Part shown: positions 1 to 64,000 of the stretch, one piece after another
Layout: the number at the start of each line of letters is the position of its first letter
Position numbering within the stretch: the first letter of the stretch is position 1
Sequence record: PZ445523.1
Direction: 5' to 3' (one strand)
Source: a phage
DNA: 64,000 bases
Notes under the pieces: model-generated
Seen by the model: the letters and a program-made list of their open reading frames with translations, nothing else
Databases searched by the model: none
What the model was told of the DNA's origin: nothing
Translations under genes and position numbers: made by a program

Positions 1-373
1 TAATAATCAATACTTCGGTGGAATCTTCAACCAGTTTTGCCCATTTACCGTATCTTTTACCACGAGGAACTGCAGCCATTAGATAATTAAAATGAGCTTC
101 ATCACTTAATCCAGAACCGATTAAATTCATTGCATATACAGCTGGCATGCACTCTGGAAATTGTGATAATGCATTTTCAACCATGAATTTTGAATAATCT
201 TTTTGAGCAATTGAGCATTTAGTTTTATTATTAATAGCTCCAATTATTTCAAAAAATTCATTTTCAGCTTTTTCTTTAAAAGAATCAGCAGCAGATTGGA
301 CAGCTGTCCAATCTTTTGAATACCAAGCAACTTGATGCTCGTTTAATTGAATATCATCTTCAAATAAGCTCAT
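1..373 (-). CDS. 62: Clamp loader small subunit gp62, N-terminal part; C-terminus runs past the window edge
   Basis: Minus-strand ORF opening [22 protein letters not shown] at 373 and open to position 1; sits immediately downstream of gene 44 as in T4. Confidence 0.75.
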
Positions 374-374
374 A

Positions 375-1334
375 TCACTTCCACTGCATTTCGCATGCTA
401 ATTGAATGAAAAGATAAGCTAGATGCAATTCAGTATTAGCTGCAATTCCATGATACTGATTATTTTCGCCGACAATTTCGTACATACGAATAATACTTTG
501 TGGAGTTACACGTGAATAGATTTCTTCGGCAAGTTTACCAACGAACCATGAATAATCAGCTGCATATTTTGGTGCTAAAGCTCTGAGTTGTTTAACATCT
601 TTATTTTTGAGAGACTCAAGAACATCATCAATAGCACCACGATCGTTAGTAACCAGTGATAAAATACCAGCATCCAAAACACCTTTAGATGAATAACTAT
701 CGAGCTCGCCAATAGTTTTACGAAAATCAGGAAAATTCTTTTTAACCAAAGCTGCTACAACTTTCATATCAGCTATAGCAATTCCTTCATGCTTGCAGAT
801 TTCAGTCAATCGACGAATCATCTGCTTCATCATTTCAATTTTATCTTCATCAGTTGGTTGACCGAATGTAATAACTCGGCAGCGTGACTGAAGCGGTTTA
901 ATAATACCATCAATATTGTTAGCAGTAATAATAATACTACAGTTTGAACTATAAGCTTCCATAAAGGAACGAAGATGTCGCTGAGACTCTGCTAGCCCTG
1001 AACGGTCAAATTCATCAATAACGATTACTTTTTGACGACCATCAAATGAAGCTGCACTGGCAAAATTAGTCAAAGGACCACGAACGAAATCAATTTTACA
1101 GTCTGATCCATTCACAAACATCATATCAGCATTTACATCATGACACAATGCTTTTGCTACAGTTGTTTTACCTGTTCCTGGAGAAGGAGAATGAAGAATA
1201 ATATGTGGAATCTTACCTTTACTTGTAATAGATTTAAAGGTTTCTTTATCAAAGGCGGGAAGAATACATTCATCGATAGTAGATGGACGATATTTCTGTT
1301 CAAGAATGTGTTCTTTTTCATTTACGGTAATCAT
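375..1334 (-). CDS. 44: Clamp loader ATPase gp44
   Basis: Walker [11 protein letters not shown], Walker [12 protein letters not shown] motif; likely start MITVNEK (319 aa), the ORF-track start at 1349 is 5 codons upstream. Confidence 0.9.
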
Positions 1335-1367
1335 AATTTCCTCATTCAAGTTTTAGTGTAAATTATA

Positions 1368-1385
1368 AAGGGCCGAAGCCCTTTA
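1368..1385 (-). terminator. UUCG-tetraloop hairpin between genes 45 and 44
   Basis: Minus strand GGGC-UUCG-GCCC stem-loop followed by U-rich tract. Confidence 0.6.
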
Positions 1386-2072
1386 TTAAAAATCGTGGGT
1401 AGAATCAGCTTCAAGAGCTACTACATAATTCGCATGTTCACCTTCAAATTTAGCAGCGCCTTGTTTACCTTTTGCCCAGAGCAGAAGTTTATAATTTCCT
1501 GGTTGCATTTTCATATTTGCCATATTGATAATGAAATTAAATGTATTTTCACCATCATAATCACCAAGAGTCAAAGAATATTTAACACGGGTCAGAGCAG
1601 AATCTTCTACTTTATTAAAACCGTTAATTACGATTTTACCTTCTTTTACTGTGATAGCAATTGTATCAATCTGCAGACCACGAGATACACGCAACAGTTG
1701 TTGAAGGTCTTCAGCTTTAATTTCAGTAACAACAGATGCTACCGGGAATGGAATTGGTTTATTAGGAGCAACTACTGTACTCGGATCGGCTGCTGGCCAA
1801 AAAATTGTTGAGCGGGCATCAGCAATTTTAATATTTCCATCTTCTGACTGGGAAATTTCTGCATCATCATTAACTAGAGACAGAATACCGAGAAAACCGT
1901 TCAAATCGTAAATTGCTACATCAAAATCAATAACGTCAGAAATATTTGCTTCCGCATAAGTTGTGCCATTAACTGCGCGAGTCATAATAAATTGACCGGA
2001 TTTAAGCATAATACCGGAGTTAATAGTAGCGAAATTTTTAAGCAGAGCAGTAGTATCTTTAGACAGTTTCAT
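1386..2072 (-). CDS. 45: Sliding clamp gp45
   Basis: 228 aa, matches T4 gp45 length and sequence as I recall it; position between 44 and rpbA. Confidence 0.9.
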   Translation of the reverse strand: MKLSKDTTALLKNFATINSGIMLKSGQFIMTRAVNGTTYAEANISDVIDFDVAIYDLNGFLGILSLVNDDAEISQSEDGNIKIADARSTIFWPAADPSTVVAPNKPIPFPVASVVTEIKAEDLQQLLRVSRGLQIDTIAITVKEGKIVINGFNKVEDSALTRVKYSLTLGDYDGENTFNFIINMANMKMQPGNYKLLLWAKGKQGAAKFEGEHANYVVALEADSTHDF

Positions 2073-2127
2073 GTAATTTCCTTCAATTCAAATGAGATTT
2101 AATTTTATAACTAATTTAATAAAGCAA

Positions 2128-2517
2128 TTAACGATTAAAATCAGCCGCAATTGTTTCCGCAACAATTTGTGCAGCAACAATTAGACGTTCATCTGCATTG
2201 CCGCAATAATCATCTTCAAGGCGTTCACCACATGAAGTCATAATAAATTTAGCACCGGCGTTTAGGGATTCTGCAGTATGTTTGCGCATTAGTTCAATCC
2301 ATTTATTACTTACTTCACGATCGATAGCTTCATAATACGCATGACGAGCAGGTGCAGATTTAATTTTGTTCTGAATAACTTCCATTGCGTTATCAGAAAG
2401 AGACAAAACCCATGCTCGACGAATTTTATTTTGGTTTTGTGGATTTGATTCAGAACGCACGTGTTTTGGCTGAATATCTTTTACATCAACAGTATAATTC
2501 ACAGTAATTTTAGTCAT
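2128..2517 (-). CDS. rpbA: RNA polymerase binding protein RpbA
   Basis: 129 aa, conserved position between 45 and 46. Confidence 0.6.
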
Positions 2518-2526
2518 AATACACCT

Positions 2527-2715
2527 TTAGTCATAATAATCAGTAACAGTCCAAGCTTCATTTCTATTGGACATTATTTTTGTATATTCTGCTTTAAATG
2601 CATTCTTAAGCATAGATTCAGTAACTATATGCTCTTCATTGGAAAAATTATTTCTCAGAATATATCGTTTTATTTCAGGAATAGTTAATAGATGCTGTCC
2701 AGTTGAATATTCCAT
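2527..2715 (-). CDS. Hypothetical small protein (45.2-like position)
   Basis: 62-aa ORF in the 45-46 intergenic block. Confidence 0.4.
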   Translation of the reverse strand: MEYSTGQHLLTIPEIKRYILRNNFSNEEHIVTESMLKNAFKAEYTKIMSNRNEAWTVTDYYD

Positions 2716-2770
2716 GTTTTTCCTCCATAGAGATTATACTCTAATAAATTAAAGCATAATCTCTTATAAA

Positions 2771-4453
2771 TTAAACCATTACAGTAAATCGACCAACTTT
2801 CTTCATTTGAAGATGCTGACCGTATGCTTGCGGGTCATGGTCTCTATGCGAAATAACAAAAACATTAGTATTTTTTAAACTATCTAAAATAGTTGAAATA
2901 GCTTTTACACCTTCAACGTCGGTCGCTGAATCAAAAACTTCATCAAGAATTAGTGTGTTTATTTTAACACCTGAAACTTTTTCAGCAATATCACGCCAAG
3001 TAAATAAAAGAGCAATATCAATTCGTGCTTTTTCACCTTGACTGAATGAAGCATAACTAAAATCTTCGCGACCACGGGATTTAATTGTCTCATTAAATTC
3101 TTCATCTAATGTAAACACATAATCCGCTTCCATTATTTTAAGATAATGGTTAATCTGCTTATTAAATAATGGAATGTACTTTTTAATAATAGCACCTTTA
3201 ATACCAGAATCTTTGAGCATATCAGTCAAAATTCCTCGGTGGTATTTTTCCATTACTAAATTAGTTTTTGTCTTAACAATTTTATCAAGTTCTTCTTGAA
3301 GCAGTGCTATTTCATCAGCATGGTCAATAAACTCAGAAGATGCTTTTTCTATAGCCGCTTTAACTTTTTTAGCTTTATCTACCGTCGTGATTAGAGATTG
3401 CTTTTTATTGCGAATATCATTTGCCAACGACTGTTGGGTTTTAATATTATCTCGGTATTCATCAACAAGAACTTTTAAATTATCACGATGTGTTGAAAGC
3501 TGTTCAAACGAATGCGTACATTCAGAAACTTTATCTTTAATTTTAGAAACAACTTTATCACCGGAACTTAATTGTGACAAGCAGGTTGGACATAATCCAC
3601 CTTCGTGATACATATTAATGACTTTATTATACGAGTCAATTTTTGATTTAATTAAAACTGCTTCTTGACCGATTTTATTAAATGCATCAGTCGGGTCTTC
3701 ATCTAAAACAATATTAACTAATCTTTCGTTAGCTTCTTCTATTTCCGATTTTAGCGTTCTAGCTTCTTTTGCCAAATCATCATACATATTTTGCAGACGA
3801 GTAAGGTTGTCACCCGTTAATTTTTTCTGGCGTTCAACGTTATCATTATATATTTTAATTTGTTGGATAATACTATCTTTTTTAACATCAAGCACTTGGT
3901 TCTGCGAATTTAATTCACGTATTAGTGCTTTATTAAGCTTATCCATTTCAGCTAATGTTCCTACCTCAAGCAGGTCTTCCACAAGCTTTCTTCGCGCAGG
4001 GGTCGACAAACCCATGAAAGGGGTATACCCTGCTGTACCAAGGACAACAATCTGCTTGAAACTGGCATATGACATTCCGATAAGCTGTTCAAATTCTGCT
4101 TGGAAATCTTTACTGCTGGCAGATTCATTAAGACGTGTACCGTTAACGGTGATTTCGAAAACGTTTGGTTTTTGTCCTCTTTTGATATAGTACTTTTTCT
4201 CATCATATTCCATCCACAGTTCAACTAAAAGTTCTTTCTTATTTGTGCTGTTTATTAATTGGCCTTTCTTTACATCACGAAATGGCTTGCCAAAAAGCCC
4301 AAATGTGATGGCTTCCAACATAGTAGACTTACCACCGCCATTTCGTCCAGTAATAAGAGTTTTTTGAACCTTATCTAATTGAATGTCAATAGGATTTCCA
4401 CCTACTGACATTATATTTTGATACCTAACTCGGTTTAGTTTAAAATTCTTCAC
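2771..4453 (-). CDS. 46: Recombination endonuclease subunit gp46 (Rad50/SbcC-like)
   Basis: 560 aa; Walker A GRNGGGKST, long central coiled coil with CPTC zinc hook, D-loop LILDEVFD. Confidence 0.9.
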   Translation of the reverse strand: MKNFKLNRVRYQNIMSVGGNPIDIQLDKVQKTLITGRNGGGKSTMLEAITFGLFGKPFRDVKKGQLINSTNKKELLVELWMEYDEKKYYIKRGQKPNVFEITVNGTRLNESASSKDFQAEFEQLIGMSYASFKQIVVLGTAGYTPFMGLSTPARRKLVEDLLEVGTLAEMDKLNKALIRELNSQNQVLDVKKDSIIQQIKIYNDNVERQKKLTGDNLTRLQNMYDDLAKEARTLKSEIEEANERLVNIVLDEDPTDAFNKIGQEAVLIKSKIDSYNKVINMYHEGGLCPTCLSQLSSGDKVVSKIKDKVSECTHSFEQLSTHRDNLKVLVDEYRDNIKTQQSLANDIRNKKQSLITTVDKAKKVKAAIEKASSEFIDHADEIALLQEELDKIVKTKTNLVMEKYHRGILTDMLKDSGIKGAIIKKYIPLFNKQINHYLKIMEADYVFTLDEEFNETIKSRGREDFSYASFSQGEKARIDIALLFTWRDIAEKVSGVKINTLILDEVFDSATDVEGVKAISTILDSLKNTNVFVISHRDHDPQAYGQHLQMKKVGRFTVMV

Positions 4454-4665
4454 AAAAGATTCCTTTTAATGTATCTTTTAGACCATTCTATCATATCATC
4501 ATAATCTAAAAAGTATTCATCAAATTCAGCCATGCAAACAACACCTTGCGCTGTTTTTGATGTAATATAAATTATTCCAACATATCTAGAATCTTCTTCT
4601 GTATAATCAATATTTGCTATGAATTCATCATTAATGTCAAATGTCGAAAACTTCACAATACGCAT
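4450..4665 (-). CDS. Hypothetical protein (46.1-like position)
   Basis: Small ORF between 46 and 47; start uncertain. Confidence 0.35.
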   Translation of the reverse strand: MRIVKFSTFDINDEFIANIDYTEEDSRYVGIIYITSKTAQGVVCMAEFDEYFLDYDDMIEWSKRYIKRNLL

Positions 4666-4900
4666 CCTTAATACAAGATATAGCCATATCTCGCAATGAT
4701 TTAGGTGTGTCATTATCTAAAATGTTGAAGTTAAAAGATACAGCCCAGTCAGTGCAGACCGTAACCTTTTTAATACAATTATCTTCAACCTCTAGTGGTT
4801 CAAACCAGTATTCAATAATTTCTTTATGCCCAATATCATCTTTTACTTCGCATTCAAAATGCTGACTCATCATAACATTTTTAAATTCATCAAAAGTCAT
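4637..4900 (-). CDS. Hypothetical protein (46.2-like position)
   Basis: 87-aa ORF between 46 and 47. Confidence 0.4.
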   Translation of the reverse strand: MTFDEFKNVMMSQHFECEVKDDIGHKEIIEYWFEPLEVEDNCIKKVTVCTDWAVSFNFNILDNDTPKSLRDMAISCIKDAYCEVFDI

Positions 4901-5916
4901 TGTGTTGCCTCTACATATAGCTGATTTGCATATTGAATAAGTGCTTCACGGTCAGAATCAGTGATGTCTGGAATTGCATTAATATACTCTTCCATTAATG
5001 TCTGAAGCGATTGAACTTCAACTTCTTCACTGTCATCTGACTCGACAGAGTTATCAATCTTTGACACAACTCGTAATGAATGCACAACTTTTTCTAGTTC
5101 AGATTCGAACTTCGTTAGATTTTTGTCTACTTCAGCTACTATAACACGTACTGATAGATTTGTAAAATCTTTATAGTCAATTTTTCCTTTAAATGGATAA
5201 TGAATTCTACGGTGCCAGGTAGTATTGTTTGGAATAAATTCCATTCGTTCTGTTTCTGTATCAAACATCCAGAACCCACGAGGGTCATTCTCGTCACCTG
5301 CAGTTAGTGTCCATGGTGTCCCAATATATCTGACGTTAGCAGCCTCAGAGATAGTATGGAAGTGACCAGACCACACCTCTTTATAAGTCTTAAGGAAATC
5401 AGGTTCAAGACCGTGAGATTTCATTCCTTTATAAAAATAAAATCCATTCAGCTCCCAGTGACCAACACAAAAAGAAGCAGATGAAGTTTTGATGTGCTCA
5501 AGAATTTCACCAGTATTTTCTTCGCACATCCAAGGAATCAAATCAATCAAACATCCGTCAAAATCTACTGTAGTAGGCTTATCATATACTTTAACATTAG
5601 GATATTTAGCCAAAAGCTCAGTAGAAGCATTTGGAGTTAAAGTATTTTTAAAGTGCATATCATGGTTTCCTACAACAGTATGTAGGGTAATACCAGCATC
5701 ATCAAGCATTTGAACTATTTCACGAGCGAACTCCATAGTTTTATGCGTGATTGCTTTTCGCACATCAAAAATATCGCCGTATTGAATCCAGGTAGTAATT
5801 CCATTTTTCTTAGAATATTCTATCGCTTGCTTAATTCCATCCAACTGAATGGATTGAACCCACTCATCATCGGCTTTAACGCCTAAATGCCAATCACCTA
5901 AATTTAAAATTTTCAT
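4897..5916 (-). CDS. 47: Recombination nuclease subunit gp47 (Mre11/SbcD-like)
   Basis: 339 aa; phosphoesterase motifs LNLGDWHLG, GNHD, GHWE/GHFH. Confidence 0.9.
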   Translation of the reverse strand: MKILNLGDWHLGVKADDEWVQSIQLDGIKQAIEYSKKNGITTWIQYGDIFDVRKAITHKTMEFAREIVQMLDDAGITLHTVVGNHDMHFKNTLTPNASTELLAKYPNVKVYDKPTTVDFDGCLIDLIPWMCEENTGEILEHIKTSSASFCVGHWELNGFYFYKGMKSHGLEPDFLKTYKEVWSGHFHTISEAANVRYIGTPWTLTAGDENDPRGFWMFDTETERMEFIPNNTTWHRRIHYPFKGKIDYKDFTNLSVRVIVAEVDKNLTKFESELEKVVHSLRVVSKIDNSVESDDSEEVEVQSLQTLMEEYINAIPDITDSDREALIQYANQLYVEATQ

Positions 5917-6077
5917 ATATCAAGAACCGTCATTGAAATGCAAAATAAAATTATTGAAATAAATCCATCTGGAGTGCTAAAGAACCCAATCCAACATGCT
6001 CTAGTGAATAGATAAAATGCAAGAAAAAGTATCACATATCCAAGAAATATCATTATATCAAACTCCGTATAAAGCTA

Positions 6078-6094
6078 AAGGGCCGAAGCCCTTT
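6078..6094 (-). terminator. UUCG-tetraloop hairpin at the end of a-gt
   Basis: Identical AAAGGGC-UUCG-GCCCTTT element. Confidence 0.6.
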
Positions 6095-7295
6095 ATTTTG
6101 TAATAATGTCAAACTGTTCTTTAAAGCAGAAGCTTGAATCTTGATGCTGATACAAAAATTCATATGCTTTTTCACGTTCGCGGTCATAAAGAGCTCGGTC
6201 AGATGACAGTTCTTTAATACGTTCAAATGTTGATTCCATGTCATTTTCATCAAACCAAATGATACCGCTATCATGCGAGGTCAAAGGAGTATTATCAACA
6301 CGGAATTTTAAATTTTCGCCAGTAGATTTCCAAAATACCGGAATTGTTCCACATGCACCAAGCTCGAGATGAGTATATTCTAAAGAACGTTGTAGATATT
6401 TTTTGTCCAACTTACTCAACTGATAACCAAATCCGGATTTACTCATGCGTTCAAGCATTTCGCTATTTACATAACGGTCAAGAATTTGCGTTGGCAAATT
6501 AGGAGCAATTTTAATTTGGTCTACTTGATGAAGACGATAATACTCGTATGGAATTCCTTTTTCTTTAATAGGAATGAACGCTGGAGAACGTTCCAGACCT
6601 TCCATAATAGTACTTAGTCCTGCAGGTTTAAGATGTTTTTCATGAAAATCAAACATCTGATAAAAACCTTTCCATGTAGTCGTACGACCAATCCAACGGT
6701 TGATATTCATGTTAATTTCAGAAACATCTTTCCAGTATGTTGATCGAACCTTTGCAATATCCATCGGAGGCTGAAAGTTATATACGGTCGGTGCTTCTTC
6801 AATATCATCAAACAGAGAAACAGTTTCTGGATACCACTCTTTCATCAGAACTTTATTAAAATCACCATTATCAGAATGGCTAAAAATAATATCAGCTCGA
6901 CGAACAGTTTCTTCTAATCCCAAATTTCGACGCAAAGAAAGAGAAGAATGGTCATGCTGATAAACTACAACACGAACCGAAGGTTTAATGTTATCAATAA
7001 TTTTTTTATAGTTATTAATAGTGTCTTCTTCAACTGAAGTAGCAGGAACTGAATTGATAATTAGAATATCACAATCATTTACCAGCTTAAGTGTTTTATC
7101 GTATTCTTTTGCCAATAAAACCGGAATTGAAAATGATTTATAATCATGTGCACAGTTACGAGTAAATGATTTATCTTTAGCATAAACCAAAGTTACTTCA
7201 TGACCATTTTTAATAAACCAATCACGCTGCTCGAGTGAGAATTTTGTTACACCACAACCTTCAAGACCTCGAGCCATAAAAATACATACTTTCAT
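6093..7295 (-). CDS. agt: DNA alpha-glucosyltransferase
   Basis: 400 aa, same length and position (47 to 55 interval) as T4 a-gt. Confidence 0.75.
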   Translation of the reverse strand: MKVCIFMARGLEGCGVTKFSLEQRDWFIKNGHEVTLVYAKDKSFTRNCAHDYKSFSIPVLLAKEYDKTLKLVNDCDILIINSVPATSVEEDTINNYKKIIDNIKPSVRVVVYQHDHSSLSLRRNLGLEETVRRADIIFSHSDNGDFNKVLMKEWYPETVSLFDDIEEAPTVYNFQPPMDIAKVRSTYWKDVSEINMNINRWIGRTTTWKGFYQMFDFHEKHLKPAGLSTIMEGLERSPAFIPIKEKGIPYEYYRLHQVDQIKIAPNLPTQILDRYVNSEMLERMSKSGFGYQLSKLDKKYLQRSLEYTHLELGACGTIPVFWKSTGENLKFRVDNTPLTSHDSGIIWFDENDMESTFERIKELSSDRALYDREREKAYEFLYQHQDSSFCFKEQFDIITK

Positions 7296-7345
7296 TTAAT
7301 ATCCTCTTTGTTTTGGTTTATTTTACCAAAAATTTATAAAGCAAT

Positions 7346-7365
7346 ATAGGAGCCGAAGCTCCTAT
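7346..7365 (-). terminator. UUCG-tetraloop hairpin
   Basis: ATAGGAGC-UUCG-GCTCCTAT. Confidence 0.5.
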
Positions 7366-7538
7366 CCACATAATACGCCATACAGAGGCTCGTTAGAACT
7401 TTTAAATTTTATGCGCTTATATGTTATAGTTCCTTCTGCTTTAGCTTTATCATGAGACTCTTTAAAGCGTCTCATCATTTCCTCTTTAGAGGAACGAATT
7501 TTATTATAATCTATTTCAGAAGTCTGGGTGTTCATCTT

Positions 7539-7745
7539 TCACAGTTGCCACCATTTTTTAACTTGATAAGAATCAACCCACACTTTCATATTAGGGTCTG
7601 CTCTTACAATAGGAGGATTAACTTCTTTAATTGAACTATCATGGTATTCTTTTTCAGAAATTTTCACACAAAGATGACCATTCAAAGATTCAGTAAATCC
7701 TGCATTAATTTTAAGACGCTTGAATTTTACGTGTGTAAGCATCAA
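7539..7745 (-). CDS. Hypothetical protein
   Basis: 68-aa ORF. Confidence 0.3.
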   Translation of the reverse strand: MMLTHVKFKRLKINAGFTESLNGHLCVKISEKEYHDSSIKEVNPPIVRADPNMKVWVDSYQVKKWWQL

Positions 7746-8028
7746 TCATATCCTCAATTTGCGATCTAGTAGTCTTCCAAAGAATACTGATGAGTTCATC
7801 GTTATATGGCTGTTTTAGAATATCCCGACTTTTCTTGATAGCATATTCGTATTGAGCAAAATTATTATTTTCAGCTGCAATCTGAGCGTGCTTATAAAGA
7901 CGATTCAGTTCGCGTTTGTTTTTAGACAATAACTTATTTGCTTTTCTTTCTGCTTCAAGACGGTTCTTTTCTTCAATAGAAGAAATAAGCTTTTCCACTT
8001 CATCATTAATTTCGGGTTTATCAGTCAT
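7711..8028 (-). CDS. Hypothetical protein
   Basis: 105-aa ORF, helical and charged. Confidence 0.4.
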   Translation of the reverse strand: MTDKPEINDEVEKLISSIEEKNRLEAERKANKLLSKNKRELNRLYKHAQIAAENNNFAQYEYAIKKSRDILKQPYNDELISILWKTTRSQIEDMIDAYTRKIQAS

Positions 8029-8029
8029 A

Positions 8030-8248
8030 TTATTTCTCTAATATAAAATAAAAATCATCATCTGTTAAATGATACCGATAGTTTAATTCTACACCATTAG
8101 ATTTAAAAGCGGTATCATACGGATTTTCTGGATCAATATCAATGTCAAGAGCTAAAACTTCCCTGAGATACATTTTAAGTAAATAGGGAATAGCTTCAAC
8201 TTCAGGTATTTCTTCCAAGAATCCGGAGAGGTTAATCGTTAGCCTCAT
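8030..8248 (-). CDS. Hypothetical protein
   Basis: 72-aa ORF directly downstream of gene 55. Confidence 0.4.
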
Positions 8249-8789
8249 ATAAAAAATCCAAACTAGGAGAATCGTCTACAACACTTTTCTTTTCAGCCCC
8301 CGGTGTTCTATAGGTTGATTCTTCGTAATGCGTCATTTTATCGTAGATGTCTTGAATAAAAGTTTCATCTACTAACGCAACCATATCGTCGTCACGGCTG
8401 TCATAGACATTGTGAACGAAGTAACTATATTTCTTTGCAACTTCCTTACGTTCTTTTTTAATACGTTGGACGAATGCATTAAAACAAGCTTGAGTTATAT
8501 ACGCATGTGGGTTTTTATATTTCGTTTCATCAAAATTGTGAAGTCCCTTAATAGAAGCTTCTATACCATCTGCAATCATTTCTTGTTTCCAAGACTGGGT
8601 GTATCCTGAAAAGTTGAAACGTTTAGATAAGCCTTCTGCAATAAGCATAATGGCTAATCCGATAGTATCATTCTGACGAACTACTTTATTTGGGTCTTTA
8701 TTATTTGCTAATTCTGTTTTCCAATCAATAATAGCTTGTAAAAGCTCTTTATTGTTTACGTAATTATATTTAGGCTTAGTTTCTGACAT
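8232..8789 (-). CDS. 55: Late-transcription sigma factor gp55
   Basis: 185 aa from [18 protein letters not shown]; T4 gp55 length and N-terminus. Confidence 0.85.
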
Positions 8790-8867
8790 TTTCACCTCTT
8801 AGCTCAATTCATAGATCTATTATATCATAATATTTGAAGATCTATCTTAAAGCATAGAGGATATCAG

Positions 8868-9137
8868 TTATCTAAGTAAGCAGTATGCTTGGAACACTTT
8901 CTCCATCATCTTTTTAAATTCATGAATATCTATGTAATGATCATTAATATCAGCGCGATATAAAAAGTCTAAAAACTTTTTATGGGTATTAGAATATTTA
9001 CTTCCAGTTAATTCAGAAACATGGCTTTCCCAATATCCAACACCAGTTTTATTTGGGAAAAATGAAATTTTCATGTATTGGTCAACATAGAAAATACCAA
9101 AATTTTCAATAGCAATAGAAATATTAATTAATTTCAT
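8868..9137 (-). CDS. Hypothetical protein
   Basis: 89-aa ORF. Confidence 0.4.
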   Translation of the reverse strand: MKLINISIAIENFGIFYVDQYMKISFFPNKTGVGYWESHVSELTGSKYSNTHKKFLDFLYRADINDHYIDIHEFKKMMEKVFQAYCLLR

Positions 9138-9349
9138 ACATTCATCAACTTAGCCGCTTCAAGAGCTGCATCTAGTGAATCAAACTGGTCAACGTATTCA
9201 ATCAATTCGCCGTAATTGGCATATAACCACCATTGGCTAAATTCATACTCAAGGATGAATCCATTTCCTTCAATTTGAGTTAAACCAATGCCGTTTGTAT
9301 TTACTTCATATCCGGCAAGACGCAAATCGTTAATAAGAGCTTCGTTCAT
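9134..9349 (-). CDS. Hypothetical protein
   Basis: 71-aa ORF, stop/start overlap with neighbour. Confidence 0.4.
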   Translation of the reverse strand: MNEALINDLRLAGYEVNTNGIGLTQIEGNGFILEYEFSQWWLYANYGELIEYVDQFDSLDAALEAAKLMNV

Positions 9350-9358
9350 AATTATACC

Positions 9359-9679
9359 TTAGTAATTTTCAGGTCTGCAAATTTTTTTCTTGCGTTGATT
9401 TTTCATGCGACGAATAGTTTTATCGGAAATTTCATGCTTTTGATAAGCTTTAGATTCTACACCAAAAGCTTTAACATCAAATTCTGACAAGATATATTGA
9501 ACCAACAATTCACGGATAGTGTTGCGTCCAATCTTCTGATCATTCTGTTTCATCGTCTGATGAAGCTCTTTTTCCCATTTATCCAAAATTTGAGGAGTTA
9601 CAATATCGCCTTTTTCTAGTAAAGAAACTACTTTATCATATGCGTAAGAATTGATGGCGTTTTTAATTTGAATAGTCAT
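9359..9679 (-). CDS. Hypothetical protein
   Basis: 106-aa ORF. Confidence 0.4.
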   Translation of the reverse strand: MTIQIKNAINSYAYDKVVSLLEKGDIVTPQILDKWEKELHQTMKQNDQKIGRNTIRELLVQYILSEFDVKAFGVESKAYQKHEISDKTIRRMKNQRKKKICRPENY

Positions 9680-9717
9680 ACATTATCCTCAATTGCGTTA
9701 AAATTTTATTATCCAAA

Positions 9718-9733
9718 AAGGGCCGAAGCCCTT
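9718..9733 (-). terminator. UUCG-tetraloop hairpin
   Basis: AAGGGC-UUCG-GCCCTT followed by U-tract. Confidence 0.55.
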
Positions 9734-9932
9734 AGCTAAACTTTTTGGCACCCTTCCAGCCTTCGTACATCATTGCGGCTGATATTAATATTGCTCCTGA
9801 GCAACTTGAATATTTGTGATTCCAAAACCAGTTTAGAAAAACTTCGTCATCAATACCTTGGGCTATCATATTTTCAAAGAACTGACGACGAGCTTCGGCA
9901 ATTCGCTGCGATAATTTAGATTCAGGATTCAT
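9732..9932 (-). CDS. Hypothetical protein
   Basis: 66-aa ORF followed by a hairpin. Confidence 0.35.
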   Translation of the reverse strand: MNPESKLSQRIAEARRQFFENMIAQGIDDEVFLNWFWNHKYSSCSGAILISAAMMYEGWKGAKKFS

Positions 9933-10072
9933 TTAAATTTTCCAGTTACCGTTTTCATCAATAAATTCAATCCAGTCATTTACTGACCACTTAGTTGTAT
10001 CACCTTTTTGGAGTAACATTTAAAGTGTATAACCCCTGCTTAAAAAGCATTCGTTTGATATTCATATTTTCC

Positions 10073-10411
10073 TCAGCTGTAACGATAACACTCGTTTGAT
10101 TTACGTTTAGCAACTCGTTGAGATGTATTATAATCTAATTCATCGTCGATGTAAACATCTTTTTTCAACTTTCTCACTTCATTACGTAATTGACGATTTA
10201 ATTCATTCTTAACCTCTGAATCAACACCTCGCATACGTCGCCATTTATCTGAACGAAAAATGTTTTCAACCATATCTTTATGACTTACACCATCAGGAGC
10301 TTTACGCTTTCCGAAATAGTCATAATCACGTACTTTTAAATCTTTACGACGATACGTTTTACCCATGGAGTTTAATTTCCTTAGCAACTGAACTAAATAC
10401 AGCACGGTCAC
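10073..10411 (-). CDS. Hypothetical basic protein
   Basis: 112-aa ORF, K/R-rich; start uncertain. Confidence 0.35.
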   Translation of the reverse strand: MTVLYLVQLLRKLNSMGKTYRRKDLKVRDYDYFGKRKAPDGVSHKDMVENIFRSDKWRRMRGVDSEVKNELNRQLRNEVRKLKKDVYIDDELDYNTSQRVAKRKSNECYRYS

Positions 10412-10541
10412 AAATCATCTGTTTATGTAACTTAAGTATAAGATAATAAACTTCAAAACCGTTTACATAAGTAACACGAACAACATTACCATTAATAAAA
10501 TAATATTGTCCCCTTTTAATTTCTTTATCAACCACAACCAT
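10359..10541 (-). CDS. Hypothetical protein
   Basis: 60-aa ORF immediately downstream of an early promoter. Confidence 0.35.
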   Translation of the reverse strand: MVVVDKEIKRGQYYFINGNVVRVTYVNGFEVYYLILKLHKQMICDRAVFSSVAKEIKLHG

Positions 10542-10571
10542 ATCAAATCCTCAAAGGCAATTCATATGTCA

Positions 10572-10601
10572 ATAATACCACAGTTTGAACTTGTTGTAAA
10601 C
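10572..10601 (-). promoter_or_regulatory. Early promoter (T4 early consensus type)
   Basis: Minus strand reads GTTTAC, 18 nt ending TGG, then TATTAT. Confidence 0.6.
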
Positions 10602-10682
10602 AACTTTGTGAAAAATATTTTAGGGAATGACAAGAAGGGAACGATAGCTTAGAATGGTAATATACAGAATGCGAGAAAGAAA

Positions 10683-10695
10683 GGCCCAGAGGGCC
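10683..10695 (-). terminator. Short GC hairpin downstream of nrdH-like gene
   Basis: GGCCC-TCT-GGGCC. Confidence 0.4.
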
Positions 10696-10699
10696 CGTC

Positions 10700-11040
10700 T
10701 TAATCTTCTATGATATCTCTATCATATCCAAGTGAAATGAGAGTTTCTTTGAAGTGTTTAATGTTCTTTTGTCTAGAATCATTAATGAAAATGACTGGAT
10801 AACGAATGTTAAGAGATGTGAATCCAGCGCGTTTAGCAAGAGATACAATCAGTGGACGATCATACTCAATCTTACCGTTATTTGTAAGAACTTTATAGAA
10901 AGTAAAAGGAGCATTGAGCTCCTTTAGAAGTTTTGTAACTGATTGACATCCAGGACAACGACCTACTTCATCTGGAATTCCATAGACTTCAATCTTATTC
11001 TTTAAGTTCGAGTTTTGTTCCACGAGAAATAATTCCTTGG
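10700..11040 (-). CDS. nrdH: NrdH-like glutaredoxin
   Basis: KIEVYGIPDEVGRCPGCQSV redoxin motif with CxxC; true start is unclear (no in-frame ATG nearby, possibly GTG). Confidence 0.5.
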
Positions 11041-11306
11041 TAAGCCCAATAAGGAGGATTAACAGAATCATCACCAGAATTTTCTTCAGGGAAATAAACC
11101 TGGATAACGAAGCCGGATTCATCAAAGGTGAAATAAGTAGTAGGCAGTTCACCTAACAAATCGGCACGAGCGTTGATTTCTTCGAGGTCTTGTTCACGTC
11201 CAGCCCAGAAGCTTGGGTTCAGACTACATTCATAGAAATAATAGTCATTACCGAACATATCAAAACCATTCCAACTCTCTACTACATACCGCTCAAAACT
11301 AATCAT
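10995..11306 (-). CDS. Hypothetical protein
   Basis: 103-aa ORF. Confidence 0.4.
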   Translation of the reverse strand: MISFERYVVESWNGFDMFGNDYYFYECSLNPSFWAGREQDLEEINARADLLGELPTTYFTFDESGFVIQVYFPEENSGDDSVNPPYWAYQGIISRGTKLELKE

Positions 11307-11308
11307 AA

Positions 11309-11524
11309 TTAAGCCTTTTTATCAAGAACAGCATTCAGCTTGTTAGTAATTTTATCCAGACGCTCATTGAACTCACTAGAAGATAAGCCCTTTTCTGGAG
11401 AAATTAAACTAATAACGAAAAATACAACAATAAAAGGAATAAGAAAAATAGCTCCAACTGCCATAAACAGAAAGAATGTTACAGTTGTAAGAAAATCAGC
11501 TAAACCTTTACGAAATTTATACAT
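11309..11524 (-). CDS. Hypothetical small membrane protein
   Basis: 71 aa with one hydrophobic helix. Confidence 0.4.
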   Translation of the reverse strand: MYKFRKGLADFLTTVTFFLFMAVGAIFLIPFIVVFFVISLISPEKGLSSSEFNERLDKITNKLNAVLDKKA

Positions 11525-11639
11525 ATTTTACCCTTAATTGATTAACCAAGCATTAATAAGCACTAAACTATATTGCGAATAAAATTCTGGACCAAAATGA
11601 AAAATCATATCATTTATAGTATCCATAATGTAATTCAAT

Positions 11640-12110
11640 TTAATCATGTGTCCACCCCTCATCGGTATTTGACCAAAGTCGCTGATTATCTGATCCTCGC
11701 CACAGCTTTTTGGTAGGAAGATTTTTCTCATACTTCCCATCAATAATAACATCAACATATTTAAGCATTTCTAGTTGTTTAATATCTTCAAACTTATATC
11801 CTGTCCACAACCAAATGCTTTTATTGGGATAAAGATTTTTAATAGTTTGAACCACAGAGTGAATCACGTCTCTGTTATCAGGATAAAGAGGGTCTCCTCC
11901 AGTTATAGTTAATCCTTCTATATAATCATTATTCAAACATTCAATTAATTGCTCTAGTGTTTCACCAGTGAATGGAATGCCATTTCTAGCATTCCATGTT
12001 GATTTATTATAACACCCTTCACATTTATGCAAACAACCTGTAACGAAAAGAACGACCCTGCAACCAGGGCCATTCACAAAATCGCAAGGATAAAATCTAT
12101 CATAATTCAT
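11640..12110 (-). CDS. nrdG: Anaerobic ribonucleotide reductase activase (radical SAM)
   Basis: 156 aa; CDFVNGPGCR and CLHKCEGC cysteine motifs. Confidence 0.9.
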   Translation of the reverse strand: MNYDRFYPCDFVNGPGCRVVLFVTGCLHKCEGCYNKSTWNARNGIPFTGETLEQLIECLNNDYIEGLTITGGDPLYPDNRDVIHSVVQTIKNLYPNKSIWLWTGYKFEDIKQLEMLKYVDVIIDGKYEKNLPTKKLWRGSDNQRLWSNTDEGWTHD

Positions 12111-13924
12111 TGGTGTTTAACCCTATGCATGATTTCTTTATTTTTACCGAGATTAAATCCGCGTTCGTTCGGATTTCCCAAATAACCACATGTTCTTCTT
12201 ATTGTGTTCATCTTTTTAGGATCAGTTTCTCCACAAATAGAACAAACAAATCCGTTTTCAGTAGGAGTCATTTCATGGGTACTTCCGCATGTAAAACATT
12301 TATCTACCGGCATGTTAACACCAAAATAATCTAAATGTTGTGCAGCATAATCCCATACGGCCTCAAGACCTTTTAAGTTATTTTTCATATCAGGAAGTTC
12401 AACATAAGAAATGTGACCACCTGTCGCAATGAAATGATATGGTGCTTCGCGGGAAATCTTTTCAAACGGAGTAATATTTTCTTCTACTGAAACATGGAAA
12501 CTGTTAGTGTACCAGCCTTTATCGGTAACATCTTTTACGCTTCCATATTTTTCGGTATCGAGTTTACAGAAGCGATAACAAAGGTTTTCAGCAGGAGTCG
12601 AATATAAACTAAAAGCAAATCCGGTTCTTTCAGTCCACTGTTTAAGATGAGCATTCATTTTAGTTAAAATTTCTCGTCCAATATCACGACCGACAAGAAT
12701 ATTCAATTCGTGAATACCAATGTATCCTAAAGACACTGAACTTCTACCATTTTTAAATAACTCAATTATGTCGTCATCAGGTTTAAGACGAACCCCGAAT
12801 GCACCTTCTTGGTAAAGAATAGGAGCAACAGTTGCTTTAACTCCTTTTAAGGAACTAATTCTACACATCAAAGCTTCAAAACACAAATCCATTCGTTCAT
12901 TAAATAGCTCAACAAATTTCTGTTCATTGAACTGTGTTCCAATATAAGAATCTAACGCGATGCGAGGAAGATTCAGTGTTACAACACCAAGATTATTACG
13001 TCCATCAAGAATTTCATTGCCAGTCGAATCTTTCCATACGCTCAAGAAACTACGGCAACCCATTGGAGAAACAGGAACAGATGAACCAGTGATAGCTTTA
13101 TTGTTCTTAGCTGAAATAATATCAGGATACATCCTTTTGCTTGCACACTCTAGAGCAAGCTGTTTAATATCATAGTTCGGATCGTCTTTATAAAGATTAA
13201 CACCTTCTTCAACAAACATAACAAGCTTAGGGAAAATAGGAGTTATCCCATCACGACCAAGACCTTTAATACGATTTTTCAGAATTGCTTTCTGAATCAT
13301 TCGTTCAGTCCAGTCAGTTCCCGTACCAAATGTAATTGTTACAAAAGGCGTTTGTCCGTTTGAACTAAAGAGAGTATTTACTTCATATTCATAAGCTTGG
13401 AATGCATCGTATACGTCTTTTTCTGTTTTAGATTGAGCATAATTCAACGCATCGGCGATTTGCCATTTTTCTGCATCCTCAATGTGTTTTGCATAGGTGC
13501 GTTTAACATAAGGAGAAAGTACTTTATCTACATTCGCAAAAGTCGTTCCGCCGTATTGGTGAGAAGCAACCTGCGCAGTAATTTGTGCCATAATCGCAGT
13601 AGCAACGCCAATTGATTTAGGGGTTTCAATCTGCGCATTACCTAGCTTAAATCCGTTCTCAAGCATTCCTTTTAAATCTACTAAACAGCAATTAGTAAAT
13701 GGAAGAGCAGGGGAATAATCAATATCGTGGAAATGGATAATTCCGCTTTCATGTGCTTTCATAATAAAAGACGGGACCATATTTTTGGCAATGTGTTTAG
13801 ACACAATACCAGCCATAAGGTCCCGTTGAGTTGGAAAAACACGAGAATCTTTATTAGCATTCTCGTTTAAAAGGTCTTTATTAGTTTTATGAATCAATCC
13901 TTCAATTTCTTTTTCAATTGTCAT
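12107..13924 (-). CDS. nrdD: Anaerobic ribonucleoside-triphosphate reductase, uninterrupted
   Basis: 605 aa; C-terminal glycyl radical motif RRTCGYLG and CxxC zinc site; continuous ORF with no intron. Confidence 0.9.
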   Translation of the reverse strand: MTIEKEIEGLIHKTNKDLLNENANKDSRVFPTQRDLMAGIVSKHIAKNMVPSFIMKAHESGIIHFHDIDYSPALPFTNCCLVDLKGMLENGFKLGNAQIETPKSIGVATAIMAQITAQVASHQYGGTTFANVDKVLSPYVKRTYAKHIEDAEKWQIADALNYAQSKTEKDVYDAFQAYEYEVNTLFSSNGQTPFVTITFGTGTDWTERMIQKAILKNRIKGLGRDGITPIFPKLVMFVEEGVNLYKDDPNYDIKQLALECASKRMYPDIISAKNNKAITGSSVPVSPMGCRSFLSVWKDSTGNEILDGRNNLGVVTLNLPRIALDSYIGTQFNEQKFVELFNERMDLCFEALMCRISSLKGVKATVAPILYQEGAFGVRLKPDDDIIELFKNGRSSVSLGYIGIHELNILVGRDIGREILTKMNAHLKQWTERTGFAFSLYSTPAENLCYRFCKLDTEKYGSVKDVTDKGWYTNSFHVSVEENITPFEKISREAPYHFIATGGHISYVELPDMKNNLKGLEAVWDYAAQHLDYFGVNMPVDKCFTCGSTHEMTPTENGFVCSICGETDPKKMNTIRRTCGYLGNPNERGFNLGKNKEIMHRVKHQ

Positions 13925-14394
13925 TTTAAACTCTTTCTAAGCTGCTTCTTAAATGAAGCTATTAACTGTGTTTTGGTGTCAGATTCATTATATTCAAATC
14001 CTCTTTGAAGCATCTCGGCCATCATTTCCTCTTTTCCTAAACGAGAAAATTCCTTTGATTTATCTCCAACAAAGTTAGGGTGAATATTATTTTGGGTGTA
14101 ATCGGATTTTAAGTAAGTAAGTAAATTTTCTAACCATTCAAGATAATCAACACCTTGTCCCTTTAAGCCAGAACGATTAAATTTGTGCTTCATTTGACCT
14201 TCTGCAGCATTGCAAAGATTACAAAGCAATCCACGTACCTTTCCTGCTTTTGGTCCATTTAATTCATGGTCATGATCAAGATGATTAGCTTGAACATCAG
14301 GATTTAGTTCTCGTTGGCAAATTAAGCATTTACCGTTTTGTGCATCATAAAATTTCTGTTTTTCTTCTTTATATAATTTGCCAGTCAATAACAT
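13921..14394 (-). CDS. 49: Endonuclease VII (Holliday junction resolvase)
   Basis: 157 aa; CLIC...HLDHDHELNG...C zinc and catalytic motifs. Confidence 0.9.
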   Translation of the reverse strand: MLLTGKLYKEEKQKFYDAQNGKCLICQRELNPDVQANHLDHDHELNGPKAGKVRGLLCNLCNAAEGQMKHKFNRSGLKGQGVDYLEWLENLLTYLKSDYTQNNIHPNFVGDKSKEFSRLGKEEMMAEMLQRGFEYNESDTKTQLIASFKKQLRKSLK

Positions 14395-14435
14395 AATAAA
14401 CCCTTACCTTAAATAGATAAGGGTATTTATTATTT

Positions 14436-14918
14436 TCAAGTATTGTAAAACATTTGATGCAATCGCTTATATTGCCGAATCTTTTGGTCAGAAAAAGAAA
14501 TTTGAGTTTCAAGCCATTCAATGTACTCTGCGGCAGCTTGCATTAAATTTCCTTCATAACCATCGTTATTTTCTTGTGCAGCTAATTTAGCTAATGCGTA
14601 TGAAATACGTTCACCTTGAAAAGCGGATTCAGGCTTCTGAACATCTTGACTAGTTCGCTCTACGACTTCTTCAATTTCGCCATTTTCTACTGATTCAGTA
14701 TTCCATAAGCACCAATACGCAGTTGGCTTATCGTAGATGTTAATAATCTTTCCGTCGGAAAGTTCAATTTCAATAATTCCAGTATCAGGTTCTATATCAT
14801 CTTCACATTCTTTTGCAAGTTCACGAACTTTAAAGACAGTACCTGCACTAAGTTCCGGCCAGTAATTACATAGCTCTTTATCAGCACGATTAATTCTAAA
14901 CCACTTATCTACTGTAAT
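14436..14918 (-). CDS. Hypothetical protein (pin-like position)
   Basis: ORF between 49 and nrdC where T4 has pin; identity not verifiable from sequence alone. Confidence 0.4.
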   Translation of the reverse strand: MTVDKWFRINRADKELCNYWPELSAGTVFKVRELAKECEDDIEPDTGIIEIELSDGKIINIYDKPTAYWCLWNTESVENGEIEEVVERTSQDVQKPESAFQGERISYALAKLAAQENNDGYEGNLMQAAAEYIEWLETQISFSDQKIRQYKRLHQMFYNT

Positions 14919-15044
14919 CATGTCCCATCTCCATATCAATTAAGTCATTTATCGTTGGTTCATTATATACTGTTTCTTCATCAGTGTAAACCGGTTCTTC
15001 CGGCTCTGGCTCTACAGTTTCCCATCTAGCCGCCCACCAAGGTT

Positions 15045-15365
15045 TTATAGCGTAATCCATTCTCGTACTGTCTGAATTACTACACGTTCTCGAAGCTCAA
15101 CCAGTTCAACGGTAGGAACTGCATAATACCAGTCAGAATGGTAAGAACCTGAGCGAGATTCATTTACAGAAACATATACGTGGTGTTTTGGGCTAAAGTA
15201 AATTACTCGACGATATTGGCATTTGCCTTGTTGAGTCCATTCTTCGGATTCAATCTGAATAAGATAGTCGGAAAAATCGAAATCATAGTTTTCCGAAAAT
15301 GCATCATGGTCTTCGATGATTTCACTCAGAACTGCATCAACATCTAATTTATTTTCAATAGTCAT
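15045..15365 (-). CDS. Hypothetical protein
   Basis: 106-aa ORF. Confidence 0.4.
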   Translation of the reverse strand: MTIENKLDVDAVLSEIIEDHDAFSENYDFDFSDYLIQIESEEWTQQGKCQYRRVIYFSPKHHVYVSVNESRSGSYHSDWYYAVPTVELVELRERVVIQTVREWITL

Positions 15366-15376
15366 TTTTTCACCAA

Positions 15377-15586
15377 TTAATTTCGCAATTTATTAAGTTC
15401 TTCATAATCAATCCAGGATTCTAATCCTGATGGCAAATCAGATTCAATTTCCCAAAGAAGCTCTTCAATTTTCTGAAGACGATCTAGTTCTTCAGCTGGA
15501 ATAGTAACCATTGATGGAGTTCTTGATACACTAATATCGTAAATCATATTTACCCCAGTTTGACCATACAATCGCCGTATTTCCAC
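15377..15586 (-). CDS. Hypothetical protein
   Basis: 69-aa ORF. Confidence 0.35.
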   Translation of the reverse strand: MEIRRLYGQTGVNMIYDISVSRTPSMVTIPAEELDRLQKIEELLWEIESDLPSGLESWIDYEELNKLRN

Positions 15587-15765
15587 TTAGAAATAGACTT
15601 TTCACCATTAGAATAATAAACTTCGAGTTTAGCACGATTATTTTTAATTTGAATAACCTTGGCTGTCATCAAAGTTCCATACCCATAGTAAACTGCAACT
15701 TCATCACCTACATATACCGCGCTTCCGCGGTAATCATGGATATAATCAGTTCCTTCGAGAATCAT
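15550..15765 (-). CDS. Hypothetical protein
   Basis: 71-aa ORF. Confidence 0.35.
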   Translation of the reverse strand: MILEGTDYIHDYRGSAVYVGDEVAVYYGYGTLMTAKVIQIKNNRAKLEVYYSNGEKSISKWKYGDCMVKLG

Positions 15766-16025
15766 TTAAAGTATTCCCGCAATTGGTCAAATCCACCAAT
15801 ATGACTTCCATCAGGAGCAAATACCTGAGGCATTGTCAAGCCGATTTGAGTATCACGACCTAGTTTCGTTAGAAGCTCAGCAATTTTCTCATCATCAAAA
15901 ACACCTTTTTCCGGCATAATGTTGATAAATTCAAACGGCTGTTTCTTCACGGTCAAAAGACGTTTTGCATTATCGCAATACACGCATTTGTGGATGTTGC
16001 TATCATAACCATATACTTTAAACAT
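15762..16025 (-). CDS. nrdC: Phage glutaredoxin (thioredoxin)
   Basis: 87 aa with VYCDNAK active site; matches T4 NrdC as I recall it. Confidence 0.9.
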   Translation of the reverse strand: MFKVYGYDSNIHKCVYCDNAKRLLTVKKQPFEFINIMPEKGVFDDEKIAELLTKLGRDTQIGLTMPQVFAPDGSHIGGFDQLREYFK

Positions 16026-16026
16026 A

Positions 16027-16272
16027 TTATTCCTTAATTCCTAGTACTTGTTTGAAGGTCTCAGTATAATCGGAGTATTGACCGGTTTGTTCTTTATATT
16101 TGTTCATAATATCATAAACTTCTAAACGCATATTATTATACGAACGGGTTAAAGCGGATTTCAATACTGAATAACTATCCGGAAATTTACCATGTTCTTT
16201 ATAATAGGCCAGAGTTAATTCACGGACCGCTTTATCAGCAGTCTCAAGATATTCTTTACGCTTTGCCATTTT
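16027..16272 (-). CDS. Hypothetical protein
   Basis: Likely start [15 protein letters not shown]; the upstream part of the ORF-track frame is probably not coding. Confidence 0.4.
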
Positions 16273-16570
16273 CTTCTCGCTCAAATCGGTGTTTACAATG
16301 GCGACATTTATAACGAAGATTATTAGTCTGCCAATGGACCAATTGCACCTGTTCAGTTCCACATTCAGGGCAATTAGGAACGTTTTTAGAAGCCCTTTCG
16401 CGACGTTCAATCATGACCATTACAGAATCCCAATTAACAGGAGGGCTATAATCATCACAACCATGAATCTTTCCACGCATTTCCAGATCGTCTTCTTCAC
16501 CAGCCATAATAATTTTAATTAAACTGGAATTACTTGAAGCTGCAATGTCTTCTAATAGACGCTTTTTCAT
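16256..16570 (-). CDS. Small zinc-ribbon protein
   Basis: 104 aa with CPECG...CRHCKH four-cysteine motif. Confidence 0.5.
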
Positions 16571-17493
16571 TTCAATACCTCAATAGCATTACGTAAACCA
16601 TTTGCTTTGGCGGTTAAAGCCTTAAGAACTTTAGTATGCTCTTCAATTTGTTTTTCAACTTCAATCAAACGAGCATTGAGATATTCGCGTTCTTCTTTCA
16701 TAGTATCATTTCCATGATTGGATTTTGGTGTAGGTTTAAATTCACTAGGGTCCTTTAATTTAATAACAAATTTAGTTTCAAACAGTGAAAGACCATAATT
16801 CGTATTATCATCAAAGGATTTGACTACATCCATATCAGATAATAACACGCGCAAATTATAAGCCAAAGAACTAATAGTTTCATTGTGTTTATTAGCTTCG
16901 CGTGGTTTCATATACGGAAGATTTTTATATATCTCATGCGGAGCGCAAACGATAATTGACAATTCAAATTGTCCATTCTGGGACGATGGAGTGAATTTAG
17001 CCGTAACCCAGTCTTTTACATTCACATTAATAGTACGGTTATCACCATGACAAAACAGTCTACGAGAATGCTTAAAAAGCATATTCACGTTATTATTGAA
17101 TTCGTGTGAAAATTCACTAGCAAATTTTTCTTTACTATCTTTAGAAAACCATTCTTCTAAATAAGTTCTTTTCACGTCGTTAATAATATTAAATGTAACA
17201 ACATTAGCATTTGATACATTAGTCTCAATGTAGCTTGGATACATAAATTTTTTAACATTATTAACAGCTATCACAGAAGATAGTAATCGGGAACGTTTGA
17301 ACCACTCGAGCAAAGAACCAAGAGAATGTGAATACGCATTTTGTGTATCTTTACAAATATGGTTTTCCCATCCAATATAGTCTAAAAAATCACGAAGAAT
17401 ATTATTGATTACTGCTCTGTGTCCGATCTGATAATTACGGTGTTTAGTAATAAGACTGTCAAAATAATCAATATAATGTTTACGAGTTTTCAT
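16567..17493 (-). CDS. Paralog-family protein A with C-terminal coiled coil
   Basis: 308 aa; central MDVV motif shared with the ORF at 18605; C-terminal heptad-rich tail. Confidence 0.6.
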   Translation of the reverse strand: MKTRKHYIDYFDSLITKHRNYQIGHRAVINNILRDFLDYIGWENHICKDTQNAYSHSLGSLLEWFKRSRLLSSVIAVNNVKKFMYPSYIETNVSNANVVTFNIINDVKRTYLEEWFSKDSKEKFASEFSHEFNNNVNMLFKHSRRLFCHGDNRTINVNVKDWVTAKFTPSSQNGQFELSIIVCAPHEIYKNLPYMKPREANKHNETISSLAYNLRVLLSDMDVVKSFDDNTNYGLSLFETKFVIKLKDPSEFKPTPKSNHGNDTMKEEREYLNARLIEVEKQIEEHTKVLKALTAKANGLRNAIEVLK

Positions 17494-17545
17494 GTTCTTC
17501 TCACTTGGTTAATGGTTTATACTCCGAGCCATCCTTGGCTTTAAA

Positions 17546-18547
17546 TTACTTAATTAACTGTAAAGCTTGTTCAAGACGATCCAGGCGATTAACAGATTCT
17601 TCCCAAATCCTTTTAGCCTGCTCATATTCTTTCTGTGCTTTATTAGAAATTTCTAGAACTTCTTTATAAGCTTTTTCTAGTGCAATAACTTCTGGACGAA
17701 TTTCTATCGGTTCAGGTGAATCGTCAAGACATTCCATTAGTTCCTCAAGGGTAGTTTCTTCTTTAGGAGTATTCACAATTTCATCACATTTTTGCTGGTA
17801 AATTTCTTTATCAGTCGGTGAGTACGCACACTTTACTTCACGAAGACTAACTACAATTTTATATCCTTCCCAACCGCATATATTCTTAAAAGGATAAGTA
17901 TGAATATTTTCTACTGTTTCCATACAAAGTAATGCAGTCTCTAACTGACGAGTTATATCACTAGCAATTGAGAAAAATTTATTAATGTTCTTTTGATTAG
18001 CTTCTGGTGTAAAAAATTCATAATTCACAAAAATAGCTGCTTTATTTTTATCAAGTTCATATTCTTTTATGATAATCATATCAGAAGCCAAAGGATGAAT
18101 TTGACGATAATCGCCATAACATAATTTAGAAGCTGATTTTAGAATTTGCTTCTTGAAAAGTCTAAAATTACTAACCCAACGACGAGTAAAAATATTCTCA
18201 GGGTCTTCTTTATTATTAAGATGATAAGAATTAACATCACCGAACCAGCTGTATCCTACTACATTTTTAGTTCGTTTAATTTCTTTCCCAAATTTACTAA
18301 GAATATCTTGATTAACTAAATATGAAAGAAGACGAGACTCTTTAAAGGTTTTCTTGATATTATCTTTATCTACACGGCTAGAAATTTTACGAATTTCATG
18401 AATAAATTTAGCAGAAGAAACAATACCTGCATCAACACTATTGAGCCATTGATTGATAATAGAAAGAACGCTATTTTGGCCAAACATCGGTATAGCTTTA
18501 CCATCAATAACGCTATTGAATGATTTGATATATTCGTTACGAGTCAT
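17546..18547 (-). CDS. Paralog-family protein B with C-terminal coiled coil
   Basis: Likely start MTRNEYIKSF; the first 17 ORF-track codons translate the promoter; C-terminal coiled coil. Confidence 0.55.
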   Translation of the reverse strand: MTRNEYIKSFNSVIDGKAIPMFGQNSVLSIINQWLNSVDAGIVSSAKFIHEIRKISSRVDKDNIKKTFKESRLLSYLVNQDILSKFGKEIKRTKNVVGYSWFGDVNSYHLNNKEDPENIFTRRWVSNFRLFKKQILKSASKLCYGDYRQIHPLASDMIIIKEYELDKNKAAIFVNYEFFTPEANQKNINKFFSIASDITRQLETALLCMETVENIHTYPFKNICGWEGYKIVVSLREVKCAYSPTDKEIYQQKCDEIVNTPKEETTLEELMECLDDSPEPIEIRPEVIALEKAYKEVLEISNKAQKEYEQAKRIWEESVNRLDRLEQALQLIK

Positions 18548-18575
18548 AATAATCTCCTCAGTAGAAAGTAAGAAC

Positions 18576-18605
18576 ATTATACCACATCCTTGTGGCAAAG
18601 TAAAC
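18576..18605 (-). promoter_or_regulatory. Early promoter
   Basis: GTTTAC, 18 nt, TATAAT; upstream of paralog B. Confidence 0.65.
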
Positions 18606-19627
18606 TAGTTCAGTGCATTTAGTGCATTGTTCAGTTTAGAACGTTGCTTTGCCAGATTTTGAACCCTTGACTGCGCTTGTTCTAACACCTTTTCAGCTTC
18701 TAGCACTTCATTGGTCGCTTTAACGAGTTCATCATCTACTGCCTTAAGAGACTTCTCAATCGCATCAGCGTGCCATTTTTCTACAGGTTTAAAATTTGAA
18801 TTTTCAGTAGGAAGAAAATTCACTTTATTAAGTTTACATGCATCTATATTGCTTGAGCTATACATCCAAAATTTAGGATCGTTTGAGGAGTAATTAGATG
18901 AATTTAAGGTATCTTGCACTTCCTGCTTTTTCTCTTGAACAACTTCGTCCTTTCTCAAAAATTCATATTTAAATGAAACGACCATATCAAGTTCATATGT
19001 TGTTGTGTCTAATTTAAATCGTTCGAAATGCCGCGAAATCCTAGACTGAACACCAGCAACAACATCCATATACTTAAATGCTTCTGTCAACTGTGATTTA
19101 AGGCATTCACAAATTGAAAGAGAATTTTTTGTATTAGGTTTAAAGCTAATTCGTGCAGTTCTATTATTTTCTTTTAACGGTCTTACTTCCATCTGAAGAG
19201 TATAACCATCAAATTTAAGATTCTTTAAGTTAATATCAGAACCTTTTAATCGACTAGCAGTAGACAAAATTTGCTTTAATTGTTTACGGAATAAAGCAAT
19301 AAATCTCCATTCAAGACGATAATGATTTGGATTAAAAAATCCAGTTGATAGATCGGTCTTACTTTGACCAACGCCTCGAACAAATAGAGGATTTTTATAA
19401 TCAATAGTTTTACAGAAATCAACGAGCTGCTCGCGAGCAGTCATTTGTGTAATATACCCTGATTCATTAAAATTACGCACCCATTCACTGCTGTTCAGAT
19501 GTTTAAAGGCGTGAATGGAACAATTAACTTTATTAAGGTCTAAATTATTTTCACACAAAAATGTCATAACATCACGATTATAGCTGGCATTACGAACCAT
19601 ATCTTCAATTTGAGAACGAGTTTTCAT
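18605..19627 (-). CDS. Paralog-family protein C with C-terminal coiled coil
   Basis: 340 aa; starts MKTR like protein A; KYMDVVAGV central motif. Confidence 0.6.
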   Translation of the reverse strand: MKTRSQIEDMVRNASYNRDVMTFLCENNLDLNKVNCSIHAFKHLNSSEWVRNFNESGYITQMTAREQLVDFCKTIDYKNPLFVRGVGQSKTDLSTGFFNPNHYRLEWRFIALFRKQLKQILSTASRLKGSDINLKNLKFDGYTLQMEVRPLKENNRTARISFKPNTKNSLSICECLKSQLTEAFKYMDVVAGVQSRISRHFERFKLDTTTYELDMVVSFKYEFLRKDEVVQEKKQEVQDTLNSSNYSSNDPKFWMYSSSNIDACKLNKVNFLPTENSNFKPVEKWHADAIEKSLKAVDDELVKATNEVLEAEKVLEQAQSRVQNLAKQRSKLNNALNALN

Positions 19628-19635
19628 GGTGTTCC

Positions 19636-20550
19636 TTAAGATTTAAGTAAATCAACAATTTTAATTAACTTTTCACGCTCAGATTTAGCTTTACTACTCA
19701 GTCCAGATAGTCTGAAAATTTCATCGTCATATTGTTGAATAGAAATATTCAGCTCTTCAATTTGCTTATTAAAATAATCAATTTGCTCAGAATGTTTTTC
19801 GTTACTACGAACTGGTGCAGGTTTTGTAGGCAATTTAGTTGAACTGGATTCATCCGGGCGATAAATTAAAATACAATTTGAACCAATCGGGCATTTAGCA
19901 CCAGACACATATTCTAATGTTCCAGCTTCTTTTAAAACTTCAAAAGCTAAACAGAGATGATGCCCCATATTAACATAATCTGTAGAGCGAGCTCTGATGT
20001 AATAATCATCTCCACGAGTACTAAATTTAAAGCATTTAAGGTCTTCTGTATTATTAGTTTTAAAAATCATTTGTTTATCTAGACCTTTAGCTAATCGAGC
20101 GCCTAATGCTAATAATCGTCGTTGATTTTCCCACAAATCCGCAATCATTTGGTCGAATGATAATTTCGGCATTAGTCGGCCATAAAGGTCATATCCTTTA
20201 TTATAATTACGAAGGATTTCACTCGCGTTAATACGAGACAATGCTCCAATTTTATTAAGGGCTTTCATAATGCGATTAGATAAACTCATTCCAGACCCAT
20301 TTGTTCGCTGTAAATGTTTTTCTAATCCAAATCCAATATCAACTTTAAATTTATCTAAAATTTCAGCATGAACATCTCTGTCAATAACATTCAAATCCAA
20401 AGTTGGGTTAAATCTATGAAAAAATTTATCTGGCTCTCCACGACGAAATACAGTCCATTCATTCATCATTTTTTTATTAACTAAGGATTTAATTACTGCA
20501 TTGACATTATTAATTACTACTGACATATTTTCCTCACTCAATTTTACCAA
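19636..20550 (-). CDS. Paralog-family protein D with C-terminal coiled coil
   Basis: 304 aa; same size class and C-terminal coiled coil. Confidence 0.55.
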   Translation of the reverse strand: MVKLSEENMSVVINNVNAVIKSLVNKKMMNEWTVFRRGEPDKFFHRFNPTLDLNVIDRDVHAEILDKFKVDIGFGLEKHLQRTNGSGMSLSNRIMKALNKIGALSRINASEILRNYNKGYDLYGRLMPKLSFDQMIADLWENQRRLLALGARLAKGLDKQMIFKTNNTEDLKCFKFSTRGDDYYIRARSTDYVNMGHHLCLAFEVLKEAGTLEYVSGAKCPIGSNCILIYRPDESSSTKLPTKPAPVRSNEKHSEQIDYFNKQIEELNISIQQYDDEIFRLSGLSSKAKSEREKLIKIVDLLKS

Positions 20551-20935
20551 TTACGCGGAATAAGATTGAACAGACTATATAAGTACCACATATAGATTGA
20601 ACTAATGCCATTCCAAAGAACCAAACAATATTATCAAACCATGTCTGTTTTACGTCGAAAGGACGTAAACTTACAGTAATATTATCACCTTTTTCTATTG
20701 ATGAATACATCTCTGGGGAAATATATTCACTAAATCTATAACCGTCTTTGAGTTCATATACGGCAATAAACGATAAACTAGACCCCTTTCCTTGAGTTCC
20801 TGTAAGGGTATTAACTACAGGAACATCATAATCTTTATAATGCATATAATCATTAATTGCGTAATAACCATATGCAATTACTATACATAAACAACATATC
20901 AATAAATTCAATCTTTTAATTATCAACTGTTTCAT
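20534..20935 (-). CDS. Small membrane protein
   Basis: 133 aa with N- and C-terminal hydrophobic helices; overlaps the start of protein D. Confidence 0.5.
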   Translation of the reverse strand: MKQLIIKRLNLLICCLCIVIAYGYYAINDYMHYKDYDVPVVNTLTGTQGKGSSLSFIAVYELKDGYRFSEYISPEMYSSIEKGDNITVSLRPFDVKQTWFDNIVWFFGMALVQSICGTYIVCSILFRVIGKIE

Positions 20936-20990
20936 AATAATCTCAATTAAAAGGGCTTAGAACCATTATACCATCCTTGGTATAAAGCGG

Positions 20991-21518
20991 TTATGCGAGT
21001 ACCGTCTTTAACCGTTCTTCAAACTTCCGAAGAGTATTCTGGCGTTCAGCTCTTTGCTTTTTGTAAGTTTCAATACGCTCTGAAATGAGAGTGTATCGTT
21101 CATTTACTGATTCTTTCATAAAATCAGGAATTTCACGAGAAGCTTTAATCTCGTCAAATTTATCAATAACAGCTTGCTCTTCAGCAATTAAGTTATCATA
21201 CATCAAAATATCTTTCTTGATGAACTCAATATCTTCTTGAGTTACACGAGATAACTTAGATGCTTTATCCTTTTTGTACTGTTCGTTAGTATCACGAGAC
21301 CAGTGTAATGTACGATTTTTATTCGTATTCTTGTAAATTTCTACAATACCAATCTCATCAATAATAACGATCCAATTCCAACGGGATTTGTAAATTTGTC
21401 CTCCATCAACAGTGATTTCACCTCCGATTGAGATGTCATTAAAGAACTTGCTTTGTGCTTCAGATTTAAATTTACCATCGTTGTAATTTACCAGGTTGAA
21501 AATATCTTTAGCGTTCAT
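20991..21518 (-). CDS. Hypothetical protein with C-terminal coiled coil
   Basis: Likely start MNAKDIF; upstream ORF-track extension is the translated promoter. Confidence 0.5.
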   Translation of the reverse strand: MNAKDIFNLVNYNDGKFKSEAQSKFFNDISIGGEITVDGGQIYKSRWNWIVIIDEIGIVEIYKNTNKNRTLHWSRDTNEQYKKDKASKLSRVTQEDIEFIKKDILMYDNLIAEEQAVIDKFDEIKASREIPDFMKESVNERYTLISERIETYKKQRAERQNTLRKFEERLKTVLA

Positions 21519-21546
21519 TTTGTGTTCCTCCGTAGTTGATAGTTGT

Positions 21547-21576
21547 ATAGTACCACAGAGGAACGGTCTTGTAAAC
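21547..21576 (-). promoter_or_regulatory. Early promoter
   Basis: GTTTAC, 18 nt, TACTAT. Confidence 0.6.
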
Positions 21577-21578
21577 AA

Positions 21579-21893
21579 CTAAAAGAAACTTCTTTCACAA
21601 TTTTTTCCACTGAACCACGCGCTCACTGCTTTCTTAGTCTCAGGAGCAGTATTATCCATAAACCATTCAAAGGCAGCCTTTTTATGATTCTGGAGGGCTT
21701 CTCGGGCTTTAATCTGCTCACGGTCTATTAACACTAACATATGAGCCTTTCTTGTCACCATGGGCTTCTTATGATTTTTTGAATACTCCCAATCATTTGT
21801 CCATCGCATCGTTGTTGCGAACTGGAATACAGCTTCTTTAATTTTAGTTTCGTAAATTTCACGAGCCTTTGAGTATAACATCACTACCTCCAT
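21579..21893 (-). CDS. Hypothetical protein
   Basis: 104-aa ORF. Confidence 0.4.
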   Translation of the reverse strand: MEVVMLYSKAREIYETKIKEAVFQFATTMRWTNDWEYSKNHKKPMVTRKAHMLVLIDREQIKAREALQNHKKAAFEWFMDNTAPETKKAVSAWFSGKNCERSFF

Positions 21894-21963
21894 TTACCAG
21901 TTTAATTCTAGTCATCTTTTTGATGGCAGTCCATATAATCTATTTCTGAACTGCCTTTTTGTC

Positions 21964-22683
21964 TTATGATTCTTCTAAATGTCTTTTCTGAAAAGTTGAT
22001 ACCATACTACGATAAGGTTCATTTGGATACCCGTGTTTTATAGCTTCCTTTGTAAATTTTCTCCATCCGTATTTAGTTTCTTTCCAAAGCTCGAATAATT
22101 CATCTTCATACTGCCATATAGTTAAATGAGAACGCTTTGCAGCTTTAATTCCATTAATGTGCTTTTCTTTTACTGTAGGATTGCTTAGTGTCTTTTTAAT
22201 AATATTACTAACTTTTCTAACAAAAGCTGGGTCCTTATATCGTTGTGAAGTTTTTATTGAAGTGTTTAATTTAGCTTCCGGCGTGGATGTGACCTCTTTC
22301 ATCTTTTTCTTCATATGCTCTATATGATTAGGATTTTTCCATAAATTTATAGAATGCTTTTTACATTTTATCCTAGTTTCATCTGCAACCTTTCCTCCTT
22401 CACCCCCATATGACAGGTTAACGCAGTTTTTTCCATATTTCAATTTACCTGCCATGATATATAATATTTCGGCTTGTACCATTTTATCATAATTATCAAA
22501 AACTTCTAAAACCGTTTTTGATAATATATGGTCATTTGACACTTTTACACGTTCTATATAATTTCCACTACCAACATACGAATCATTGATGTTATTAGTT
22601 ATATGTCGACCATAATAGTATTTCTTAATACCTGTCTTTAAATTTAATATTTCAGTTTTATAGATAGTAAAATATTTTTTCAT
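21964..22683 (-). CDS. Seg-like GIY-YIG homing endonuclease
   Basis: N-terminus YYYGRHITNNINDSYVGSGNY and later NLSYGGEGG align with the SegB ORF in this window (KIYIGVHSTENLDDGYMGSG, NLKLGGEGG). Confidence 0.6.
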   Translation of the reverse strand: MKKYFTIYKTEILNLKTGIKKYYYGRHITNNINDSYVGSGNYIERVKVSNDHILSKTVLEVFDNYDKMVQAEILYIMAGKLKYGKNCVNLSYGGEGGKVADETRIKCKKHSINLWKNPNHIEHMKKKMKEVTSTPEAKLNTSIKTSQRYKDPAFVRKVSNIIKKTLSNPTVKEKHINGIKAAKRSHLTIWQYEDELFELWKETKYGWRKFTKEAIKHGYPNEPYRSMVSTFQKRHLEES

Positions 22684-23648
22684 TTTAATAATACCGTTTC
22701 AGCAATTTCTTCCCAATGGTTTTTGTCGGTCATAATAAAGTCAGCAAGATAAAGTGCAGTACGCAGTGAAACATTGCGTAAACGATTAACATTGACTTTC
22801 ATCCATGATAATGCTTTATAAGTTTCTTCATCAGAAAGACCGCGCTTTTGCATCATGTCAGTTGAAAGAATAACATCTTCAACCCTGACCATAATTTCTT
22901 CATTAGTGTGAACACCCAAATCTAAATAAACTGAGCGGGACACTAATGCTTGTAAATGTGGAGCAAGTTTAGTACCACGGTCTAATTCGCGGTCAATATC
23001 AACGTTTGTGATAAAAACAATCGTTCCTTTAAATTCAAACTCACGCTCAATGCCTTTTTCTTCTAAGTAAGAAGATGCAGTGCTCCAGCAGACTTTACGG
23101 GTCTCTCCAGTGTCCAGAGCAGCTTTCAGAAGATTAAGAATGTCCATATCAGAGAAAACATCCACATCATCAATCAAAAGGACAGAATTCTCTTCACGAT
23201 TATTCCAAAGCTGTTCATAAAGACCGATACCAGAGATTTTACCATTAATGCTTTTATACTCAATGTATCCAATATCATTTGCTTTATTCAAAGCTTTATC
23301 TAAAGAATACGTTTTACCAATACCTGCCGCACCAGAGATAATTAATGAACGAATGTTTCCGTTAATAATACCATTCGTCATCATTCCCATAACATTAAAT
23401 CTTTTATTAATGCGGGTTTTCATATCTTCATATGATTCTTTAACTTCTTCAACTTTTACACCATCATATGAAATGTCTGATTTGTAAACCCAAACACCGC
23501 GACGTTTACCATCAATTTCAACAAAAACTTTACCGTCTCCTTGTGCATCTACCGGAGCATTATCTGGGAACCATTCGCCTAAGAGCTCAAAAGTTCCAGA
23601 AATTTCTTTACCGAAGTAGATACCCTTATTGATAGTTACAGTTTTCAT
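22680..23648 (-). CDS. AAA+ ATPase
   Basis: Likely start MKTVTINKG; Walker A ISGAAGIGKTYS, Walker B VLLIDDVD, sensor-like TNV. Confidence 0.7.
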   Translation of the reverse strand: MKTVTINKGIYFGKEISGTFELLGEWFPDNAPVDAQGDGKVFVEIDGKRRGVWVYKSDISYDGVKVEEVKESYEDMKTRINKRFNVMGMMTNGIINGNIRSLIISGAAGIGKTYSLDKALNKANDIGYIEYKSINGKISGIGLYEQLWNNREENSVLLIDDVDVFSDMDILNLLKAALDTGETRKVCWSTASSYLEEKGIEREFEFKGTIVFITNVDIDRELDRGTKLAPHLQALVSRSVYLDLGVHTNEEIMVRVEDVILSTDMMQKRGLSDEETYKALSWMKVNVNRLRNVSLRTALYLADFIMTDKNHWEEIAETVLLK

Positions 23649-23682
23649 TTTATTCTCCAAATCCGTATCAGTTGATAGTTGT

Positions 23683-23712
23683 ATAGTACCATAAAGCTTT
23701 ATGCTTGTAAAC
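23683..23712 (-). promoter_or_regulatory. Early promoter
   Basis: GTTTAC, 18 nt, TACTAT; upstream of the AAA+ ATPase gene. Confidence 0.6.
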
Positions 23713-23742
23713 AACTTTGTGAAAAATTTTTGAAATAAAAAA

Positions 23743-23762
23743 GGGGAGCCCGAAGGCTCCCC
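23743..23762 (-). terminator. Intrinsic terminator after the nucleotidyltransferase gene
   Basis: GGGGAGCC-UUCG-GGCTCCCC followed by a T-run on the minus strand. Confidence 0.7.
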
Positions 23763-23763
23763 A

Positions 23764-24777
23764 TCATTTATAATAACTTCGGTGGTTTTCAAGATAGACC
23801 TTCTCAAGGAAGTCATCCCAGAAACTCATGTCTACTTTTTGCTGCATACCGTTCTTAGAAGCTTCAGTAGATGCTGCTTCTACTTGATCGACCACATCTT
23901 CCAAAAACTCTTGAACCGTTTTAAATGGATGTTTACCCAACTTCACGTCGAGAATAAATGGAGCATCTTGGAGTGGATAAATCAAGTCGCCAGTTTTGTA
24001 AATTTCCAATAGTTGAAGTCCACCACGACAAGCATGGCTCAGAGCTTTCCAGTCAATACCTTCATTGGCTTCAGCCTTACGAGCACGTTCACCGTATTCA
24101 GCATCTAATTTGTTCAGTGACTGCTTAAGCTCAATAAGAGAAAGCGTTGTCTGATATTTACGACCCAACACAGTGTAGAACGTTTGTGGGCCTGTTTTCT
24201 CATGATTATGGAACACCCATTCACAGAATTCGTTTTCTGGAAGACGATGCTTAATATCTTCAACTTTAGTGCGACGCTGCTTAATAGAACCATCTTCTTG
24301 GTAATCAACCCATTGCTCAGGGATTTGATTAACTACTTTCAATACATCACGTAATGCAGCCAAACGAGAACCCTTGACACCGTATTTAGAAGCTTGCTTG
24401 CGGACATATCCTAAATATGATTTCATGTTAGTCGTATAAAAACGAGAACGGTTGTCTTGAATAAACTTCCACACATCAGGCAAATCAGATTTAACCACTA
24501 GTTCAGGTGGAGTGTGAAGCATATCTAATGCTACAGTTTCACCATCTGCTGCTAATTTAAAGAAATATTTAAGACTGTATAGTTCATGGTCAATATCATC
24601 TTTAGTGTTTTTAGATGATGTGTTGTTAGTGTTTTTACTCATATGCTCTTTAACATTTCCGATAAGAATATCGCGAGCAGGAGGAACAAAGATTTCTTTA
24701 AAATCTACATCAGATTCTGGGGTAGAAGTTCCATAAAGATGACTACCAAAATAGCTTTTCATTACTGTTTTCATCAT
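23764..24777 (-). CDS. Nucleotidyltransferase (Pol-beta / minimal NTase fold)
   Basis: N-terminal FGSHLYGTSTPESDVDF matches the GS-x(9-13)-DxD nucleotidyltransferase signature; 337 aa. Confidence 0.6.
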   Translation of the reverse strand: MMKTVMKSYFGSHLYGTSTPESDVDFKEIFVPPARDILIGNVKEHMSKNTNNTSSKNTKDDIDHELYSLKYFFKLAADGETVALDMLHTPPELVVKSDLPDVWKFIQDNRSRFYTTNMKSYLGYVRKQASKYGVKGSRLAALRDVLKVVNQIPEQWVDYQEDGSIKQRRTKVEDIKHRLPENEFCEWVFHNHEKTGPQTFYTVLGRKYQTTLSLIELKQSLNKLDAEYGERARKAEANEGIDWKALSHACRGGLQLLEIYKTGDLIYPLQDAPFILDVKLGKHPFKTVQEFLEDVVDQVEAASTEASKNGMQQKVDMSFWDDFLEKVYLENHRSYYK

Positions 24778-25235
24778 TCAGCCTTATATTCAATAACAGG
24801 ACATACTTTAGCTTTACGAGCTTTTAAAAATTCAACGATAATCGATTTCTTGGGTTGAATAGGAGGTAAACCTTTATACGCCCTATCAATATTTTCTATG
24901 TGTAAAGCATAATCCTTTTTCCATTTATAATCTTTATATTTTTCACGCAAATGTGCAGGAATAACAAATGAACCGATAATAAGTAAAACAACCAAAAGCG
25001 CAAGTATAAATGCTGATGGAAGCAAAGTCCATAAACTACCAAAAATAAGCCAACGTTGTAGGCTTTCTGCACAAATAATTGTTAGCCCTACGAGTATAGC
25101 ACACCCAAAAATAGAAACGAAAAATGTAGGAATAGCAATAGACCAAAAATATGCGCATAGTGTCTTAGGTCGTTGCCATTCATCGTTAAACAATTTGAAT
25201 AATTTATAGTGCCAAGAGTTTTCATTAATAATCAT
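24774..25235 (-). CDS. Integral membrane protein
   Basis: 153 aa with about three predicted transmembrane helices. Confidence 0.5.
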   Translation of the reverse strand: MIINENSWHYKLFKLFNDEWQRPKTLCAYFWSIAIPTFFVSIFGCAILVGLTIICAESLQRWLIFGSLWTLLPSAFILALLVVLLIIGSFVIPAHLREKYKDYKWKKDYALHIENIDRAYKGLPPIQPKKSIIVEFLKARKAKVCPVIEYKAE

Positions 25236-25237
25236 AA

Positions 25238-25759
25238 TTATCCTTTCATTGAAGGCGTAACGGTTGTTAAATACTTAATCATAGCTTCAGCTTCTGATTT
25301 TGATAATGAAATTTCTCCATTGTTTTGACGAATAGAAATAAAATCCGGATGACGGTCACCACCAGCTTTTAAAACACACATATAAGTATCAACTTCGCCT
25401 TCAATATTTGAAATGATTGAAGCAGTTCCACATGAATGTGGTTTTTGATAAATCAATACAGCTTTTCTTCCGCCATTTGACTGTTCATATGCTTTTAACA
25501 CATCAAGCAAATCAGTTCTTTTATCAATAGCTAAAATGTTATTTTCATCTTCAATGTTAAATCCTTCGGATACTTCATAAAGCGTTACCCATAAATCACC
25601 AATGTCAATAACAGCATTTACGTTTCCACGGCTTTCAAGAGCATGACAAATTTTCTTGATTTCGTCATAACTCATTTTAATAATATCATCTCCTTGAATA
25701 AGAAAGATGTCATTTTTAAATTCAACACGAATTAAACCACTTCCACTTGAAATAAACAT
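25238..25759 (-). CDS. Tandem-paralog protein 1
   Basis: 173 aa; C-terminus SKSEAEAMIKYLTTVTPSM resembles the neighbour. Confidence 0.5.
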   Translation of the reverse strand: MFISSGSGLIRVEFKNDIFLIQGDDIIKMSYDEIKKICHALESRGNVNAVIDIGDLWVTLYEVSEGFNIEDENNILAIDKRTDLLDVLKAYEQSNGGRKAVLIYQKPHSCGTASIISNIEGEVDTYMCVLKAGGDRHPDFISIRQNNGEISLSKSEAEAMIKYLTTVTPSMKG

Positions 25760-25765
25760 ATTTCC

Positions 25766-26320
25766 TCACTTTGAAATCATAGTTGGAATGACAGAATCAA
25801 GATAAGTCTTTAGCGCAATAGCTTCGTCTTTGGTAAATGTGACAATATGTGCTCGAGAATCATCAATTTGGCGAACAAGTACGACATCGCCATCTTCATA
25901 AGAAGTCTTGACATCCAAAGTCGTAGTATAATTTGCAGCTACTGGATTAATAATGCTAGCACCGCGATCTTTAGCCCATTGAAGTTTAGACTTTTCGGGT
26001 GTTTCGACTGTTTCAGATTCCAAGAATTCTTTCACCTTGGCAACGAATGTTGCCCAATTGTTGATAGAAAGACACGCAAGTTCAGTTTCAATATTACCAC
26101 CGTGAGTGCCACGATAAAAACGAACTTGGAGGTCGTCTGTAATATTAGTTACACAGGTAACTCCTGAGGGAGCATAAGATAAAATCGCAGGCAATTCCAT
26201 AGGAAGAATAGTAATACTATCGTCTTCCTGCGTCAGAACGTATATATTACCACGTTTTTCGATAACCAGGTCACCGAACAAATCAGTTGTTTCAATTACA
26301 GCTTTCATATTATTTACCAA
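25766..26320 (-). CDS. Tandem-paralog protein 2
   Basis: 184 aa; C-terminus TKDEAIALKTYLDSVIPTM. Confidence 0.5.
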   Translation of the reverse strand: MVNNMKAVIETTDLFGDLVIEKRGNIYVLTQEDDSITILPMELPAILSYAPSGVTCVTNITDDLQVRFYRGTHGGNIETELACLSINNWATFVAKVKEFLESETVETPEKSKLQWAKDRGASIINPVAANYTTTLDVKTSYEDGDVVLVRQIDDSRAHIVTFTKDEAIALKTYLDSVIPTMISK

Positions 26321-26495
26321 TTAAAGTTTCAATATAAGAATCAAGATTTACTTTAGCTTCTTCCATAAGAGTTTTGTATTTAATCTTGTTGGCATGTCCG
26401 GAGAAAGCTGATTCATCAATAATTGTTGATGTATGAACAGCTTTACTATACGTCTCAATTAATTCTCTTAATTTAAAAGCCTGCTCACTTGTCAT
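26310..26495 (-). CDS. Small helical protein, family member
   Basis: 61 aa; MTSEQAFKLRELI...LDSYIETLIGK. Confidence 0.45.
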   Translation of the reverse strand: MTSEQAFKLRELIETYSKAVHTSTIIDESAFSGHANKIKYKTLMEEAKVNLDSYIETLIGK

Positions 26496-26627
26496 TACAT
26501 ACTCCTCTGAATCATATCAATAATGTTGTTCACCAGATTATAAGTAAACATTGGGTAATTATATTGAATCATCACATACACAACAAACAAAACTTTCATT
26601 CTCTTCTCCTTGGCAGTTGACAAGATT

Positions 26628-26657
26628 ACTATACCATAACCTTGCCAACTTGTAAAC
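26628..26657 (-). promoter_or_regulatory. Early promoter
   Basis: GTTTAC, 18 nt, TATAGT. Confidence 0.5.
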
Positions 26658-26823
26658 CATTAAATGACGTTTTCGATAAAATTCTGAAGCTTTGTATGAG
26701 CATCAACCATGATTTTCATTTCTTCTTTGGCGAAAGCTATACCTCTTTCACGAGAAGAATATTCATAGTCAGAAACTGCATTAGCATATTCTTCAATTAG
26801 CTTTCATTAAAAACATCTGCTTT

Positions 26824-27018
26824 TCAGTTTTCATTATTCCACCTAATCATTTCAAGATATTGAACTAACTTAGCTTTGGATTTATCCAAATCCTTTTTAG
26901 CTGCTTCTATACCGTCGTATGAATATCCTTCACAATGCTCAACTGCTAATTGATATGAATCTATTTCAATATCATGCGCTAATTTAATGATTTTTTCAAA
27001 CTGTTCGTGTGTTAGCAT
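26824..27018 (-). CDS. Small helical protein, family member
   Basis: 64 aa; MLTHEQFEKIIKL...LVQYLEMI. Confidence 0.45.
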   Translation of the reverse strand: MLTHEQFEKIIKLAHDIEIDSYQLAVEHCEGYSYDGIEAAKKDLDKSKAKLVQYLEMIRWNNEN

Positions 27019-27020
27019 AC

Positions 27021-27239
27021 TTACACTCTCGTATTATGATCGATAATTTCATCAAGAAACATATCTAACGCTTCTAAAGCATTATCAACTTTAGCTTCAA
27101 ATTCTTCAATACCTGATAAGGCAAAGTTAACGCGTTCCTCATCTGCTTTACGAATTAAAGCTACCAATTCCTTAATTTTATCCGCTTGTTCAATACTAAT
27201 CATTATTCCACCACATATGAAAGAGAGAATATTGCACAC
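27021..27239 (-). CDS. Small helical protein, family member
   Basis: [13 protein letters not shown]...LDMFLDEII. Confidence 0.4.
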
Positions 27240-27391
27240 GCCATGTGAGTTGCAGCTTCATCACACATATTATAACGTTTCTTAAGAAGTTCTACAAGTT
27301 CTTCACTAGTGACTTCATCCATGTCGACGAAAAAATCACCATTAATGATGACGTAGATATTTCCTTCTTGATTGAGTGCTTCAATTTTCAT
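27203..27391 (-). CDS. Hypothetical small protein
   Basis: Likely start MKIEALNQ just downstream of an early promoter. Confidence 0.4.
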
Positions 27392-27419
27392 GATGTTCTC
27401 CTCTTTATCCGATGGTTGT

Positions 27420-27449
27420 ATAGTACCACAGCTCAAACGGAAAGTAAAC
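27420..27449 (-). promoter_or_regulatory. Early promoter
   Basis: GTTTAC, 18 nt, TACTAT. Confidence 0.6.
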
Positions 27450-27464
27450 CGGTAAAATGAAAAA

Positions 27465-27482
27465 AGTCTCCCGAAGGAGACT
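27465..27482 (-). terminator. Intrinsic terminator
   Basis: AGTCTCC-UUCG-GGAGACT followed by TTTTTT. Confidence 0.65.
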
Positions 27483-27486
27483 AATG

Positions 27487-27873
27487 TTATTCGAGGGAAA
27501 GAAGATACTTACTCTGGTAAAACATTCCAGTAATATCATCTATCGTGCTTTGGATGGCTGGAGGCATTTCTTTATAAATGCTGTTAGATTGGTCTAGTAT
27601 GCGATCAATCATTTTAATTGTGTCGGTAGGAAGTTTACTGGCATCTGGAATTGAAGGTGTGTATTTTCGACCAGAATACCCCAAATATTGCTCACCAAAT
27701 TTATCAATCAAATCTGGCAACTCGGAGAAAATAAAATCGTATGCTTTGTGTCTAGCATAACTTTTAGTTTCAAAATGTGCAGAATGAAAATAAGCTTGTG
27801 CAGCCATTAATAAACCTAAGTATTCATCTGCCTTTGAAGGTTTTCCACTTTGTGAAAAGTCGCTGAATTTCAT
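27487..27873 (-). CDS. Hypothetical protein (rI.-1-like position)
   Basis: 128-aa ORF immediately upstream of rI on the minus strand. Confidence 0.45.
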
Positions 27874-28163
27874 TCAGTCTCCAATTTAATGTTCATAATT
27901 CTAGCGTATGATTGTGCCATCTCCGCGCCTCGTTCTATACATTCAAAATCAGAAGAGCACGGGTCATTTTTATAGGTCGTTCTCATAAAACTATAGAATT
28001 GTTCAGACGATTCTACGCTTTTATTTTCAAAAAGCATATAAACGTGCCTAATACCAGATTCCATAAATTTATCAAAATGAGGATCGGCATTCGCTTCAAT
28101 CGATGGAGATAAAACAAATGACAATCCTAGCATGGCAAATAGTGCCGTTGCTTTTAAGGCCAT
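27870..28163 (-). CDS. rI: Lysis inhibition regulator rI
   Basis: 97 aa; N-terminal signal/anchor MALKATALFAMLGLSFVLSPSIEA; matches T4 rI as I recall it. Confidence 0.85.
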   Translation of the reverse strand: MALKATALFAMLGLSFVLSPSIEANADPHFDKFMESGIRHVYMLFENKSVESSEQFYSFMRTTYKNDPCSSDFECIERGAEMAQSYARIMNIKLETE

Positions 28164-28175
28164 AAAGGCCTCCTA

Positions 28176-28388
28176 TCATTTTTGTCCTGTATTTACTTTA
28201 TGCCGATGCACGGCCTTAACTTTATCAAGGTATTTTTCAAAATTTCGCAATCTAGTATAGTCTGCCGGAGATTGGTTGAGTGATACTTCTCGACGCAAAG
28301 CTGAAATGATATTTCCAACTTCCCTACGAATTTCATCTAATTGAAGCACAGTAAGATTGCGAAGTTGCTTTTCAGTTAATTGTAGCAT
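28176..28388 (-). CDS. Hypothetical small protein
   Basis: 70-aa ORF between rI and tk. Confidence 0.4.
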
Positions 28389-28430
28389 ATATACCCCTTT
28401 AGTTAGATAAACCTATTTATAACTTTTGCA

Positions 28431-29012
28431 CTAACCGAGCTTTTTAGTTAATTCATTCCAATGTTTTCTACACAAAGAAACATAAATTTCATCACCAATA
28501 CAGATTTGATTACCTTCTTTAACTGATGTTCCATCTTCCATTAATCGAGCTGTCATAATCGCTTTTTTACCACAATGACAAACTGCCTTTAGTTCAATAA
28601 GTTTATCTGCAATCGCTAAAAGTTCTTTAGAACCTTCAAACAATTTTCCAGCGAAATCAGTCCTTAATCCATAAGCCATAACAGGAACATTATATGTATC
28701 AACAATTCGGCTCAATTGATGCACCTGTTCAGTTTTTAAAAATTGGGCTTCATCTACAAATATGCAATGAATATCTTTTTGTGCTTCAGCCCATTTATAG
28801 AACTCGAAAATATCCATATCATCCGTAATAATATTCGCTTCCTGCTTAATTCCAATGCGAGAAACGACTTCACAGACAGAATCGCGAGTATCAATAGCAG
28901 GCTTAAGAACTAATACGCCCATTCCGCGTTCTTTATAATTGTGTGCAGCAGTCAAAAGAGAAGCAGATTTTCCAGCATTCATTGCTGCATAAGTAAAAAT
29001 TAAACTCGCCAT
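28431..29012 (-). CDS. tk: Thymidine kinase
   Basis: 193 aa; P-loop NAGKSASL, zinc cysteines CHCGKKA. Confidence 0.9.
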   Translation of the reverse strand: MASLIFTYAAMNAGKSASLLTAAHNYKERGMGVLVLKPAIDTRDSVCEVVSRIGIKQEANIITDDMDIFEFYKWAEAQKDIHCIFVDEAQFLKTEQVHQLSRIVDTYNVPVMAYGLRTDFAGKLFEGSKELLAIADKLIELKAVCHCGKKAIMTARLMEDGTSVKEGNQICIGDEIYVSLCRKHWNELTKKLG

Positions 29013-29013
29013 T

Positions 29014-29202
29014 TTAGTCCTTAGTTAAATTTTCTAAATATGTTTCTAAATCATTTTCAGCTTTATCGATAGATTTTACTAATTCGTAATATGTTTCGGC
29101 ATCTCCATATTCAGAAGATATTTCAAAAGACAAATCCTTTTCTAAACTAATAATTTCACCAACTAAAAATAATATTTCGTTCTTTTGTTCGCGAGTAATC
29201 AT
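29014..29202 (-). CDS. Small helical protein, family member
   Basis: 62 aa; MITREQKNEILFLV...LETYLENL. Confidence 0.45.
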   Translation of the reverse strand: MITREQKNEILFLVGEIISLEKDLSFEISSEYGDAETYYELVKSIDKAENDLETYLENLTKD

Positions 29203-29384
29203 AAAGAATTTATATAATCAATGAGTTCTTGCTCTTTATCGTCGAAATCTTTACACAGTTCTTCGTATTCGTCAGTATTAAAAGGACCGCATTCATTACA
29301 AACTTTTTCCAATTCACTATTTTTATCCATAACTTCGTGGATAAGAGAAAAGAGTTTGTCTTTTTGTTCTTTGCTTAGGCTCAT
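29199..29384 (-). CDS. Small helical protein, family member
   Basis: 61 aa; MSLSKEQKDKLFSLI...LIDYINSL. Confidence 0.45.
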   Translation of the reverse strand: MSLSKEQKDKLFSLIHEVMDKNSELEKVCNECGPFNTDEYEELCKDFDDKEQELIDYINSL

Positions 29385-29550
29385 ATATTAATTTCCAGAA
29401 GTTTTAAAATAATTCGCTTTTGCTTAAATATTTCCACAGTTAAATGATCAGTATCTTTTTGACCAATTCCAATGGCAAAACCTTTATTAACAGCGAGTTC
29501 AATTAAATTATCAAGTTCACGTAACACTTCGTATTGTAACTCAGAACTAT

Positions 29551-29763
29551 TCATTTTGGTTTACCTTCTTTAACGAAATCAGGATAAGGATAAAATCCTG
29601 AATAAAATCCTTCACCTTTATGATTGATGCATCCTTTATTAGAACAATAGCACCAATAATCGAAATCACAAGCCATTTCATCATTGCATAAAGCAAAAAC
29701 AACCGGCCACTTACACTTTTCACAGTGGGCATTTTTAAGAATACTAGTTTGGCTCATAACCAT
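29551..29763 (-). CDS. Small cysteine-rich protein
   Basis: 70 aa; HCEKCKW...C...C.C..GC, possible zinc-binding. Confidence 0.35.
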   Translation of the reverse strand: MVMSQTSILKNAHCEKCKWPVVFALCNDEMACDFDYWCYCSNKGCINHKGEGFYSGFYPYPDFVKEGKPK

Positions 29764-29981
29764 GTCACCTTTAAGCAGTATTCTTCTACATGTTGTTTAC
29801 GACCTTTCTTATCAATAAAGGTATATTCAACGAATGTTCCAATGTAGTCTTTATCTACATCATGTGGACTATTAATTGGACATTTAGTACGGCAAATGCG
29901 TTCCCATTGACGAATAATTACTGCCTTATTCTTTGGGTCATACGGATGTGGATAATGTATATTCATAATAACGGTTCCCAA
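29754..29981 (-). CDS. Hypothetical small protein
   Basis: 75-aa ORF. Confidence 0.35.
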   Translation of the reverse strand: MGTVIMNIHYPHPYDPKNKAVIIRQWERICRTKCPINSPHDVDKDYIGTFVEYTFIDKKGRKQHVEEYCLKVTWL

Positions 29982-30430
29982 TCAACAATCACAATTTCTA
30001 ATTTAGAGGAATATGTATCTAAAATCCCCTCAATAATATCCCAGTTCCCTTTACCTATGCCTGCACCAATCCTAGGCATATAGATTGTAGGTTTAATCAG
30101 TTTATTTTCACCAAACTCATTTAATTCTAACATACAATTCATTAAAGCGGAATACTCAAAATTTGGCCCTGGTTGAAATTGAGTATAAAGATTGAAGCAG
30201 TAAGCTTTATGAGTCCTAAAGTATTTTTCATAGACTGAGTAAGAACCGAGTTTAGTTACATCGCCCCATTCTGTCTGTAATTTATCAGCTTCCAAAATTT
30301 TAGGGAAAGCTTTGGTTAATTGACCCGCTACGCCTGAACCCATAGTATGAAAACAATTGCATCCATGCGCAATATTTTTACCTTCAGCGAAAAGGGCGAC
30401 AATATCGCCCTTGATATATTTTACAATCAT
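29963..30430 (-). CDS. Macro-domain protein (ADP-ribose binding or hydrolase fold)
   Basis: 155 aa; GDIVALF...AHGCNCFHTMGSGVAGQL...PRIGAGIGKG resembles macro-domain glycine-rich loops. Confidence 0.55.
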   Translation of the reverse strand: MIVKYIKGDIVALFAEGKNIAHGCNCFHTMGSGVAGQLTKAFPKILEADKLQTEWGDVTKLGSYSVYEKYFRTHKAYCFNLYTQFQPGPNFEYSALMNCMLELNEFGENKLIKPTIYMPRIGAGIGKGNWDIIEGILDTYSSKLEIVIVDWEPLL

Positions 30431-30774
30431 CTAGTACTCAATCCTCGATTATAAGAATCTACCAAACGGTCAACCATTGAATGACAAGCGGCTTTATCTT
30501 TCTCCTCCGCAACTGAGCATTCTAAGGTATTCCACTTTTTAGCATATCGTTTTAATAATGTATCGTTTTTGTATCTGCTTGATTTATCTCTTTCTCCGTC
30601 TTTATATGCATATATTAATTTCTGTGCAAATTCAGCTTGGCATGCTTTATTTTTCCCACAATAATCTGCCGCAGTGCGGTTTACATATTCTCTAATTTCA
30701 GTATATGATGTATCTGCTGACGCAGAAGCAGAAAATGAAATTAATCCTATACATAAAACCAAAATTTTAGTCAT
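30427..30774 (-). CDS. Secreted cysteine-containing protein
   Basis: 115 aa; signal peptide MTKILVLCIGLISFSASASA; four cysteines. Confidence 0.5.
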   Translation of the reverse strand: MTKILVLCIGLISFSASASADTSYTEIREYVNRTAADYCGKNKACQAEFAQKLIYAYKDGERDKSSRYKNDTLLKRYAKKWNTLECSVAEEKDKAACHSMVDRLVDSYNRGLSTR

Positions 30775-31312
30775 TTACTATTTCCAAAAGTTTATTATTT
30801 TTAAGGTAATTAGCCTTTTCTAGGACTTCAGAAGCATATTTAGAACCAGCTTTAACATTCCATCCCGAATTATAAGAGGATATTGCTTTTCTTATATCGC
30901 CCTTATGTATATTTAACCAATAAGAAAGTTCAATGTACGCCCAGGAAGCTGAATTGGATCGTTTATTCAACATTCTTTTTATTTCAGCATCGGTCATATT
31001 ATAACCAAGTTCCTTAACTCTTGCTCGCATAGTAGGCAAATAATTTTGGAACATTCCATAGGCGTGATGCTTTGGTTTAGATTTTAAATTAACTCCGCCA
31101 GAGCTTTCTTGCCATAAAATAGCAGCCATTATATGACCTAATCCGCTCTTGTGGATATTTTTGTGTGTTTTATATTTTCCATCCTTAGAAAATTGTTCCC
31201 CGAATTGATACGCGTAACGCATGTTATCGAGTTGGACATTACTGAAAGTATGCTCGGAGCTATGTGCCATCATTGAAATGGCCAATAGACCAGCGAGTAG
31301 TGCTTTTCTCAT
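30767..31312 (-). CDS. Secreted lytic transglycosylase (SLT family 1-like)
   Basis: 181 aa; signal peptide; motifs WQESSGG, YGMFQ, SYNSG in catalytic-domain order. Confidence 0.6.
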   Translation of the reverse strand: MRKALLAGLLAISMMAHSSEHTFSNVQLDNMRYAYQFGEQFSKDGKYKTHKNIHKSGLGHIMAAILWQESSGGVNLKSKPKHHAYGMFQNYLPTMRARVKELGYNMTDAEIKRMLNKRSNSASWAYIELSYWLNIHKGDIRKAISSYNSGWNVKAGSKYASEVLEKANYLKNNKLLEIVND

Positions 31313-31319
31313 GCTTACC

Positions 31320-31781
31320 TCATTGAGTTTTAATTACTGCTTTAGAAGCCTTTCCTGGTAAACGACGACTGTTGATAATTGCCATCCTACATTGAAGTGA
31401 CGGGTCTTTGAACTTCTCGTTAGGTTTACAAACTGTAAATCCAAGCCAAAGATTTCCATCTGTGATTTCTAAACGTCCAGGACGATATTCAACCCCATCA
31501 ATAAAATCCTCATCAATGTCAGGACGCGGAGGCATACTCAGGAATTCATTAACTTCTAAAACATGGTCTTTTATTTTATGGAATAATTCAAAAACGTATG
31601 TCTCATCAATCTCCCGTTGAATTGCACGATCAAGAAGATGCTGAGAATATTTTAGATGAAACGATGAGACCCCTGCTGCTTTTGATGCCTCACGAATCTC
31701 ATTGTTAATTTGACGAAACTCCGACTCAAAGTGACGACGAAGCTTATTTCGACGGATAAAAACTTCAGTGTTGATAGTCAT
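31320..31781 (-). CDS. regB: Sequence-specific endoribonuclease RegB
   Basis: 153 aa, own early promoter, conserved position relative to tk/denV/e; assignment by length and synteny. Confidence 0.55.
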   Translation of the reverse strand: MTINTEVFIRRNKLRRHFESEFRQINNEIREASKAAGVSSFHLKYSQHLLDRAIQREIDETYVFELFHKIKDHVLEVNEFLSMPPRPDIDEDFIDGVEYRPGRLEITDGNLWLGFTVCKPNEKFKDPSLQCRMAIINSRRLPGKASKAVIKTQ

Positions 31782-31808
31782 GTTATTCTCCTCTTAACTG
31801 ATAGGAAA

Positions 31809-31838
31809 ATTATACCACAGCCAAGAGGAAAAGTAAAC
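31809..31838 (-). promoter_or_regulatory. Early promoter upstream of regB
   Basis: GTTTAC, 18 nt, TATAAT. Confidence 0.65.
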
Positions 31839-31840
31839 AG

Positions 31841-32161
31841 TTATTCTTTAAATCTAATCAATTTATTCATAGACTTTGAAACTTCTGCACGAACCTCATG
31901 TAAGTTTTTGAGCTGTTCAAGACGCTGCTCATAGTAAGCAATTTCATCTTCTTCGAGACAGTCCTGTGAATCTTCTTTAAGATAACGTGCATAGTCCTGG
32001 AAAGCTTTACGAACTACTTCCTGGAAGTCATCAAGACTTTGAATTTTCTTAGGAGCAACAGATACACGACGAGGGGCAGTATAATACTCATAACCAAACC
32101 CTGCGCTTAATTGAGCCATTAGTATTTTTCCTCGGGTTGGAAAATGGAACGACACGCCCAC
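31841..32161 (-). CDS. Hypothetical protein
   Basis: 106-aa ORF. Confidence 0.4.
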
Positions 32162-32433
32162 ATGCTTGCTTCTTTCAGACGGTCAATCGCGTTACGAATC
32201 TGGGTGATGCGTTCATGAGCCTGGTCCAGTTCTTGTTCAGAAACTTCTTTGGTATCCAAGTTCATATAATAGGTAACATGTTCATCTTCCAGAGCTTTAA
32301 ACATTAACCCAAGACGAACTTCAGCATCTTTAATAGCATTCACTTTACCAATTTTGTCATCGGTATGCGGTTTATAACCTTTAATATCTTCAATCATATT
32401 TGACTTCCTCGCCAGTACCCAAATCATATTCAA
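32119..32433 (-). CDS. Hypothetical protein
   Basis: 104-aa ORF. Confidence 0.4.
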
Positions 32434-32611
32434 CTAAACGAATAGGTTCATGAATGCCATATCCTTGAACAGAAATTTCTGTCGTAGGATAAATTCCATC
32501 AATATCCCCCATATTCCATGCTTCATTAAATTGTTGCTCACCTGAATTACTAAACCATTCAGCGAAAGCATTTAGTACATCTTCAGAACCTTCAATAATT
32601 ATCTTTGCCAT
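32390..32611 (-). CDS. Hypothetical protein
   Basis: 73-aa ORF. Confidence 0.35.
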   Translation of the reverse strand: MAKIIIEGSEDVLNAFAEWFSNSGEQQFNEAWNMGDIDGIYPTTEISVQGYGIHEPIRLVEYDLGTGEEVKYD

Positions 32612-32973
32612 TATAAGCTCTCGGTAAAGGTACGAGCGATAACGTCGCGCTGCTGTTCCGGAGTCAGAGAGTTAAAGCGAACTGCATAACCGGATACACG
32701 GATGGTCAGCTGCGGATATTTTTCCGGATGCTTAACTGCATCTTCCAGGGTTTCACGACGCAGAACGTTAACGTTCAGGTGTTGACCACCTTCAATTTTA
32801 ACTGTAGACTGTGGCTCAATTTCAATTTCACGGGCATGTAAACCGTAGAAAATTTCTGGGTCTACAAAAGAGTCCTCTTTAAAGGTTTTAGAGACAATAA
32901 TTCGCGCTTGAATACCATCTTCAAAATAAATAGTACCTTTATGCGTGCCTTCAAGAATTTGATATGCTTTCAT
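32611..32973 (-). CDS. GrcA/YfiD-like autonomous glycyl radical cofactor
   Basis: C-terminal ~60 aa [56 protein letters not shown] carries the RVSGY glycyl-radical motif and matches E. coli GrcA as I recall it; locally GC-richer DNA. Confidence 0.8.
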
Positions 32974-32979
32974 ATAACC

Positions 32980-33312
32980 TCAATTAGAAAATAAATTTAT
33001 CCAAGATTGTTCTTTAATTAAAAATGGCTCAGAATCATATGCCATTAAACTTTGCGTAATTAATCCTTTAAAAGGTCCATCAATAAATTCCATGGTAAAA
33101 TATGGAATTTTATTCATTAGCTGCGCGTTAGGAGCAGTGCACAAAACTCTGCATCCTTTGAATACACCCTTTTGTAATTTGTATTGCTTGGGATAAAATT
33201 CGCTCAAAATGTTGTTATTTGCCAAAATTTCAAAATGATTCACCAATTTATTTTTAATAGTTTTTGGTGAAAAATAAAGATATTCGAAAAGTTGCGCATC
33301 TGTCATCATTGC
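32980..33312 (-). CDS. Hypothetical protein
   Basis: Likely start MMTDAQLFEY. Confidence 0.4.
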   Translation of the reverse strand, partial: AMMTDAQLFEYLYFSPKTIKNKLVNHFEILANNNILSEFYPKQYKLQKGVFKGCRVLCTAPNAQLMNKIPYFTMEFIDGPFKGLITQSLMAYDSEPFLIKEQSWINLFSN

Positions 33313-33845
33313 ATTCCGATTACGAAAAACTGTGGACGAGTAATACCACCAATACAACATTTACTATTGCAACAGTACTGTACAGTGTCAATATGAGCAT
33401 CATAAATCTTATCCATATCAGGAGATTTGACAGGCTCATCAATTATATATAAAATTCGCGAAAGCGATAAACCTCTGAACTTGCTTCCTTTATTACCAAT
33501 AAAACTGCGCACAGAATCAGTAAATAAACGAAAACGTATATCATTATTAGAATAACGCGAAAATTCCTTTTTGATGTTATTTGCAGAAATTTTAGCGTAA
33601 GCTGAAGTATTAGAAAGAACAATAACTGTTCCGCCATCATACAGCCAATTAGCAGCAAAGTTAGTCACAGCAATTGATTTACCGGATTGACGTCCACCAT
33701 CTATACGAAGTGTGCAGTACTGTTTAAGTAATTCTTCAAATGGCGGGATATATTCGTTTTTACAAATTTCTTCTACTCTAGCATCAGAATGGTGTGTAAA
33801 AGCATTCATCAGGGATAGATAAGGACCAGTTAAAAATGTTCTCAT
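33306..33845 (-). CDS. Small P-loop NTPase
   Basis: Likely start MRTFLTGPY; Walker A GGRQSGKS, Walker B-like ILYIIDE. Confidence 0.5.
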   Translation of the reverse strand: MRTFLTGPYLSLMNAFTHHSDARVEEICKNEYIPPFEELLKQYCTLRIDGGRQSGKSIAVTNFAANWLYDGGTVIVLSNTSAYAKISANNIKKEFSRYSNNDIRFRLFTDSVRSFIGNKGSKFRGLSLSRILYIIDEPVKSPDMDKIYDAHIDTVQYCCNSKCCIGGITRPQFFVIGMQ

Positions 33846-33998
33846 TTTATTCTCTCTAAATTTGGGCCATTCCATGGCGCATGAATTGTCCATTTCTGTA
33901 TTTACCCATTACCGCACTCAGGCTCGACCTTATTACAGGTTGGCGGGAATCCCTCATAGAATCATGAGGTCCAGGTTGTTCCCATATTTCTTATTTGC

Positions 33999-34472
33999 TT
34001 ATTTGAATGATTTAACGTACTGAATAGAACCTTTACTATTCACAAAGGCAATTTTACCATTTTTGTTATACATGGTAGCAGTACGCTGATAGCCATAAGT
34101 TTGTTTACCAGATTGATAACCAACTAATGCAAAATTATCTTCGCCCATTTTATTCTGCTTAGCGCGGATACGTTCATGACCGTGCGCCATAAGAACCTTA
34201 GCGTCGCCAGTTGCAATGGATCTACGAGTTTTTTCATCTTCAACTGTATTAACAAAGTCGTCAAATGAATCAAATTTAGCATGAGATTTATTATACAGTT
34301 TTCCATCTACTGCATAATTATATCCCTGTACATCCATCTCAACTTCTGTACCATCATCCAATACAGCAGTGATTTTTTGACCTTTTTTAAATTTCAAAAG
34401 ATCAGTAAAAGATTCAGCAATAATTTGAGAATTAATAGCTGCTTCAGTAATAAATTCTTGATATGTTTTCAT
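33999..34472 (-). CDS. Internal-protein-like head protein with capsid targeting sequence
   Basis: N-terminus MKTYQEFITEAA matches the T4 internal-protein capsid targeting sequence consensus; lysine-rich. Confidence 0.65.
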   Translation of the reverse strand: MKTYQEFITEAAINSQIIAESFTDLLKFKKGQKITAVLDDGTEVEMDVQGYNYAVDGKLYNKSHAKFDSFDDFVNTVEDEKTRRSIATGDAKVLMAHGHERIRAKQNKMGEDNFALVGYQSGKQTYGYQRTATMYNKNGKIAFVNSKGSIQYVKSFK

Positions 34473-34481
34473 ATGTTTCCT

Positions 34482-34898
34482 TTAAATGTAAATATTTTTA
34501 CCGTAATACTTGTACCAATGTGGTTTCATTAAAATTTTTTCATCAAGTCGTTGTTGACTCAATTTAATAGCTGATTTGCATGGATTATAATCATTTTTCC
34601 ATTCTACTGGAATATCGCTGATGTCAGGAACTTCAGTATCTTTTATACTGAACCCGCGTTTTAAGCATTCCGTTATAATGTCTGATTGACGCTTTCGCAA
34701 AAATTCTAACTTATCGTAAAAGAAAGTAACATGACCAGAACCTAAAATAAACTCGGAAGATATTTTAAAATCTTTAACCCGCTTACCATTTGCCACATGT
34801 TTACGAACTATACCAAAAACACGCGGCAATTCACGGTATTCTGCGATTAAATGTTGATCAGCAAGTTCAGATACTAAAGTCAAATTAATACGAGTCAT
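34482..34898 (-). CDS. denV: Endonuclease V (pyrimidine dimer DNA glycosylase)
   Basis: 138 aa; [17 protein letters not shown]...WYKYYGK, near-identical to T4 endo V as I recall it. Confidence 0.9.
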
Positions 34899-34923
34899 TT
34901 TATCCCTCCAAGTAACTGTGAAT

Positions 34924-34953
34924 ATACTATCACAATTCTAGGAGAAAGTAAAC
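34924..34953 (-). promoter_or_regulatory. Early promoter upstream of denV
   Basis: GTTTAC, 18 nt, TAGTAT. Confidence 0.6.
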
Positions 34954-34957
34954 AACT

Positions 34958-35488
<531 letters not shown>

Positions 35489-35944
35489 TTAAAAGAGGTT
35501 GTTCATTATTCGGTAAAGCGAAGGACCCATCACATATTGCCACTGAGTACGAGGAATAAGAGCAAAAGCGTCCATCTCTGGAATCATAACGCCATCTTTA
35601 TTTTCAAAATAAGACTCGCAGCGGCAATTTCTAAACATCTCATGCTCTACTGGAATCATATAATAAAATAACTGTAGGTCTTTATTACTAGAATATTTAA
35701 ATACACCTAGGTCTTCTAGAAGGTCTGGATTATAATTGCTAAAACCGGTCTCTTCTAAGCATTCTCTTTTTGCAGCTTCCAGTGCATTCAAATCAGAACT
35801 TTCTACACGCCCCTTTGGAATATCCCAGCGATGTGCCATCATTCCAGGCTTACGAGAACCAGTAACCCGACCCATAAATAAATCTTTATCTTCTGTCATA
35901 AAGATAATACCAGCTGATAATGTTTTCATTTTAATTTCCTGCAT
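35489..35944 (-). CDS. nudE: Nudix hydrolase
   Basis: 151 aa; Nudix box GRVESSDLNALEAAKRECLEETGF. Confidence 0.8.
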   Translation of the reverse strand: MQEIKMKTLSAGIIFMTEDKDLFMGRVTGSRKPGMMAHRWDIPKGRVESSDLNALEAAKRECLEETGFSNYNPDLLEDLGVFKYSSNKDLQLFYYMIPVEHEMFRNCRCESYFENKDGVMIPEMDAFALIPRTQWQYVMGPSLYRIMNNLF

Positions 35945-36414
35945 TCAGCGATAAAGCTATTTAAATTTTGGGTATATTTCTTTTCATCAAAAATCTTTTG
36001 TTGTCTGCGTAAACGCCATGGCATTTCAATGAACACGCACCATATTCCAGATAATATTGCTGCTGTCAAAATATTAACAAGCATAATTAAAAGAATCCAA
36101 TCTCCTGTTCTGCCTATTGGACTTTCTCCAAAGAAGCAAAATACGAATGATGACACAGGAAGACTAATGATATACCACAGAATCATAATCTTATTTGTAA
36201 ACCAATCAGCATTTGTTAACTTAGCGCGACCGTTTTGAATACATACGAACTTATCATCTGTTATAGTAGATGGCTTAGCTGCTTGATATCCCATTCTAAA
36301 CTCCCTAATCAACAAATTTTTCATATCTTCGGAACAACCATTCCAGTCAACTCTATCAACTGAAATGCCATCATCCCCATCATCTAAATCATACCAGCGA
36401 GTTTTTAAAATCAT
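35926..36414 (-). CDS. Membrane protein
   Basis: 162 aa with two or three hydrophobic helices. Confidence 0.45.
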   Translation of the reverse strand: MILKTRWYDLDDGDDGISVDRVDWNGCSEDMKNLLIREFRMGYQAAKPSTITDDKFVCIQNGRAKLTNADWFTNKIMILWYIISLPVSSFVFCFFGESPIGRTGDWILLIMLVNILTAAILSGIWCVFIEMPWRLRRQQKIFDEKKYTQNLNSFIAECRKLK

Positions 36415-36773
36415 TTAATTTTCCTACAATCACTCACAAACTCTTCCATTGATTCTTTTTCAATATAAGACATGTAGCTATTATATTCCTTTAATTGTAT
36501 TTTGTAATCCTTTTTTCTTTGCCAATTTATTTTAAAATTATCATAATGAAAATATAACATGGTACCAAAGAATGAAAATAATGAAATAATTTTAGTATAG
36601 CGAAGTTCACTCCAAAATTCTATTATATTTACTGTGCCGTCAATGTTTAAAATAAGACAGTCAATTAACAATCCAAAAAGACTACCCGCAAGAGCTGCAA
36701 ATGCTGATACGGCAAGAATTAATAGTGCCTCTGGAAACGAATATTTAACTTTATTTAGTTTTGGCTTTTGCAT
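36411..36773 (-). CDS. Membrane protein
   Basis: 120 aa, hydrophobic. Confidence 0.45.
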   Translation of the reverse strand: MQKPKLNKVKYSFPEALLILAVSAFAALAGSLFGLLIDCLILNIDGTVNIIEFWSELRYTKIISLFSFFGTMLYFHYDNFKINWQRKKDYKIQLKEYNSYMSYIEKESMEEFVSDCRKIK

Positions 36774-37135
36774 CGTGATTCCTTAACAAATTTCATAATT
36801 TCATCAAATTCATACGCAGCAAGTTTAAGCTGATGTTCCTTTTTAATCTTTTTACACTGAGCTTTCCATTCGCGTACGCGTTTACGATAATGTCTTCCTT
36901 GATACCAGTATCCTACCCAATTTACAGGTACTAATAAAAATGGAACTATCATTGGAAGAAATAGTGTTGACACAAATATTACACCAAATTTATTGGCAGT
37001 CATAACGTCTATAACCATTCCAACTACAAATGATACAACTACCACAGGACCCATTAATACATCAGTAGAAATTATCTGACGCTTTAATTCATACTTCAAC
37101 GGTTTACTTGGAAGGTATAGTGATGGTTTTGACAT
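36755..37135 (-). CDS. Membrane protein
   Basis: Likely start MSKPSLYL; hydrophobic helices. Confidence 0.45.
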   Translation of the reverse strand: MSKPSLYLPSKPLKYELKRQIISTDVLMGPVVVVSFVVGMVIDVMTANKFGVIFVSTLFLPMIVPFLLVPVNWVGYWYQGRHYRKRVREWKAQCKKIKKEHQLKLAAYEFDEIMKFVKESRCKSQN

Positions 37136-37712
37136 ATTCTCTACATTCCTTAACAAATTTTTCTAGTAATAAATCGCTTTCAAAATTGGGATTTTCTACG
37201 AATTTATCAAAAAGATCATCAACAATAGTTAAGATATTCTTTTTACTAAGAATACGTTTATTTTCATGCTTCGTTTCAGAATCAACTATAAGAGTAAAGA
37301 AATATTTCTTTCCCTGAAATTTTACAGTAGTATCAATATAGAATAAATTTGACTTTTGTAAATTACGTTTAAACCATGCATCACTTAAACTATAAACGCC
37401 AAGATAATCATAATCGTCGTTTAAATAACAGACCGTCCATTCAGGAGAAACAAAATCAGTAAATTCAACGTCAAAATCGCATGTTAATAAATGAATTGAT
37501 TCAATACTGTTAATAAGTATTCCAGGACGTATTAAAGACTTTTTACCTCTAGAAAATCTTCCAGAAAGACTTTCATCAGTTTCATATGAAGAACCCCAAT
37601 AATAATTACGTCCTTCTGCCATACGTTTAAGAGCATTTAATAATTGGTCTGGAACATCAACCTGTCTTTGAAACTCTTCAAACATTGAATTGAAATCACT
37701 TTGCATTTTCAT
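37104..37712 (-). CDS. Hypothetical protein
   Basis: 202-aa ORF. Confidence 0.45.
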   Translation of the reverse strand: MKMQSDFNSMFEEFQRQVDVPDQLLNALKRMAEGRNYYWGSSYETDESLSGRFSRGKKSLIRPGILINSIESIHLLTCDFDVEFTDFVSPEWTVCYLNDDYDYLGVYSLSDAWFKRNLQKSNLFYIDTTVKFQGKKYFFTLIVDSETKHENKRILSKKNILTIVDDLFDKFVENPNFESDLLLEKFVKECREYVKTITIPSK

Positions 37713-37730
37713 TCCTATTTACTCCAAGTA

Positions 37731-37751
37731 ATAGGGGCCGAAGCCCCTTAT
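37731..37751 (-). terminator. UUCG-tetraloop hairpin
   Basis: AAGGGGC-UUCG-GCCCCTAT. Confidence 0.55.
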
Positions 37752-37753
37752 CA

Positions 37754-38347
37754 TTATTTCAGAGAATTAATGTATTCCTGAACATCGGCAGAGGTAGTTT
37801 CAACCCCAGAAATATTACCGTTAAAGGTTTCAACTCGAGCAAGAGTATCTTCAATATCAACCTTAGTCAGTGCTGCAATTTCAACTACATCATCAGCAGT
37901 ACTAATTCCAAGGGCATTCGCGGCGCGAGTTTCACGGATATATTCCAATTTAATTGCAAGTTCTTGGCGAGCATCATCTAGCTCAACTACTTTCTTGGCG
38001 ATTTCAATTCGCATTTCAGCATAACCATCAGCTTTAGTAGTCAACTGCTCAGCTGTTCGACGATATAGTAAACCGAGTTTAGCATGCATTGTTACATCTT
38101 GACCTTCGGAAAGAAGCTTGCGAATTTCACGCTCTTTTGATTCGGCCTGCTTATTCTTTTCGACAATAAGTTCACGAATACGCTTTTCTTCATTAATAGA
38201 TTTAACGGAAGCAGTTTTTAGATCTTTAATCTTATCAAGTAGTTTTGCTGCTGCAGCAGTATACTGTTCTTCAACAGATAGATTTTTAGCCATAGCAGAA
38301 CCAAGTTTAGTGCGAATAAACTCAACAATTTTCTTCAGTGTGTTCAT
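37754..38347 (-). CDS. Long coiled-coil protein, tentatively PspA/IM30-like
   Basis: 197 aa, almost entirely helical and charged with an N-terminal amphipathic segment; family assignment is tentative. Confidence 0.4.
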
Positions 38348-38403
38348 AGTATTTCCTTAGGTTGGTATAATTAGATAATATCACGTTTTAATAGATTGTA
38401 AAC

Positions 38404-38739
38404 TTATTCTTCGTCTAGCTCATCGATAAAGACGTCGATGGCCTCGATAACGGCATCATTGATAGCCAATAAAGTAAAATCATCGTCAGTGCCTTTAGAA
38501 GATTCTAAAGCATTGATATATGCTTGGTTAGCAAGTTCCCAAGCCTTTTTAAAATAAGGAGCTTCATCATCAGGACAAATATCCCGCACGCCTTCAAAGA
38601 TACGTTTGGCATAATCTAACACCCATTGTACAGGCATGTTTTGAGAACGTTCGTTAAACTCTTTAAATTCCTTAGATTCAAAAAGCTCTTCAGGATAATA
38701 ATTTCGATTACAAAAAGCTTTACTAAAGTTACGTTTCAT
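38404..38739 (-). CDS. Hypothetical protein
   Basis: 111-aa ORF. Confidence 0.4.
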   Translation of the reverse strand: MKRNFSKAFCNRNYYPEELFESKEFKEFNERSQNMPVQWVLDYAKRIFEGVRDICPDDEAPYFKKAWELANQAYINALESSKGTDDDFTLLAINDAVIEAIDVFIDELDEE

Positions 38740-38794
38740 AATGTTCTCCTCAAATTATGGGCTCATAATATCTCAATCATGAGCCTATGTAAAC

Positions 38795-39058
38795 TTATTT
38801 CATATTATTGAAATATTCTTCTGCGATTTCGTCGTTATCATGGTAAACTTTAGAAGACAGTTTAACATAACCTTCTGCCGTGAACATGTTAATCACAACC
38901 TTTACAGTATACCACTGACCATCTTCATTACCCATTACTGCGTAAGTTTCAAACATCGGATGATCAGGACCGATAACTTTAATATCATTCACTGTACGAC
39001 CGAAATCTTCTGAAACACATTTCATAAAGAAGTTGAACAGTTCGCCGTAATTATCCAT
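38795..39058 (-). CDS. Hypothetical protein
   Basis: Likely start MDNYGELF; upstream ORF-track extension is the translated promoter. Confidence 0.45.
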   Translation of the reverse strand: MDNYGELFNFFMKCVSEDFGRTVNDIKVIGPDHPMFETYAVMGNEDGQWYTVKVVINMFTAEGYVKLSSKVYHDNDEIAEEYFNNMK

Positions 39059-39101
39059 TTCATTCTCCAAGTTGTTTTCTGTATCAGTAGTTGATAGTTG
39101 T

Positions 39102-39131
39102 ATAGTACCATGGAAGGACAAGGATGTAAAC
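39102..39131 (-). promoter_or_regulatory. Early promoter
   Basis: GTTTAC, 18 nt, TACTAT. Confidence 0.6.
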
Positions 39132-39265
39132 AGTTTTGTGAAAAAATTTTTAAAAAGTTTTAGGGAATTCTAGGGTCAGGAGGGGCAATTAAAAGGTAGG
39201 ATAATATATTATAAAGGGTATAAACTAAATGATGCCTAGAGAGGCCCGGAAAGGCCTAGATACCA

Positions 39266-39292
39266 AAAAGCCCCAACCTTTCGGTCGGGGCT
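39266..39292 (-). terminator. Intrinsic terminator, copy 1 of a duplicated element
   Basis: 10-bp stem AGCCCCGACC / GGTTGGGGCT with GAAA loop and U-tract; identical to 39801-39827. Confidence 0.7.
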
Positions 39293-39299
39293 AAGAATG

Positions 39300-39761
39300 T
39301 TATTTGATTTGTTTAGCAGACCAAATGCGGTCTTTAATAATTTTTTGGATGTCTTCAACATACTCTAGGTCATGAGCATGTGGATTATCTTTGAAACTAT
39401 GAGCTCGCGCAAGTTTCTGGCCTTCGGTCTTAATTATCAAAAGTTCTTTAAGAATTGCTTCATATCTAGAGATAATTCCTTTAGCAATATTTTTTTCTTG
39501 TGCTGCTTTAGGGTCAGCCTTAGGAGCAGGTTTACCAGAAGGTTTTTCGAAAGCCGCACCAGTAGCAACCAGGCTTTTCCAGGCGGTGGTAACATAGTTA
39601 CCCACAAAGCCTTCAGCTCTCATATCGTCATAGAACTTGTACCGAGATTCGTCAGAAGCATCTTTATAAGAATATTTACCAGCTTTAATAGCAGCAGTTG
39701 CTACAGCGCGAACATCTGAAGCGGATGCTTCGGTCATTAAAAATTGAGCATAAGTTTTCAT
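39300..39761 (-). CDS. Internal-protein-like head protein with capsid targeting sequence
   Basis: N-terminus MKTYAQFLMTEA; late promoter TATAAATA 25 nt upstream; flanked by identical terminator hairpins. Confidence 0.6.
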   Translation of the reverse strand: MKTYAQFLMTEASASDVRAVATAAIKAGKYSYKDASDESRYKFYDDMRAEGFVGNYVTTAWKSLVATGAAFEKPSGKPAPKADPKAAQEKNIAKGIISRYEAILKELLIIKTEGQKLARAHSFKDNPHAHDLEYVEDIQKIIKDRIWSAKQIK

Positions 39762-39789
39762 TGTTATTTCCTGTGTTAATTAACTCATC

Positions 39790-39797
39790 TATTTATA
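39790..39797 (-). promoter_or_regulatory. Late promoter upstream of ip-like gene
   Basis: Minus-strand TATAAATA about 25 nt upstream of the start at 39761. Confidence 0.55.
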
Positions 39798-39800
39798 TCA

Positions 39801-39827
39801 AAAAGCCCCAACCTTTCGGTCGGGGCT
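39801..39827 (-). terminator. Intrinsic terminator, copy 2 of a duplicated element
   Basis: Same 27-nt hairpin as 39266-39292. Confidence 0.7.
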
Positions 39828-39831
39828 AAGC

Positions 39832-40141
39832 CTTGCGGCAACCTTGTCGGGGTTCCACCTGCTAAGGCAAGTGTTTGTACGAAACGCCGGGATTCGAACC
39901 CGGTTATTAAGCAGTTGACGCTACTCAATATTTTTAAAAGGCCATATCTCGACCATATCCGAACGTTCCGTCAAAAACGCTACTCGACTTACGGCAAAGA
40001 TATTTCCTCGAATCGATAATTCGGTGCGCCGTTTCTGCTGTGATGTAAGAGGGCATCAATAAACGCAAAGATTATTAACGCAATTCCTTACTCAGGGAAC
40101 ATCAGTCCGACGACTTACCGGTAGCGACCCGGCTTCTTGTC
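39832..40141 (-). ncRNA. Small stable RNA region (T4 species 1/2, rnaC/rnaD-like) with tRNA-like element
   Basis: No ORF; perfect T-arm-like CCGGGTTCGAATCCCGG on the minus strand (plus 39887-39905); lies between tRNA-Arg and a strong terminator. Confidence 0.45.
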
Positions 40142-40218
40142 TGGTCGAGGCAGAAGGATTCTAACCTTCAACCAACGGATTAGAAATCCGTTGCTCTATA
40201 CAATTGAGCTATGCCCCG
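40142..40218 (-). tRNA. tRNA-Arg, anticodon UCU
   Basis: Hand-folded cloverleaf: acceptor CGGGGCA/TGCCTCG, anticodon loop TTTCTAA, T-loop TTAGAAT, encoded CCA. Confidence 0.7.
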
Positions 40219-40221
40219 TAA

Positions 40222-40887
40222 TTAAAATTTCATTTTTCGACCTTTAAACCATCCTTCTGGAATTGGGTCAGTTTTCTTAATACGTTTAGAAACTTTTTCA
40301 TCTAATGAATGAATCCACATCATACCAAATTGGGAATTCTTTTCACCTTTCTGGTGATTATTTTTAGCGTGAATTTCTTTCATTTTATTAATAGTTTCAA
40401 GAGTATGATGCTTATTTAAAAATCTGCTATTATTTAAAAATTTTTCTTTGTATTCAGGAGTTGACCATAAACGTTTAAATACATTTGAACCATTTTTACG
40501 ATATTTTTCTTGAAGTAAAATATCATTTTCAAAACGTGACTTAAACGATTTAGCTCCTTTTAAGCTAGCATCTTTCTTCTGGTTTAGCATTCCAGGAATA
40601 TTTACATGATCCCATCCGCCTTCACCGCCAAGTTTTAAATTATACACATCTGGTCTATTTAAAAACTCTTCTGTGACAATATTTTTCTCGGCTTCAAGCA
40701 TAGATTCTTTATCATCAAAATACTCTAATATTTCTTTAGAAAAATTTTCTATACCATATTTATCTTGGGCTCTTTTTAATAATTTACCAGAACCCATATA
40801 TCCATCATCTAAATTTTCGGTAGAATGCACACCAATATAAATTTTATTATTAATTTTATTTGTTATTTTATAAGTGTAATAGAACAT
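40222..40887 (-). CDS. segB: GIY-YIG homing endonuclease SegB
   Basis: 221 aa; YKITNKINNKIYIGVHS...GSG GIY-YIG module; sits inside the tRNA cluster as in T4. Confidence 0.8.
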   Translation of the reverse strand: MFYYTYKITNKINNKIYIGVHSTENLDDGYMGSGKLLKRAQDKYGIENFSKEILEYFDDKESMLEAEKNIVTEEFLNRPDVYNLKLGGEGGWDHVNIPGMLNQKKDASLKGAKSFKSRFENDILLQEKYRKNGSNVFKRLWSTPEYKEKFLNNSRFLNKHHTLETINKMKEIHAKNNHQKGEKNSQFGMMWIHSLDEKVSKRIKKTDPIPEGWFKGRKMKF

Positions 40888-40928
40888 AAATATCTCCTAT
40901 TTCTAAGAGTATTTATGTTCTCAAAATA

Positions 40929-41002
40929 TGACCCAGACCAGATTTGAACTGGTAACCTTTCCCTTATGAGGGGACTGCTGCTAACCATTGAGCTACAGGG
41001 CC
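40929..41002 (-). tRNA. tRNA-Ile, anticodon CAU
   Basis: Anticodon loop CTCATAA, T-loop TTCAAAT; D-stem and one acceptor pair imperfect by eye; no encoded CCA. Confidence 0.55.
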
Positions 41003-41003
41003 T

Positions 41004-41079
41004 TGGTGCTGATTGACGGAATCGAACCGCCGACCTTCTCATTACAAGTGAGTTGCTCTACCTACTGAGCTAAATCAGC
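41004..41079 (-). tRNA. tRNA-Thr, anticodon UGU
   Basis: Acceptor GCTGATT/AATCAGC, D-arm GCTCAGTAGGTAGAGC, anticodon loop CTTGTAA, T-loop TTCGATT, encoded CCA. Confidence 0.75.
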
Positions 41080-41081
41080 AA

Positions 41082-41168
41082 CGGAGGCGATAGGATTTGA
41101 ACCTATGAGTCGCCGGAGCGACTGCCGGTTTTCAAGACCGGTGCATTAAACCACTCTGCCACGCCTCC
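41082..41168 (-). tRNA. tRNA-Ser, anticodon UGA
   Basis: Acceptor GGAGGCG/CGCCTCC, anticodon loop CTTGAAA, long variable arm, T-loop TTCAAAT. Confidence 0.75.
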
Positions 41169-41170
41169 AG

Positions 41171-41244
41171 TCTCCGTGGCAGGATTTGAACCTACGACAT
41201 TCTGCTCCCAAAGCAGACGCTCTACCAAACTGAGCTACACGGAG
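41171..41244 (-). tRNA. tRNA-Pro, anticodon UGG
   Basis: Acceptor CTCCGTG/CACGGAG, D-arm GCTCAGTTTGGTAGAGC, anticodon loop TTTGGGA. Confidence 0.75.
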
Positions 41245-41254
41245 TAAATTAAAT

Positions 41255-41328
<74 letters not shown>

Positions 41329-41333
41329 AAATT

Positions 41334-41420
41334 TGGTACGAGAAGTGGGACTCGAACCCACAAGGAAATCATTCCGCAGCATTTTAAGTGCTGTGCCTTT
41401 ACCAATTTGGCCATTCTCGC
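41334..41420 (-). tRNA. tRNA-Leu, anticodon UAA
   Basis: Acceptor GCGAGAA/TTCTCGT, anticodon loop CTTAAAA, long variable arm, encoded CCA. Confidence 0.75.
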
Positions 41421-41421
41421 G

Positions 41422-41494
41422 CTGGGAATAAAGGACTCGAACCTTTGCATCTAGCAGTCAAAGTGCTATGCCTTACCAACTTGGCTAATTCCCA
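41422..41494 (-). tRNA. tRNA-Gln, anticodon UUG
   Basis: Acceptor TGGGAAT/ATTCCCA, anticodon stem TAGCA/TGCTA with loop CTTTGAC, T-loop TTCGAGT. Confidence 0.75.
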
Positions 41495-41591
41495 ATTATT
41501 AACAAAGGCTCTCAAACAAGAACCCTTGATGATAGAGGGTATTAATCAGTGCGGTATGAGTTAATAATAACAAATAATTCTTAAAGCATAT

Positions 41592-41879
41592 TTACCATTT
41601 ATGATAATACGTATTTACGATACATTCAAGACCCAAAGGATTCTTGAAAATATCATATTCAAGAGGACCTTTTTCTGTTTCAATAAAGAAATCAAAATTT
41701 ACTGTATTAAATTTACGGTCTTCCTTCACTAATTTAACTTGAGAAGATGAACGGTCAATGTAAACCTTTTCAACTTCAAAACATGTTAAAATTCCATAAT
41801 CATCAATCAAGGCTTTAGCAGCGTCTTGATCATATTTATATCCATTTTCAATGGACGATACTTTCGCATAAAGAATCAT
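41592..41879 (-). CDS. Hypothetical protein
   Basis: 95-aa ORF. Confidence 0.4.
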   Translation of the reverse strand: MILYAKVSSIENGYKYDQDAAKALIDDYGILTCFEVEKVYIDRSSSQVKLVKEDRKFNTVNFDFFIETEKGPLEYDIFKNPLGLECIVNTYYHKW

Positions 41880-41881
41880 TA

Positions 41882-42292
41882 TCAGCCTCTATCAACGATA
41901 GTATGAGTATGGGCATTTACGATTTGCCACCAGTCGAAACGATTGGAACCATAATCTGGTTTATTTTCATTTTCTTTAATGATATCACGCAGTTTATCTT
42001 CTGTTTCAGCATACGCAATTAAATCATCATATCCACCACAAGGATAATAATTATCACCTGCGAATAAAAGAAAATTTACCTTAGATGGATTTACGTAATA
42101 ATGGTCTTTAGGATATTTAGTTCCTCTCCAATCAGTTACTTCAACATAACGATAAGAAAATCCATTTTTACTTTCAATCCAACTCCACGCTTCAAAAGGA
42201 GTATTAAAAACTTTATCAGGTATTAAATTACCTTCAAAATGAGAAGGATTTGCATAATCCCCGGCATAAACATAATATTCGTTAATACTCAT
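41882..42292 (-). CDS. Hypothetical protein
   Basis: 136-aa ORF, aromatic-rich. Confidence 0.45.
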   Translation of the reverse strand: MSINEYYVYAGDYANPSHFEGNLIPDKVFNTPFEAWSWIESKNGFSYRYVEVTDWRGTKYPKDHYYVNPSKVNFLLFAGDNYYPCGGYDDLIAYAETEDKLRDIIKENENKPDYGSNRFDWWQIVNAHTHTIVDRG

Positions 42293-42478
42293 TTATTCAC
42301 CTTTAGAAATTTTATCCATAACGATAGCGATTAAACCAATTAAAAATGCTACTACAAGTGAAAACACATTTTCTGCTGTAGTCAGTAATCCGCATATAAA
42401 TCCAACAAACATTGAAAAACTAAAAGCGGAAGCAGAAATTGCAATAGCAACATTTCGAATTAATTCACAGCGTTTCAT
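42293..42478 (-). CDS. Small membrane protein
   Basis: 61 aa, two hydrophobic helices; own early promoter. Confidence 0.4.
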   Translation of the reverse strand: MKRCELIRNVAIAISASAFSFSMFVGFICGLLTTAENVFSLVVAFLIGLIAIVMDKISKGE

Positions 42479-42506
42479 TTTATTCTCCTCAGTAGTTGAT
42501 AGGGTA

Positions 42507-42536
42507 ATAATATCACCACCCTATCTAAAAGTAAAC
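42507..42536 (-). promoter_or_regulatory. Early promoter
   Basis: GTTTAC, 18 nt, TATTAT; spacer is palindromic. Confidence 0.6.
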
Positions 42537-42546
42537 GGTTTATAAA

Positions 42547-42855
42547 CTATTTTATTCCGCGTGATGCAATTGTGTTCTGTCGTTTAACGCCAGTTTGTTT
42601 AAAGTCATGATTGTCGATTTGATCGGTACGAGCAACTCCGAATGATGATTTGATCTTAGCTTTAGATCCTTTAGTTATAGAAATAAACATCTCGGAAGCC
42701 CCTTTCTTAAAGTCCGAGGCGATTACTTCAACGCCGTTCTTAGCAAGTGACTTCAGAATTGCCTCCGCATACTCATCGTCAAGACTCGCCTGAGTATTAA
42801 TAACGAATGTCTTTGGTGCAGCAGCTTCATTGATAAATTCTTTAAATGTTTTCAT
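42547..42855 (-). CDS. Internal-protein-like protein with capsid targeting sequence (ipI-like position)
   Basis: N-terminus MKTFKEFINEAAA; adjacent to 57B as ipI is in T4. Confidence 0.6.
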   Translation of the reverse strand: MKTFKEFINEAAAPKTFVINTQASLDDEYAEAILKSLAKNGVEVIASDFKKGASEMFISITKGSKAKIKSSFGVARTDQIDNHDFKQTGVKRQNTIASRGIK

Positions 42856-42885
42856 TTTATTTTCCTAATTAATTTTGATAGGGTA

Positions 42886-42915
42886 ATAGTATCACTACTA
42901 AAACCCTGTGTAAAC
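42886..42915 (-). promoter_or_regulatory. Early promoter of ipI-like gene
   Basis: GTTTAC, 18 nt, TACTAT. Confidence 0.6.
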
Positions 42916-42927
42916 AACTTTGTGAAA

Positions 42928-43185
42928 TTATTTTAAATCTTCTAATCGTTTCTTCATCTTAGAACCGTTCTTAGCGATTTCGCCTGCATCAGAGCATAAT
43001 GCTAAAAGCGCTTTAACTTTAGTTTGGTCTCCTTTAAAAGATGAAGGATCAACAGCAGCAGCAAGTTCTTTAATACGAGAGAAAAGACGCTCAGCTTCAG
43101 CTAAAGCCATTCCAAGCTTTACTTCCATACCATGAGAAGATTCAGTAATAGTAGTTTTTGTAGCAAACTCTTTGAAAGTTTTCAT
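42928..43185 (-). CDS. Internal-protein-like protein with capsid targeting sequence
   Basis: N-terminus MKTFKEFATKT; promoter and leader are near-duplicates of those of the neighbour. Confidence 0.55.
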   Translation of the reverse strand: MKTFKEFATKTTITESSHGMEVKLGMALAEAERLFSRIKELAAAVDPSSFKGDQTKVKALLALCSDAGEIAKNGSKMKKRLEDLK

Positions 43186-43215
43186 TTTATTTTCCTAATT
43201 AATTTTGATGAGGTA

Positions 43216-43245
43216 ATAGTATCACTACCTCATCAGTATGTAAAC
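43216..43245 (-). promoter_or_regulatory. Early promoter of second ip-like gene
   Basis: GTTTAC, 18 nt, TACTAT; near-duplicate of the promoter at 42886-42915. Confidence 0.6.
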
Positions 43246-43257
43246 AACTTTGTGAAA

Positions 43258-43942
<685 letters not shown>

Positions 43943-43943
<1 letters not shown>

Positions 43944-44668
43944 TATAGTACCTTTAGTGTATTTTTAATTTTAGAAAAAAGTTCTTCAAGAGAACCATCG
44001 TTTGTAATTACTAAATCGCCATCACGAATTGGCAATCCAGCTTCTGTAATATGTGTATCATTGGATTTTTGACCAGGACGAACTACATGAATTACTGTAG
44101 CACCCATCGCCCTAGCCGCATCCATTTCATGATCTTGACGAGTATCAGGAACGATATAATAATCATAACCTGTGTTAAATTTATCAAGATAATCTAAAGC
44201 AAATAATTTTACCCAGTACATGCGGTCGAAGTTATTAACAATCAAATCCGTACCTAGGGCTTGCATCAGACGACGGACTGACCATTGATCTTCAATATTA
44301 TTTATAACGTCAATAATCTTGTTAAATGCTACGGAATTAACTGATTCTTGTCCTTCGTCATCAAAAACAAACACACCTTTAATTGGGCTTTTACCATTAA
44401 GATAGCAAAATGCTTGTTCCATAATCGTGATTACTTCTAATTTAGTCAGATTTAAATTAGTCTCACGATCATAGTCAATTCCTTCAAACTCTTTACGAGT
44501 TAAGCAAGGATAGTCGGTATTTGCTGCAAATACCCCCCATGCATAAACCAATGCATCCTTAATAGGACCAGCAAGTTGGTATTTAACTGCAGAATAATTG
44601 CTCATGATAAAATCAGCAGTAGTATCTTTTCCACTACGCTTTACACCGCTTAAAAAGATTAGTTTCAT
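43943..44668 (-). CDS. 1: Deoxynucleoside monophosphate kinase gp1
   Basis: 241 aa from MKLIFLSGVKRSGKDTT (P-loop). Confidence 0.85.
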
Positions 44669-44717
44669 GTGTTTCTCCTCAAATTTAATTAAGATTATAA
44701 CACACAAAACTGAAGCA

Positions 44718-45248
44718 TTAAACTTCTGCTATAATTTTACCATCTTTTTCTACTTGAAAATAGGTGTAAGGAATTGTTGCAGTACATACTAAAGCCGGGT
44801 CTGAATCTTCCGTGTAGCTAAATTCTACTTCAGATAGGTCAGAAACCCAAGGCTTATAAAAATTTATTGACATCACGATTTCAGTTTTGCTATTATCTAA
44901 GATGTAAAGCGTAATGTACTCAGGACCTGTTTTTTGGGCAGTATTTTCACCTGTAAGATAGTTGCTAGTTCCTAGCATCCATTCATACATTCCTATCCAT
45001 GACTTAAGTTCTTCATCAACTATAAATCTCACAATGAGTGGATCATACTCGAATGTAACACCTGGACGTTGTGCTCGGCCCAGTCCAAACGGCCCAGTCA
45101 CGGTATCAGTAACAGGTATTCTAATTCCTGGAATAGGAACTGACTGAGCATTTAAAGTAAAAGCAGATGTAGTATTACTATGTGGTATTGATACTACAAA
45201 GTTAGTTGTATTTGCTTGGTTAAAAATTTGTTGCAGAGCTTGCGACAT
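44718..45248 (-). CDS. 3: Tail sheath stabiliser / tail completion protein gp3
   Basis: About 176 aa from an internal Met; synteny 1-3-2-4. Confidence 0.7.
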   Translation of the reverse strand: MSQALQQIFNQANTTNFVVSIPHSNTTSAFTLNAQSVPIPGIRIPVTDTVTGPFGLGRAQRPGVTFEYDPLIVRFIVDEELKSWIGMYEWMLGTSNYLTGENTAQKTGPEYITLYILDNSKTEIVMSINFYKPWVSDLSEVEFSYTEDSDPALVCTATIPYTYFQVEKDGKIIAEV

Positions 45249-45354
45249 ATATTCCTCATAATGCTTTATAACTGTTGGTGGTATAATGGGTCTAAGTCCC
45301 TTCCATTCAATTCCATTTAGAACAAACAACAGAAAAGAATGGAAGATAATAGAA

Positions 45355-46179
45355 TTAGATATTTGACCAGACTTTGTTTGCAGAGAAACGTTTTCCTTTT
45401 GAAACGAACTGCTGAAGTGGCATTAACACAACGTTCGCCCAGTCTTTCGGGGCGATTTCAACAAGGCTACCCATAATATTACCAGGTATATATGCCTTAA
45501 TCATTTGGTCTGCACCCCTAAATCCTTTCACTTGACTCCAATCAATTTTTAATTTCGTTTTATTAGTAATAGTAGGTGTATTTGCATATTGCTTTAAAAG
45601 CTCTTCTAGGAATTGCTGACGAGCTTTAGGTGGAATATAGTGCAAGTTTAATCCGTACATTAAATTATGCTTACCTAAACCAAGGTAAATTATCAAAGGA
45701 AATTTATCCCAGTAAGGAAGAGTTTCCTTGTGTTTAGCATCATAAGCAAAAGCATATATTCGTCCCGGCTGCGGGCGAACAACTTTATGTCCTTTTACTT
45801 GCTTAATAGTTTCAGCAAACCACTTTCTGGTTTTATTATTAATTGCTGCACCTTCATTACGAATTTTATCGCGCAATGTTTGTCTGAATGAATTTATCAT
45901 AAGCAGTTGTCTTTCTTGCTTATTGAGTTTATTCATTGGTTTTGATTCAAGCTTTTGAATCTTTTCAGCCGTTTTAATTCCTGAAGCATATTTTGACATT
46001 GCCGAAGTAAACGTAGAGTATTTGATTCCTCTTTCTTCAGCAAATTGCTTTCCTGTCATTCCTTTTGCTTTGGCCTTTTTATATTCAAGACCTATCTGAA
46101 TCCATTTCTTTTCATTTAATGATTGCTTAACCTTTGGAACTTGGGGAGTGCTTTCATTAATTATTTGAAAAATAGCCAT
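45355..46179 (-). CDS. 2: DNA end protector protein gp2
   Basis: 274 aa; synteny. Confidence 0.75.
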
Positions 46180-46631
46180 TATGCCCCCTTAAAGCCAAGA
46201 GCTCGTAATCCATCTTCTGTTAGAATTCTAAATTTTATTCCACGCTTTTCAGCTAAAGATTGTGCTGCTTTCCATTTGTCAGTGTTCACAGACCAGGTAT
46301 AAATTTCATTCATAAATCTTTTCTTCGCTGCTGTTGTTAGATGCGCCGGTTTAACTGGTGGTTGTGTTTCTTTTTTAGGTTTTATTTCAATAAAAAATTC
46401 TTGCCCAGAAGAATCTTTCATCCAAATATCCATGAAGTATCTACGTTTTTTCCCTTCTGCATTACAAAAATAAGGAATTACTGCTGTTTCACTACCCCAT
46501 GCAATAATTTCTGGATTTTTATCTAACCATTCAAAAAAGAATTTTTCCCAATTTGATCTATACGTAATTTTTTTAGGGTCACCTCTATACTTTGATATAT
46601 TTTTAGGAACCCATTTTCCAGAATATGCCAT
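46179..46631 (-). CDS. 4: Head completion protein gp4
   Basis: 150 aa; synteny; minus-strand late promoter upstream. Confidence 0.75.
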
Positions 46632-46642
46632 TGGATTCTCCT

Positions 46643-46650
46643 TATAAATA
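46643..46650 (+). promoter_or_regulatory. Late promoter for gene 53
   Basis: Plus-strand TATAAATA 28 nt upstream of the gene 53 start. Confidence 0.65.
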
Positions 46651-46657
46651 GATAATA

Positions 46658-46665
46658 TATTTATA
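46658..46665 (-). promoter_or_regulatory. Late promoter for gene 4
   Basis: Minus-strand TATAAATA in the 47-bp intergenic region; divergent from the gene 53 promoter. Confidence 0.55.
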
Positions 46666-46678
46666 AACAGGAGGGCCC

Positions 46679-47269
46679 ATGCTCTTTACATTTTTTGATC
46701 CGATTGAATATGCGGCCAAAACGGTGAATAAAAACGCGCCGACTATTCCTATGACAGATATTTTTAGAAACTATAAAGACTATTTTAAACGTGCTCTTGC
46801 GGGATACCGCTTACGTACTTATTATATTAAAGGTTCACCACGCCCGGAAGAATTAGCAAATACTATATATGGAAATCCACAGTTGTATTGGGTTTTATTG
46901 ATGTGTAATGATAATTATGATCCATATTATGGATGGATTACTTCGCAAGAAGCTGCTTATCAAGCATCTATACAAAAATACAAAAATGTAGGTGGAGACC
47001 AAATAGTATATCACGTGAATGAGAATGGTGAAAAATTTTATAATTTAGTATCATACGATGATAATCCATATGTTTGGTATGACAAAGGTGATAAAGCTAG
47101 AAAATATCCTCAATATGAAGGAGCGCTTGCTGCGGTCGATACGTATGAAGCGGCTGTTCTTGAAAATGAAAAACTTCGTCAAATAAAAATAATAGCAAAA
47201 TCAGACATCAATTCATTTATGAACGACCTTATACGTATAATGGAGAAATCTTATGGAAATGATAAGTAA
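46679..47269 (+). CDS. 53: Baseplate wedge protein gp53
   Basis: 196 aa; late promoter TATAAATA at 46643-46650. Confidence 0.85.
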   Translation: MLFTFFDPIEYAAKTVNKNAPTIPMTDIFRNYKDYFKRALAGYRLRTYYIKGSPRPEELANTIYGNPQLYWVLLMCNDNYDPYYGWITSQEAAYQASIQKYKNVGGDQIVYHVNENGEKFYNLVSYDDNPYVWYDKGDKARKYPQYEGALAAVDTYEAAVLENEKLRQIKIIAKSDINSFMNDLIRIMEKSYGNDK

Positions 47270-48980
47270 TAACCTTAATTGGTTTGTTGGTGTTGTTGAA
47301 GATAGAATGGACCCATTAAAATTAGGTCGTGTTCGTGTTCGTGTGGTTGGTCTGCATCCACCTCAAAGAGCACAAGGTGATGTAATGGGTATTCCAACTG
47401 AAAAATTACCATGGATGTCAGTTATTCAACCTATAACTTCTGCAGCAATGTCAGGAATTGGAGGTTCTGTTACAGGACCAGTAGAAGGAACTAGAGTTTA
47501 TGGTCATTTTTTAGACAAATGGAAAACTAACGGAATTGTCCTTGGCACGTATGGTGGAATAGTTCGCGAAAAACCGAATAGACTTGAAGGATTTTCTGAC
47601 CCAACTGGGCAATATCCTAGACGTTTAGGAAATGATACTAATGTATTAAACCAAGGCGGAGAAGTAGGATATGATTCGTCTTCTAATATTATTCAAGATA
47701 GTAATCTAGACACCGCAATAAATCCCGATGATAGACCGCTATCAGAGATTCCAACCGATGATAATCCAAATATGTCAATGGCTGACATGCTTCGCCGTGA
47801 TGAAGGATTAAGACTAAAAGTTTATTGGGATACTGAAGGATATCCGACAATTGGTATTGGTCATCTTATCATGAAGCAGCCAGTTCGTGATATGGCTCAA
47901 ATTAATAAAGTTTTATCAAAACAAGTTGGTCGTGAAATTACTGGAAACCCAGGTTCTATTACGATGGAAGAGGCGACGACTTTATTTGAACGTGATTTGG
48001 CTGATATGCAACGGGACATTAAATCACATTCTAAAGTAGGACCAGTCTGGCAAGCTGTCAACCGTTCTCGTCAAATGGCGTTAGAAAATATGGCATTTCA
48101 AATGGGTGTTGGCGGTGTAGCTAAATTTAACACAATGTTAACTGCTATGTTAGCCGGAGATTGGGAAAAAGCATATAAAGCTGGTCGTGATTCATTGTGG
48201 TATCAACAAACAAAAGGCCGTGCATCCCGTGTTACCATGATTATTCTTACGGGGAATTTGGAATCATATGGTGTTGAAGTGAAAACCCCAGCTAGGTCTC
48301 TATCAGCAATGGCTGCTACTGTAGCTAAATCTTCTGACCCGGCTGACCCTCCTATTCCAAATGACTCGAGAATTTTATTCAAAGAACCAGTTTCTTCATA
48401 TAAAGGCGAATATCCTTATGTGCATACAATGGAAACTGAAAGCGGACATATCCAAGAATTTGATGATACCCCTGGGCAAGAACGATACAGATTAGTTCAT
48501 CCGACTGGAACTTATGAAGAAGTATCACCGTCAGGAAGAAGAACAAGAAAAACTGTCGATAATTTGTATGATATAACCAACGCTGATGGTAATTTTTTGG
48601 TAGCCGGTGATAAAAAGACTAACGTCGGTGGATCAGAAATTTATTACAACATGGATAATCGTCTTCACCAAATAGATGGAAGCAATACAATATTTGTACG
48701 TGGCGATGAAACTAAGACGGTTGAAGGTAATGGAACTATCCTAGTTAAAGGTAATGTTACTATTGTAGTTGAAGGTAATGCTGACATCACAGTTAAAGGA
48801 GATGCTACCACTTTAGTTGAAGGTAATCAAACTAATACAGTAAATGGAAATCTTTCTTGGAAAGTTGCTGGGACAGTTGATTGGGACGTTGGTGGTGATT
48901 GGACAGAAAAAATGGCATCTATGAGTTCTATTTCATCTGGTCAATACACAATTGATGGATCGAGGATTGACATTGGCTAA
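47253..48980 (+). CDS. 5: Baseplate hub and cell-puncturing protein gp5 with lysozyme domain
   Basis: 575 aa; internal domain MADMLRRDEGLRLKVYWDTEGYPTIGIGHL is paralogous to lysozyme e; C-terminal VEGN-type beta-helix repeats. Confidence 0.9.
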   Translation: MEMISNNLNWFVGVVEDRMDPLKLGRVRVRVVGLHPPQRAQGDVMGIPTEKLPWMSVIQPITSAAMSGIGGSVTGPVEGTRVYGHFLDKWKTNGIVLGTYGGIVREKPNRLEGFSDPTGQYPRRLGNDTNVLNQGGEVGYDSSSNIIQDSNLDTAINPDDRPLSEIPTDDNPNMSMADMLRRDEGLRLKVYWDTEGYPTIGIGHLIMKQPVRDMAQINKVLSKQVGREITGNPGSITMEEATTLFERDLADMQRDIKSHSKVGPVWQAVNRSRQMALENMAFQMGVGGVAKFNTMLTAMLAGDWEKAYKAGRDSLWYQQTKGRASRVTMIILTGNLESYGVEVKTPARSLSAMAATVAKSSDPADPPIPNDSRILFKEPVSSYKGEYPYVHTMETESGHIQEFDDTPGQERYRLVHPTGTYEEVSPSGRRTRKTVDNLYDITNADGNFLVAGDKKTNVGGSEIYYNMDNRLHQIDGSNTIFVRGDETKTVEGNGTILVKGNVTIVVEGNADITVKGDATTLVEGNQTNTVNGNLSWKVAGTVDWDVGGDWTEKMASMSSISSGQYTIDGSRIDIG

Positions 48981-49509
48981 TATACTTCCAATGAGCGCTG
49001 ATTTAGGAGAATCCATGGAAGGTTCTTCTATCGACGTCACCTTTACCGCTCAATTAGAAACAGGTGAAACGTTAGTATCTATAAATATAACTAGTTACGA
49101 AGAAACTCCTGGGGTTTTAGTAGAAGAAAATCGCTTATACGGAACATATGAATCTGTGTTTGGATTTGGAAATGACGCGTTGAAATATCGACTAGGCGAT
49201 GAATTTAGAACTGCTGCTTCATGGGAAGAACTTCCTATTGATTCTGATACTCAGTTGTATTTGTGGAAAGCTCCTCAAAATCTCCAGAAGACATTCACTT
49301 ACGAAGTAACATTAATATATGACTACCAAGAACAAAGCGAATCTGGAGGTTCTGGCAGTAATTCTAGGTCATCTTCTGATACTACTGAACCGACAGATCC
49401 TCCTGCTCCAGTAAGAAAAACTCTAGTTAAAAATTACACAAAAACTATAGTTGGAAATTGGAGTCGTTGGGCTAATAAATTAAGAAGCTATGTATATGAG
49501 AGGTCATAA
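48952..49509 (+). CDS. 5.1: gp5.1-like baseplate-associated protein
   Basis: ORF between 5 and 5.4; start could be 48952 or the internal Met near 48991. Confidence 0.55.
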   Translation: MMDRGLTLANILPMSADLGESMEGSSIDVTFTAQLETGETLVSINITSYEETPGVLVEENRLYGTYESVFGFGNDALKYRLGDEFRTAASWEELPIDSDTQLYLWKAPQNLQKTFTYEVTLIYDYQEQSESGGSGSNSRSSSDTTEPTDPPAPVRKTLVKNYTKTIVGNWSRWANKLRSYVYERS

Positions 49510-49803
49510 ATGTCAGGATTGAGTTATGATAAGTGTGTTACTGCTGGCCATGAAGCGTGGCCTCCAACAGTTGTGAATGCTACGCAAAGTAAAGTATTCA
49601 CTGGAGGAATTGCTGTTCTAGTAGAAGGCGATCCAATTACAGAACATACAGAAATTAAAAAACCATATGAAACACATGGCGGAGTGACACAACCCAGAAC
49701 TTCTAAGGTATATGTCACTGGAAAGAAAGCTGTTCAAATGGCTGATCCAATATCATGTGGTGATACTGTGGCTCAGGCATCATCTAAAGTATTCATTAAA
49801 TAG
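49510..49803 (+). CDS. 5.4: PAAR-repeat spike tip protein gp5.4
   Basis: 97 aa, the size of T4 gp5.4; position after gene 5. Confidence 0.75.
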
Positions 49804-49811
49804 GATTTAAA

Positions 49812-51794
49812 ATGGCAAATACCCCTGTAAATTATCAATTAACAAGAACAGCAAATGCTATTCCCGAGATATTCGTCGGGGGTACGTTTGCTGAAATAAA
49901 ACAAAACCTCATTGAATGGCTTAATGGCCAAAATGAATTTTTGGATTATGATTTTGAAGGCTCAAGATTAAACGTTCTGTGTGACCTTTTGGCTTATAAT
50001 ACGCTGTACATTCAGCAGTTTGGTAATGCTGCTGTATATGAAAGCTTTATGCGTACTGCTAACTTACGAAGCTCAGTTGTTCAAGCTGCACAAGATAACG
50101 GATATTTACCTACTTCAAAATCCGCTGCGCAAACCGAAATTATGTTAACATGCACCGACGCATTGAATAGGAATTACATTACAATTCCTCGCGGAACTCG
50201 CTTTTTAGCATATGCAAAAGATACTTCTGTTAATCCATATAACTTCGTTTCTACCGAAGACGTTATTGCTATTCGTGATAAAAATAACCAATATTTTCCA
50301 CGTTTAAAATTGGCCCAGGGACGTATAGTAAGAACTGAAATCATTTATGATAAATTAACACCTATTATCATTTATGATAAAAATATTGATAGAAACCAGG
50401 TTAAATTATATGTTGATGGAGCGGAATGGATTAACTGGACGAGAAAGTCAATGGTTCATGCTGGTTCAACATCAACGATTTACTATATGCGTGAAACTAT
50501 TGATGGAAACACTGAATTCTATTTTGGTGAAGGTGAAATTTCTGTTAATGCTTCTGAAGGAGCTTTGACTGCTAATTATATTGGAGGTCTTAAACCTACT
50601 CAGAACTCTACGATTGTTATTGAGTACATCAGTACTAATGGTGCTGACGCGAACGGAGCAGTCGGATTTTCATACGCAGACACATTAACAAATATAACTG
50701 TCATCAATATTAATGAAAATCCAAACGGTGACCCAGATTTTGTTGGGGCAGATGGAGGCGGTGATCCAGAAGATATTGAGCGTATTCGCGAATTGGGTAC
50801 TATTAAACGCGAAACCCAGCAACGATGCGTAACTGCGACTGACTATGATACATTCGTTTCAGAGAGATTTGGTTCTATTATTCAAGCTGTTCAAACTTTC
50901 ACTGATTCTACTAAACCCGGGTATGCATTTATTGCTGCTAAACCTAAATCAGGACTGTATTTAACTACTGTACAGCGTGAAGATATTAAAAATTATCTCA
51001 AAGACTATAATTTAGCTCCTATTACGCCATCAATTATTTCTCCTAATTATCTTTTTATTAAGACTAATTTAAAAGTCACATATGCTTTAAATAAACTGCA
51101 AGAATCCGAACAGTGGCTTGAAGGTCAAATAATTGATAAAATTGATCGCTATTATACCGAAGATGTAGAAATTTTTAACTCATCTTTCGCTAAATCTAAG
51201 ATGTTAACTTATGTAGATGATGCAGATCATTCTGTCATCGGTTCATCAGCGACTATTCAAATGGTTCGTGAAGTACAAAACTTCTATAAAACACCTGAAG
51301 CAGGTATTAAATACAATAATCAAATAAAAGATCGTTCTATGGAATCTAATACGTTTTCATTTAATTCTGGACGAAAGGTTGTAAATCCTGATACTGGTTT
51401 AGAAGAAGATGTATTATATGACGTTCGTATAGTATCAACAGACCGAGATTCTAAAGGAATTGGTAAAGTTATTATTGGTCCATTTGCTTCTGGCGATGTT
51501 ACAGAAAATGAAAACATTCAGCCGTATACAGGCAACGATTTTAACAAATTAGCAAATTCTGATGGACGCGACAAATACTATGTTATCGGTGAAATAAATT
51601 ATCCGGCTGACATGATTTATTGGAATATCGCTAAAATTAATTTAACATCTGAAAAATTTGAGGTTCAGACTATTGAATTATATTCTGACCCAACCGATGA
51701 TGTTATCTTTACCCGTGATGGTTCACTGATTGTATTTGAAAATGATTTACGTCCACAATACTTAACTATCGATTTGGAGCCTATATCACAATGA
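49812..51794 (+). CDS. 6: Baseplate wedge protein gp6
   Basis: 660 aa; synteny. Confidence 0.9.
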   Translation: MANTPVNYQLTRTANAIPEIFVGGTFAEIKQNLIEWLNGQNEFLDYDFEGSRLNVLCDLLAYNTLYIQQFGNAAVYESFMRTANLRSSVVQAAQDNGYLPTSKSAAQTEIMLTCTDALNRNYITIPRGTRFLAYAKDTSVNPYNFVSTEDVIAIRDKNNQYFPRLKLAQGRIVRTEIIYDKLTPIIIYDKNIDRNQVKLYVDGAEWINWTRKSMVHAGSTSTIYYMRETIDGNTEFYFGEGEISVNASEGALTANYIGGLKPTQNSTIVIEYISTNGADANGAVGFSYADTLTNITVININENPNGDPDFVGADGGGDPEDIERIRELGTIKRETQQRCVTATDYDTFVSERFGSIIQAVQTFTDSTKPGYAFIAAKPKSGLYLTTVQREDIKNYLKDYNLAPITPSIISPNYLFIKTNLKVTYALNKLQESEQWLEGQIIDKIDRYYTEDVEIFNSSFAKSKMLTYVDDADHSVIGSSATIQMVREVQNFYKTPEAGIKYNNQIKDRSMESNTFSFNSGRKVVNPDTGLEEDVLYDVRIVSTDRDSKGIGKVIIGPFASGDVTENENIQPYTGNDFNKLANSDGRDKYYVIGEINYPADMIYWNIAKINLTSEKFEVQTIELYSDPTDDVIFTRDGSLIVFENDLRPQYLTIDLEPISQ

Positions 51795-54700
51795 CAGTAA
51801 AAGCACCTTCAGTCACTAGTCTCAGAATTTCCAAGTTATCCGCAAATCAGGTGCAAGTACGCTGGGATGACGTTGGTGCTAATTTCTACTATTTTGTAGA
51901 AATCGCTGAGACAAAAACGGACTCGGGGGAAAATCTCCCGAGCGATCAATATCGTTGGATTAATTTAGGATATACTGCAAATAACAGCTTCTTTTTTGAT
52001 GATGCTGATCCATTAACAACATACATTATTAGAGTAGCCACAGCTGCGCAAGATTTTGAGCAGTCTGATTGGATTTATACCGAAGAGTTTGAAACTTTTG
52101 CTACGAATGCTTACACATTTCAAAACATGATTGAAATGCAATTAGCCAATAAATTCATTCAGGAAAAATTTACTCTTAACAATTCTAATTATGTCAATTT
52201 TAATAATGACACTATAATGGCTGCATTGATGAATGAATCGTTTCAATTCAGCCCATCATATGCTGATGTCTCATCAATCAGTAATTTTATTATTGGTGAA
52301 AATGAATATCATGAAATACAGGGTTCTATTCAACAAGTATGTAAGGATATTAATCGAGTTTATTTGATGGAATCAGAAGGGATTCTGTATCTTTTTGAGC
52401 GCTATCAACCCGTAGTTAAAGTATCTAATGATAAAGGACAAACCTGGAAAGCTGTAAAGCTCTTCAATGACCGTGTAGGATATCCTTTATCTAAGACAGT
52501 ATATTACCAATCTGCAAACACAACATACGTTCTAGGATACGACAAGATTTTCTACGGCCGTAAATCTACTGATGTTAGATGGTCAGCTGATGATGTCAGA
52601 TTTAGTTCGCAGGATATAACATTCGCTAAACTTGTCGACCAATTACATCTAGGATTTGATGTAGAAATTTTTGCCACTTACGCGACTTTACCAGCGAATG
52701 TATACCGCATTGCAGAAGCTATTACTTGCACCGATGATTACATTTACGTTGTCGCCAGAGACAAAGTTAGATACATAAAAACGAGTAATGCACCTATAGA
52801 TTCTGATCCATTATCTCCGACATATTCAGAAAGACTTTTTGAACCTGATACAATGACTATAACTGGAAATCCTAAAGCAGTATGCTATAAAATGGATTCT
52901 ATCGGTGATAAAGTTTTTGCTCTTATTATTGGCGAAGTTGAAACATTAAATGCCAATCCAAGAACATCAAAAATAATTGATTCTGTTGATAAAGGAATAT
53001 ATGTTTTAAATCATGACGAAAAAACATGGAAAAGAGTTTTCGGTAATACCGAAGAAGAAAGAAGACGTATTCAACCCGGATATGCGAATATGTCAACTGA
53101 CGGTAAATTAGTTTCTCTATCTTCGAGTAATTTTAAATTTTTAAGTGATAACATTGTTAATGACCCTGAAACTGTGGTGAAATATCAGTTAATCGGTGCT
53201 GTTAAATATGAATTTCCCCGTGAATGGTTAGCTGATAAGCATTATCATATGATGGCATTTATAGCGGATGAAAAATCTGATTGGGAGACTTTTACTCCTC
53301 AACCAATGAAATACTACGCAGAACCGTTTTTTAACTGGTCTAAAAAATCTAACACACGCTGTTGGATAAACAACTCTAATAGAGCTGTAGTAGTTTATGC
53401 TGATTTAAAATACACTAAAGTTATAGAAAATATTCCGGAAACATCACCAGATAGATTAGTTCATGAATACTGGGATGATGGTGATTGCACTATAGTAATG
53501 CCAAATGTTAAATTCACCGGATTTAAAAAATATGCATCTGGGATGCTTTTCTATAAAGCCTCCGGTGAAATAATTTCTTACTATGATTTTAACTATCGTG
53601 TGAGAGATACAGTAGAAATTATTTGGAAGCCGACTGGAGTATTTTTAAAAGCATTTTTACAAAACCAAGAGCATGAGACTCCTTGGTCACCAGAAGAAGA
53701 GCATGGATTAGCTGATCCTGATTTAAGACCATTAATTGGCACAATGATGCCTGATTCTTATTTGTTACAGGATTCGAATTTTGAGGCATTTTGCGAAGCA
53801 TATATTCAGTATCTTTCTGATGGATATGGAACTCAGTATAACAATTTACGAAATTTAATTCGTAATCAGTATCCACGAGAAGAGCATGCATGGGAATATT
53901 TGTGGTCAGAGATATATAAAAGAAACATTTATTTGAACGCGGATAAGCGAGATGCTGTAGCAAGATTTTTTGAATCACGTAGTTATGATTTTTATTCTAC
54001 TAAAGGAATTGAAGCATCATACAAATTTCTTTTTAAAGTTCTTTATAATGAAGAAGTTGAAATTGAAATTGAATCTGGAGCTGGTACTGAATATGATATA
54101 ATTGTTCAATCTGATTCTTTGACTGAAGATTTAGTAGGACAAACGATTTATACTGCAACAGGAAGATGTAATGTTACTTATATAGAAAGAAGCTATTCTA
54201 ATGGTAAATTGCAATGGACCGTAACTATTCATAATCTTTTGGGACGATTAATTGCTGGTCAAGAAGTTAAAGCAGAAAGACTCCCTAGTTTTGAAGGCGA
54301 AATTATTCGTGGAGTTAAAGGAAAGGATTTGCTTCAAAACAATATAGACTATATTAATAGAAGTAGATCATACTATGTAATGAAAATTAAATCCAATTTA
54401 CCTTCTTCCCGCTGGAAATCTGACGTTATTCGTTTTGTTCATCCAGTAGGATTTGGATTTATAGCAATTACTCTTTTAACGATGTTTATTAATGTCGGTT
54501 TAACTCTTAAACACACAGAGACTATAATTAATAAATACAAAAACTATAAATGGGATTCTGGATTGCCTACTGAATATGCTGATAGAGTAGCTAAATTGAC
54601 TCCAACTGGTGAAATTGAGCATGATTCATTAACAGGCGAAGCAATTTATGAGCCTGGCCCAATGGCTGGTGTAGAATATCCTCTTCCTGATGACTATAAT

Positions 54701-54889
54701 GCTGAAAATAATAATTCAATATTTCAAGGTCAATTGCCGTCTGAACGACGTAAATTAATGAGTCCTTTATTTGATGCATCTGGAACAACATTTGCGCAAT
54801 TTAGAGATTTAGTTAATAAACGTCTAAAAGACAATATAGGAAATCCAAGAGACCCTGAAAATCCAACACAGGTTAAAATAGATGAATGA
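51791..54889 (+). CDS. 7: Baseplate wedge protein gp7
   Basis: 1032 aa; synteny. Confidence 0.9.
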   Translation: MTVKAPSVTSLRISKLSANQVQVRWDDVGANFYYFVEIAETKTDSGENLPSDQYRWINLGYTANNSFFFDDADPLTTYIIRVATAAQDFEQSDWIYTEEFETFATNAYTFQNMIEMQLANKFIQEKFTLNNSNYVNFNNDTIMAALMNESFQFSPSYADVSSISNFIIGENEYHEIQGSIQQVCKDINRVYLMESEGILYLFERYQPVVKVSNDKGQTWKAVKLFNDRVGYPLSKTVYYQSANTTYVLGYDKIFYGRKSTDVRWSADDVRFSSQDITFAKLVDQLHLGFDVEIFATYATLPANVYRIAEAITCTDDYIYVVARDKVRYIKTSNAPIDSDPLSPTYSERLFEPDTMTITGNPKAVCYKMDSIGDKVFALIIGEVETLNANPRTSKIIDSVDKGIYVLNHDEKTWKRVFGNTEEERRRIQPGYANMSTDGKLVSLSSSNFKFLSDNIVNDPETVVKYQLIGAVKYEFPREWLADKHYHMMAFIADEKSDWETFTPQPMKYYAEPFFNWSKKSNTRCWINNSNRAVVVYADLKYTKVIENIPETSPDRLVHEYWDDGDCTIVMPNVKFTGFKKYASGMLFYKASGEIISYYDFNYRVRDTVEIIWKPTGVFLKAFLQNQEHETPWSPEEEHGLADPDLRPLIGTMMPDSYLLQDSNFEAFCEAYIQYLSDGYGTQYNNLRNLIRNQYPREEHAWEYLWSEIYKRNIYLNADKRDAVARFFESRSYDFYSTKGIEASYKFLFKVLYNEEVEIEIESGAGTEYDIIVQSDSLTEDLVGQTIYTATGRCNVTYIERSYSNGKLQWTVTIHNLLGRLIAGQEVKAERLPSFEGEIIRGVKGKDLLQNNIDYINRSRSYYVMKIKSNLPSSRWKSDVIRFVHPVGFGFIAITLLTMFINVGLTLKHTETIINKYKNYKWDSGLPTEYADRVAKLTPTGEIEHDSLTGEAIYEPGPMAGVEYPLPDDYNAENNNSIFQGQLPSERRKLMSPLFDASGTTFAQFRDLVNKRLKDNIGNPRDPENPTQVKIDE

Positions 54890-55886
54890 TTCAAGTGTTA
54901 TCTATCGTGCGATAGTTACTTCAAAATTTAGAACAGAAAAAATGTTGAATTTTTATAATTCAATTGGAAGTGGTCCGGATAAAAACACTATCTTTATCAC
55001 ATTTGGAAGATCAGAACCGTGGTCATCAAATGAAAATGAGGTGGGCTTTGCCCCACCTTATCCAACCGATTCTGTATTAGGAGTAACTGACATGTGGACG
55101 CATATGATGGGAACAGTAAAAGTTCTTCCATCAATGCTTGATGCAGTTATTCCTCGTCGAGATTGGGGAGATACTAGATATCCGGATCCGTATACATTTA
55201 GAATTAACGATATTGTAGTGTGTAACTCAGCTCCTTACAACGCTACTGAATCAGGCGCAGGCTGGTTAGTATATCGTTGTTTAGATGTTCCTGATACCGG
55301 AATGTGTTCAATCGCATCTTTAACTGATAAGGATGAATGCCTTAAATTAGGCGGAAAATGGACACCTTCTGTTAGGTCAATGACTCCTCCTGAAGGTCGA
55401 GGAGATGCTGAAGGAACAATTGAACCTGGGGACGGGTATGTATGGGAATATCTATTTGAGATTCCACCCGATGTATCTATAAATAGATGCACGAATGAAT
55501 ATATCGTGGTTCCTTGGCCTGAGGAATTAAAAGAAGACCCGACTAGATGGGGATATGAAGATAATCTCACTTGGCAGCAAGATGATTTTGGATTAATTTA
55601 CCGGGTTAAGGCAAATACTATCCGTTTTAAAGCATATTTAGATTCAGTTTACTTTCCTGATGCTGCATTGCCAGGAAATAAAGGATTTAGACAAATATCA
55701 ATAATCACGAATCCTCTTGAAGCTAAAGCTCATCCAAATGACCCAAACGTTAAAGCTGAAAAGGATTATTATGATCCAGAAGATTTAATGAGGCATTCGG
55801 GCGAAATGATTTATATGGAAAATAGGCCACCTATTATCATGGCAATGGATCAAACAGAAGAAATCAATATTCTGTTTACATTTTAA
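54882..55886 (+). CDS. 8: Baseplate wedge protein gp8
   Basis: 334 aa; synteny; terminator hairpin downstream. Confidence 0.9.
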   Translation: MNDSSVIYRAIVTSKFRTEKMLNFYNSIGSGPDKNTIFITFGRSEPWSSNENEVGFAPPYPTDSVLGVTDMWTHMMGTVKVLPSMLDAVIPRRDWGDTRYPDPYTFRINDIVVCNSAPYNATESGAGWLVYRCLDVPDTGMCSIASLTDKDECLKLGGKWTPSVRSMTPPEGRGDAEGTIEPGDGYVWEYLFEIPPDVSINRCTNEYIVVPWPEELKEDPTRWGYEDNLTWQQDDFGLIYRVKANTIRFKAYLDSVYFPDAALPGNKGFRQISIITNPLEAKAHPNDPNVKAEKDYYDPEDLMRHSGEMIYMENRPPIIMAMDQTEEINILFTF

Positions 55887-55890
55887 ATTA

Positions 55891-55914
55891 AGGGAGCCCA
55901 TGGGCTCCCTTTTT
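55891..55914 (+). terminator. Intrinsic terminator after gene 8
   Basis: AGGGAGCCC-ATG-GGCTCCCT followed by TTTT. Confidence 0.7.
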
Positions 55915-55917
55915 CTT

Positions 55918-55925
55918 TATAAATA
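55918..55925 (+). promoter_or_regulatory. Late promoter for gene 9
   Basis: Plus-strand TATAAATA 25 nt upstream of the gene 9 start. Confidence 0.65.
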
Positions 55926-55949
55926 CTATAAACTCATAAGGAAACCGCT

Positions 55950-56816
55950 ATGTTCATTCAAGAACCAAAGAAATTGATTGATACCGGCGAAATTGGTAAC
56001 GCTTCTACTGGTGATATCTTATTCGACGGTGGTAATAAAATTAATAGTGATTTTAACGCAATTTATAATGCGTTTGGCGATCAGCGTAAAATGGCAGTAG
56101 CAAATGGCACTGGAGCAGATGGTCAAATTATCCATGCTACTGGGTATTATCAAAAACACTCTATTACAGAGTACGCAACTCCAGTGAAAGTTGGCACTAG
56201 ACATGATATTGATACCTCTACTGTAGGTGTTAAAGTTATTATTGAAAGAGGCGAACTCGGCGATTGTGTTGAATTCATTAACTCTAATGGATCAATATCA
56301 GTTACTAATCCTTTAACAATTCAAGCTATTGATTCAATTAAAGGTGTTTCAGGTAATTTAGTAGTAACTAGCCCATATAGTAAAGTAACTTTACGCTGTA
56401 TTTCATCTGATAATTCTACATCGGTTTGGAATTATTCTATTGAAAGTATGTTTGGACAAAAGGAATCACCAGCTGAAGGTACATGGAATATTTCTACATC
56501 CGGATCAGTTGATATTCCACTATTTCATCGCACTGAATACAATATGGCTAAATTGTTAGTTACGTGCCAATCGGTAGATGGAAGAAAAATTAAAACGGCA
56601 GAAATAAATATTCTTGTGGATATTGTTAATTCAGAGGTCATTTCTTCTGAATATGCTGTCATGCGAGTTGGGAATGAAACCGAAGAAGACGAAATCGCTA
56701 ATATTGCATTTAGTATTAAAGAAAATTATGTAACGGCGACTATAAGTTCTTCAACTGTCGGTATGAGAGCAGCAGTTAAAGTTATCGCTACGCAGAAAAT
56801 CGGGGTGGCTCAATAA
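55950..56816 (+). CDS. 9: Baseplate long-tail-fibre socket protein gp9
   Basis: 288 aa; late promoter TATAAATA at 55918-55925. Confidence 0.9.
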   Translation: MFIQEPKKLIDTGEIGNASTGDILFDGGNKINSDFNAIYNAFGDQRKMAVANGTGADGQIIHATGYYQKHSITEYATPVKVGTRHDIDTSTVGVKVIIERGELGDCVEFINSNGSISVTNPLTIQAIDSIKGVSGNLVVTSPYSKVTLRCISSDNSTSVWNYSIESMFGQKESPAEGTWNISTSGSVDIPLFHRTEYNMAKLLVTCQSVDGRKIKTAEINILVDIVNSEVISSEYAVMRVGNETEEDEIANIAFSIKENYVTATISSSTVGMRAAVKVIATQKIGVAQ

Positions 56817-58621
56817 TGAAACAAAATATTAATATCGGTAATGTTGTAGATGATGGTACCGGTGACTACCTGCGTAAAGGTGGTATAAAAATAAATGAAA
56901 ACTTTGATGAGCTTTATTACGAGCTTGGTGACGGTGATGTTCCATATTCAGCTGGTGCCTGGAAAACTTATAATGCTTCATCAGGACAAACACTAACAGC
57001 AGAATGGGGAAAATCATATGCCATTAACACTTCATCTGGAAGAGTAACTCTACAACTTCCTAAAGGAACCGTTAATGATTATAATAAAGTAATTAAAGCT
57101 AGGGATGTATTTGCAACATGGAATGTTAATCCAGTTACTCTAGTAGCCGCTTCTGGTGATACTATTAAAGGATCATCGTCATCAGTTGAAATTAATGTTC
57201 AATTTAGCGATTTAGAATTAGTTTATTGTGCTCCAGGACGTTGGGAATATGTCAAAAACAAACAAATTGACAAAATTATTAGTTCAGATATTAGTAATGT
57301 AGCACGTAAAGAATTTTTAGTTGAAGTTCAAGGACAAACAGACTTTTTAGATATTTTCCGTGGAACTAGCTATAATGTTAATAACATCCGAGTAAAACAC
57401 CGCGGTAATGAATTATATTACGGCGATGTATTTAGTGAAAACAGTGACTTTGGCTCTCCTGGGGAAAATGAAGGAGAATTGATTCCTCTTGATGGATTTA
57501 ATATTAGGTTAAGACAGCCTTGTAATATTGGTGACACTGTTCAAATTGAAACATTTATGGATGGTATATCACAATGGAGAAGTTCATATACAAGACGCCA
57601 AATAAAAGTATTAGATTCAAAATTAACGTCAAAAACTTCTTTAGAAGGAAGTATTTACGTTACTGATTTATCAACAATGAAATCAATTCCATTCTCTGCA
57701 TTTGGATTAATTCCCGGAGAACCTATTAATCCTAATTCTCTTGAAGTTCGTTTTAATGGAATTTTACAACAACAAGCTGGAACAGCTGGATATCCTCTGT
57801 TTTTGTGTGAAGGTGCTAATTCAGATACGCAAGCAGGATGTATATCTCTTGGTGGTGAATGGAAAGAATCGAACACAGATTATTCTATAGAATATGAAGA
57901 TGGAAAACCTGTCAGTCTTTTATTTGATAGAAAATTTGAATCAGGAGATATAATCGTTATAACATGGTTCAATAATGATTTAGGAACTCTTTTAGAAAAA
58001 GATGACATTATTGAATTAACTGATGACCGTTATGTTAGTAAAGGATCATCTACTGAAGTTACTGGTGATGTAGCCTTAACAGATTTTGATAAAATCGGTT
58101 GGCCAAATGTTGAAAAAGTTGATTCTTATACTAGAACGTATAATTCAATATCATCTATTTTCGACAGCATTTATCCTGTTGGTTCAATTTATGAAAATGC
58201 TATAAACCCAAATAATCCGGTGACTTATATGGGATTTGGTTCATGGAAATTATTTGGTAAAGGACAAGTTTTAGTAGGATGGAATGATGATGTTACGGAT
58301 CCAAACTTTGCTTTAAACAATAATGATTTAGATTCTAGCGGAAATCCTTCACATACTGCCGGTGGAACAGTTGGTACAACATCAGTAACGCTTGAAAACG
58401 CAAATCTTCCTGCGACTAAAACTGATGAAAGAGTTTTAATTGAAGACGAAAATGGATCAGTTATTATTGGAGGTTGCCAATATGACCCAGACGAAACTGG
58501 TCCTATATATACAAAATATCGTGAAGACTACGCAACAACAAACTCTTCACATACTCCTCCTGCTAATATTAGTAATATTCAACCGTCTATTACTGTATAC
58601 CGTTGGATAAGGATTGCATAA
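56816..58621 (+). CDS. 10: Baseplate wedge / short tail fibre attachment protein gp10
   Basis: 601 aa; synteny. Confidence 0.9.
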
Positions 58622-59280
58622 TGAGTTTACTTAATAATAAAGCGGGAGTTATTTCCCGCTTAGCAGATTTTCTTGGTTTTAGAACTAAGAAAAATGATAT
58701 TTCGGTTATGAATAATCAACCGGTAGGCGCTGTAACAATTTCACAAATAGCAAAAGGTTTTTATGACTCAAATGTAGAATCTGCTATCAATGATGTTAGA
58801 AATATGGCAGAGCAACAGGTTGGAGCTGTATTAATTAATATAAGCGGCGTATCTCCTACTGGCGTGCAACAAACCGACTATTGGTCATTTGAAGGAACTG
58901 TTACTGATACTTCAGCCAAACCAGGTGACCCAGTTATTGTTAACATGTTTGGTATTCCAGTTAAAGCTACTAATGGAATGACTTCAATTGAATTTACTAG
59001 TGCTGTTAGAACAGCTCTACAGGAAATGGTTGTAAAATTTATTGCAATTGATTCATTTGAAGACCATCCTACTATAGGGAATAAAATACAAGTTAAGTAT
59101 TTAGATAACCAAGAACATATCTTAGAGCAATACTCTGATAAAGGAATTACTTTCAAACAAGAAATAATTTCTCCTTCTAAACCCGGGTATGGAACTTGGC
59201 AATTATTAGGTGCGCAAACTGTTACGCTAGATAGTCACACACAACCTACAGTATTTTATTATTTTGAGAGAATAGCATGA
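58621..59280 (+). CDS. 11: Baseplate wedge protein gp11
   Basis: 219 aa from [10 protein letters not shown]. Confidence 0.85.
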
Positions 59281-60827
59281 GTAACAATACATATCAGCAC
59301 GTATCAAATGAATCAAAATATGTTAAATTCGATCCTACTGGATCGAATTTTCCTGGCACTGTTACGACAGTACAGTCTGCATTATCAAAAATAAGTAATA
59401 TCGGCGTAAATGGTATTCCTGATGCAACTATGGAAGTTAAAGGAATAGCAATGATTGCATCAGAGCAAGAGGTTTTAGATGGAACAAATAATTCTAAAAT
59501 CGTTACACCAGCTACATTAGCAACAAGATTATTGTATCCAAACGCTACTGAAACTAAATATGGTTTAACGCGCTATTCAACAAATGAAGAAACATTAGAA
59601 GGCTCAGATAATAATTCATCAATAACGCCGCAAAAACTGAAATACCATACTGATGATGTGTTCCGAAATAGATATTCATCTGAGTCATCAAACGGGGTTA
59701 TTAAAATATCATCTACGCCTGCAGCTTTGGCTGGTGTCGATGATACTACGGCGATGACTCCGTTGAAAACCCAAAAACTTGCAATAAAATTAATTTCACA
59801 AATAGCTCCTTCAGAAGACACTGCAACAGAATCTGTGAGAGGAGTAGTTCAATTATCTACTGTTGCACAAACTCGTCAAGGAACTCTCCGTGAAGGATAT
59901 GCAATTTCCCCGTATACCTTTATGAATTCTGTTGCAACACAAGAATATAAGGGTGTTATACGTCTAGGAACACAATCAGAAATTAATAATAATTTGGGGG
60001 ATGTTGCAGTAACAGGTGAAACACTAAATGGTCGAGGAGCTACTGGTTCTATGCGTGGAGTAGTAAAATTAACGACGCAGGCCGGTATTGCTCCTGAAGG
60101 CGATAGCTCTGGGGCATTAGCCTGGAACGCAGACGTAATTAATACTCGTGGTGGACAAACTATTAATGGTTCTTTAAATTTAGATCATCTCACAGCAAAT
60201 GGAATTTGGTCGCGCGGCGGAATGTGGAAAAATGGCGATCAACCTGTTGCCACTGAAAGATACGCGTCCGAAAGAGTTCCAGTTGGAACTATTATGATGT
60301 TTGCGGGTGATTCAGCACCTCCAGGTTGGATTATGTGTCATGGTGGAACCGTGTCAGGTAACCAATTTCCTGATTATAGAAACGTAGTTGGAACAAGATT
60401 TGGTGGCGATTGGAATAATCCTGGCATTCCTGATATGCGAGGTCTTTTCGTCAGAGGCGCGGGCACAGGCGGTCATATTTTAAATCAACGAGGACAAGAT
60501 GGTTATGGGAAGGATAGACTTGGTGTAGGATGTGATGGAATGCATGTTGGCGGTGTTCAAGCACAACAAATGTCATACCATAAACACGCTGGTGGTTGGG
60601 GGGAATATAACAGAAGTGAAGGTCCATTTGGCGCGTCTGTTTATCAAGGATATCTTGGAACTAGAAAATATTCCGACTGGGATAATGCTTCATACTTCAC
60701 CAATGATGGATTTGAATTAGGTGGACCGAGAGATGCCCTTGGTACACTTAATCGCGAAGGATTAATTGGTTATGAAACTAGACCATGGAATATATCATTA
60801 AACTATATTATTAAAATTCATTACTAA
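59277..60827 (+). CDS. 12: Short tail fibre gp12
   Basis: 516 aa (T4 is 527 as I recall); synteny. Confidence 0.85.
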
Positions 60828-62294
<1,467 letters not shown>

Positions 62295-62297
62295 CAT

Positions 62298-62313
62298 GGG
62301 GCCGCAAGGCCCC
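62298..62313 (+). terminator. GCAA-tetraloop hairpin after wac
   Basis: GGGGCC-GCAA-GGCCCC; weak U-tract, so possibly a stability element rather than a terminator. Confidence 0.45.
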
Positions 62314-62325
62314 AAAGGATTTTAA

Positions 62326-64000
<1,675 letters not shown>

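Follow-up and report, generated by a model that had tools for sequence, protein, structure and literature searches.

The early promoters of bacteriophage T4 were reportedly first described by Liebig & Rüger (1989), by Wilkens & Rüger and by Miller (2003). They carry the hexamer GTTTAC at positions -36 to -31 (Nolan 2006, PMC1524935), display an UP/-35/TGn/-10 architecture and are stimulated by Alt (Hinton 2010, PMC2988021). Early activity of this T4 class, and of the regB promoter, through the E. coli sigma-70 holoenzyme and without phage protein synthesis is supported by the literature (PMC2988021, PMC3014915). The consensus published for T4 and PST, TTTACW-N17-TAYWAT, comes from studies of the promoter-early stem-loop (PeSL) cassettes of T4-like phages (Arbiol 2010, PMC2839356; Comeau 2014, PMC4122927), the description of which includes mini-circles arising by recombination between neighbouring cassettes.

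The stretch analysed here (the window; 64,000 nucleotides of phage DNA from record PZ445523.1) is a segment of a Tequatrovirus genome, collinear with T4, T6 and RB14 at 95–98% identity (range for T4, 93–99%). It contains a family of 14 sites whose motif is identical to the T4/PST consensus, and the identical motif is present at orthologous positions in T4, where 13 of the 14 sites have a counterpart at the collinear position. Moreover, the same promoter architecture precedes orthologous genes in a Mosigvirus and a Dhakavirus, in which the flanks have diverged. Almost certainly, the family represents the early promoters (Pe), strong and sigma-70-dependent, of a T4-like coliphage. The early-promoter reading of a preliminary description of this DNA is upheld by the match to the published T4 consensus, by the T4-orthologous positions and by the location of the sites just upstream of co-oriented genes; for this particular phage, promoter activity is a prediction based on sequence and T4 orthology. 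The earlier finding is right but already known: the promoter consensus, its location and the behaviour of the cassettes are all in print. A literature search for genome-wide maps of T4 transcription start sites yielded nothing usable.

The pattern GTTTAC-N18-TA[CT][AT]AT has 13 exact matches in the window, all on the minus strand, compared with 0.05 expected by chance, an approximately 260-fold enrichment; a count of 13 was reached in none of 100 shuffles, and chance was rejected as the source of the motif. These matches include the twelve minus-strand sites previously reported between 10572 and 43245, the thirteenth lying at 10127–10156. A weight-matrix scan of both strands, suggested in the preliminary description, recovered family sites on the minus strand only (13 sites, 21–61 bits); scores did not exceed 8 bits on the plus strand or 6 bits in the shuffles. 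By contrast, a generic sigma-70 scan found no enrichment (74 found versus 82 expected, and 71 versus 70), and the signal thus belongs to the T4-type pattern specifically. Weight-matrix and spacing-relaxed scans together added three sites, 26628–26657 (-10 hexamer TATAGT), 34924–34953 (TAGTAT) and 38375–38403, which had been missed earlier. Two further bare matches are located inside coding sequences and were set apart from the 14 family-like sites.

All 14 sites are intergenic, directly follow the stop codon of the upstream gene, lie on the minus strand like the genes, and have a Shine-Dalgarno sequence and an ATG 25–43 nt downstream. GTTTAC is present in every one of them, and the -10 hexamer is TACTAT, TATAAT, TATTAT, TATAGT or TAGTAT. 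The spacing of 18 nt, which corresponds to the canonical 17-bp sigma-70 spacer if counting begins at G-36, had been regarded as fixed; it holds at 13 of the 14 sites but not at all, because the newly added 38375–38403 has a 17-nt gap (a 16-bp spacer). Likewise, a spacer ending in TG(G/A) was found at 10 of the 12 originally listed sites, the exceptions being 38765–38794, which ends in AGA, and 14962–14991, which ends in GTA; within the 14-member family, an extended -10 element (TGG or TGA) occurs in 13. The 24 nt upstream have a mean A+T content of 0.76 versus a background of 0.65 (p<5e-5), and 10 sites have a run of four or more A or T residues there. The longer shared blocks noted earlier are also real, CAAAGTTGTTTAC being present at four sites and a close variant at a fifth.

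Following the direction of transcription, the first predicted promoter (43216–43245) precedes an internal-head-protein gene (ATG 43185), with the -35 hexamer GTTTAC at 43245–43240, TGA and the -10 hexamer TACTAT at 43221–43216, and occupies the position of the T4 ipI promoter. The second (42886–42915) precedes another internal-head-protein gene (ATG 42855), has no T4 counterpart and lies in a 109-nt direct repeat with the block around 43245. The site at 42507–42536 belongs to the ortholog of trna.4 (ATG 42478), a gene upstream of the tRNA cluster. Three sites precede the orthologs of e.8 (39102–39131; ATG 39058), e.7 (38765–38794; ATG 38739; AGA in place of TGn) and e.6 (38375–38403; ATG 38347), the gap in the last being one base shorter than in its T4 ortholog. 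The site before denV (34924–34953; ATG 34898) is homologous to the T4 ipIII promoter, and precedes denV because ipIII and ipII are absent. Farther downstream are the regB promoter (31809–31838; ATG 31781; PMC3014915), whose spacer pairs with the regB Shine-Dalgarno region, and the sites before the orthologs of mobD.5 (27420–27449; ATG 27391), mobD.2 (26628–26657; ATG 26599), nrdC.10 (23683–23712; ATG 23648), nrdC.8 (21547–21576; ATG 21518), nrdC.4 (18576–18605; ATG 18547), where the nrdC.5 stop codon overlaps the G of GTTTAC, and 55.6 (10572–10601; ATG 10541), with a terminator-like hairpin at 10682–10696. The two bare -35/-10 matches, also on the minus strand, lack TGn: one (14962–14991) falls within 49.1, at a distance of 40 nt before the pin ATG, and is not preceded by an AT-rich region (A+T 0.38), and the other (10127–10156) falls within 55.5, ahead of 55.4, and is preceded by AT-rich DNA (A+T 0.71). 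Both are possible, putative internal promoters.

Each family site would thus consist of an A/T-rich UP-like region, a -35 element GTTTAC(A/T), in which TTTACW aligns to TTGACA, a 17-bp spacer terminating in the extended -10 TGn, and TAYWAT, downstream of which an initial transcribed sequence that is conserved (ACAACTATCAAC...) leads to a strong Shine-Dalgarno sequence and the ATG. Unmodified E. coli RNA polymerase holoenzyme would recognize such sites as soon as infection begins, without help from any phage protein, and would begin transcription ahead of single genes, or of small clusters of genes, within the non-essential early region; the injected ADP-ribosyltransferase Alt may further boost some of them, as the literature on T4 indicates for that phage. 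Alternatively, the sites could be MotA/AsiA-dependent middle promoters, or an early/middle mixture, given that about half of middle promoters also have TGn and a -10 hexamer (PMC2988021). In middle promoters, however, a MotA box with its centre at -30, (a/t)(a/t)(a/t)TGCTTtA, takes the place of the -35 element, whereas TGCTT at about -30 is found in none of the 14 family sites, all of which keep a sigma-70-type -35. Furthermore, in a comparison made by hand, none of the T4 positions of the early-type sites coincides with an entry in Hinton's table of middle-promoter start sites. One match with a single mismatch (44694–44723) does correspond to a known middle promoter, P1, its predicted start mapping to T4 75393; it is the only carrier of TGCTT and is unrelated to the family. 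The middle-promoter reading is very improbable and was rejected.

Recognition of the family as early promoter DNA also bears on the predicted N-termini of several ORFs. Translation from the mechanical ORF starts gives LFTRPFLCGTIQLSTTEEHK-M at 21578, ...GTIQLSTDTDLENK-M at 23816 and LSFHGTIQLSTTDTENNLENE-M at 39121, and the similarity had been attributed in the preliminary description to promoter DNA translated in frame. Indeed, the in-frame translations yield TGn, the -10 element and the leader, with the minor correction that the ORF starting at 23816 reads STD rather than STT(E/D). The same artefact is seen in mechanical ORFs starting at 27436 (GTIQPS...), 26623 and 18598. It could be argued, since three ORFs contain the peptide in frame, that GTIQLSTT(E/D) is a genuine conserved N-terminal peptide such as a signal or targeting sequence. 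Against this, the extensions start at a TTG within the -35 element or spacer (TTG 21578 overlaps the -35 element of the nrdC.8 promoter and TTG 39121 lies inside the spacer of the e.8 promoter), or, for 23816, upstream of both a terminator and the promoter; an ATG with a strong Shine-Dalgarno sequence follows in each extended ORF; and at the other promoters the same DNA is out of frame or has no start codon. The curated T4 proteins nrdC.8, nrdC.10 and e.8 begin at those downstream ATGs, which agrees with the earlier proposal that the downstream methionines are the true starts. A real peptide motif was rejected as exceedingly improbable. The shared 'GTIQLSTT' N-termini are TGn/-10/leader DNA in translation, with the proteins beginning at the downstream ATGs, and nrdC.8, nrdC.10, e.8, mobD.5, mobD.2 and nrdC.4 should be annotated from these positions. 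More generally, promoter DNA can mimic a conserved N-terminal motif for ORF callers.

The promoters had further been proposed to partition the accessory region into short early operons. Spacing of the predicted initiation points, 0.3–4.4 kb, is in line with this proposal, but an upstream intrinsic terminator accompanies only 4 of the 14 promoters. Minus-strand terminators are located directly upstream of the promoters at 23712 (23743–23762; GGGGAGCCTTCGGGCTCCCC followed by a T run) and 27449 (27465–27482), and about 140 nt upstream of the promoter at 39131 (39269–39292). With terminators at only 4 of 14, read-through transcripts that overlap one another are a likelier outcome than discrete operons. 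At 39269–39292 the terminator represents one of two copies of a 36-nt direct repeat, the other being at 39795–39830.

Many of the early promoters form promoter-plus-stem-loop cassettes (PeSL), with either an upstream terminator or a promoter-spanning hairpin, and the shared cassette sequence could also act as a recombination point for gene swapping. Consistent with the published PeSL pattern, a 109-nt minus-strand block comprising the promoter, the leader and the first codons of an internal-protein gene (42835–42943) is repeated at 43165–43273 with 88% identity. This raises the question of whether the repeats are mainly mobile or recombinogenic cassettes for gene shuffling, their promoter activity being secondary. 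Such shuffling has a described mechanism (PMC2839356, PMC4122927); in the window, the 109-nt repeat flanks an extra internal-protein gene missing from T4, and the T4 ipIII promoter is joined to denV exactly at the point from which ipIII and ipII are absent. Association with indels is clear at these two places, namely, the internal-protein locus (42516–43151) and the e/denV junction (34902–34909). However, most of the approximately 13 breakpoints between the window and T4 are elsewhere: promoters coincide with only two or three of them, and most others correspond to T4 homing-endonuclease or intron DNA (mobB, mobC, I-TevII, mobD) absent from the window. Moreover, orthologous positions are conserved for 11 of the 14 promoters, and shuffling is compatible with promoter function because PeSLs by definition contain early promoters. 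A primarily recombinogenic role is possible, if somewhat improbable.

In four genomes from three genera, each spacer between the -35 and -10 elements is complementary to the 5' leader of the same promoter, in many cases to the Shine-Dalgarno sequence. In these genomes, pairing between cognate spacers and leaders exceeded that between non-cognate ones (p = 2e-5), and 7 of the 14 promoter-to-ATG segments in the window fold with z <= -3.2. For regB, MAFFT followed by RNAalifold predicted no structure in the promoter-leader sequences because the arms were mis-registered in the alignment; re-testing by the alignment-free cognate/non-cognate comparison and a pseudo-alignment anchored by position revealed clear covariation in the helix. 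Sense and antisense folding were compared to distinguish a structure in RNA from one in DNA: the sense strand is slightly favoured in the window and T4, and the two are about equal in the Mosigvirus and the Dhakavirus, so that neither level is clearly preferred. Promoters with an upstream terminator show a weak trend towards lacking a promoter-spanning hairpin (-8.3 versus -11.5 kcal/mol, one-sided p = 0.09), in a comparison whose detector missed terminators more than 75 nt upstream. Spacer-leader pairing is under selection.

As to what the pairing is for, we tentatively suggest, while considering it doubtful, that many T4-like early promoters sit in an RNA hairpin that masks translation of read-through transcripts or shields GGAG from RegB cleavage. 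The 5' arm of such a hairpin would be the -35/-10 spacer, untranscribed from the promoter itself, and the 3' arm would be the gene's own 5' leader, often with the Shine-Dalgarno sequence. Transcripts begun at the gene's own promoter would leave the ribosome-binding site free, whereas read-through transcripts from upstream would form the full hairpin, so that translation is masked or GGAG protected from RegB. Under this model, regB, denV, nrdC.8 and others would be translated only while their own early promoters fire, and if true, it would provide a simple cis-encoded tie between translation of a gene and the activity window of its promoter. The pairing corresponds to the stem-loop of the published PeSL cassettes; masking of the Shine-Dalgarno sequence in read-through transcripts may be undescribed. 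This complementarity is the one part of the analysis that might repay follow-up, there being otherwise nothing new on T4 early transcription.

Overall, the sites resemble T4 Pe in GTTTAC at -36 to -31, the 17-bp spacer, TGn, the TAtAAT-like -10, the A-rich upstream region and the location 5' of early genes. The window departs from T4 in nothing substantive: it has one more promoter copy, placed ahead of an additional internal-protein gene, one promoter has moved to denV, and the spacer of one member is shorter by 1 nt. With strong E. coli-type sigma-70 promoters such as T7 A1 and lambda PL (PMC2988021), the sites share the predicted holoenzyme, the element positions and the optimal 17-bp spacing, but differ in having TTTACA rather than TTGACA at -35, a conserved G at -36 and a conserved initial transcribed sequence; in addition, some T4 early promoters are described in the literature as responsive to ADP-ribosylation by Alt. 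Like PeSLs, they are composites of AT-rich DNA, early promoter, stem-loop and Shine-Dalgarno sequence with ATG, the stem-loop being either upstream (terminator) or overlapping the spacer and -10 hexamer, and indels are associated with the internal-protein locus. Unlike in the terminator/attenuator interpretation of PeSLs, however, the promoter-spanning hairpins here have no U tract, and in many of them the spacer is paired to the Shine-Dalgarno sequence. In this respect, the closest parallel is provided by the T4 genes e, soc, 49 and I-TevI, in which hairpins containing late promoters sequester the ribosome-binding site, so that translation is held back to the late stage of infection (PMC3014915). 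In both cases, the promoter is within the hairpin, with the 3' arm over the Shine-Dalgarno sequence, and transcripts started at the promoter would lack the 5' arm, whereas read-through transcripts would contain the full hairpin. Here, however, the embedded promoter is early rather than late, and translation would therefore be confined to the early period, a proposed mirror image of the late-gene arrangement.

The pattern GTTTAC-N18-TA[CT][AT]AT occurs 13 times in the window, always on the minus strand, against 0.05 matches expected by chance; with one mismatch allowed, 22 matches are found versus 2.45 expected. Generic sigma-70 matches overall are not enriched (74 found versus 82 expected). 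Scanning both strands with a weight matrix made from 11 clear sites, a check suggested in the preliminary description, recovered the family as 13 minus-strand sites scoring 21–61 bits; no score exceeded 8 bits on the plus strand or 6 bits in shuffled sequence. The scan added 26628-26657 (-10 element TATAGT) and 34924-34953 (TAGTAT), and relaxed spacing added 38375-38403, where the gap is 17 nt versus 18 nt in the T4 ortholog. With these three sites, all missed previously, the family numbers 14. The spacing of 18 nt, earlier described as fixed, thus holds at 13 of the 14 sites and fails at 38375-38403, and the proposed spacer ending TG(G/A) is present in 10 of the 12 sites for which it was claimed and absent from the rest. 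A generic sigma-70 scan parses the GTTTAC-N18 sites as TTTAC(A/T) separated from the -10 hexamer by 17 bp; therefore, the ‘18-nt spacing’ is the canonical spacer of optimal length, with counting begun at the conserved G at -36.

T4 has the same motif at collinear positions, where its copies precede 55.6, nrdC.4, nrdC.8, nrdC.10, mobD.2, mobD.5, regB, ipIII, e.6, e.7, e.8, trna.4 and ipI. In T4 early promoters, GTTTAC occupies -36 to -31 and the stretch from -40 to -44 is A-rich (Nolan 2006, PMC1524935), and the consensus for the T4/PST pair, TTTACW-N17-TAYWAT (Comeau 2014, PMC4122927), is literally the pattern noted in the window. These promoters, composed of UP, -35, TGn and -10 elements, out-compete host promoters, and some are boosted by Alt-mediated ADP-ribosylation of Arg265 of the alpha-subunit (Hinton 2010, PMC2988021). 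The collinear positions and the published consensus therefore identify the sites as members of the established T4 class of early promoters, here in a close relative of T4. The sites noted in the preliminary description are confirmed and their reading as an early-promoter family is supported, the feature being already known. In a Mosigvirus and a Dhakavirus, GTTTAC is followed by a gap of 17 nt (16-bp spacer) in many early promoters, implying that the ‘fixed 18’ is specific to T4-type phages; -35 variants in these two genomes include GTGTAC, ATTTAC and ATGTAC, and their conserved leader differs (AGACCTATCAAC).

The family sites share a characteristic context. Each starts within a few bases of the preceding gene's stop codon, which abuts or overlaps GTTTAC at three sites, and 25-43 nt downstream of each come a Shine-Dalgarno sequence of the GGAG or GAGG type and an ATG. 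A+T content over the 24 nt preceding the sites is 76% versus a 65% background (p<5e-5), and CACAAAGTTGTTTAC is common to four sites, with a close variant at a fifth. None of the 14 sites has a MotA box. The one-mismatch match at 44694-44723 (-) (GTTTAATGCTTCAG...TATAAT) was rejected as an early promoter on account of its MotA box, TGCTT; its predicted start falls exactly on T4 75393, the published T4 middle promoter P1. Two perfect GTTTAC-N18-TATAAT matches on the minus strand lie within coding sequences, namely, 14962-14991 in the 49.1 ortholog, 40 nt before the pin ATG, and 10127-10156 in the 55.5 ortholog, 61 nt before the 55.4 ATG. Both lack TGn, and the region upstream of the former is GC-rich. 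The hexamers are kept at orthologous positions, those of 14962-14991 in a Mosigvirus and a Dhakavirus and those of 10127-10156 in a Mosigvirus, with diverged spacers in each case. The two matches could serve pin and 55.4 as internal promoters, although coding constraint may also explain why the hexamers persist.

The promoters also account for anomalous N-termini among the automatic ORF calls. Translations from the starts at 21578, 23816 and 39121 read LFTRPFLCGTIQLSTTEEHK-M, ...FFTKLFTSIKLYGTIQLSTDTDLENK-M and LSFHGTIQLSTTDTENNLENE-M, respectively. GTIQLST corresponds to GGT ACT ATA CAA CTA TCA AC, an in-frame reading of TGG, the -10 hexamer TACTAT and the conserved leader. Of the three ‘starts’, 21578 and 39121 are TTG codons within the -35 element and spacer, and 23816 is an ATG with a terminator downstream of it. 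Moreover, the downstream ATGs match the curated T4 starts of nrdC.8 (53885), nrdC.10 (55320) and e.8 (70623). The earlier view that these extensions are translated promoter DNA and that the true starts lie downstream is thus borne out, except that the 23816 peptide, given as STT(E/D), actually reads STD. Extensions of the same origin, in-frame promoter and leader DNA, are found on three further ORFs (-), starting at 27436 (reading GTIQPS), 26623 and 18598.

The proposed partition into short early operons is partly supported. Promoters are 0.3-4.4 kb apart, but an upstream intrinsic terminator is present at only four of them (10682-10696, 23743-23762, 27465-27482 and 39269-39292); the others should receive read-through from upstream, giving nested, overlapping transcripts. 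A 36-nt direct repeat (39260-39295 and 39795-39830, 97% identity) holds an intrinsic terminator and flanks a 535-bp segment missing from T4, which carries an ORF at 39300-39761 (153 aa, phrog_2280, unknown function).

A 6-kb slice of the window matched 761 phage records, with T6, RB14, RB32 and relatives matching at 97-98% over almost its full length. The window has a GC content of ~35%, and the sign of its GC skew flips near 46 kb, at the passage from minus-strand early/middle genes to plus-strand late genes. From ~30.5 kb on, T4 is collinear with the window at 93-99% identity; collinearity is broken mainly where T4 has homing-endonuclease/intron DNA absent from the window (mobB, mobC, I-TevII, mobD), the internal-protein loci being the other main breaks. 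A ~735-bp segment between nrdC.9 and nrdC.10 is missing from T4 and carries a 239-aa ORF at 21964-22683 (-); the features under the 20000-26000 match in the T6, RB32 and RB33 records include a homing or intron-like endonuclease, which is a candidate counterpart of this ORF.

Two loci point to promoters behaving as cassettes. A 109-nt direct repeat (42835-42943 and 43165-43273, 330 bp apart, 88% identity) contains promoter, leader and first codons, and its copies head different internal-head-protein genes (phrog_2667 and phrog_3499) where T4 has a single gene, suggesting that a promoter cassette was inserted or replaced. At 34902-34953, the window has the ortholog of the T4 ipIII promoter in front of denV, ipIII and ipII being missing; the two are joined within the leader, immediately ahead of the Shine-Dalgarno sequence of denV. 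T4's own denV promoter (T4 65413) has a different sequence and an 11-bp spacer/Shine-Dalgarno helix. Both cases fit the modular-shuffling model of promoter-early stem-loop (PeSL) cassettes in T4-like phages (Arbiol 2010, PMC2839356; Comeau 2014, PMC4122927).

At many sites, the -35/-10 spacer shows complementarity to the leader of the same promoter, either within +1 to +11 or over the Shine-Dalgarno sequence. Such hairpins span 43183-43245 (GATGAGGTA / TACCTCATC), 42476-42536 (GATAGGGT / ACCCTATC), 38737-38794, 34896-34953, 31779-31838, 26597-26657 (15-bp stem) and 21516-21576 (GTTCCTCTG / CGGAGGAAC), all on the minus strand; the last covers the Shine-Dalgarno sequence, as does the pairing at regB (TTTTCCTCTT / AAGAGGAGAA). 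Relative to dinucleotide shuffles, folding of the promoter-to-ATG segment reaches z <= -3.2 at seven of the 14 sites. When each spacer was paired with its own leader or with those of other promoters and the assignment was permuted, cognate pairing was stronger in the window (-11.4 versus -7.5 kcal/mol, p 2e-5), T4 (-11.7 versus -7.0, p <2e-5), the Mosigvirus (-10.2 versus -7.8, p 0.001) and the Dhakavirus (-11.2 versus -8.1, p <2e-5), i.e. significantly in all four genomes, from three genera. For regB, 39 loci from IMG/VR gave 16 distinct promoter types, with cognate and non-cognate means of -17.0 and -11.0 kcal/mol (p<1e-5) and, in 14 of the 16, a helix of 10-18 bp ending 2-6 nt before the ATG. 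The regB helix covaries across the 16 types: in a pseudo-alignment anchored by position only (the 14 nt that follow the -35 element and 16 nt around GGAG), 11 of 14 pairs show both-sided changes, and the covariation score is 0.337 versus 0.172 in shuffles (0/500 reached 0.337) and 0.08-0.17 in slid registers. Between the window and T4, the 5' arm at 26657 carries two A-to-G changes, both yielding G·U wobbles, which hints at a structure formed by the sense-strand RNA; sense and antisense folding, compared overall, do not decide the matter. As predicted from its position, the hairpin would be present in read-through transcripts only, and a role of this promoter-embedded element in translational gating is possible.

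In RB49 and phi1, PeSL stem-loops are mostly found in the -35/-10 interval or overlapping the -10 element, and are taken as terminators or attenuators (Arbiol 2010, PMC2839356). By contrast, the hairpins in the window have no U tract and in many cases take in the Shine-Dalgarno sequence, and thus resemble the RBS-sequestering hairpins of e, soc, 49 and I-TevI. Our literature search, whose scope did not extend to key older T4 literature, found no statement of such hairpins at early promoters, and novelty is not claimed. The hairpins of e, soc, 49 and I-TevI are tied to late promoters (PMC3014915), whereas those described here are tied to early ones.

Follow-up and report, generated by a model that had tools for sequence, protein, structure and literature searches.

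Evidence that the Dsr1 antagonist NrdC.5 belongs to a diverged tandem gene family in T4-like phages

Four adjacent genes of a T2/T4-like phage, nrdC.3, nrdC.4, nrdC.5 and nrdC.6, appear to be tandem duplicates of a single ancestral gene that have diverged strongly. This conclusion is supported by profile–profile comparison, by reversed and shuffled nulls and by bridge proteins, in agreement with the preliminary description of this DNA, which had taken the four for tandem paralogs. That description also held that no function is evident. As the genes are T4 genes, one of them of known function, this is true only of inspection of the sequence, and the novelty claimed for the block falls, its proteins being clearly homologous to characterised T4 proteins. 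The only new point is that the antagonist of Dsr1 would, judging from sequence comparison, belong to a family of one, three or four copies, so that NrdC.3, NrdC.4 and NrdC.6 become candidates for a similar role that can be put to the test. We consider it somewhat better than an even bet that the whole is to be explained as an anti-defence island containing, in NrdC.3–NrdC.6, a diverged tandem family of sensor inhibitors.

Gene organisation of the region

The window, that is, the whole 64,000-nucleotide stretch of DNA that was analysed, comes from a T2/T4-like phage and shows 95–96% nucleotide identity to T2 and T4. The region discussed here is part of that phage's early-transcribed accessory stretch from gene 49 to mobD. 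It comprises the minus-strand genes nrdC.2 to nrdC.9, with seven window ORFs corresponding one-to-one to T4 nrdC.2,.3,.4,.5,.6,.7 and.8. The four paralogs (A to D, in this order) are nrdC.3 (16567–17493, 308 amino acids, in the position of T4 nrdC.3), nrdC.4 (17546–18547, 333 amino acids), nrdC.5 (18605–19627, 340 amino acids) and nrdC.6 (19636–20526, 296 amino acids). All seven ORFs lie on the minus strand at the coordinates given in the preliminary description, except that the start of nrdC.6 needs correction: it is the ATG at 20526 rather than the TTG at 20550, because all orthologues begin MS… at that point and a Shine–Dalgarno sequence, GAGTGAGGAAAA, precedes the ATG.

On one side of the paralogs lies nrdC.2 (16256–16570, 104 amino acids), encoding a four-cysteine zinc-ribbon protein, with nrdC.1 (16027–16269, minus strand, 80 amino acids, 79% identical to T4 NrdC.1) adjoining the block from outside. 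On the other side are nrdC.7 (20534–20935, 133 amino acids, a predicted membrane protein), nrdC.8 (20991–21518, 175 amino acids) and nrdC.9 (21579–21893, 104 amino acids), whose product matches Pfam DUF7203 (E 3e-15) and is unrelated to the paralogs. The two promoters proposed earlier, at 18576–18605 upstream of nrdC.4 (GTTTACTTTGCCACAAGGATGTGGTATAAT) and at 21547–21576 upstream of nrdC.8 (GTTTACAAGACCGTTCCTCTGTGGTACTAT), both on the minus strand, proved to be exact sites of the T4-early-type motif GTTTAC-N15-TGGTAnnnT. This motif has 13 matches in the window against 0.36 expected, on the minus strand in every case, and the 18576–18605 site also turns up in a sigma-70 scan.

Relationships among NrdC.3, NrdC.4 and NrdC.5

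NrdC.3 and NrdC.4, which have phrog_1435 in common, are linked by hhalign with 97% probability (E 1e-11). NrdC.4 matches NrdC.5 with 96.5% probability over 250 columns (E 9.6e-10) and NrdC.3 matches NrdC.5 with 94% probability (E 1.5e-7). Against the paralog profiles, by comparison, the unrelated neighbours NrdC.1, NrdC.8 and NrdC.9 score at most 17 (NrdC.9 at most 14); NrdC.8, previously described as a further coiled-coil protein of the block, is thereby ruled out as a family member. In Pfam, NrdC.5 matches DUF7235 over its full length (371 bits) and relatives of NrdC.3 carry PF26897; no DUF7235 match was found by Pfam search in NrdC.3, NrdC.4 or NrdC.6. Relatives present in one copy in phages of Klebsiella and Enterobacter bridge the families, and the profiles of families 5, 4 and 3 match a protein of the Marfa gp080 type (P0212) at E 5e-15, 2e-7 and 9e-5, respectively. 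None of the other ORFs of at least 150 amino acids in the window or in 16 loci matched as a further family member.

Shared architecture

Five motifs occur in identical order in all four proteins. Each copy opens with a helical N-terminal part, in which two helix motifs are conserved, followed by a small beta-hairpin/helix unit, a proline-containing linker and a C-terminal heptad helix ending L..A...LK. The similarities remarked on earlier hold up in the alignments: the N-terminus is MKTR in NrdC.3 and NrdC.5 (MTR in NrdC.4), with T3 and R4 invariant in 19 sequences from four genera, and the central motifs KYMDVVAGV and SDMDVVKSF share alignment columns. Cross-family invariant residues are few and mostly hydrophobic.

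The heptad-rich tails ascribed to all four proteins are apparent in three of them. The coiled-coil call is based on a crude heptad score together with AF2 helices; in NrdC.3, NrdC.5 and NrdC.6 the best segment lies in the C-terminal 60 residues, about 3 sd above shuffles, but the signal in NrdC.4 is weak (8.5 against 7.9±0.7 for shuffles). In the AF2 models, NrdC.5 has a terminal helix of 56 residues and NrdC.6 a helix hairpin. With a pLDDT of 77.5 the NrdC.6 model can be used, but that of NrdC.5 failed (pLDDT 38), so that structure does not demonstrate a common fold. Searches of the PDB by profile and by fold gave no solved structure, known domain or PDB relative for the paralogs.

Placement of NrdC.6

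NrdC.6 is the paralog most divergent in sequence, yet the most conserved among phages, and its link to the family is weaker than the other links, being carried only by a merged NrdC.3+4 profile and a bridge protein. In single-family hhalign, direct comparisons with NrdC.6 gave no significance, with probabilities of at most 14%; Pfam and PHROGs treat it as a separate family, its relatives carrying PF26899, and its evolutionary rate is strongly unlike that of NrdC.3, NrdC.4 and NrdC.5. These observations would fit a protein that is no true paralog and resembles the other three only in length, C-terminal helix and neighbouring position. We regard this as distinctly improbable in view of two results. 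Against the merged NrdC.3+4 profile, NrdC.6 aligns with 80% probability (E 1.4e-5, 196–200 collinear columns) and a score of 45.5, twice that of the best null, since reversed and column-shuffled NrdC.6 controls score 23 or less.

The second result concerns gp085 of phage IME523. The NrdC.6 profile matches this protein at E 6e-10 (27.8 bits) across residues 146–333, which cover motif 2, the beta/alpha unit, the PVPV linker and the coil; the NrdC.5 and NrdC.3+4 profiles match it too. Used as a single sequence, gp085 gives hhalign probabilities of 94% against NrdC.6 and 96% against the NrdC.3+4+5 profile, and its motif 2 (EFNYNWRMILTLGSRLCVGSSRELEFKT) is intermediate between those of NrdC.3 (EFNNNVNMLFKHSRRLFCHGDNRT) and NrdC.6 (LWENQRRLLALGARLAKGLDKQMIFKT). 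In BFVD, the AF2 model of NrdC.6 matches a 335-amino acid IME523 protein at E 3e-7, a length that only gp085 has in the examined stretch of the IME523 genome.

Copy number and partners

The family gene is present in one copy in Marfavirus and Kanagawavirus, in three in Mosigvirus, Dhakavirus and Gaprivervirus and in four in Tequatrovirus. Its constant partner, on the evidence of these genomes, is the zinc-ribbon gene nrdC.2, which is translationally coupled to the last family copy in every case. In the window the nrdC.2 ATG and the nrdC.3 stop overlap as ATGA (junction GAGGTATTGAAATGA), and such an overlap with the last paralog is found in VR7, IME08, JS09, RZ, IME523 and Marfa, and so in every genus examined, single-copy phages included. 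The NrdC.2 profile matches IME523 gp084 and Marfa gp079 with E-values between 1e-23 and 1e-25. The zinc-ribbon assignment made earlier is upheld by the four cysteines (CPEC…CRHC) and by sub-threshold zinc-ribbon matches in Pfam and NCBIfam; in PHROGs the protein matches phrog_1474.

NrdC.7, annotated in T4 as a predicted membrane protein, does have the two hydrophobic segments claimed for it (Kyte–Doolittle peaks in windows starting at residues 1–11 and 103–111). It does not always neighbour the paralogs, its position varying by genus: VR7 and IME08 lack the gene, and in Mosigvirus it adjoins nrdC.

Anti-defence functions and diversification

The earlier guess of an anti-defence role agrees with published experiments on genes of the block. 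T4 NrdC.5, to which the window protein is 89% identical, counters the SIR2 NADase Dsr1, and its expression from a plasmid is enough to restore infection by a T4 deletion clone on Dsr1-carrying cells (Srikant, Guegler & Laub 2022; PMC9391042). NrdC.8 is the orthologue (174 of 175 residues identical) of bas37_0203, a reported inhibitor of Druantia type III, and T4 NrdC.1 is a reported Septu inhibitor (HIDEN-SEQ preprint, 10.1101/2025.11.20.689424). OLD is countered by Gp49.2 (PMC13096335). Since all four inhibit defences, the region can be regarded as an early anti-defence island.

Among six Tequatrovirus genomes, NrdC.3, NrdC.4 and NrdC.5 show dN/dS of 0.26–0.36 and amino acid identities of 61–94%, against 0.05–0.08 and 98–100% for NrdC.8 to NrdC.11. 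Further signs of diversification are that the variability of NrdC.5 is patchy and that NrdC.3 has two allele classes. NrdC.6 resembles the conserved genes (dN/dS 0.09, identity 97–99%); presence across phage records ranges from 554 to 742, and NrdC.6 is nearly universal (742 of 744), for which a housekeeping role fits better than an arms race.

Strong purifying selection on so widespread a protein is one reason to consider that the four genes are paralogous and that anti-defence is found only in NrdC.5, with NrdC.3, NrdC.4 and NrdC.6 having other early roles, for example in taking over the host or in contacting some machine of the phage or the host, or with NrdC.3 and NrdC.4 being drifting duplicates. 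The searchable literature yielded no phenotype for NrdC.3, NrdC.4 or NrdC.6, the HIDEN-SEQ preprint names only nrdC.1 and bas37_0203 from the region in its main text, and the dN/dS of NrdC.3, NrdC.4 and NrdC.5 also fits relaxed constraint. Full-length ORFs are, however, intact for all copies in 14 genomes from four genera, NrdC.5 varies in patches and not uniformly, and the flanking NrdC.1, NrdC.8 and Gp49.2 each inhibit a defence system, which makes this account rather unlikely, if far from negligible.

Proposed mechanism

For NrdC.3, NrdC.4 and NrdC.6, we infer both targets and mechanism. Under the favoured explanation, a family of sensor inhibitors, each paralog would be an inhibitor protein without enzymatic activity, expressed from early promoters ahead of the late proteins, and would bind one host immune sensor—Dsr1 in the case of NrdC.5—which would then not be switched on. 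The C-terminal coiled coil may provide oligomerisation or avidity, target specificity may be set by variable segments (residues 31–60 and 191–280 in NrdC.5), and duplication and divergence would have given the phage several specificities.

NrdC.5 and its relatives might instead act indirectly, without binding the sensor, by shielding or chaperoning the capsid trigger, by altering NAD+ metabolism or, with NrdC.2, on nucleic acid. In another phage family it is the major capsid protein that triggers the Dsr1 sensor domain (PMC13581612), and with a phage structural protein as trigger its masking is conceivable; the unvarying coupling of nrdC.2 to the last paralog and the neutral to basic pI of the paralogs (6.9–9.2) are further points in favour of an indirect route. 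We nevertheless judge indirect action improbable. Plasmid-borne NrdC.5 alone rescued infection, although the phage may still have supplied NrdC.2, and early expression, as predicted from the promoter motif, precedes that of the late capsid protein. Moreover, no catalytic domain was found in the paralogs with Pfam, NCBIfam or PADLOC, and no nucleic acid-binding domain was detected in them.

Comparison with known systems

The closest known protein is T4 NrdC.5 itself (DUF7235/PF23882), of which the product of the ORF at 18605–19627 is the orthologue, alike in position and length as well as in sequence; NrdC.3, NrdC.4 and NrdC.6 are tied to it only via profile–profile comparison and bridge sequences. 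A functional analogy may be proposed with DSAD1 of SPbeta-like phages, an inhibitor of the SIR2 NADase DSR2: DSAD1 is a phage protein countering a defence-associated sirtuin for which a structural protein of the phage is the switch. No relationship in sequence or structure between DSAD1 and the NrdC paralogs was found, the profile and fold searches of the PDB giving nothing relevant. Within the T-even phages, the dmd–tifA–adfA 'anti-TA island' and gp49.2, NrdC.1 and NrdC.8 are likewise small to medium early genes that lie clustered, are non-essential, evolve fast and neutralise one host system each. These anti-defence clusters, however, consist of unrelated single genes, whereas NrdC.3–NrdC.6 would be four adjacent copies from one ancestor, in a number that depends on the genus.

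The nrdC.2-nrdC.9 region and its promoters

A 6-kb query around the block matched 744 phage records, the best being T2 (96.3% identity), RB32 and RB33 (95.4%) and T4 (95.2%), and the ORFs of the window correspond gene for gene to those of the annotated T4T record. All genes of the block lie on the minus strand. Four of them encode proteins of about 300 amino acids or more: nrdC.3 (16567-17493, 308 aa), nrdC.4 (17546-18547, 333 aa), nrdC.5 (18605-19627, 340 aa) and nrdC.6 (19636-20526, 296 aa). These are flanked on one side by nrdC.7 (20534-20935, 133 aa), nrdC.8 (20991-21518, 175 aa) and nrdC.9 (21579-21893, 104 aa) and on the other by nrdC.2 (16256-16570, 104 aa) and, beyond the block, nrdC.1 (16027-16269, 80 aa), with nrdC, pin and the endonuclease VII gene (gene 49) also present just downstream. 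These ORFs and lengths agree with the preliminary description save for the start of NrdC.6, which is the ATG at 20526 rather than a TTG at 20550: a GAGTGAGGAAAA ribosome-binding stretch precedes the ATG and every orthologue begins there. Plus-strand ORFs in the interval are at most 77 aa long and nested inside the minus-strand genes, and a search of window positions 15500-22500 against Rfam found no RNA families. The same description had noted a membrane protein and a four-cysteine zinc ribbon in the block; NrdC.7 has two hydrophobic segments and NrdC.2 a CPEC…CRHC arrangement together with sub-threshold zinc-ribbon matches.

The array of paralogs sits downstream of T4-early-type promoter motifs. 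A scan of the whole window for GTTTAC-N15-TGGTAnnnT that allowed up to one mismatch found 13 matches where 0.36 were expected, all 13 on the minus strand, and two of them coincide precisely with the early promoters proposed previously, at 18576-18605 and 21547-21576. A generic sigma-70 scan gave 24 sites against 27.6 expected from shuffled sequences, that is, no enrichment, and of these scans only that for the T4-early-specific motif is informative. The 13 matches span 10572-43245 on the minus strand and provide a map of likely early promoters. One of them (23683-23712) falls inside a long ORF (22680-23816), and the start of nrdC.10 is therefore probably at 23648.

Several neighbouring genes deserve mention in their own right. 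Between nrdC.9 and nrdC.10, where T4 has no gene, lies an ORF of 239 aa (21964-22683, minus strand) without a Pfam match at 1e-3; since the matched stretch of RB32, RB33 and BF15 includes an annotated 'intron-like DNA endonuclease', this is probably a mobile homing-endonuclease insertion. NrdC.10 (22680-23648, minus strand) gives weak AAA and nSTAND3-type NTPase matches, all under the Pfam cutoffs, and NrdC.11 (23764-24777, minus strand) matches the RlaP nucleotidyltransferase family (E 1.7e-11); both show 99% amino-acid identity among Tequatrovirus. On the far side of nrdC, the interval between 49.2 and nrdC (15377-15765, minus strand), where T4 has 49.3, holds ORFs of 69 aa and 71 aa (DUF7205), the former with a weak, sub-threshold similarity to the T7 Gp5.9 family of RecBCD inhibitors (E 5e-4, 20 bits, cutoff 24.5).

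NrdC.3 to NrdC.6 as a proposed protein family

The preliminary description took the four large proteins for tandem paralogs, and profile comparison together with bridging proteins upholds this: NrdC.3, NrdC.4 and NrdC.5 are, judged from their sequences, certainly homologous, and NrdC.6 is very probably homologous to them. Reference libraries split the four. Pfam places them in three families (PF26897, PF23882/DUF7235 and PF26899) and PHROGs likewise in three, with NrdC.3 and NrdC.4 together in phrog_1435 and NrdC.5 and NrdC.6 in two others. The NrdC.5 ORF matches DUF7235 (PF23882) over residues 1-340 with 371.2 bits (cutoff 30), NrdC.3, NrdC.4 and NrdC.6 give no match to DUF7235 at E ≤0.1, and database relatives of NrdC.3 and NrdC.6 carry PF26897 and PF26899, respectively. 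Apart from DUF7235 in NrdC.5, searches of the paralogs against Pfam, NCBIfam and PADLOC gave no meaningful match. Within the block, pairwise BLASTP matched NrdC.3 to NrdC.4 only (24.5% identity over 200 aa, E 0.004) and is too insensitive for the remaining paralog pairs.

Family alignments were therefore built from nine related loci plus database matches and their profiles compared using hhalign. With these first profiles NrdC.3 and NrdC.4 matched at 97% probability (E 1e-11, 214 columns). After enrichment with newly found representatives, NrdC.4 matched NrdC.5 at 96.5% (E 9.6e-10, 250 columns) and NrdC.3 matched NrdC.5 at 94% (E 1.5e-7, 234 columns). Single-family profiles gave no significant hhalign match to NrdC.6; the merged, enriched NrdC.3+4 profile matched it at 80% (E 1.4e-5, 196 columns) with a score of 45.5, compared to 18 for a reversed alignment and at most 23 for 40 column-shuffled versions. 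Support for placing NrdC.6 in the family is moderate. NrdC.1, NrdC.8 and NrdC.9 score at most 17 against every paralog profile, even though NrdC.8 is helix-rich, and the idea that NrdC.8 is a truncated fifth paralog is ruled out by these scores, as it is for NrdC.1 and NrdC.9.

Further evidence comes from proteins that bridge the families. A HMMER search of 1.84 billion representative sequences with the NrdC.3/4/5 profile returned only 17 clusters, and the family is thus a narrow one. One of these clusters, P0212, from Klebsiella Marfavirus phages and with relatives in Enterobacter phage IME523, is matched by the NrdC.5, NrdC.4 and NrdC.3 profiles (E 5e-15, 2e-7 and 9e-5, respectively). The NrdC.6 profile matches residues 146-333 of the IME523 protein gp085 (27.8 bits, E 6e-10), a stretch that takes in motif 2, a beta/alpha unit, a PVPV linker and the coil. 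This protein is also matched by an NrdC.5 profile from which Marfa-type sequences had been excluded, with 22 bits for the linker and coil and 5 bits for motifs 1-2, and, at motif 2, by the NrdC.3+4 profile. As a single sequence in hhalign, gp085 reaches 94% against NrdC.6 and 96%, over 244 columns, against the merged NrdC.3+4+5 profile. When all ORFs of at least 150 aa in the 64-kb window and 16 loci were scanned with the four profiles, paralog genes alone were matched, and the NrdC.3, NrdC.4 and NrdC.5 ORFs of the window gave cross-family HMM matches.

The four proteins of the window share five motifs in identical order, starting at residues 64, 128, 214, 252 and 300 in NrdC.3, at 67, 124, 202, 282 and 325 in NrdC.4, at 52, 109, 180, 279 and 332 in NrdC.5 and at 89, 127, 191, 234 and 287 in NrdC.6. 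The central helix motif noticed earlier is genuine, with KYMDVVAGV of NrdC.5 and SDMDVVKSF of NrdC.3 occupying the same alignment columns, to which LLCMETVENI of NrdC.4 also belongs. Two proteins do begin MKTR (NrdC.3 and NrdC.5), NrdC.4 beginning MTR, and across 19 aligned NrdC.3, NrdC.4 and NrdC.5 proteins from four genera T3 and R4 never vary. This M(K)TR..(E/H)Y N-terminus, encoded on the minus strand at 17482-17493 (nrdC.3), 18536-18547 (nrdC.4) and 19616-19627 (nrdC.5), is kept in those three families and in Marfa gp080 and is absent from NrdC.6; it may serve the protein itself or act as a signal for initiating translation. A C-terminal heptad-rich helix ending L..A...LK characterises the family. 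By a crude score that compares the best-scoring segment with shuffled sequences, the heptad-rich tails attributed to all four proteins are evident in the C-terminal 60 residues of NrdC.3, NrdC.5 and NrdC.6 (about 3 s.d. above shuffles) and weak in NrdC.4.

Copy number and predicted structure

Four copies are found in six Tequatrovirus genomes, the window included, three in eight genomes of Mosig-, Dhaka- and Gaprivervirus and one in Marfa (gp080, 315 aa) and in IME523 (gp085, 335 aa), and in both of these phages an nrdC.2 homologue comes next and overlaps the single copy. Across the compared loci the genes always run 6-5-(4 and/or 3)-nrdC.2, and the last paralog copy overlaps nrdC.2 by 1-4 nt. 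Counted by tblastn at E ≤0.01, NrdC.6 is present in 742 phage records, NrdC.3 in 658, NrdC.5 in 591 and NrdC.4 in 554.

An AF2 model of NrdC.6 from a 27-sequence alignment is usable (pLDDT 77.5, pTM 0.66). It predicts a helical region (1-151), a hairpin (166-179), a helix (187-200), a second hairpin (205-222), a low-confidence linker (228-242) and a helix-turn-helix (243-295) formed by helices 243-272 and 278-295. The model of NrdC.5, built on a shallow alignment, is unreliable (pLDDT 38). In the word-indexed protein search that supplied this alignment, NrdC.5 as query retrieved no relatives below 75% identity, and a mixed alignment retrieved NrdC.3 and NrdC.5 types and no NrdC.4 type. Only the 56-residue terminal helix of the NrdC.5 model (284-339) is moderately confident. 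The order of elements in this low-confidence model (helices, hairpin 145-161, long helix 169-202, linker and terminal helix) is like that in the NrdC.6 model.

Fold searches were run with the NrdC.6 model, the NrdC.5 model being left out. In BFVD it matched its own family and uncharacterised Straboviridae proteins of around 300-335 aa from IME523, Pectobacterium PM2, Acinetobacter fHyAci03, Acj9 and Acj61 (two), Klebsiella Mineola and Yersinia fHe-Yen9-01, with E 3e-7 to 1e-3 and TM 0.36-0.48 outside its own family. The 335-aa IME523 match is, from its equal length, probably gp085. Acj61 has tandem genes of 330 and 304 aa just beyond nrdC, lengths that fit its two matches; by sequence, these proteins (p120 and p121) compare with the paralogs at HMM E of at least 0.005 and at most 10% in hhalign, and it is predicted structure only that relates them to the family. 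Sequence-profile searches of the PDB with the paralogs gave nothing. Elsewhere in Acj61 (L010 1229-3938 and 9028-11322) there are genes for nicotinamide phosphoribosyltransferase and ribose-phosphate pyrophosphokinase and a tandem duplicated 372-aa pair annotated 'putative copy'.

Variation and recombination

Amino-acid identity and dN/dS were determined across six Tequatrovirus genomes. NrdC.3 is 61-98% identical, in two allele classes, with dN/dS of 0.36; NrdC.4 (88-94%) and NrdC.5 (86-88%) both have dN/dS of 0.26; NrdC.6 is 97-99% identical with dN/dS of 0.09; and NrdC.8 to NrdC.11 are 98-100% identical with dN/dS of 0.05-0.08. The variability of NrdC.5 is concentrated at residues 31-60 and 191-280, the core (61-190) being nearly invariant. 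NrdC.1 of the window shares no more than 78-79% of its residues with its T4, Bas37 and Bas42 counterparts and is thus likewise fast-evolving.

The two NrdC.3 classes suggest that the allele was replaced through recombination with a Mosigvirus-type copy. In T-even phages, about 140 records are at least 80% identical to the window protein and about 520 less than 80%, sampled full-length matches of the latter group being 55-62% identical to it. A 299-aa database protein (P0056, on contigs of up to 167 kb) is a chimera in which residues 1-129 correspond to NrdC.5 146-272 (87%) and residues 120-299 to NrdC.3 136-316 of the second allele class (86%), with the junction at NKVN(M/F)L. This points to recombination within the array, with removal of nrdC.4.

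Functions in the region and a possible role for the family

The anti-defence role guessed at in the preliminary description now has published inhibitor functions behind it for one paralog (NrdC.5) and two neighbours. A T4 deletion clone fails on ECOR17 owing to the SIR2-domain defence protein Dsr1, and T4 nrdC.5 expressed in trans is sufficient to restore infection of dsr1-carrying MG1655 (Srikant, Guegler & Laub, eLife 2022, PMC9391042). NrdC.5 of the window is the orthologue of T4 NrdC.5, with the same gene order and 301 of 340 residues identical (89%), and the rescue phenotype belongs to the T4 allele (PMC9391042), from which the window allele differs at 39 residues. A HIDEN-SEQ preprint (10.1101/2025.11.20.689424) reports that T4 nrdC.1 inhibits Septu and that bas37_0203 inhibits Druantia type III; bas37_0203, in Bas37 (phage KarlGJung, MZ501089), occupies the nrdC.8 position and is identical to NrdC.8 of the window at 174 of 175 residues. 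In addition, T6 Gp49.2 inhibits OLD (PMC13096335) and has an orthologue in the window (15045-15365, minus strand). We found no function for nrdC.3, nrdC.4, nrdC.6 or nrdC.7 in the open-access literature.

How might such a family work? E. coli Dsr1 has the same sensor domain as Avs7, and its trigger is a major capsid protein from Drexlerviridae (PMC13581612). We infer that NrdC.3 to NrdC.6 could bind host immune sensors stoichiometrically, being produced ahead of late proteins such as the capsid protein. The C-terminal coiled coil would allow them to oligomerise and the variable patches would set target specificity, with NrdC.3, NrdC.4 and NrdC.6 addressing sensors other than that of NrdC.5. 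The main poor fit to this picture is the strong conservation of NrdC.6, which may have a conserved host protein as its target or play a different role.

A bolder version of the proposal is a tentative one that we consider less probable than not. It would see NrdC.3 to NrdC.6 as a modular family that blocks immune sensors. It would hold that T-even phages duplicated one ancestral inhibitor, of which Marfa- and Kanagawavirus still have a single copy; that each copy would counter a different pattern-recognition defence protein (for example Dsr1, receptors like Avs7 or others that sense conserved phage proteins); that the coiled coil common to the copies, along with the coupled zinc-ribbon protein NrdC.2, would form a common platform for delivery or oligomerisation; and that the Acinetobacter, Pectobacterium and Klebsiella phage proteins of the same predicted fold would act likewise in other hosts.

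Anti-defence proteins of T4-like phages have mostly been found singly. The region itself is known T4 biology: its genes and the function of NrdC.5 are already published, and the result therefore refines existing knowledge rather than revealing a new kind of system. What appears to be undescribed is the family relationship of NrdC.3 to NrdC.6, which we did not find described as one family in the open-access literature, and the rise in copy number from one to three or four. Its value lies in what it concretely predicts for three T4 genes not yet characterised: nrdC.3, nrdC.4 and nrdC.6 are specific counter-defence candidates that can be tested cheaply. The family could also serve as a natural series of specificities with which to map the parts of the scaffold (in NrdC.5, the core at 61-190 and the patches at 31-60 and 191-280) that recognise a host sensor, and it indicates that T-even phages, besides acquiring genes, can enlarge their counter-defence repertoires by tandem duplication.

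Comparison with known counter-defence systems

No sequence or fold similarity of the paralogs to DSAD1, which typifies inhibitors of sirtuin defences, was found. Catalytic domains, which would be expected of NAD+ reconstitution enzymes (NARP1/2), were sought in Pfam and NCBIfam and found in none of the four paralogs, and an enzymatic mechanism was rejected on this ground. A DNA-mimic mechanism like that of the Ocr- and Arn-type anti-restriction proteins, which would call for a strongly acidic protein, was rejected because the pI values of the four paralogs are 6.9-9.2.

Follow-up and report, generated by a model that had tools for sequence, protein, structure and literature searches.

Introduction

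The closest described relatives of the gene considered here are the seg genes of T4-like phages. SegB and the other members of the group (SegA-G and SegH) are encoded by free-standing, intergenic genes of the T-even genome, and the same holds for our gene. At least one of the T4 proteins, SegD, is said to lack the ability to spread its gene by homing. I-TevI consists of a nuclease, a linker and a small helix-turn-helix (HTH) DNA-binding domain. SegB of phage T6 has been described as a driver of the amplification of anti-defence loci, both in cis and in trans (PMC13096335). In their review of T4-related genomes, Petrov et al. (2010) tally six seg-like genes in T6 and two each in RB32, RB14 and RB51, which are not described further there (PMC2993671).

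We analysed a 64-kb stretch of phage DNA (hereafter the window) which carries one such gene on its minus strand. A previous sequence-only reading had proposed that the gene encodes a second free-standing GIY-YIG (Seg-like) homing endonuclease and marks a likely point of insertion of a mobile element. We infer homing and regard the gene as a free-standing Seg (GIY-YIG) homing endonuclease gene, a selfish mobile gene of T4-like phages, with a probability of about 0.8; so read, it is an ordinary selfish gene, an element of a known kind in these phages. The annotations of T6, RB32 and some 65 further phage genomes already label the gene as seg-like. Literature searches on nrdC.10, nrdC.9, RB32ORF093c and the possible names segI, segJ and segK found no paper that names or characterises it. 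We believe that the observation has little significance beyond correct annotation and will not surprise a specialist in T4 mobile elements; it nonetheless provides a precisely defined insertion site.

The gene and its genomic context

The open reading frame listing places the gene exactly where it had been proposed, at 21964..22683 on the minus strand, with an ATG start, 239 codons for amino acids and a TAA stop. Positions 21000..24800 of the window are 97-98% identical, over their full length, to T6, RB32, RB14, RB51, AR1 and many other Tequatrovirus genomes, and by this sequence identity the window is a T6/RB32-like Tequatrovirus. The gene corresponds to RB32ORF093c and to T6 KMB99_gp092. 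The prediction has been in GenBank since RB32, whose copy is labelled [quoted passage not shown], and the labels elsewhere are “DNA endonuclease”, “homing endonuclease” and “segE”. The last of these, found in the AR1 and RB68 records, is a naming error, since the segE of T4 is flanked by inh and uvsW (table in PMC2988022).

In the direction of transcription the order of genes is nrdC.11, nrdC.10, the endonuclease gene, nrdC.9 and nrdC.8 to nrdC.5. The first of them encodes an RlaP-type nucleotidyltransferase. nrdC.10 (22680..23648, minus strand) encodes a P-loop/AAA-like protein of 322 aa, as delimited by the T6 and RB32 annotation and by a match to PHROG 1250 (E 1e-165) which spans residues 57-378 of an over-extended open reading frame. 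nrdC.9 (21579..21881, minus strand) encodes a DUF7203 protein (Pfam E 3e-15) and is placed by alignment with T4 and by the T4 and T6 annotation. Between nrdC.10 and nrdC.9 the endonuclease reading frame is free-standing, and both neighbours are intact in the genomes that carry it as well as in those that do not. The sequence-only reading had described the surroundings as an AAA+/nucleotidyltransferase pair on one side and a block of coiled-coil paralogs on the other. The arrangement was described correctly (nrdC.11 and nrdC.10 upstream, nrdC.9 to nrdC.5 downstream); the paralogy of the downstream proteins is weakly supported, the 340-aa and 304-aa proteins matching each other at a pairwise E = 0.009. 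As a separate observation, mobD is missing from the window and a 153-aa membrane-protein reading frame stands in its place.

A consensus scan found a promoter-like site of the sigma-70/T4-early type, TTTACA-17-TACTAT, upstream of nrdC.10 (23683..23711, minus strand), which is the only candidate able to serve the endonuclease gene, as part of an nrdC.10-seg-nrdC.9 unit. The same promoter-like cassette occurs again upstream of nrdC.8. The upstream end of the transcription unit is marked by a terminator-like GC-rich hairpin with a T-run after nrdC.11 (23743..23762, minus strand), and the annotation of phage e11/2 has a terminator at this position. No promoter of the endonuclease gene itself was found, the sigma-70 scan giving weak 9-of-12 matches inside the region; nor was there a late-promoter motif TATAAATA within about 5.7 kb of the gene, or a clear Shine-Dalgarno sequence before its ATG. 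The TGA of nrdC.10 overlaps this ATG (ATGA) in the carriers. Judging from these consensus matches, the gene is likely to be co-transcribed early with nrdC.10 and translated at a low level by coupling at ATGA. nrdC.10 is likely the upstream partner of the endonuclease gene in one transcription unit and the host of its target site.

Assignment to the GIY-YIG family

The assignment had been based on a motif shared with SegB of the same window, Y-x-G-x-H-x-T-x-N-x-x-D-x-Y-x-G-S-G with a GGEGG element, and this motif is indeed present in both proteins: the N-terminal part of the endonuclease reads YYGRHITNNINDSYVGSG ... GGEGG, and SegB (40222..40887, minus strand) reads YIGVHSTENLDDGYMGSG ... GGEGG. 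A tblastn comparison of the protein with the whole 64-kb window matched SegB at E = 8e-11 (27% identity over 170 aa) and gave no other match below E = 1. SegB is also the best match within the T4 genome records, again at 27% identity. Calling the gene the “second” of its kind is correct, because a family profile built from 149 relatives, applied to the window translated in all six frames, picks out exactly two Seg-type reading frames, namely SegB and the one considered here.

A failed profile search for a GIY-YIG domain had been named beforehand as refuting the assignment, and in a literal sense the search did fail: curated profiles miss the protein, and its homologues and the family profile recover the domain. 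Neither PF01541 and PF19835 nor the NCBIfam models matched the full protein or its N-terminal 102 aa at E <= 10, and scans of the two halves of the protein gave no GIY-YIG match. SegB of the window scores 28.3 bits on PF01541, above the cutoff of 22.6. The four extra residues in the hairpin of the endonuclease were considered as a cause of the Pfam miss and rejected, since their deletion in silico still gave no match. A phmmer search of the single protein against the PDB sequences gave noise only, and Foldseek found nothing in the PDB with the predicted model.

Relatives were therefore collected by an exhaustive phmmer search of representatives, which was used instead of a word-indexed protein search that had given two relatives only; it yielded 1488 at E <= 0.001. 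SegE_GIY-YIG (PF19835) is matched by 62, PF01541 by 49 and NUMOD3 by 54 of the best 149 of these 1488 homologues. The protein itself matches PHROG 314 “homing endonuclease” at E 4.4e-30, and the family profile matches the I-TevI catalytic domain (1LN0) at E 1.7e-6. Since the homologues match GIY-YIG models and the family profile matches I-TevI, we consider on these sequence comparisons that the miss by curated profiles is a limit of sensitivity and not an absence of the domain. A standard Pfam/NCBIfam scan can thus overlook a genuine Seg-type enzyme, which family-level profiles and fold comparison recover.

The alignment of the family profile with 1LN0 pairs Y8 with Tyr6, Y23-x-G25 with Tyr17-x-Gly19, E72 with Glu75 and N89 with Asn90. 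The GIY and YIG motifs are represented by T6-I7-Y8 and Y23-Y24-G25, on model strands 4-14 and 20-29. Conservation of at least 90% among the homologues is found at Y8 (135/139), Y23 (143/145), G25 (145/146), H27, D34, Y36, G38-S39-G40, E72, N89 and G93-G94, with Glu72 kept in all 147 sequences and Asn89 in 146 of 147. The two motifs usually lie 10-11 residues apart on adjacent beta-strands; the offset between the two tyrosines is 15 residues instead of 11, an unusual but tolerated variation that recurs in about 20-30 homologues. In the same alignment the I-TevI segment with Arg27, the canonical catalytic arginine of the first helix, is an I-TevI-specific insertion relative to the endonuclease family. 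The candidates for a counterpart of this arginine are His27, which is His in 137 and Arg in 7 of 146 homologues, and Arg45, which is Arg or Lys in 74 of 147.

An AlphaFold model built with the alignment of homologues has a mean pLDDT of 95.5 (a single-sequence model, with a pLDDT of 41, was unusable), and its N-terminal domain has the beta-beta-alpha-beta-alpha catalytic fold. Homology and the predicted fold together support the protein as a Seg-type GIY-YIG endonuclease. One could suppose instead that the protein is not of this family and that its resemblance to SegB is convergent or compositional, as might be suggested by the searches that failed when given one sequence or its model (Pfam, NCBIfam, phmmer against the PDB, Foldseek). 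The strength of the SegB match, the match of the family profile to I-TevI and the GIY-YIG Pfam matches in a third to two fifths of the homologues make this extremely improbable in our opinion.

Domain architecture

The endonuclease is built of three parts. The N-terminal catalytic domain (aa 1 to about 98; 22390..22683, minus strand) contains TIY (6-8), YYG (23-25), His27, D34-x-Y36-x-G38-S39-G40, Glu72, Asn89 and GGEGG (93-97), and its beta-hairpin is four residues longer than in most relatives. In the middle region (aa about 99-186; 22126..22389, minus strand) there are about 17-aa “(S/N)P-x-h-K-x-K” repeats and five helices in a row, which the model places at residues 101-116, 118-132, 135-150, 152-166 and 169-190. 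We presume that this region probably forms a NUMOD3-like linker that tracks along DNA; the endonuclease itself has no match to the NUMOD3 model, unlike 54 of the 149 homologues mentioned above.

The C-terminal module (aa about 187-239; 21967..22125, minus strand) consists of three helices with the pattern W-x-Y-x-x-E-L-F-x-L-W ... F-x-K-x-A ... G-Y-P-x-x-x-Y ... F. It is a probable helix-turn-helix domain that reads the sequence, and it is also found in other T4-like endonucleases, those of the HNH type included. Some relatives (P0009, P0010) have the module as three or four tandem copies.

Insertion site

The gene had been proposed to mark an insertion point, and a comparison with related phages lacking it had been recommended for finding the site. 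This comparison defines the site with precise junctions immediately after nrdC.10. Junctions were aligned for the empty genomes of T4, pSs-1, e11/2, RB18 and PhiZZ23 and for the occupied genomes of T6, RB32, RB3 and SHFML-11 together with the window. Relative to the empty genomes, the insert comprises about 735 nt (21964..22698, minus strand) and replaces 38 nt, GGTTACTCTTCTGAAATAATTCATAAGAGGCCTTCTAW, of the common empty allele; the replaced segment has 39 nt in T4. The common empty allele (pSs-1, e11/2, RB18 and PhiZZ23) reads ...GAAATYGCTGA GGTTACTCTTCTGAAATAA TTCATAAGAGGMCTTCTAW GACAAAAAGGCAGTTCAG, and the carriers (the window, T6, RB32, RB3 and SHFML-11) read ...GAAATYGCTGA AACGGTATTATTAAAATGA...(endonuclease gene)...TAA GACAAAAAGGCAGTTCAG. 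T4 lacks the gene. Between nrdC.9 and the TAA at 21964-21966 the window and T4 differ at a single position, and the identity resumes at about 22701, inside nrdC.10; the 82-nt spacer between the endonuclease stop and the nrdC.9 start (21882..21963) is that of T4 save for one position.

The 3' end of nrdC.10 is recoded in the carriers (22680..22700, minus strand): over the last six codons and the stop, 12 of 21 nucleotides differ. The tail reads GAA ACG GTA TTA TTA AAA TGA (ETVLLK*) in the carriers and GAG GTT ACT CTT CTG AAA TAA (EVTLLK*) in the empty allele, so the amino acids are almost unchanged despite the number of nucleotide differences. T4 has a tail of its own, TGYSSEINS*, which is derived from the common empty form by a frameshift. 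Exactly 67 records have the recoded tail, a count equal to that of the carriers, and the others align only up to GCTGA. Such strict linkage would be expected if the tail belonged to the recognition or cleavage site and protected the carrier; the sequences suggest that the recoded tail is a putative form of the target site protected from self-cleavage. The locus thus offers precise empty and occupied sites and a 21-nt candidate target/immunity sequence at the 3' end of nrdC.10.

Distribution and selection

The insert of about 735 nt is carried by 67 phage records including the window, in one full-length copy each that is at least 96.8% identical, the genes being 98-100% identical, and a contiguous empty site with 38-39 nt in its place is found in about 435 Tequatrovirus records, T4 included; an insertion point is therefore evident. 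Only about 13% of the Tequatrovirus records have the gene.

A homologue in Klebsiella phage vB_KpnM_Wolf_ER13 (XNS42219.1) is 46% identical over its full length, has the same three-part architecture and directly follows an nrdC.10 that is 74% identical to that of the window. The spacing is different, with 8 nt between the nrdC.10 stop and the endonuclease gene in Wolf_ER13 and an overlap in the window, and so are the downstream neighbours and the sequence of the nrdC.10 tail. The Klebsiella homologue is polymorphic too: seven records carry the gene, as judged by a coverage of at least 80% of the query, and the flanks are matched at 95-99% by about 140 records, of which the three listed lack about 690 nt. 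On these alignments the tie to the 3' end of nrdC.10 is conserved across two genera and polymorphic in both, which fits a site-specific mobile gene.

The endonuclease is under purifying selection, since pN/pS between diverged copies (the window against T6, RB32 and SHFML-11) is 0.08-0.14; the value for nrdC.10 is 0.00-0.03 for comparison. Nearly all of the 67 carriers have an intact reading frame. The RB3 copy has a 7-G insertion in the run coding for GGEGG and is annotated as two reading frames; this insertion could be a homopolymer sequencing error. The G157lw copy matches in two pieces, and the protein databases contain a frameshifted form of 104 aa (P0004) and a relative with 42% identity that is truncated at its N-terminus (P0002). 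Homing endonuclease genes typically show such a mixture of constraint and decay among their copies.

The degenerate copies in RB3 and G157lw also bear on the question of whether the protein is a catalytically dead relic which binds DNA only or does nothing and whose gene persists by linkage. The miss by curated GIY-YIG profiles, the unusually long beta-hairpin and the canonical arginine, for which there are only the candidates His27 or Arg45, point the same way. We nevertheless consider a relic very unlikely: Tyr8, Tyr23, Gly25, Glu72 and Asn89 are all kept, active Seg enzymes, SegB for example, have His27 and the D-x-Y-x-GSG signature as well, the prediction of the GIY-YIG fold is a highly confident one, and the pN/pS values and the intact reading frames in nearly all carriers speak against it.

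The flanks were compared in nine genomes (four carriers and five non-carriers) over about 1.4 kb on each side. No carrier-linked flanking haplotype was found, nor any carrier-specific polymorphism beyond about 20 nt next to the junction; outside the junction the divergence between carriers and non-carriers equals that within the groups. The “fixed differences” which a script reported inside the insert were rejected as an alignment artefact of placing the 38-nt segment of the empty site. The sequence-only reading had also suggested that the gene may promote the exchange of its neighbours in mixed infections. By analogy with SegB, SegF and SegG this is plausible; since the flanks of the nine genomes have no fixed differences, co-conversion of the neighbouring genes would have left no visible trace, its tracts being either short or erased by later recombination.

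Discussion

What is known of I-TevI and of SegA, B, C, E, F and G allows us to propose how the gene would spread. The endonuclease would be transcribed early together with nrdC.10 and translated at a low level through coupling at the overlapping ATGA. It would act as a monomer, in which the C-terminal and linker modules bind an extended asymmetric site at or close to the nrdC.10 3' end of a phage without the gene and the GIY-YIG domain tethered to them cleaves both strands a short distance away; the ends left by GIY-YIG enzymes are typically 2-nt 3' overhangs. During mixed infection, T4 recombination would repair the broken genome from the carrier template and thereby copy the endonuclease gene along with a variable length of flanking DNA. 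The carrier allele would be spared because the insert splits its site and 12 of 21 positions are altered.

A different view of the same gene is that it encodes an active GIY-YIG nuclease which no longer homes, or does not only home, and is kept for its benefit to the phage, either by excluding co-infecting relatives or through breaks that favour the recombination or segmental amplification of anti-defence or accessory genes. The effect of T6 SegB on anti-defence loci, whose amplification it drives in cis as well as in trans (PMC13096335), sets a precedent, and the gene lies within an accessory block (AAA-like, nucleotidyltransferase). Its pN/pS of about 0.1 is of a similar order to the 0.00-0.03 of nrdC.10, and a flanking haplotype linked to carriers was not seen in the nine genomes. 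Presence or absence at one site in two genera, together with a strictly linked recoded sequence resembling a target, is the classic pattern of homing; the restriction of the gene to about 13% of Tequatrovirus records argues against a generally useful function, and broken copies occur. An active nuclease that has ceased to home, or does more than home, is in our opinion unlikely.

Considering that the gene has stayed beside nrdC.10 in two genera and has a DNA-binding region in common with MobD, it is tempting to propose that it serves mainly as a recombination or amplification hotspot for the adjacent nrdC.10 and nrdC.11, and is not merely a selfish homing element. By analogy with the amplification driven by SegB in T6, these two genes could have anti-defence functions. 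We regard the hotspot proposal, which is itself built on analogy, as distinctly improbable, and the selfish homing endonuclease gene remains our preferred reading.

Comparison with known systems

The endonuclease and SegB share the signature of the Seg clade, Y-x-G-x-H-x-T-x-N-x-x-D-x-Y-x-G-S-G ... E ... N-L-x-x-G-G-E-G-G, are close in size (239 aa for the endonuclease, 221 aa for SegB) and have helical “PE-x-K” repeats past the catalytic domain. They differ in locus, nrdC.10/nrdC.9 for the endonuclease and the tRNA cluster for SegB, and in the hairpin between GIY and YIG, which is four residues longer in the endonuclease. SegB passes Pfam PF01541, and the endonuclease does not. The C-terminal module is of the W..LW...GYP..Y..F type in the endonuclease, whereas that of SegB is of the WI..G...I..IPEGW type.

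I-TevI (PDB 1LN0/1MK0) is encoded in the td intron of T4, and the endonuclease gene lies outside any intron. The proteins align at the Tyr, Tyr, Gly, Glu and Asn positions and are parallel in their tripartite plan of nuclease, linker and DNA-binding domain, although the parts are different. Their identity is only 18%, and the segment of I-TevI bearing Arg27 has no aligned counterpart in the endonuclease. The linker of the latter is made of helical repeats and, unlike that of I-TevI, has no zinc finger, the only cysteines of the protein being at positions 87 and 107.

The third comparison is with MobD. In T4, mobD is a free-standing gene next to nrdC.11, in the same gene block and only about 2 kb from the site considered here. 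MobD has the repeat region in common with the endonuclease and likewise a W..LW...GYP..Y..F module at its C-terminus (27% identity over 116 aa, pairwise E 2e-6), but its catalytic domain is HNH and that of the endonuclease is GIY-YIG. The DNA-binding region common to these two proteins is an example of the exchange of modules between families of endonucleases.

Results

The gene immediately upstream of the endonuclease gene, nrdC.10, is listed as a 378-aa ORF on the minus strand (window 22680-23816), and this ORF is over-extended. Its homologues and PHROG 1250 begin only at residue 57 of this ORF; therefore, the real nrdC.10 is 22680..23648 on the same strand and encodes 322 aa. Its overlap with nrdC.11 is only apparent and arises from the use of the first ATG as the start. 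A near-identical cassette lies on the minus strand upstream of both nrdC.10 (window 23630-23770) and nrdC.8 (window 21500-21640) and reads GTTGTTTACAAG...TGGTACTATACAACTATCAAC..TACGGA..GGA..AAAATG. The cassette resembles an early promoter with its leader, present in two copies; the repetition of the cassette is the reason why nrdC.10 and nrdC.8 carry similar spurious N-terminal extensions (...GTIQLST...) in the longest-ORF listing.

In the T4 reference, nrdC.10 ends with TGYSSEINS* (T4 sequence L003:1044-1085), whereas in the other phages with the empty site it ends with EVTLLK*. Two single-base indels account for the difference between the tails, which makes T4 atypical among the empty alleles of the endonuclease site. 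Just downstream of the insertion point there is an imperfect hairpin, GGCAGTTCAGAAATAGATTATATGGACTGCC (window 21925-21955, minus strand), which is kept in carrier and empty alleles alike; it was not among the terminators picked out by the scan.

Broken or truncated copies of the endonuclease gene also occur. The RB3 copy (L015:1443-2169) has a 7-G insertion within the run coding for GGEGG; this reflects either a frameshift or a sequencing error in the homopolymer. In phage vB_EcoM-G157lw (H41) the match is split in two pieces, the relative P0004 is a frameshifted form of 104 aa, and the relative P0002 has a catalytic domain without its N-terminal half.

The gene mobD adjoins nrdC.11 in T4 and RB3 and is missing from the window, where its place is taken by an ORF for a predicted membrane protein of 153 aa (24774-25235, minus strand); the RB32 record is annotated at this position as "replaces mobD". 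The mobD position makes a second presence/absence site, at a distance of about 2 kb from the endonuclease gene. The sequence-only reading also spoke of a block of coiled-coil paralogs. The two proteins so called, one nrdC.5-like with DUF7235 (window 18605-19627, minus strand) and one nrdC.6-like (19636-20550, minus strand), resemble each other only marginally: their best pairwise match spans 21 residues at E 0.009, and paralogy is not established.

Discussion

The segment of I-TevI that bears the catalytic Arg27 has no aligned counterpart in the Seg clade of the window enzyme. In its stead stands the invariant loop G-x-H-x-T-x-N-x-x-D-x-Y-x-G-S-G with His27 (protein residues 25-45, nucleotides about 22549-22611); the His27 position is occupied by Arg in 7 of the 146 relatives.

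Two relatives, P0009 (312 aa) and P0010 (370 aa), carry three or four copies of the C-terminal three-helix module in tandem behind one GIY-YIG domain, which suggests that the DNA sites they recognise are longer or repeated. T4 MobD (L003:3130-3909) is 27% identical to the product of window 21967-22290 over 116 aa, with a pairwise E of 2e-6. The two proteins have in common a helical "PE-x-K" repeat region and a C-terminal module W..LW...GYP..Y..F, the latter without Pfam coverage. MobD is a free-standing endonuclease of the HNH family, and the window enzyme is of the GIY-YIG class; therefore, one DNA-binding region is found on two unrelated nuclease domains.

Follow-up and report, generated by a model that had tools for sequence, protein, structure and literature searches.

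The window analysed here, 64,000 nt of phage DNA (sequence record PZ445523.1), contains what is probably a packed minus-strand transcription unit, which would start at a promoter near 26.64 kb, end at a terminator at 23.75 kb and comprise, in order, mobD.2, a DUF7438 gene, MobD.1 and a distant paralog of it, a two-span membrane protein and the NrdC.11 nucleotidyltransferase (Table 1). The names are fixed by the annotation of RB27, T4 and T6, and over 24500-26600 the DNA shares 97-98% identity with RB27, Solly and similar phages. The three open reading frames to which the earlier note had drawn attention are all present on the minus strand, the largest of them as a 184-aa frame (25766-26320) with a TTG start. 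The true start of this frame is probably ATG 26308, which gives a protein of 180 aa (MKAVIETT...) and agrees with the RB27 and T6 annotation and with cluster P0037.

Table 1. Features of the mobD.1-nrdC.11 region, in the direction of transcription.
Feature	Position	Strand	Basis
Sigma-70-like (T4 early-type) promoter match	26628..26656	-	TTTACA-17-TATAGT with TG extension, upstream of mobD.2
DUF7438 protein, 61 aa	26310..26495	-	Pfam PF24219 E 1.4e-15; phrog_4859 E 8e-39
MobD.1 ortholog (y05I), 180 aa	25766..26308	-	ATG 26308 (probable start); T4_y05I_N and T4_y05I_C
MobD.1 paralog, 173 aa (RB32ORF097c type)	25238..25759	-	BLASTP; T4_y05I_N and T4_y05I_C
Two-span inner-membrane protein, 153 aa (RB32ORF096c / RB69ORF104c family)	24774..25235	-	phrog_944 E 4e-50
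nrdC.11, nucleotidyltransferase of the RlaP / COG3541 type	23764..24777	-	Pfam PF10127 E 1.7e-11; T4, RB27 and T6 annotation
Intrinsic-terminator-like hairpin	23743..23762	-	8 pairs (7 G-C), then a T run

The promoter is the best consensus match within 23500-28500 (10/12 positions) and is read as a consensus match alone, as shuffled sequence is expected to give as many promoter matches as the region does in total. It is likely the start of the transcription unit that carries the paralog pair and the membrane gene. The region has more terminator-like sites than expected (8 vs 2.1), and the hairpin lies 1 nt beyond the stop codon (23764-23766) of nrdC.11, the last gene of the unit. The membrane-gene stop overlaps the nrdC.11 start (ATGA), and the DUF7438 stop codon lies 1 nt ahead of the MobD.1 ATG. 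The DUF7438 protein, which is labelled 'helicase loader' in PHROGs (a label only), is 98.4% identical to the T6 copy; in T4, by contrast, mobD.2 adjoins mobD.1 directly, without a DUF7438 gene. No late-promoter TATAAATA occurs within the interval, and the nearest MotA-box-like match (27058-27081) lies within mobD.4. The sole Rfam match, to L20_leader over the nrdC.11 terminator, is sub-threshold (28 bits vs a cut-off of 58.7) and judged a chance match. The rI gene is separate (27870-28163).

The 173-aa and 184-aa proteins share full-length similarity (28% identity over 173 columns, E 6e-8 in a single BLASTP comparison) and the same two Pfam domains, which bears out their earlier description as paralogs; the conserved C-terminal segments align as they had been written. 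Against gathering cut-offs of 24.9 for PF24449 (T4_y05I_N) and 27 for PF24448 (T4_y05I_C), the 184-aa protein scores 111.7 bits (E 3e-32) and 63.6 bits (E 2e-17), and the 173-aa protein 114.7 bits (E 3e-33) and 81.1 bits (E 8e-23), respectively. Both fall in phrog_1502 (E about 1.5e-66). The upstream copy is the ortholog of T4 MobD.1, as it lies directly upstream of the mobD slot, the position held by MobD.1 in T4 and T6. It ends in the same 35 residues as T6 MobD.1, and the C-terminus is common to T4 MobD.1 too. Over the whole protein, identity is 68% to the allele of Mosigvirus JS09, 50% to that of T6 and 47% to that of T4, and in a sliding window the nucleotide identity to T4 climbs from ~50% to 97% at 25817-25758. 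By these comparisons MobD.1 is a Mosigvirus-like allele of which the last ~110 nt are of the Tequatrovirus type.

The membrane protein, described earlier as having about three helices, shows two hydrophobic spans by hydropathy and charge distribution, at about residues 31-57 and 67-95. An N-terminal amphipathic helix precedes the spans and a basic C-terminal tail (15 K+R) follows them, a pattern that points to a cytoplasmic location of both ends. The phrog_944 match places it in the RB69ORF104c / RB32ORF096c family, which has no Pfam entry and was found by tblastn in 914 phage records. The motifs NSWHY...LCxYFW (N-terminal) and YLKAKKxKVCPxIE(F/Y) (C-terminal) are invariant in 19 diverse homologs, and H9, C27, C145 and P146 are invariant across distant homologs. 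An AlphaFold2 model (pLDDT 62, pTM 0.27) is below use for fold search. Pfam and NCBIfam reveal no homology to the T4 exclusion and lysis-control proteins Imm, Sp, RI and RIII, and only sub-threshold chance matches (DUF2207_C and TIGR03750, 15 bits each). The membrane protein and the 173-aa paralog are 99.3% and 96.5% identical to their T6 copies, and relative to Shigella phage sb3 the differences by codon position are 12/6/25 for the membrane gene and 6/6/18 for the paralog. Both genes look like real coding sequence.

In T4, a free-standing HNH homing endonuclease gene, mobD, sits between nrdC.11 and mobD.1, with flanking genes as in the window. The earlier note had named mobD as the T4 gene hereabouts and had seen no HNH motif in the interval, and both points hold: Pfam detects no HNH family in the three reading frames, and T4 MobD finds no tblastn match in 24774-26320. 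Its C-terminal DNA-binding part weakly matches another endonuclease gene of the window, at 21991-22296. All three genes had been placed where T4 has mobD; this is so for the 173-aa gene and the membrane gene, but not for the 184-aa (180-aa) gene, which as the MobD.1 ortholog flanks the slot. The T4 mobD measures 780 nt vs 980 nt for paralog plus membrane gene in the window. The T4 and window sequences are the same across the mobD.1 stop, GGAAAT and ATGTTTATTTCAAGTGGAA, after which the alignment is lost until the nrdC.11 start. The membrane gene is missing from T4, and of the 173-aa gene only the first 19 nt are left, a stump that opens a remnant reading frame, MFISSGTDMCYKCKAKLNETKNQ, the closing TGA of which overlaps the mobD ATG. 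This alignment establishes that a replacement by mobD took place. In the T4 lineage mobD replaced the stretch from paralog codon 7 to the nrdC.11 start codon, and both the paralog and the membrane gene were lost. T4 keeps the ribosome-binding site of the paralog together with its first six codons, which now open a 23-codon leader ORF; the stop codon of this ORF overlaps the mobD start, and the ORF is presumed to be translationally coupled to mobD. No flanking direct or inverted repeats that might explain a cassette exchange were found.

The two states of the junction differ in distribution. The two-gene segment occurs in 450 records (423 of them at 80% coverage or more), T2 and T6 among them, with identities of 91-99% that track backbone divergence. 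By contrast, mobD occurs in 47 records, and all copies are at least 99.4% identical; in pSe_SNUABM_01 and WL-3 it is 99.6-100% identical to T4 between flanks that are only 89-92% (mobD.1) and 95-97% (nrdC.11) identical. In six Tevenvirinae genera the membrane gene comes next after a y05I-domain gene. The order in Mosigvirus JS09 and Dhakavirus JS10 is a single MobD.1, the membrane gene and nrdC.11; in Jiaodavirus Kpn6N, Gelderlandvirus SEA1 and Winklervirus CHI14 it is one or more y05I_C-only genes with the membrane gene immediately behind. Since the two-gene layout is the majority state, the adjacency recurs across six genera and T4 keeps the 19-nt stump, T4 is taken to be the derived form. 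Read in this way, the interval shows the nrdC.11-mobD.1 junction of a Tequatrovirus in its ancestral form, free of mobD. The joint reading, in which this ancestral junction and the replacement in T4 are combined with a predicted single-strand-binding y05I fold and a y05I-membrane protein partnership, is given a probability of roughly 0.75.

The interval had previously been taken for a variable accessory slot, that is, a hot spot between nrdC.11 and mobD.1 in which the membrane gene and paralog are one cargo among many, as mobD is. The neighbourhood does vary: T4 carries mobD, T6 has a Phage_tudor ORF that is missing from the window, MobD.1 alleles differ by about 50%, some contigs have a single chimeric y05I gene (T4-type MobD.1 N-domain with paralog-type C-domain, P0011), and one contig (L011) has the paralog type alone. 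At the exact position of mobD, however, only two states are seen (423-450 vs 47 records). The membrane gene occupies that position in six genera and belongs to a widespread family, the two-gene segment diverges with the backbone whereas mobD is near-identical throughout and has sharp edges, and the variation sits in the upstream y05I genes rather than in the cargo of a slot. The description as a variable slot is abandoned in view of the majority state, and a hot spot with many cargoes is considered unlikely. If mobD.1 had recently been duplicated in tandem in this lineage, leaving the second copy at liberty to diverge or decay, this would account for two adjoining genes on one strand with a shared two-domain architecture, and tandem y05I_C-only pairs are present in SEA1. 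Such an origin is nonetheless highly improbable: the 173-aa protein is equidistant (25-28% identity) from each MobD.1 ortholog tested from Tequatrovirus, Mosigvirus and Dhakavirus, which are themselves 33-68% identical to each other, and its gene has stayed conserved across about 450 records (91-99% nucleotide identity), the changes being in excess at third positions. The equal distance and the conservation imply that the split is old or that the copy was acquired elsewhere.

The ancestral, mobD-free arrangement is an already known, ordinary endonuclease-free early operon of T4-like phages, since the GenBank record of T6 carries the notes 'replaces mobD; RB32ORF096c' and 'similar to mobD.1; RB32ORF097c'. 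The T6 / RB32 / RB14 records (GenBank MH550421, FJ839692) have RB32ORF096c, RB32ORF097c and mobD.1 with genes and order as in the window, except that in T6 the Phage_tudor ORF (88 aa) lies between DUF7438 and mobD.1. What is corrected is a view centred on T4: at the nrdC.11-mobD.1 junction the reference phage is the exception, having lost two resident genes to a mobile endonuclease gene. One of the two, that of the membrane protein, occurs in more than 900 T4-like phage records. The junction also offers a clean, dated-looking case of the spread of a free-standing homing endonuclease gene with sharp edges that captured the translation start of a displaced gene. Similarly to segG, mobE and others, mobD is a near-identical endonuclease cassette in diverged flanks; a minority of related phages have it, and it lies without a promoter of its own inside an existing operon. 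Unlike a simple intergenic insertion, its entry was coupled to the loss of two resident genes. The activity and target site of MobD are listed as undetermined (PMC2988022). For the three genes of the window a testable lead is gained, in the form of a predicted PC4/PUR-like single-strand-binding fold in MobD.1 and the paralog and of their possible cooperation with the membrane protein. The importance beyond tidying the record is small.

An AlphaFold2 model of the 173-aa protein (mean pLDDT 85) has the topology (beta4-alpha)x2 followed by beta5-alpha. The strands and helices of the first repeat (E2-5, E8-14, E18-22, E25-29, H31-43) and the second (E49-53, E56-60, E67-70, E75-78, H81-94) are both modelled at a pLDDT of about 90, and the predicted secondary structure of residues 1-95 is that of the PC4-like / PUR / Whirly fold class. 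This region may form an intramolecular double beta-beta-beta-beta-alpha domain of that class, members of which characteristically bind ssDNA or RNA on their beta-sheets (PMC7549692). Judged from predicted structure, the two y05I proteins would bind single-stranded nucleic acid. The best-conserved part, the C-terminal domain (about residues 100-172), may be a third repeat of like kind and may pair with another copy, so that homo- or heterodimers of MobD.1 and the paralog would be possible, in the manner of Pur-alpha. Stand-alone C-domain proteins of 65-90 aa exist in other T4-like genera. By hhalign, N-repeat 1 matches the C-domain profile (P 1.3e-4, probability 27%) with a shared Q-x-x-D...E-helix pattern, and no signal is found between N-repeats 1 and 2 or between N-repeat 2 and the C-domain. 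The case for a third repeat in the model is weak because the residue span of the short single-repeat matches is unreported: those to the phage T5 PC4 homolog, YdbC and Borrelia Pur-alpha (single-repeat, type II) fall in an unspecified region of the model. Foldseek finds no PDB match with E below 0.01, with 2nvn, 2it9 and SsgB alone at high probability, and its matches in BFVD are confined to members of the family and uncharacterised proteins of Bacillus and Streptomyces phages. A sequence search of solved structures gives nothing below E 1 for either protein used as query, and Pfam PurA, PC4 and Whirly have no match up to E 1.

The Pfam name of PF24449 and PF24448, 'y05I-like putative transcription factor', would suit conventional dsDNA-binding factors that regulate phage or host promoters, and descriptions of the structural neighbours (Pur-alpha, PBF-2 p24, PC4 and Sub1) present them as transcription regulators or cofactors (PMC7549692 among the sources). 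This role is judged quite improbable, since Pfam finds no helix-turn-helix or other dsDNA-binding domain and members of the fold class typically bind ssDNA or RNA (PMC7549692). A more elaborate form of the single-strand-binding reading would make y05I a viral counterpart of Pur-alpha, in which the C-repeat works with the membrane protein as a two-gene module conserved in at least six Tevenvirinae genera, the paralogs form heterodimers and the divergence of the MobD.1 N-domain is host-selected. The architecture of Pur-alpha is type I plus type II (PMC7549692), and a type I and a single-repeat type II domain in one chain are known solely from eukaryotic Pur-alpha, according to a 2020 review. Compared to Pur-alpha (PUR repeats I-II plus III), the C-domain of y05I differs in having five predicted strands, and there is no sequence similarity to the Pfam PurA, PC4 or Whirly models. 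The proposal is rather doubtful; if true, the ~50% divergence of the MobD.1 N-domain would reflect selection by a host factor, e.g., a defence system that uses or senses single-stranded nucleic acid.

The y05I C-domain gene and the membrane gene probably act together, as they are directly adjacent in six genera. Adjacency is the sole link between the two, and it is missing in Aeromonas phage Aszh-1 and in environmental contigs with distant membrane homologs. The module is dispensable in the laboratory, and the nrdC.11-mobD.3 fragment is lost from viable genome-reduced T4 mutants (PMC9825161). A literature search on mobD.1, y05I, nrdC.11 and the RB32/RB69 ORFs returned no functional study. The y05I and membrane proteins may constitute a host-interaction module for counter-defence or superinfection exclusion, a role compatible with single-strand binding. 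In keeping with this are the location in an early-type operon amid small accessory genes near rI, the tolerance of the nrdC.11-mobD.3 loss in the laboratory, and the occurrence of distant membrane homologs 1-2 genes from Gad2-family and GmrSD_N-domain genes in environmental phage contigs. In addition, MobD.1 is 50% identical between phages with neighbouring genes that are 96.5-99% identical, and under such a role the rapid turnover of alleles would imply an arms race. The allele difference is, however, also explained by recombination with a Mosigvirus-like phage, the membrane gene is missing from T4, PADLOC models give no match, and Pfam and NCBIfam detect no known anti-defence or exclusion family. 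A host-interaction role is accordingly put forward only tentatively and is thought unlikely.

A functional pairing of the membrane gene with nrdC.11, prompted by their stop/start overlap, was also considered and was dropped in favour of the y05I_C-membrane adjacency. Among the distant homologs, what lies downstream of the membrane gene shows no relation to NrdC.11 (no RlaP domain, BLASTP E above 0.8). In Kpn6N, CHI14 and SEA1, nrdC.11 is separated from the membrane gene by other genes.

All genes in this region of the window lie on the minus strand and are of T4-like phage type, and Escherichia phages Solly, 4E10 and RB27 are among those that match the segment at 24500-26600 with 97-98% identity. 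The earlier note described a membrane gene and two tandem paralogs at the place where T4 has mobD; its coordinates and quoted peptides are correct and its observation is confirmed. Similarity between the 173-aa and 184-aa proteins spans their entire length (28% identity, E 6e-8); both match the Pfam models T4_y05I_N and T4_y05I_C well over threshold and belong to one and the same PHROG. T4 indeed has an HNH gene here, in the order nrdC.11, mobD (HNH), mobD.1, mobD.2. The placement of both paralogs in the mobD slot does not hold, as one of them is MobD.1 itself: T4 MobD.1 and the window 184-aa protein share the C-terminus ...EEAIALKTYLDSVIPTMISK, which identifies the upstream "paralog" as the MobD.1 ortholog. 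Its start is most likely ATG 26308 (180 aa), per the annotation of RB27 and T6. Public records annotate the arrangement and Pfam has families for both domains, so the finding is not new; modest additions that could guide experiments are the predicted fold, the mosaic MobD.1 allele and the adjacency of y05I and membrane genes.

Features of the mobD.1 region in the window and of related loci
Feature	Sequence	Coordinates	Strand	Remark
tk	window	28431-29012	-	first in transcription order, then rI.1, rI, rI.-1
rI	window	27870-28163	-	between rI.1 and rI.-1
terminator-like hairpin	window	27482-27465	-	after rI.-1
small mobD.x genes	window		-	after rI.-1, before DUF7438 gene
DUF7438 paralog array	window	26310-27203	-	includes broken mobD.2a
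mobD.4	window	27021-27203	-	array member
mobD.3	window	26824-27018	-	array member
mobD.2a	window	26660-26834	-	G inserted at about 26800
sigma-70-like match	window	26656-26628	-	consensus match
DUF7438 protein, 61 aa	window	26310-26495	-	array member
184-aa ORF (MobD.1 ortholog)	window	25766-26320	-
173-aa ORF (paralog)	window	25238-25759	-
153-aa ORF (membrane protein)	window	24774-25235	-
nrdC.11	window	23764-24777	-	then nrdC.10
terminator-like hairpin	window	23762-23743	-	after nrdC.11
nrdC.10, mechanical ORF (378 aa)	window	22680-23816	-
seg-like endonuclease, 239 aa	window	21964-22683	-	between nrdC.9 and nrdC.10
23-codon ORF opened by the stump of the 173-aa gene	T4 (L002)	7209-7277	-
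mobD match to L019, L020	T4 (L002)	6430-7209
region compared with window MobD.1 (25766-26308)	T6 (L014)	4655-5465
split two-gene segment and mobD.1	T2 (L013, LC348380)	885-2314
chimeric y05I gene (P0011)	metagenomic contigs L009, L010	3001-3540
paralog-type y05I gene alone	metagenomic contig L011	1533-2057
tandem y05I_C-only genes	SEA1 (L015)	3001-3457
Gad2-family gene	environmental contig L005	2395-3813
distant membrane-protein homolog	environmental contig L007	3492-4004

Identity between T4 and the window runs past the mobD.1 stop codon and the GGAAAT spacer into the 173-aa gene, whose opening 19 nt (ATGTTTATTTCAAGTGGAA) are shared; beyond these 19 nt similarity is lost, and it returns exactly at the start of nrdC.11. 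Thus, mobD (780 nt) replaces the 173-aa gene from codon 7 and the whole membrane gene, its window counterpart being about 980 nt. What T4 retains of the displaced 173-aa gene, its RBS and first six codons, opens a 23-codon ORF (MFISSGTDMCYKCKAKLNETKNQ), the TGA of which overlaps the mobD ATG. From this overlap, mobD apparently borrows the translation start of the displaced gene, and the leftover leader may be translationally coupled to the endonuclease. T6 has the layout of the window, with GenBank notes reading "replaces mobD; RB32ORF096c" and "similar to mobD.1; RB32ORF097c". T2 retains the two-gene segment, but its membrane gene, paralog and mobD.1 are all split: compared to the window, the paralog is broken by 1-nt and 2-nt deletions (window positions about 25609 and 25380) and the membrane gene by a 2-nt deletion (about 25134), while mobD.1 is annotated solely as a 97-aa fragment. 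These breaks could be real decay or a sequencing error or sequence-quality problem.

The interpretation offered in the earlier note is partly right, but the direction of change is the other way round. The two-gene segment is found in 450 phage records (423 at a coverage of at least 80%) with 91-99% identity, and mobD in 47, every one at least 99.4% identical. In pSe_SNUABM_01 and WL-3, neither of which derives from T4, mobD and its T4 counterpart share 99.6-100% identity with sharp match edges at the ORF boundaries, whereas the flanks are at 89-92% (mobD.1) and 95-97% (nrdC.11). Near-identical mobD in diverged flanks is the mark of a mobile cassette that has spread recently, and the pattern agrees with recent horizontal transfer that co-converted little of the flanks. 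Mosigvirus JS09 and Dhakavirus JS10 have the order single MobD.1, membrane gene, nrdC.11, and 914 phage records, apparently all T4-like, contain a detectable copy of the membrane protein. T4 is accordingly derived, and the window shows the ordinary state.

A recent duplication as the origin of the 173-aa paralog is contradicted by its 25-28% identity to each MobD.1 of Tequatrovirus, Mosigvirus and Dhakavirus, compared to 33-68% among these orthologs themselves; equally far from all of them, it is instead an old paralog. Two y05I copies were seen in Tequatrovirus records only. Two metagenomic contigs carry a chimeric single gene (T4-type MobD.1 N-domain, paralog-type C-domain) and a third the paralog-type gene alone, in each case with a Phage_tudor gene before and the membrane gene and nrdC.11 after.

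The variable gene of this locus is MobD.1 itself. Between the window and T6, the membrane protein, paralog, nrdC.11 and DUF7438 proteins are 96.5-99.3% identical, but MobD.1 just 50%; window MobD.1 is 68% identical to that of JS09. Nucleotide identity to T4 mobD.1 stays near 50% for most of the gene's length, then reaches 97% over the final 60 nt; the comparison with JS09 shows the opposite trend. The switch to Tequatrovirus sequence comes some 110 nt ahead of the stop codon. Window mobD.1 thus looks like a recombinant with a Mosigvirus-like allele, a type noted in about 73 records. An 88-aa Phage_tudor ORF that T6 carries upstream of mobD.1 is not present at the window locus.

The membrane assignment of the 153-aa protein stands, while "about three helices" is slightly off: its hydrophobic stretches number two (31-57 and 67-95), preceded by an amphipathic helix at the N-terminus and followed by a C-terminal tail that is strongly basic. 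The family, which has no Pfam entry, is recognised by an N-terminal NSWHY...LCxYFW motif, a C-terminal YLKAKKxKVCPxIE(F/Y) motif and the invariant residues H9, C27, C145 and P146. [quoted passage not shown] The adjacency was not found in Aeromonas phage Aszh-1 or in environmental contigs with distant membrane-protein homologs. On such contigs (L005, L006 and L007), these homologs are 1-2 genes from a Gad2-family (anti-Gabija) gene and immediately follow a GmrSD_N-domain gene, which hints weakly at an accessory or anti-defence context.

From the DUF7438 gene to nrdC.11, consecutive genes are separated by 1 nt, 6 nt and 2 nt and finally overlap (ATGA); this close packing, with the promoter-like and terminator-like consensus matches, suggests a single transcription unit from mobD.2 to nrdC.11. 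The T4 fragment nrdC.11-mobD.3 is lost from viable genome-reduced mutants (PMC9825161), which makes this stretch dispensable under laboratory conditions.

The y05I family is a small one, with 26 cluster representatives at E <=1e-3 among 1.84 billion proteins. Full-length members are restricted to T4-like phages, and stand-alone C-domain proteins are of 65-90 aa, ending ...(F/L)TKxEAxALVxYLNSVIPTMK. An AlphaFold2 model of the 173-aa protein (23-sequence alignment, mean pLDDT 85) has the predicted topology beta4-alpha, beta4-alpha (residues 1-95), then beta5-alpha (100-172). Its structural neighbours include MRP2 (8.4), an SsgA-like protein (8.1), Whirly PBF-2 (7.1) and StWhy2 (6.8), the tools not showing the residues covered by short matches; all four have the PC4-like fold. 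Proteins of this class bind single-stranded DNA or RNA, and Pur-alpha is described as the only one among them to combine a type I (intramolecular) with a type II (dimerising single-repeat) domain (PMC7549692). When the profile of N-repeat 1 is compared with that of the C-domain, P is 1.3e-4 and a Q-x-x-D...E-helix pattern is shared, a hint that the C-domain is a third repeat. A Foldseek search with the model gave no significant match, nor did Pfam PurA, PC4 or Whirly match. PC4-like binding of single-stranded nucleic acid would be the most likely y05I mechanism, at about even odds, as a model-based prediction rather than a result.

Nearby, a seg-like free-standing homing endonuclease gene (phrog_314, E 4e-30) is present in the window and T6 (98.3% identical) but not at this site in T4 and RB27, and about 503 related records include 67 with the full-length gene. 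Its product resembles the DNA-binding part of T4 MobD in the C-terminal part (31% identity); thus, a mobile endonuclease gene, not of HNH type, lies about 2 kb from the 24774-26320 locus. The adjacent nrdC.10 ORF extends upstream across the nrdC.11 terminator hairpin, and the true start is probably an internal ATG (MKTVTINKG..., about 322 aa), as in T4, RB27 and T6. The DUF7438 paralogs form an array within about 900 nt, with four or five copies plus tk.1 in related contigs. In mobD.2a, a one-base insertion (GAAAGCTAATT in the window, GAAACTAATT in RB27, GAAGCTAATT in T4) shifts the frame after codon 11, making the window copy a pseudogene or a sequencing error; T4 mobD.2a is truncated too, but elsewhere in the gene.
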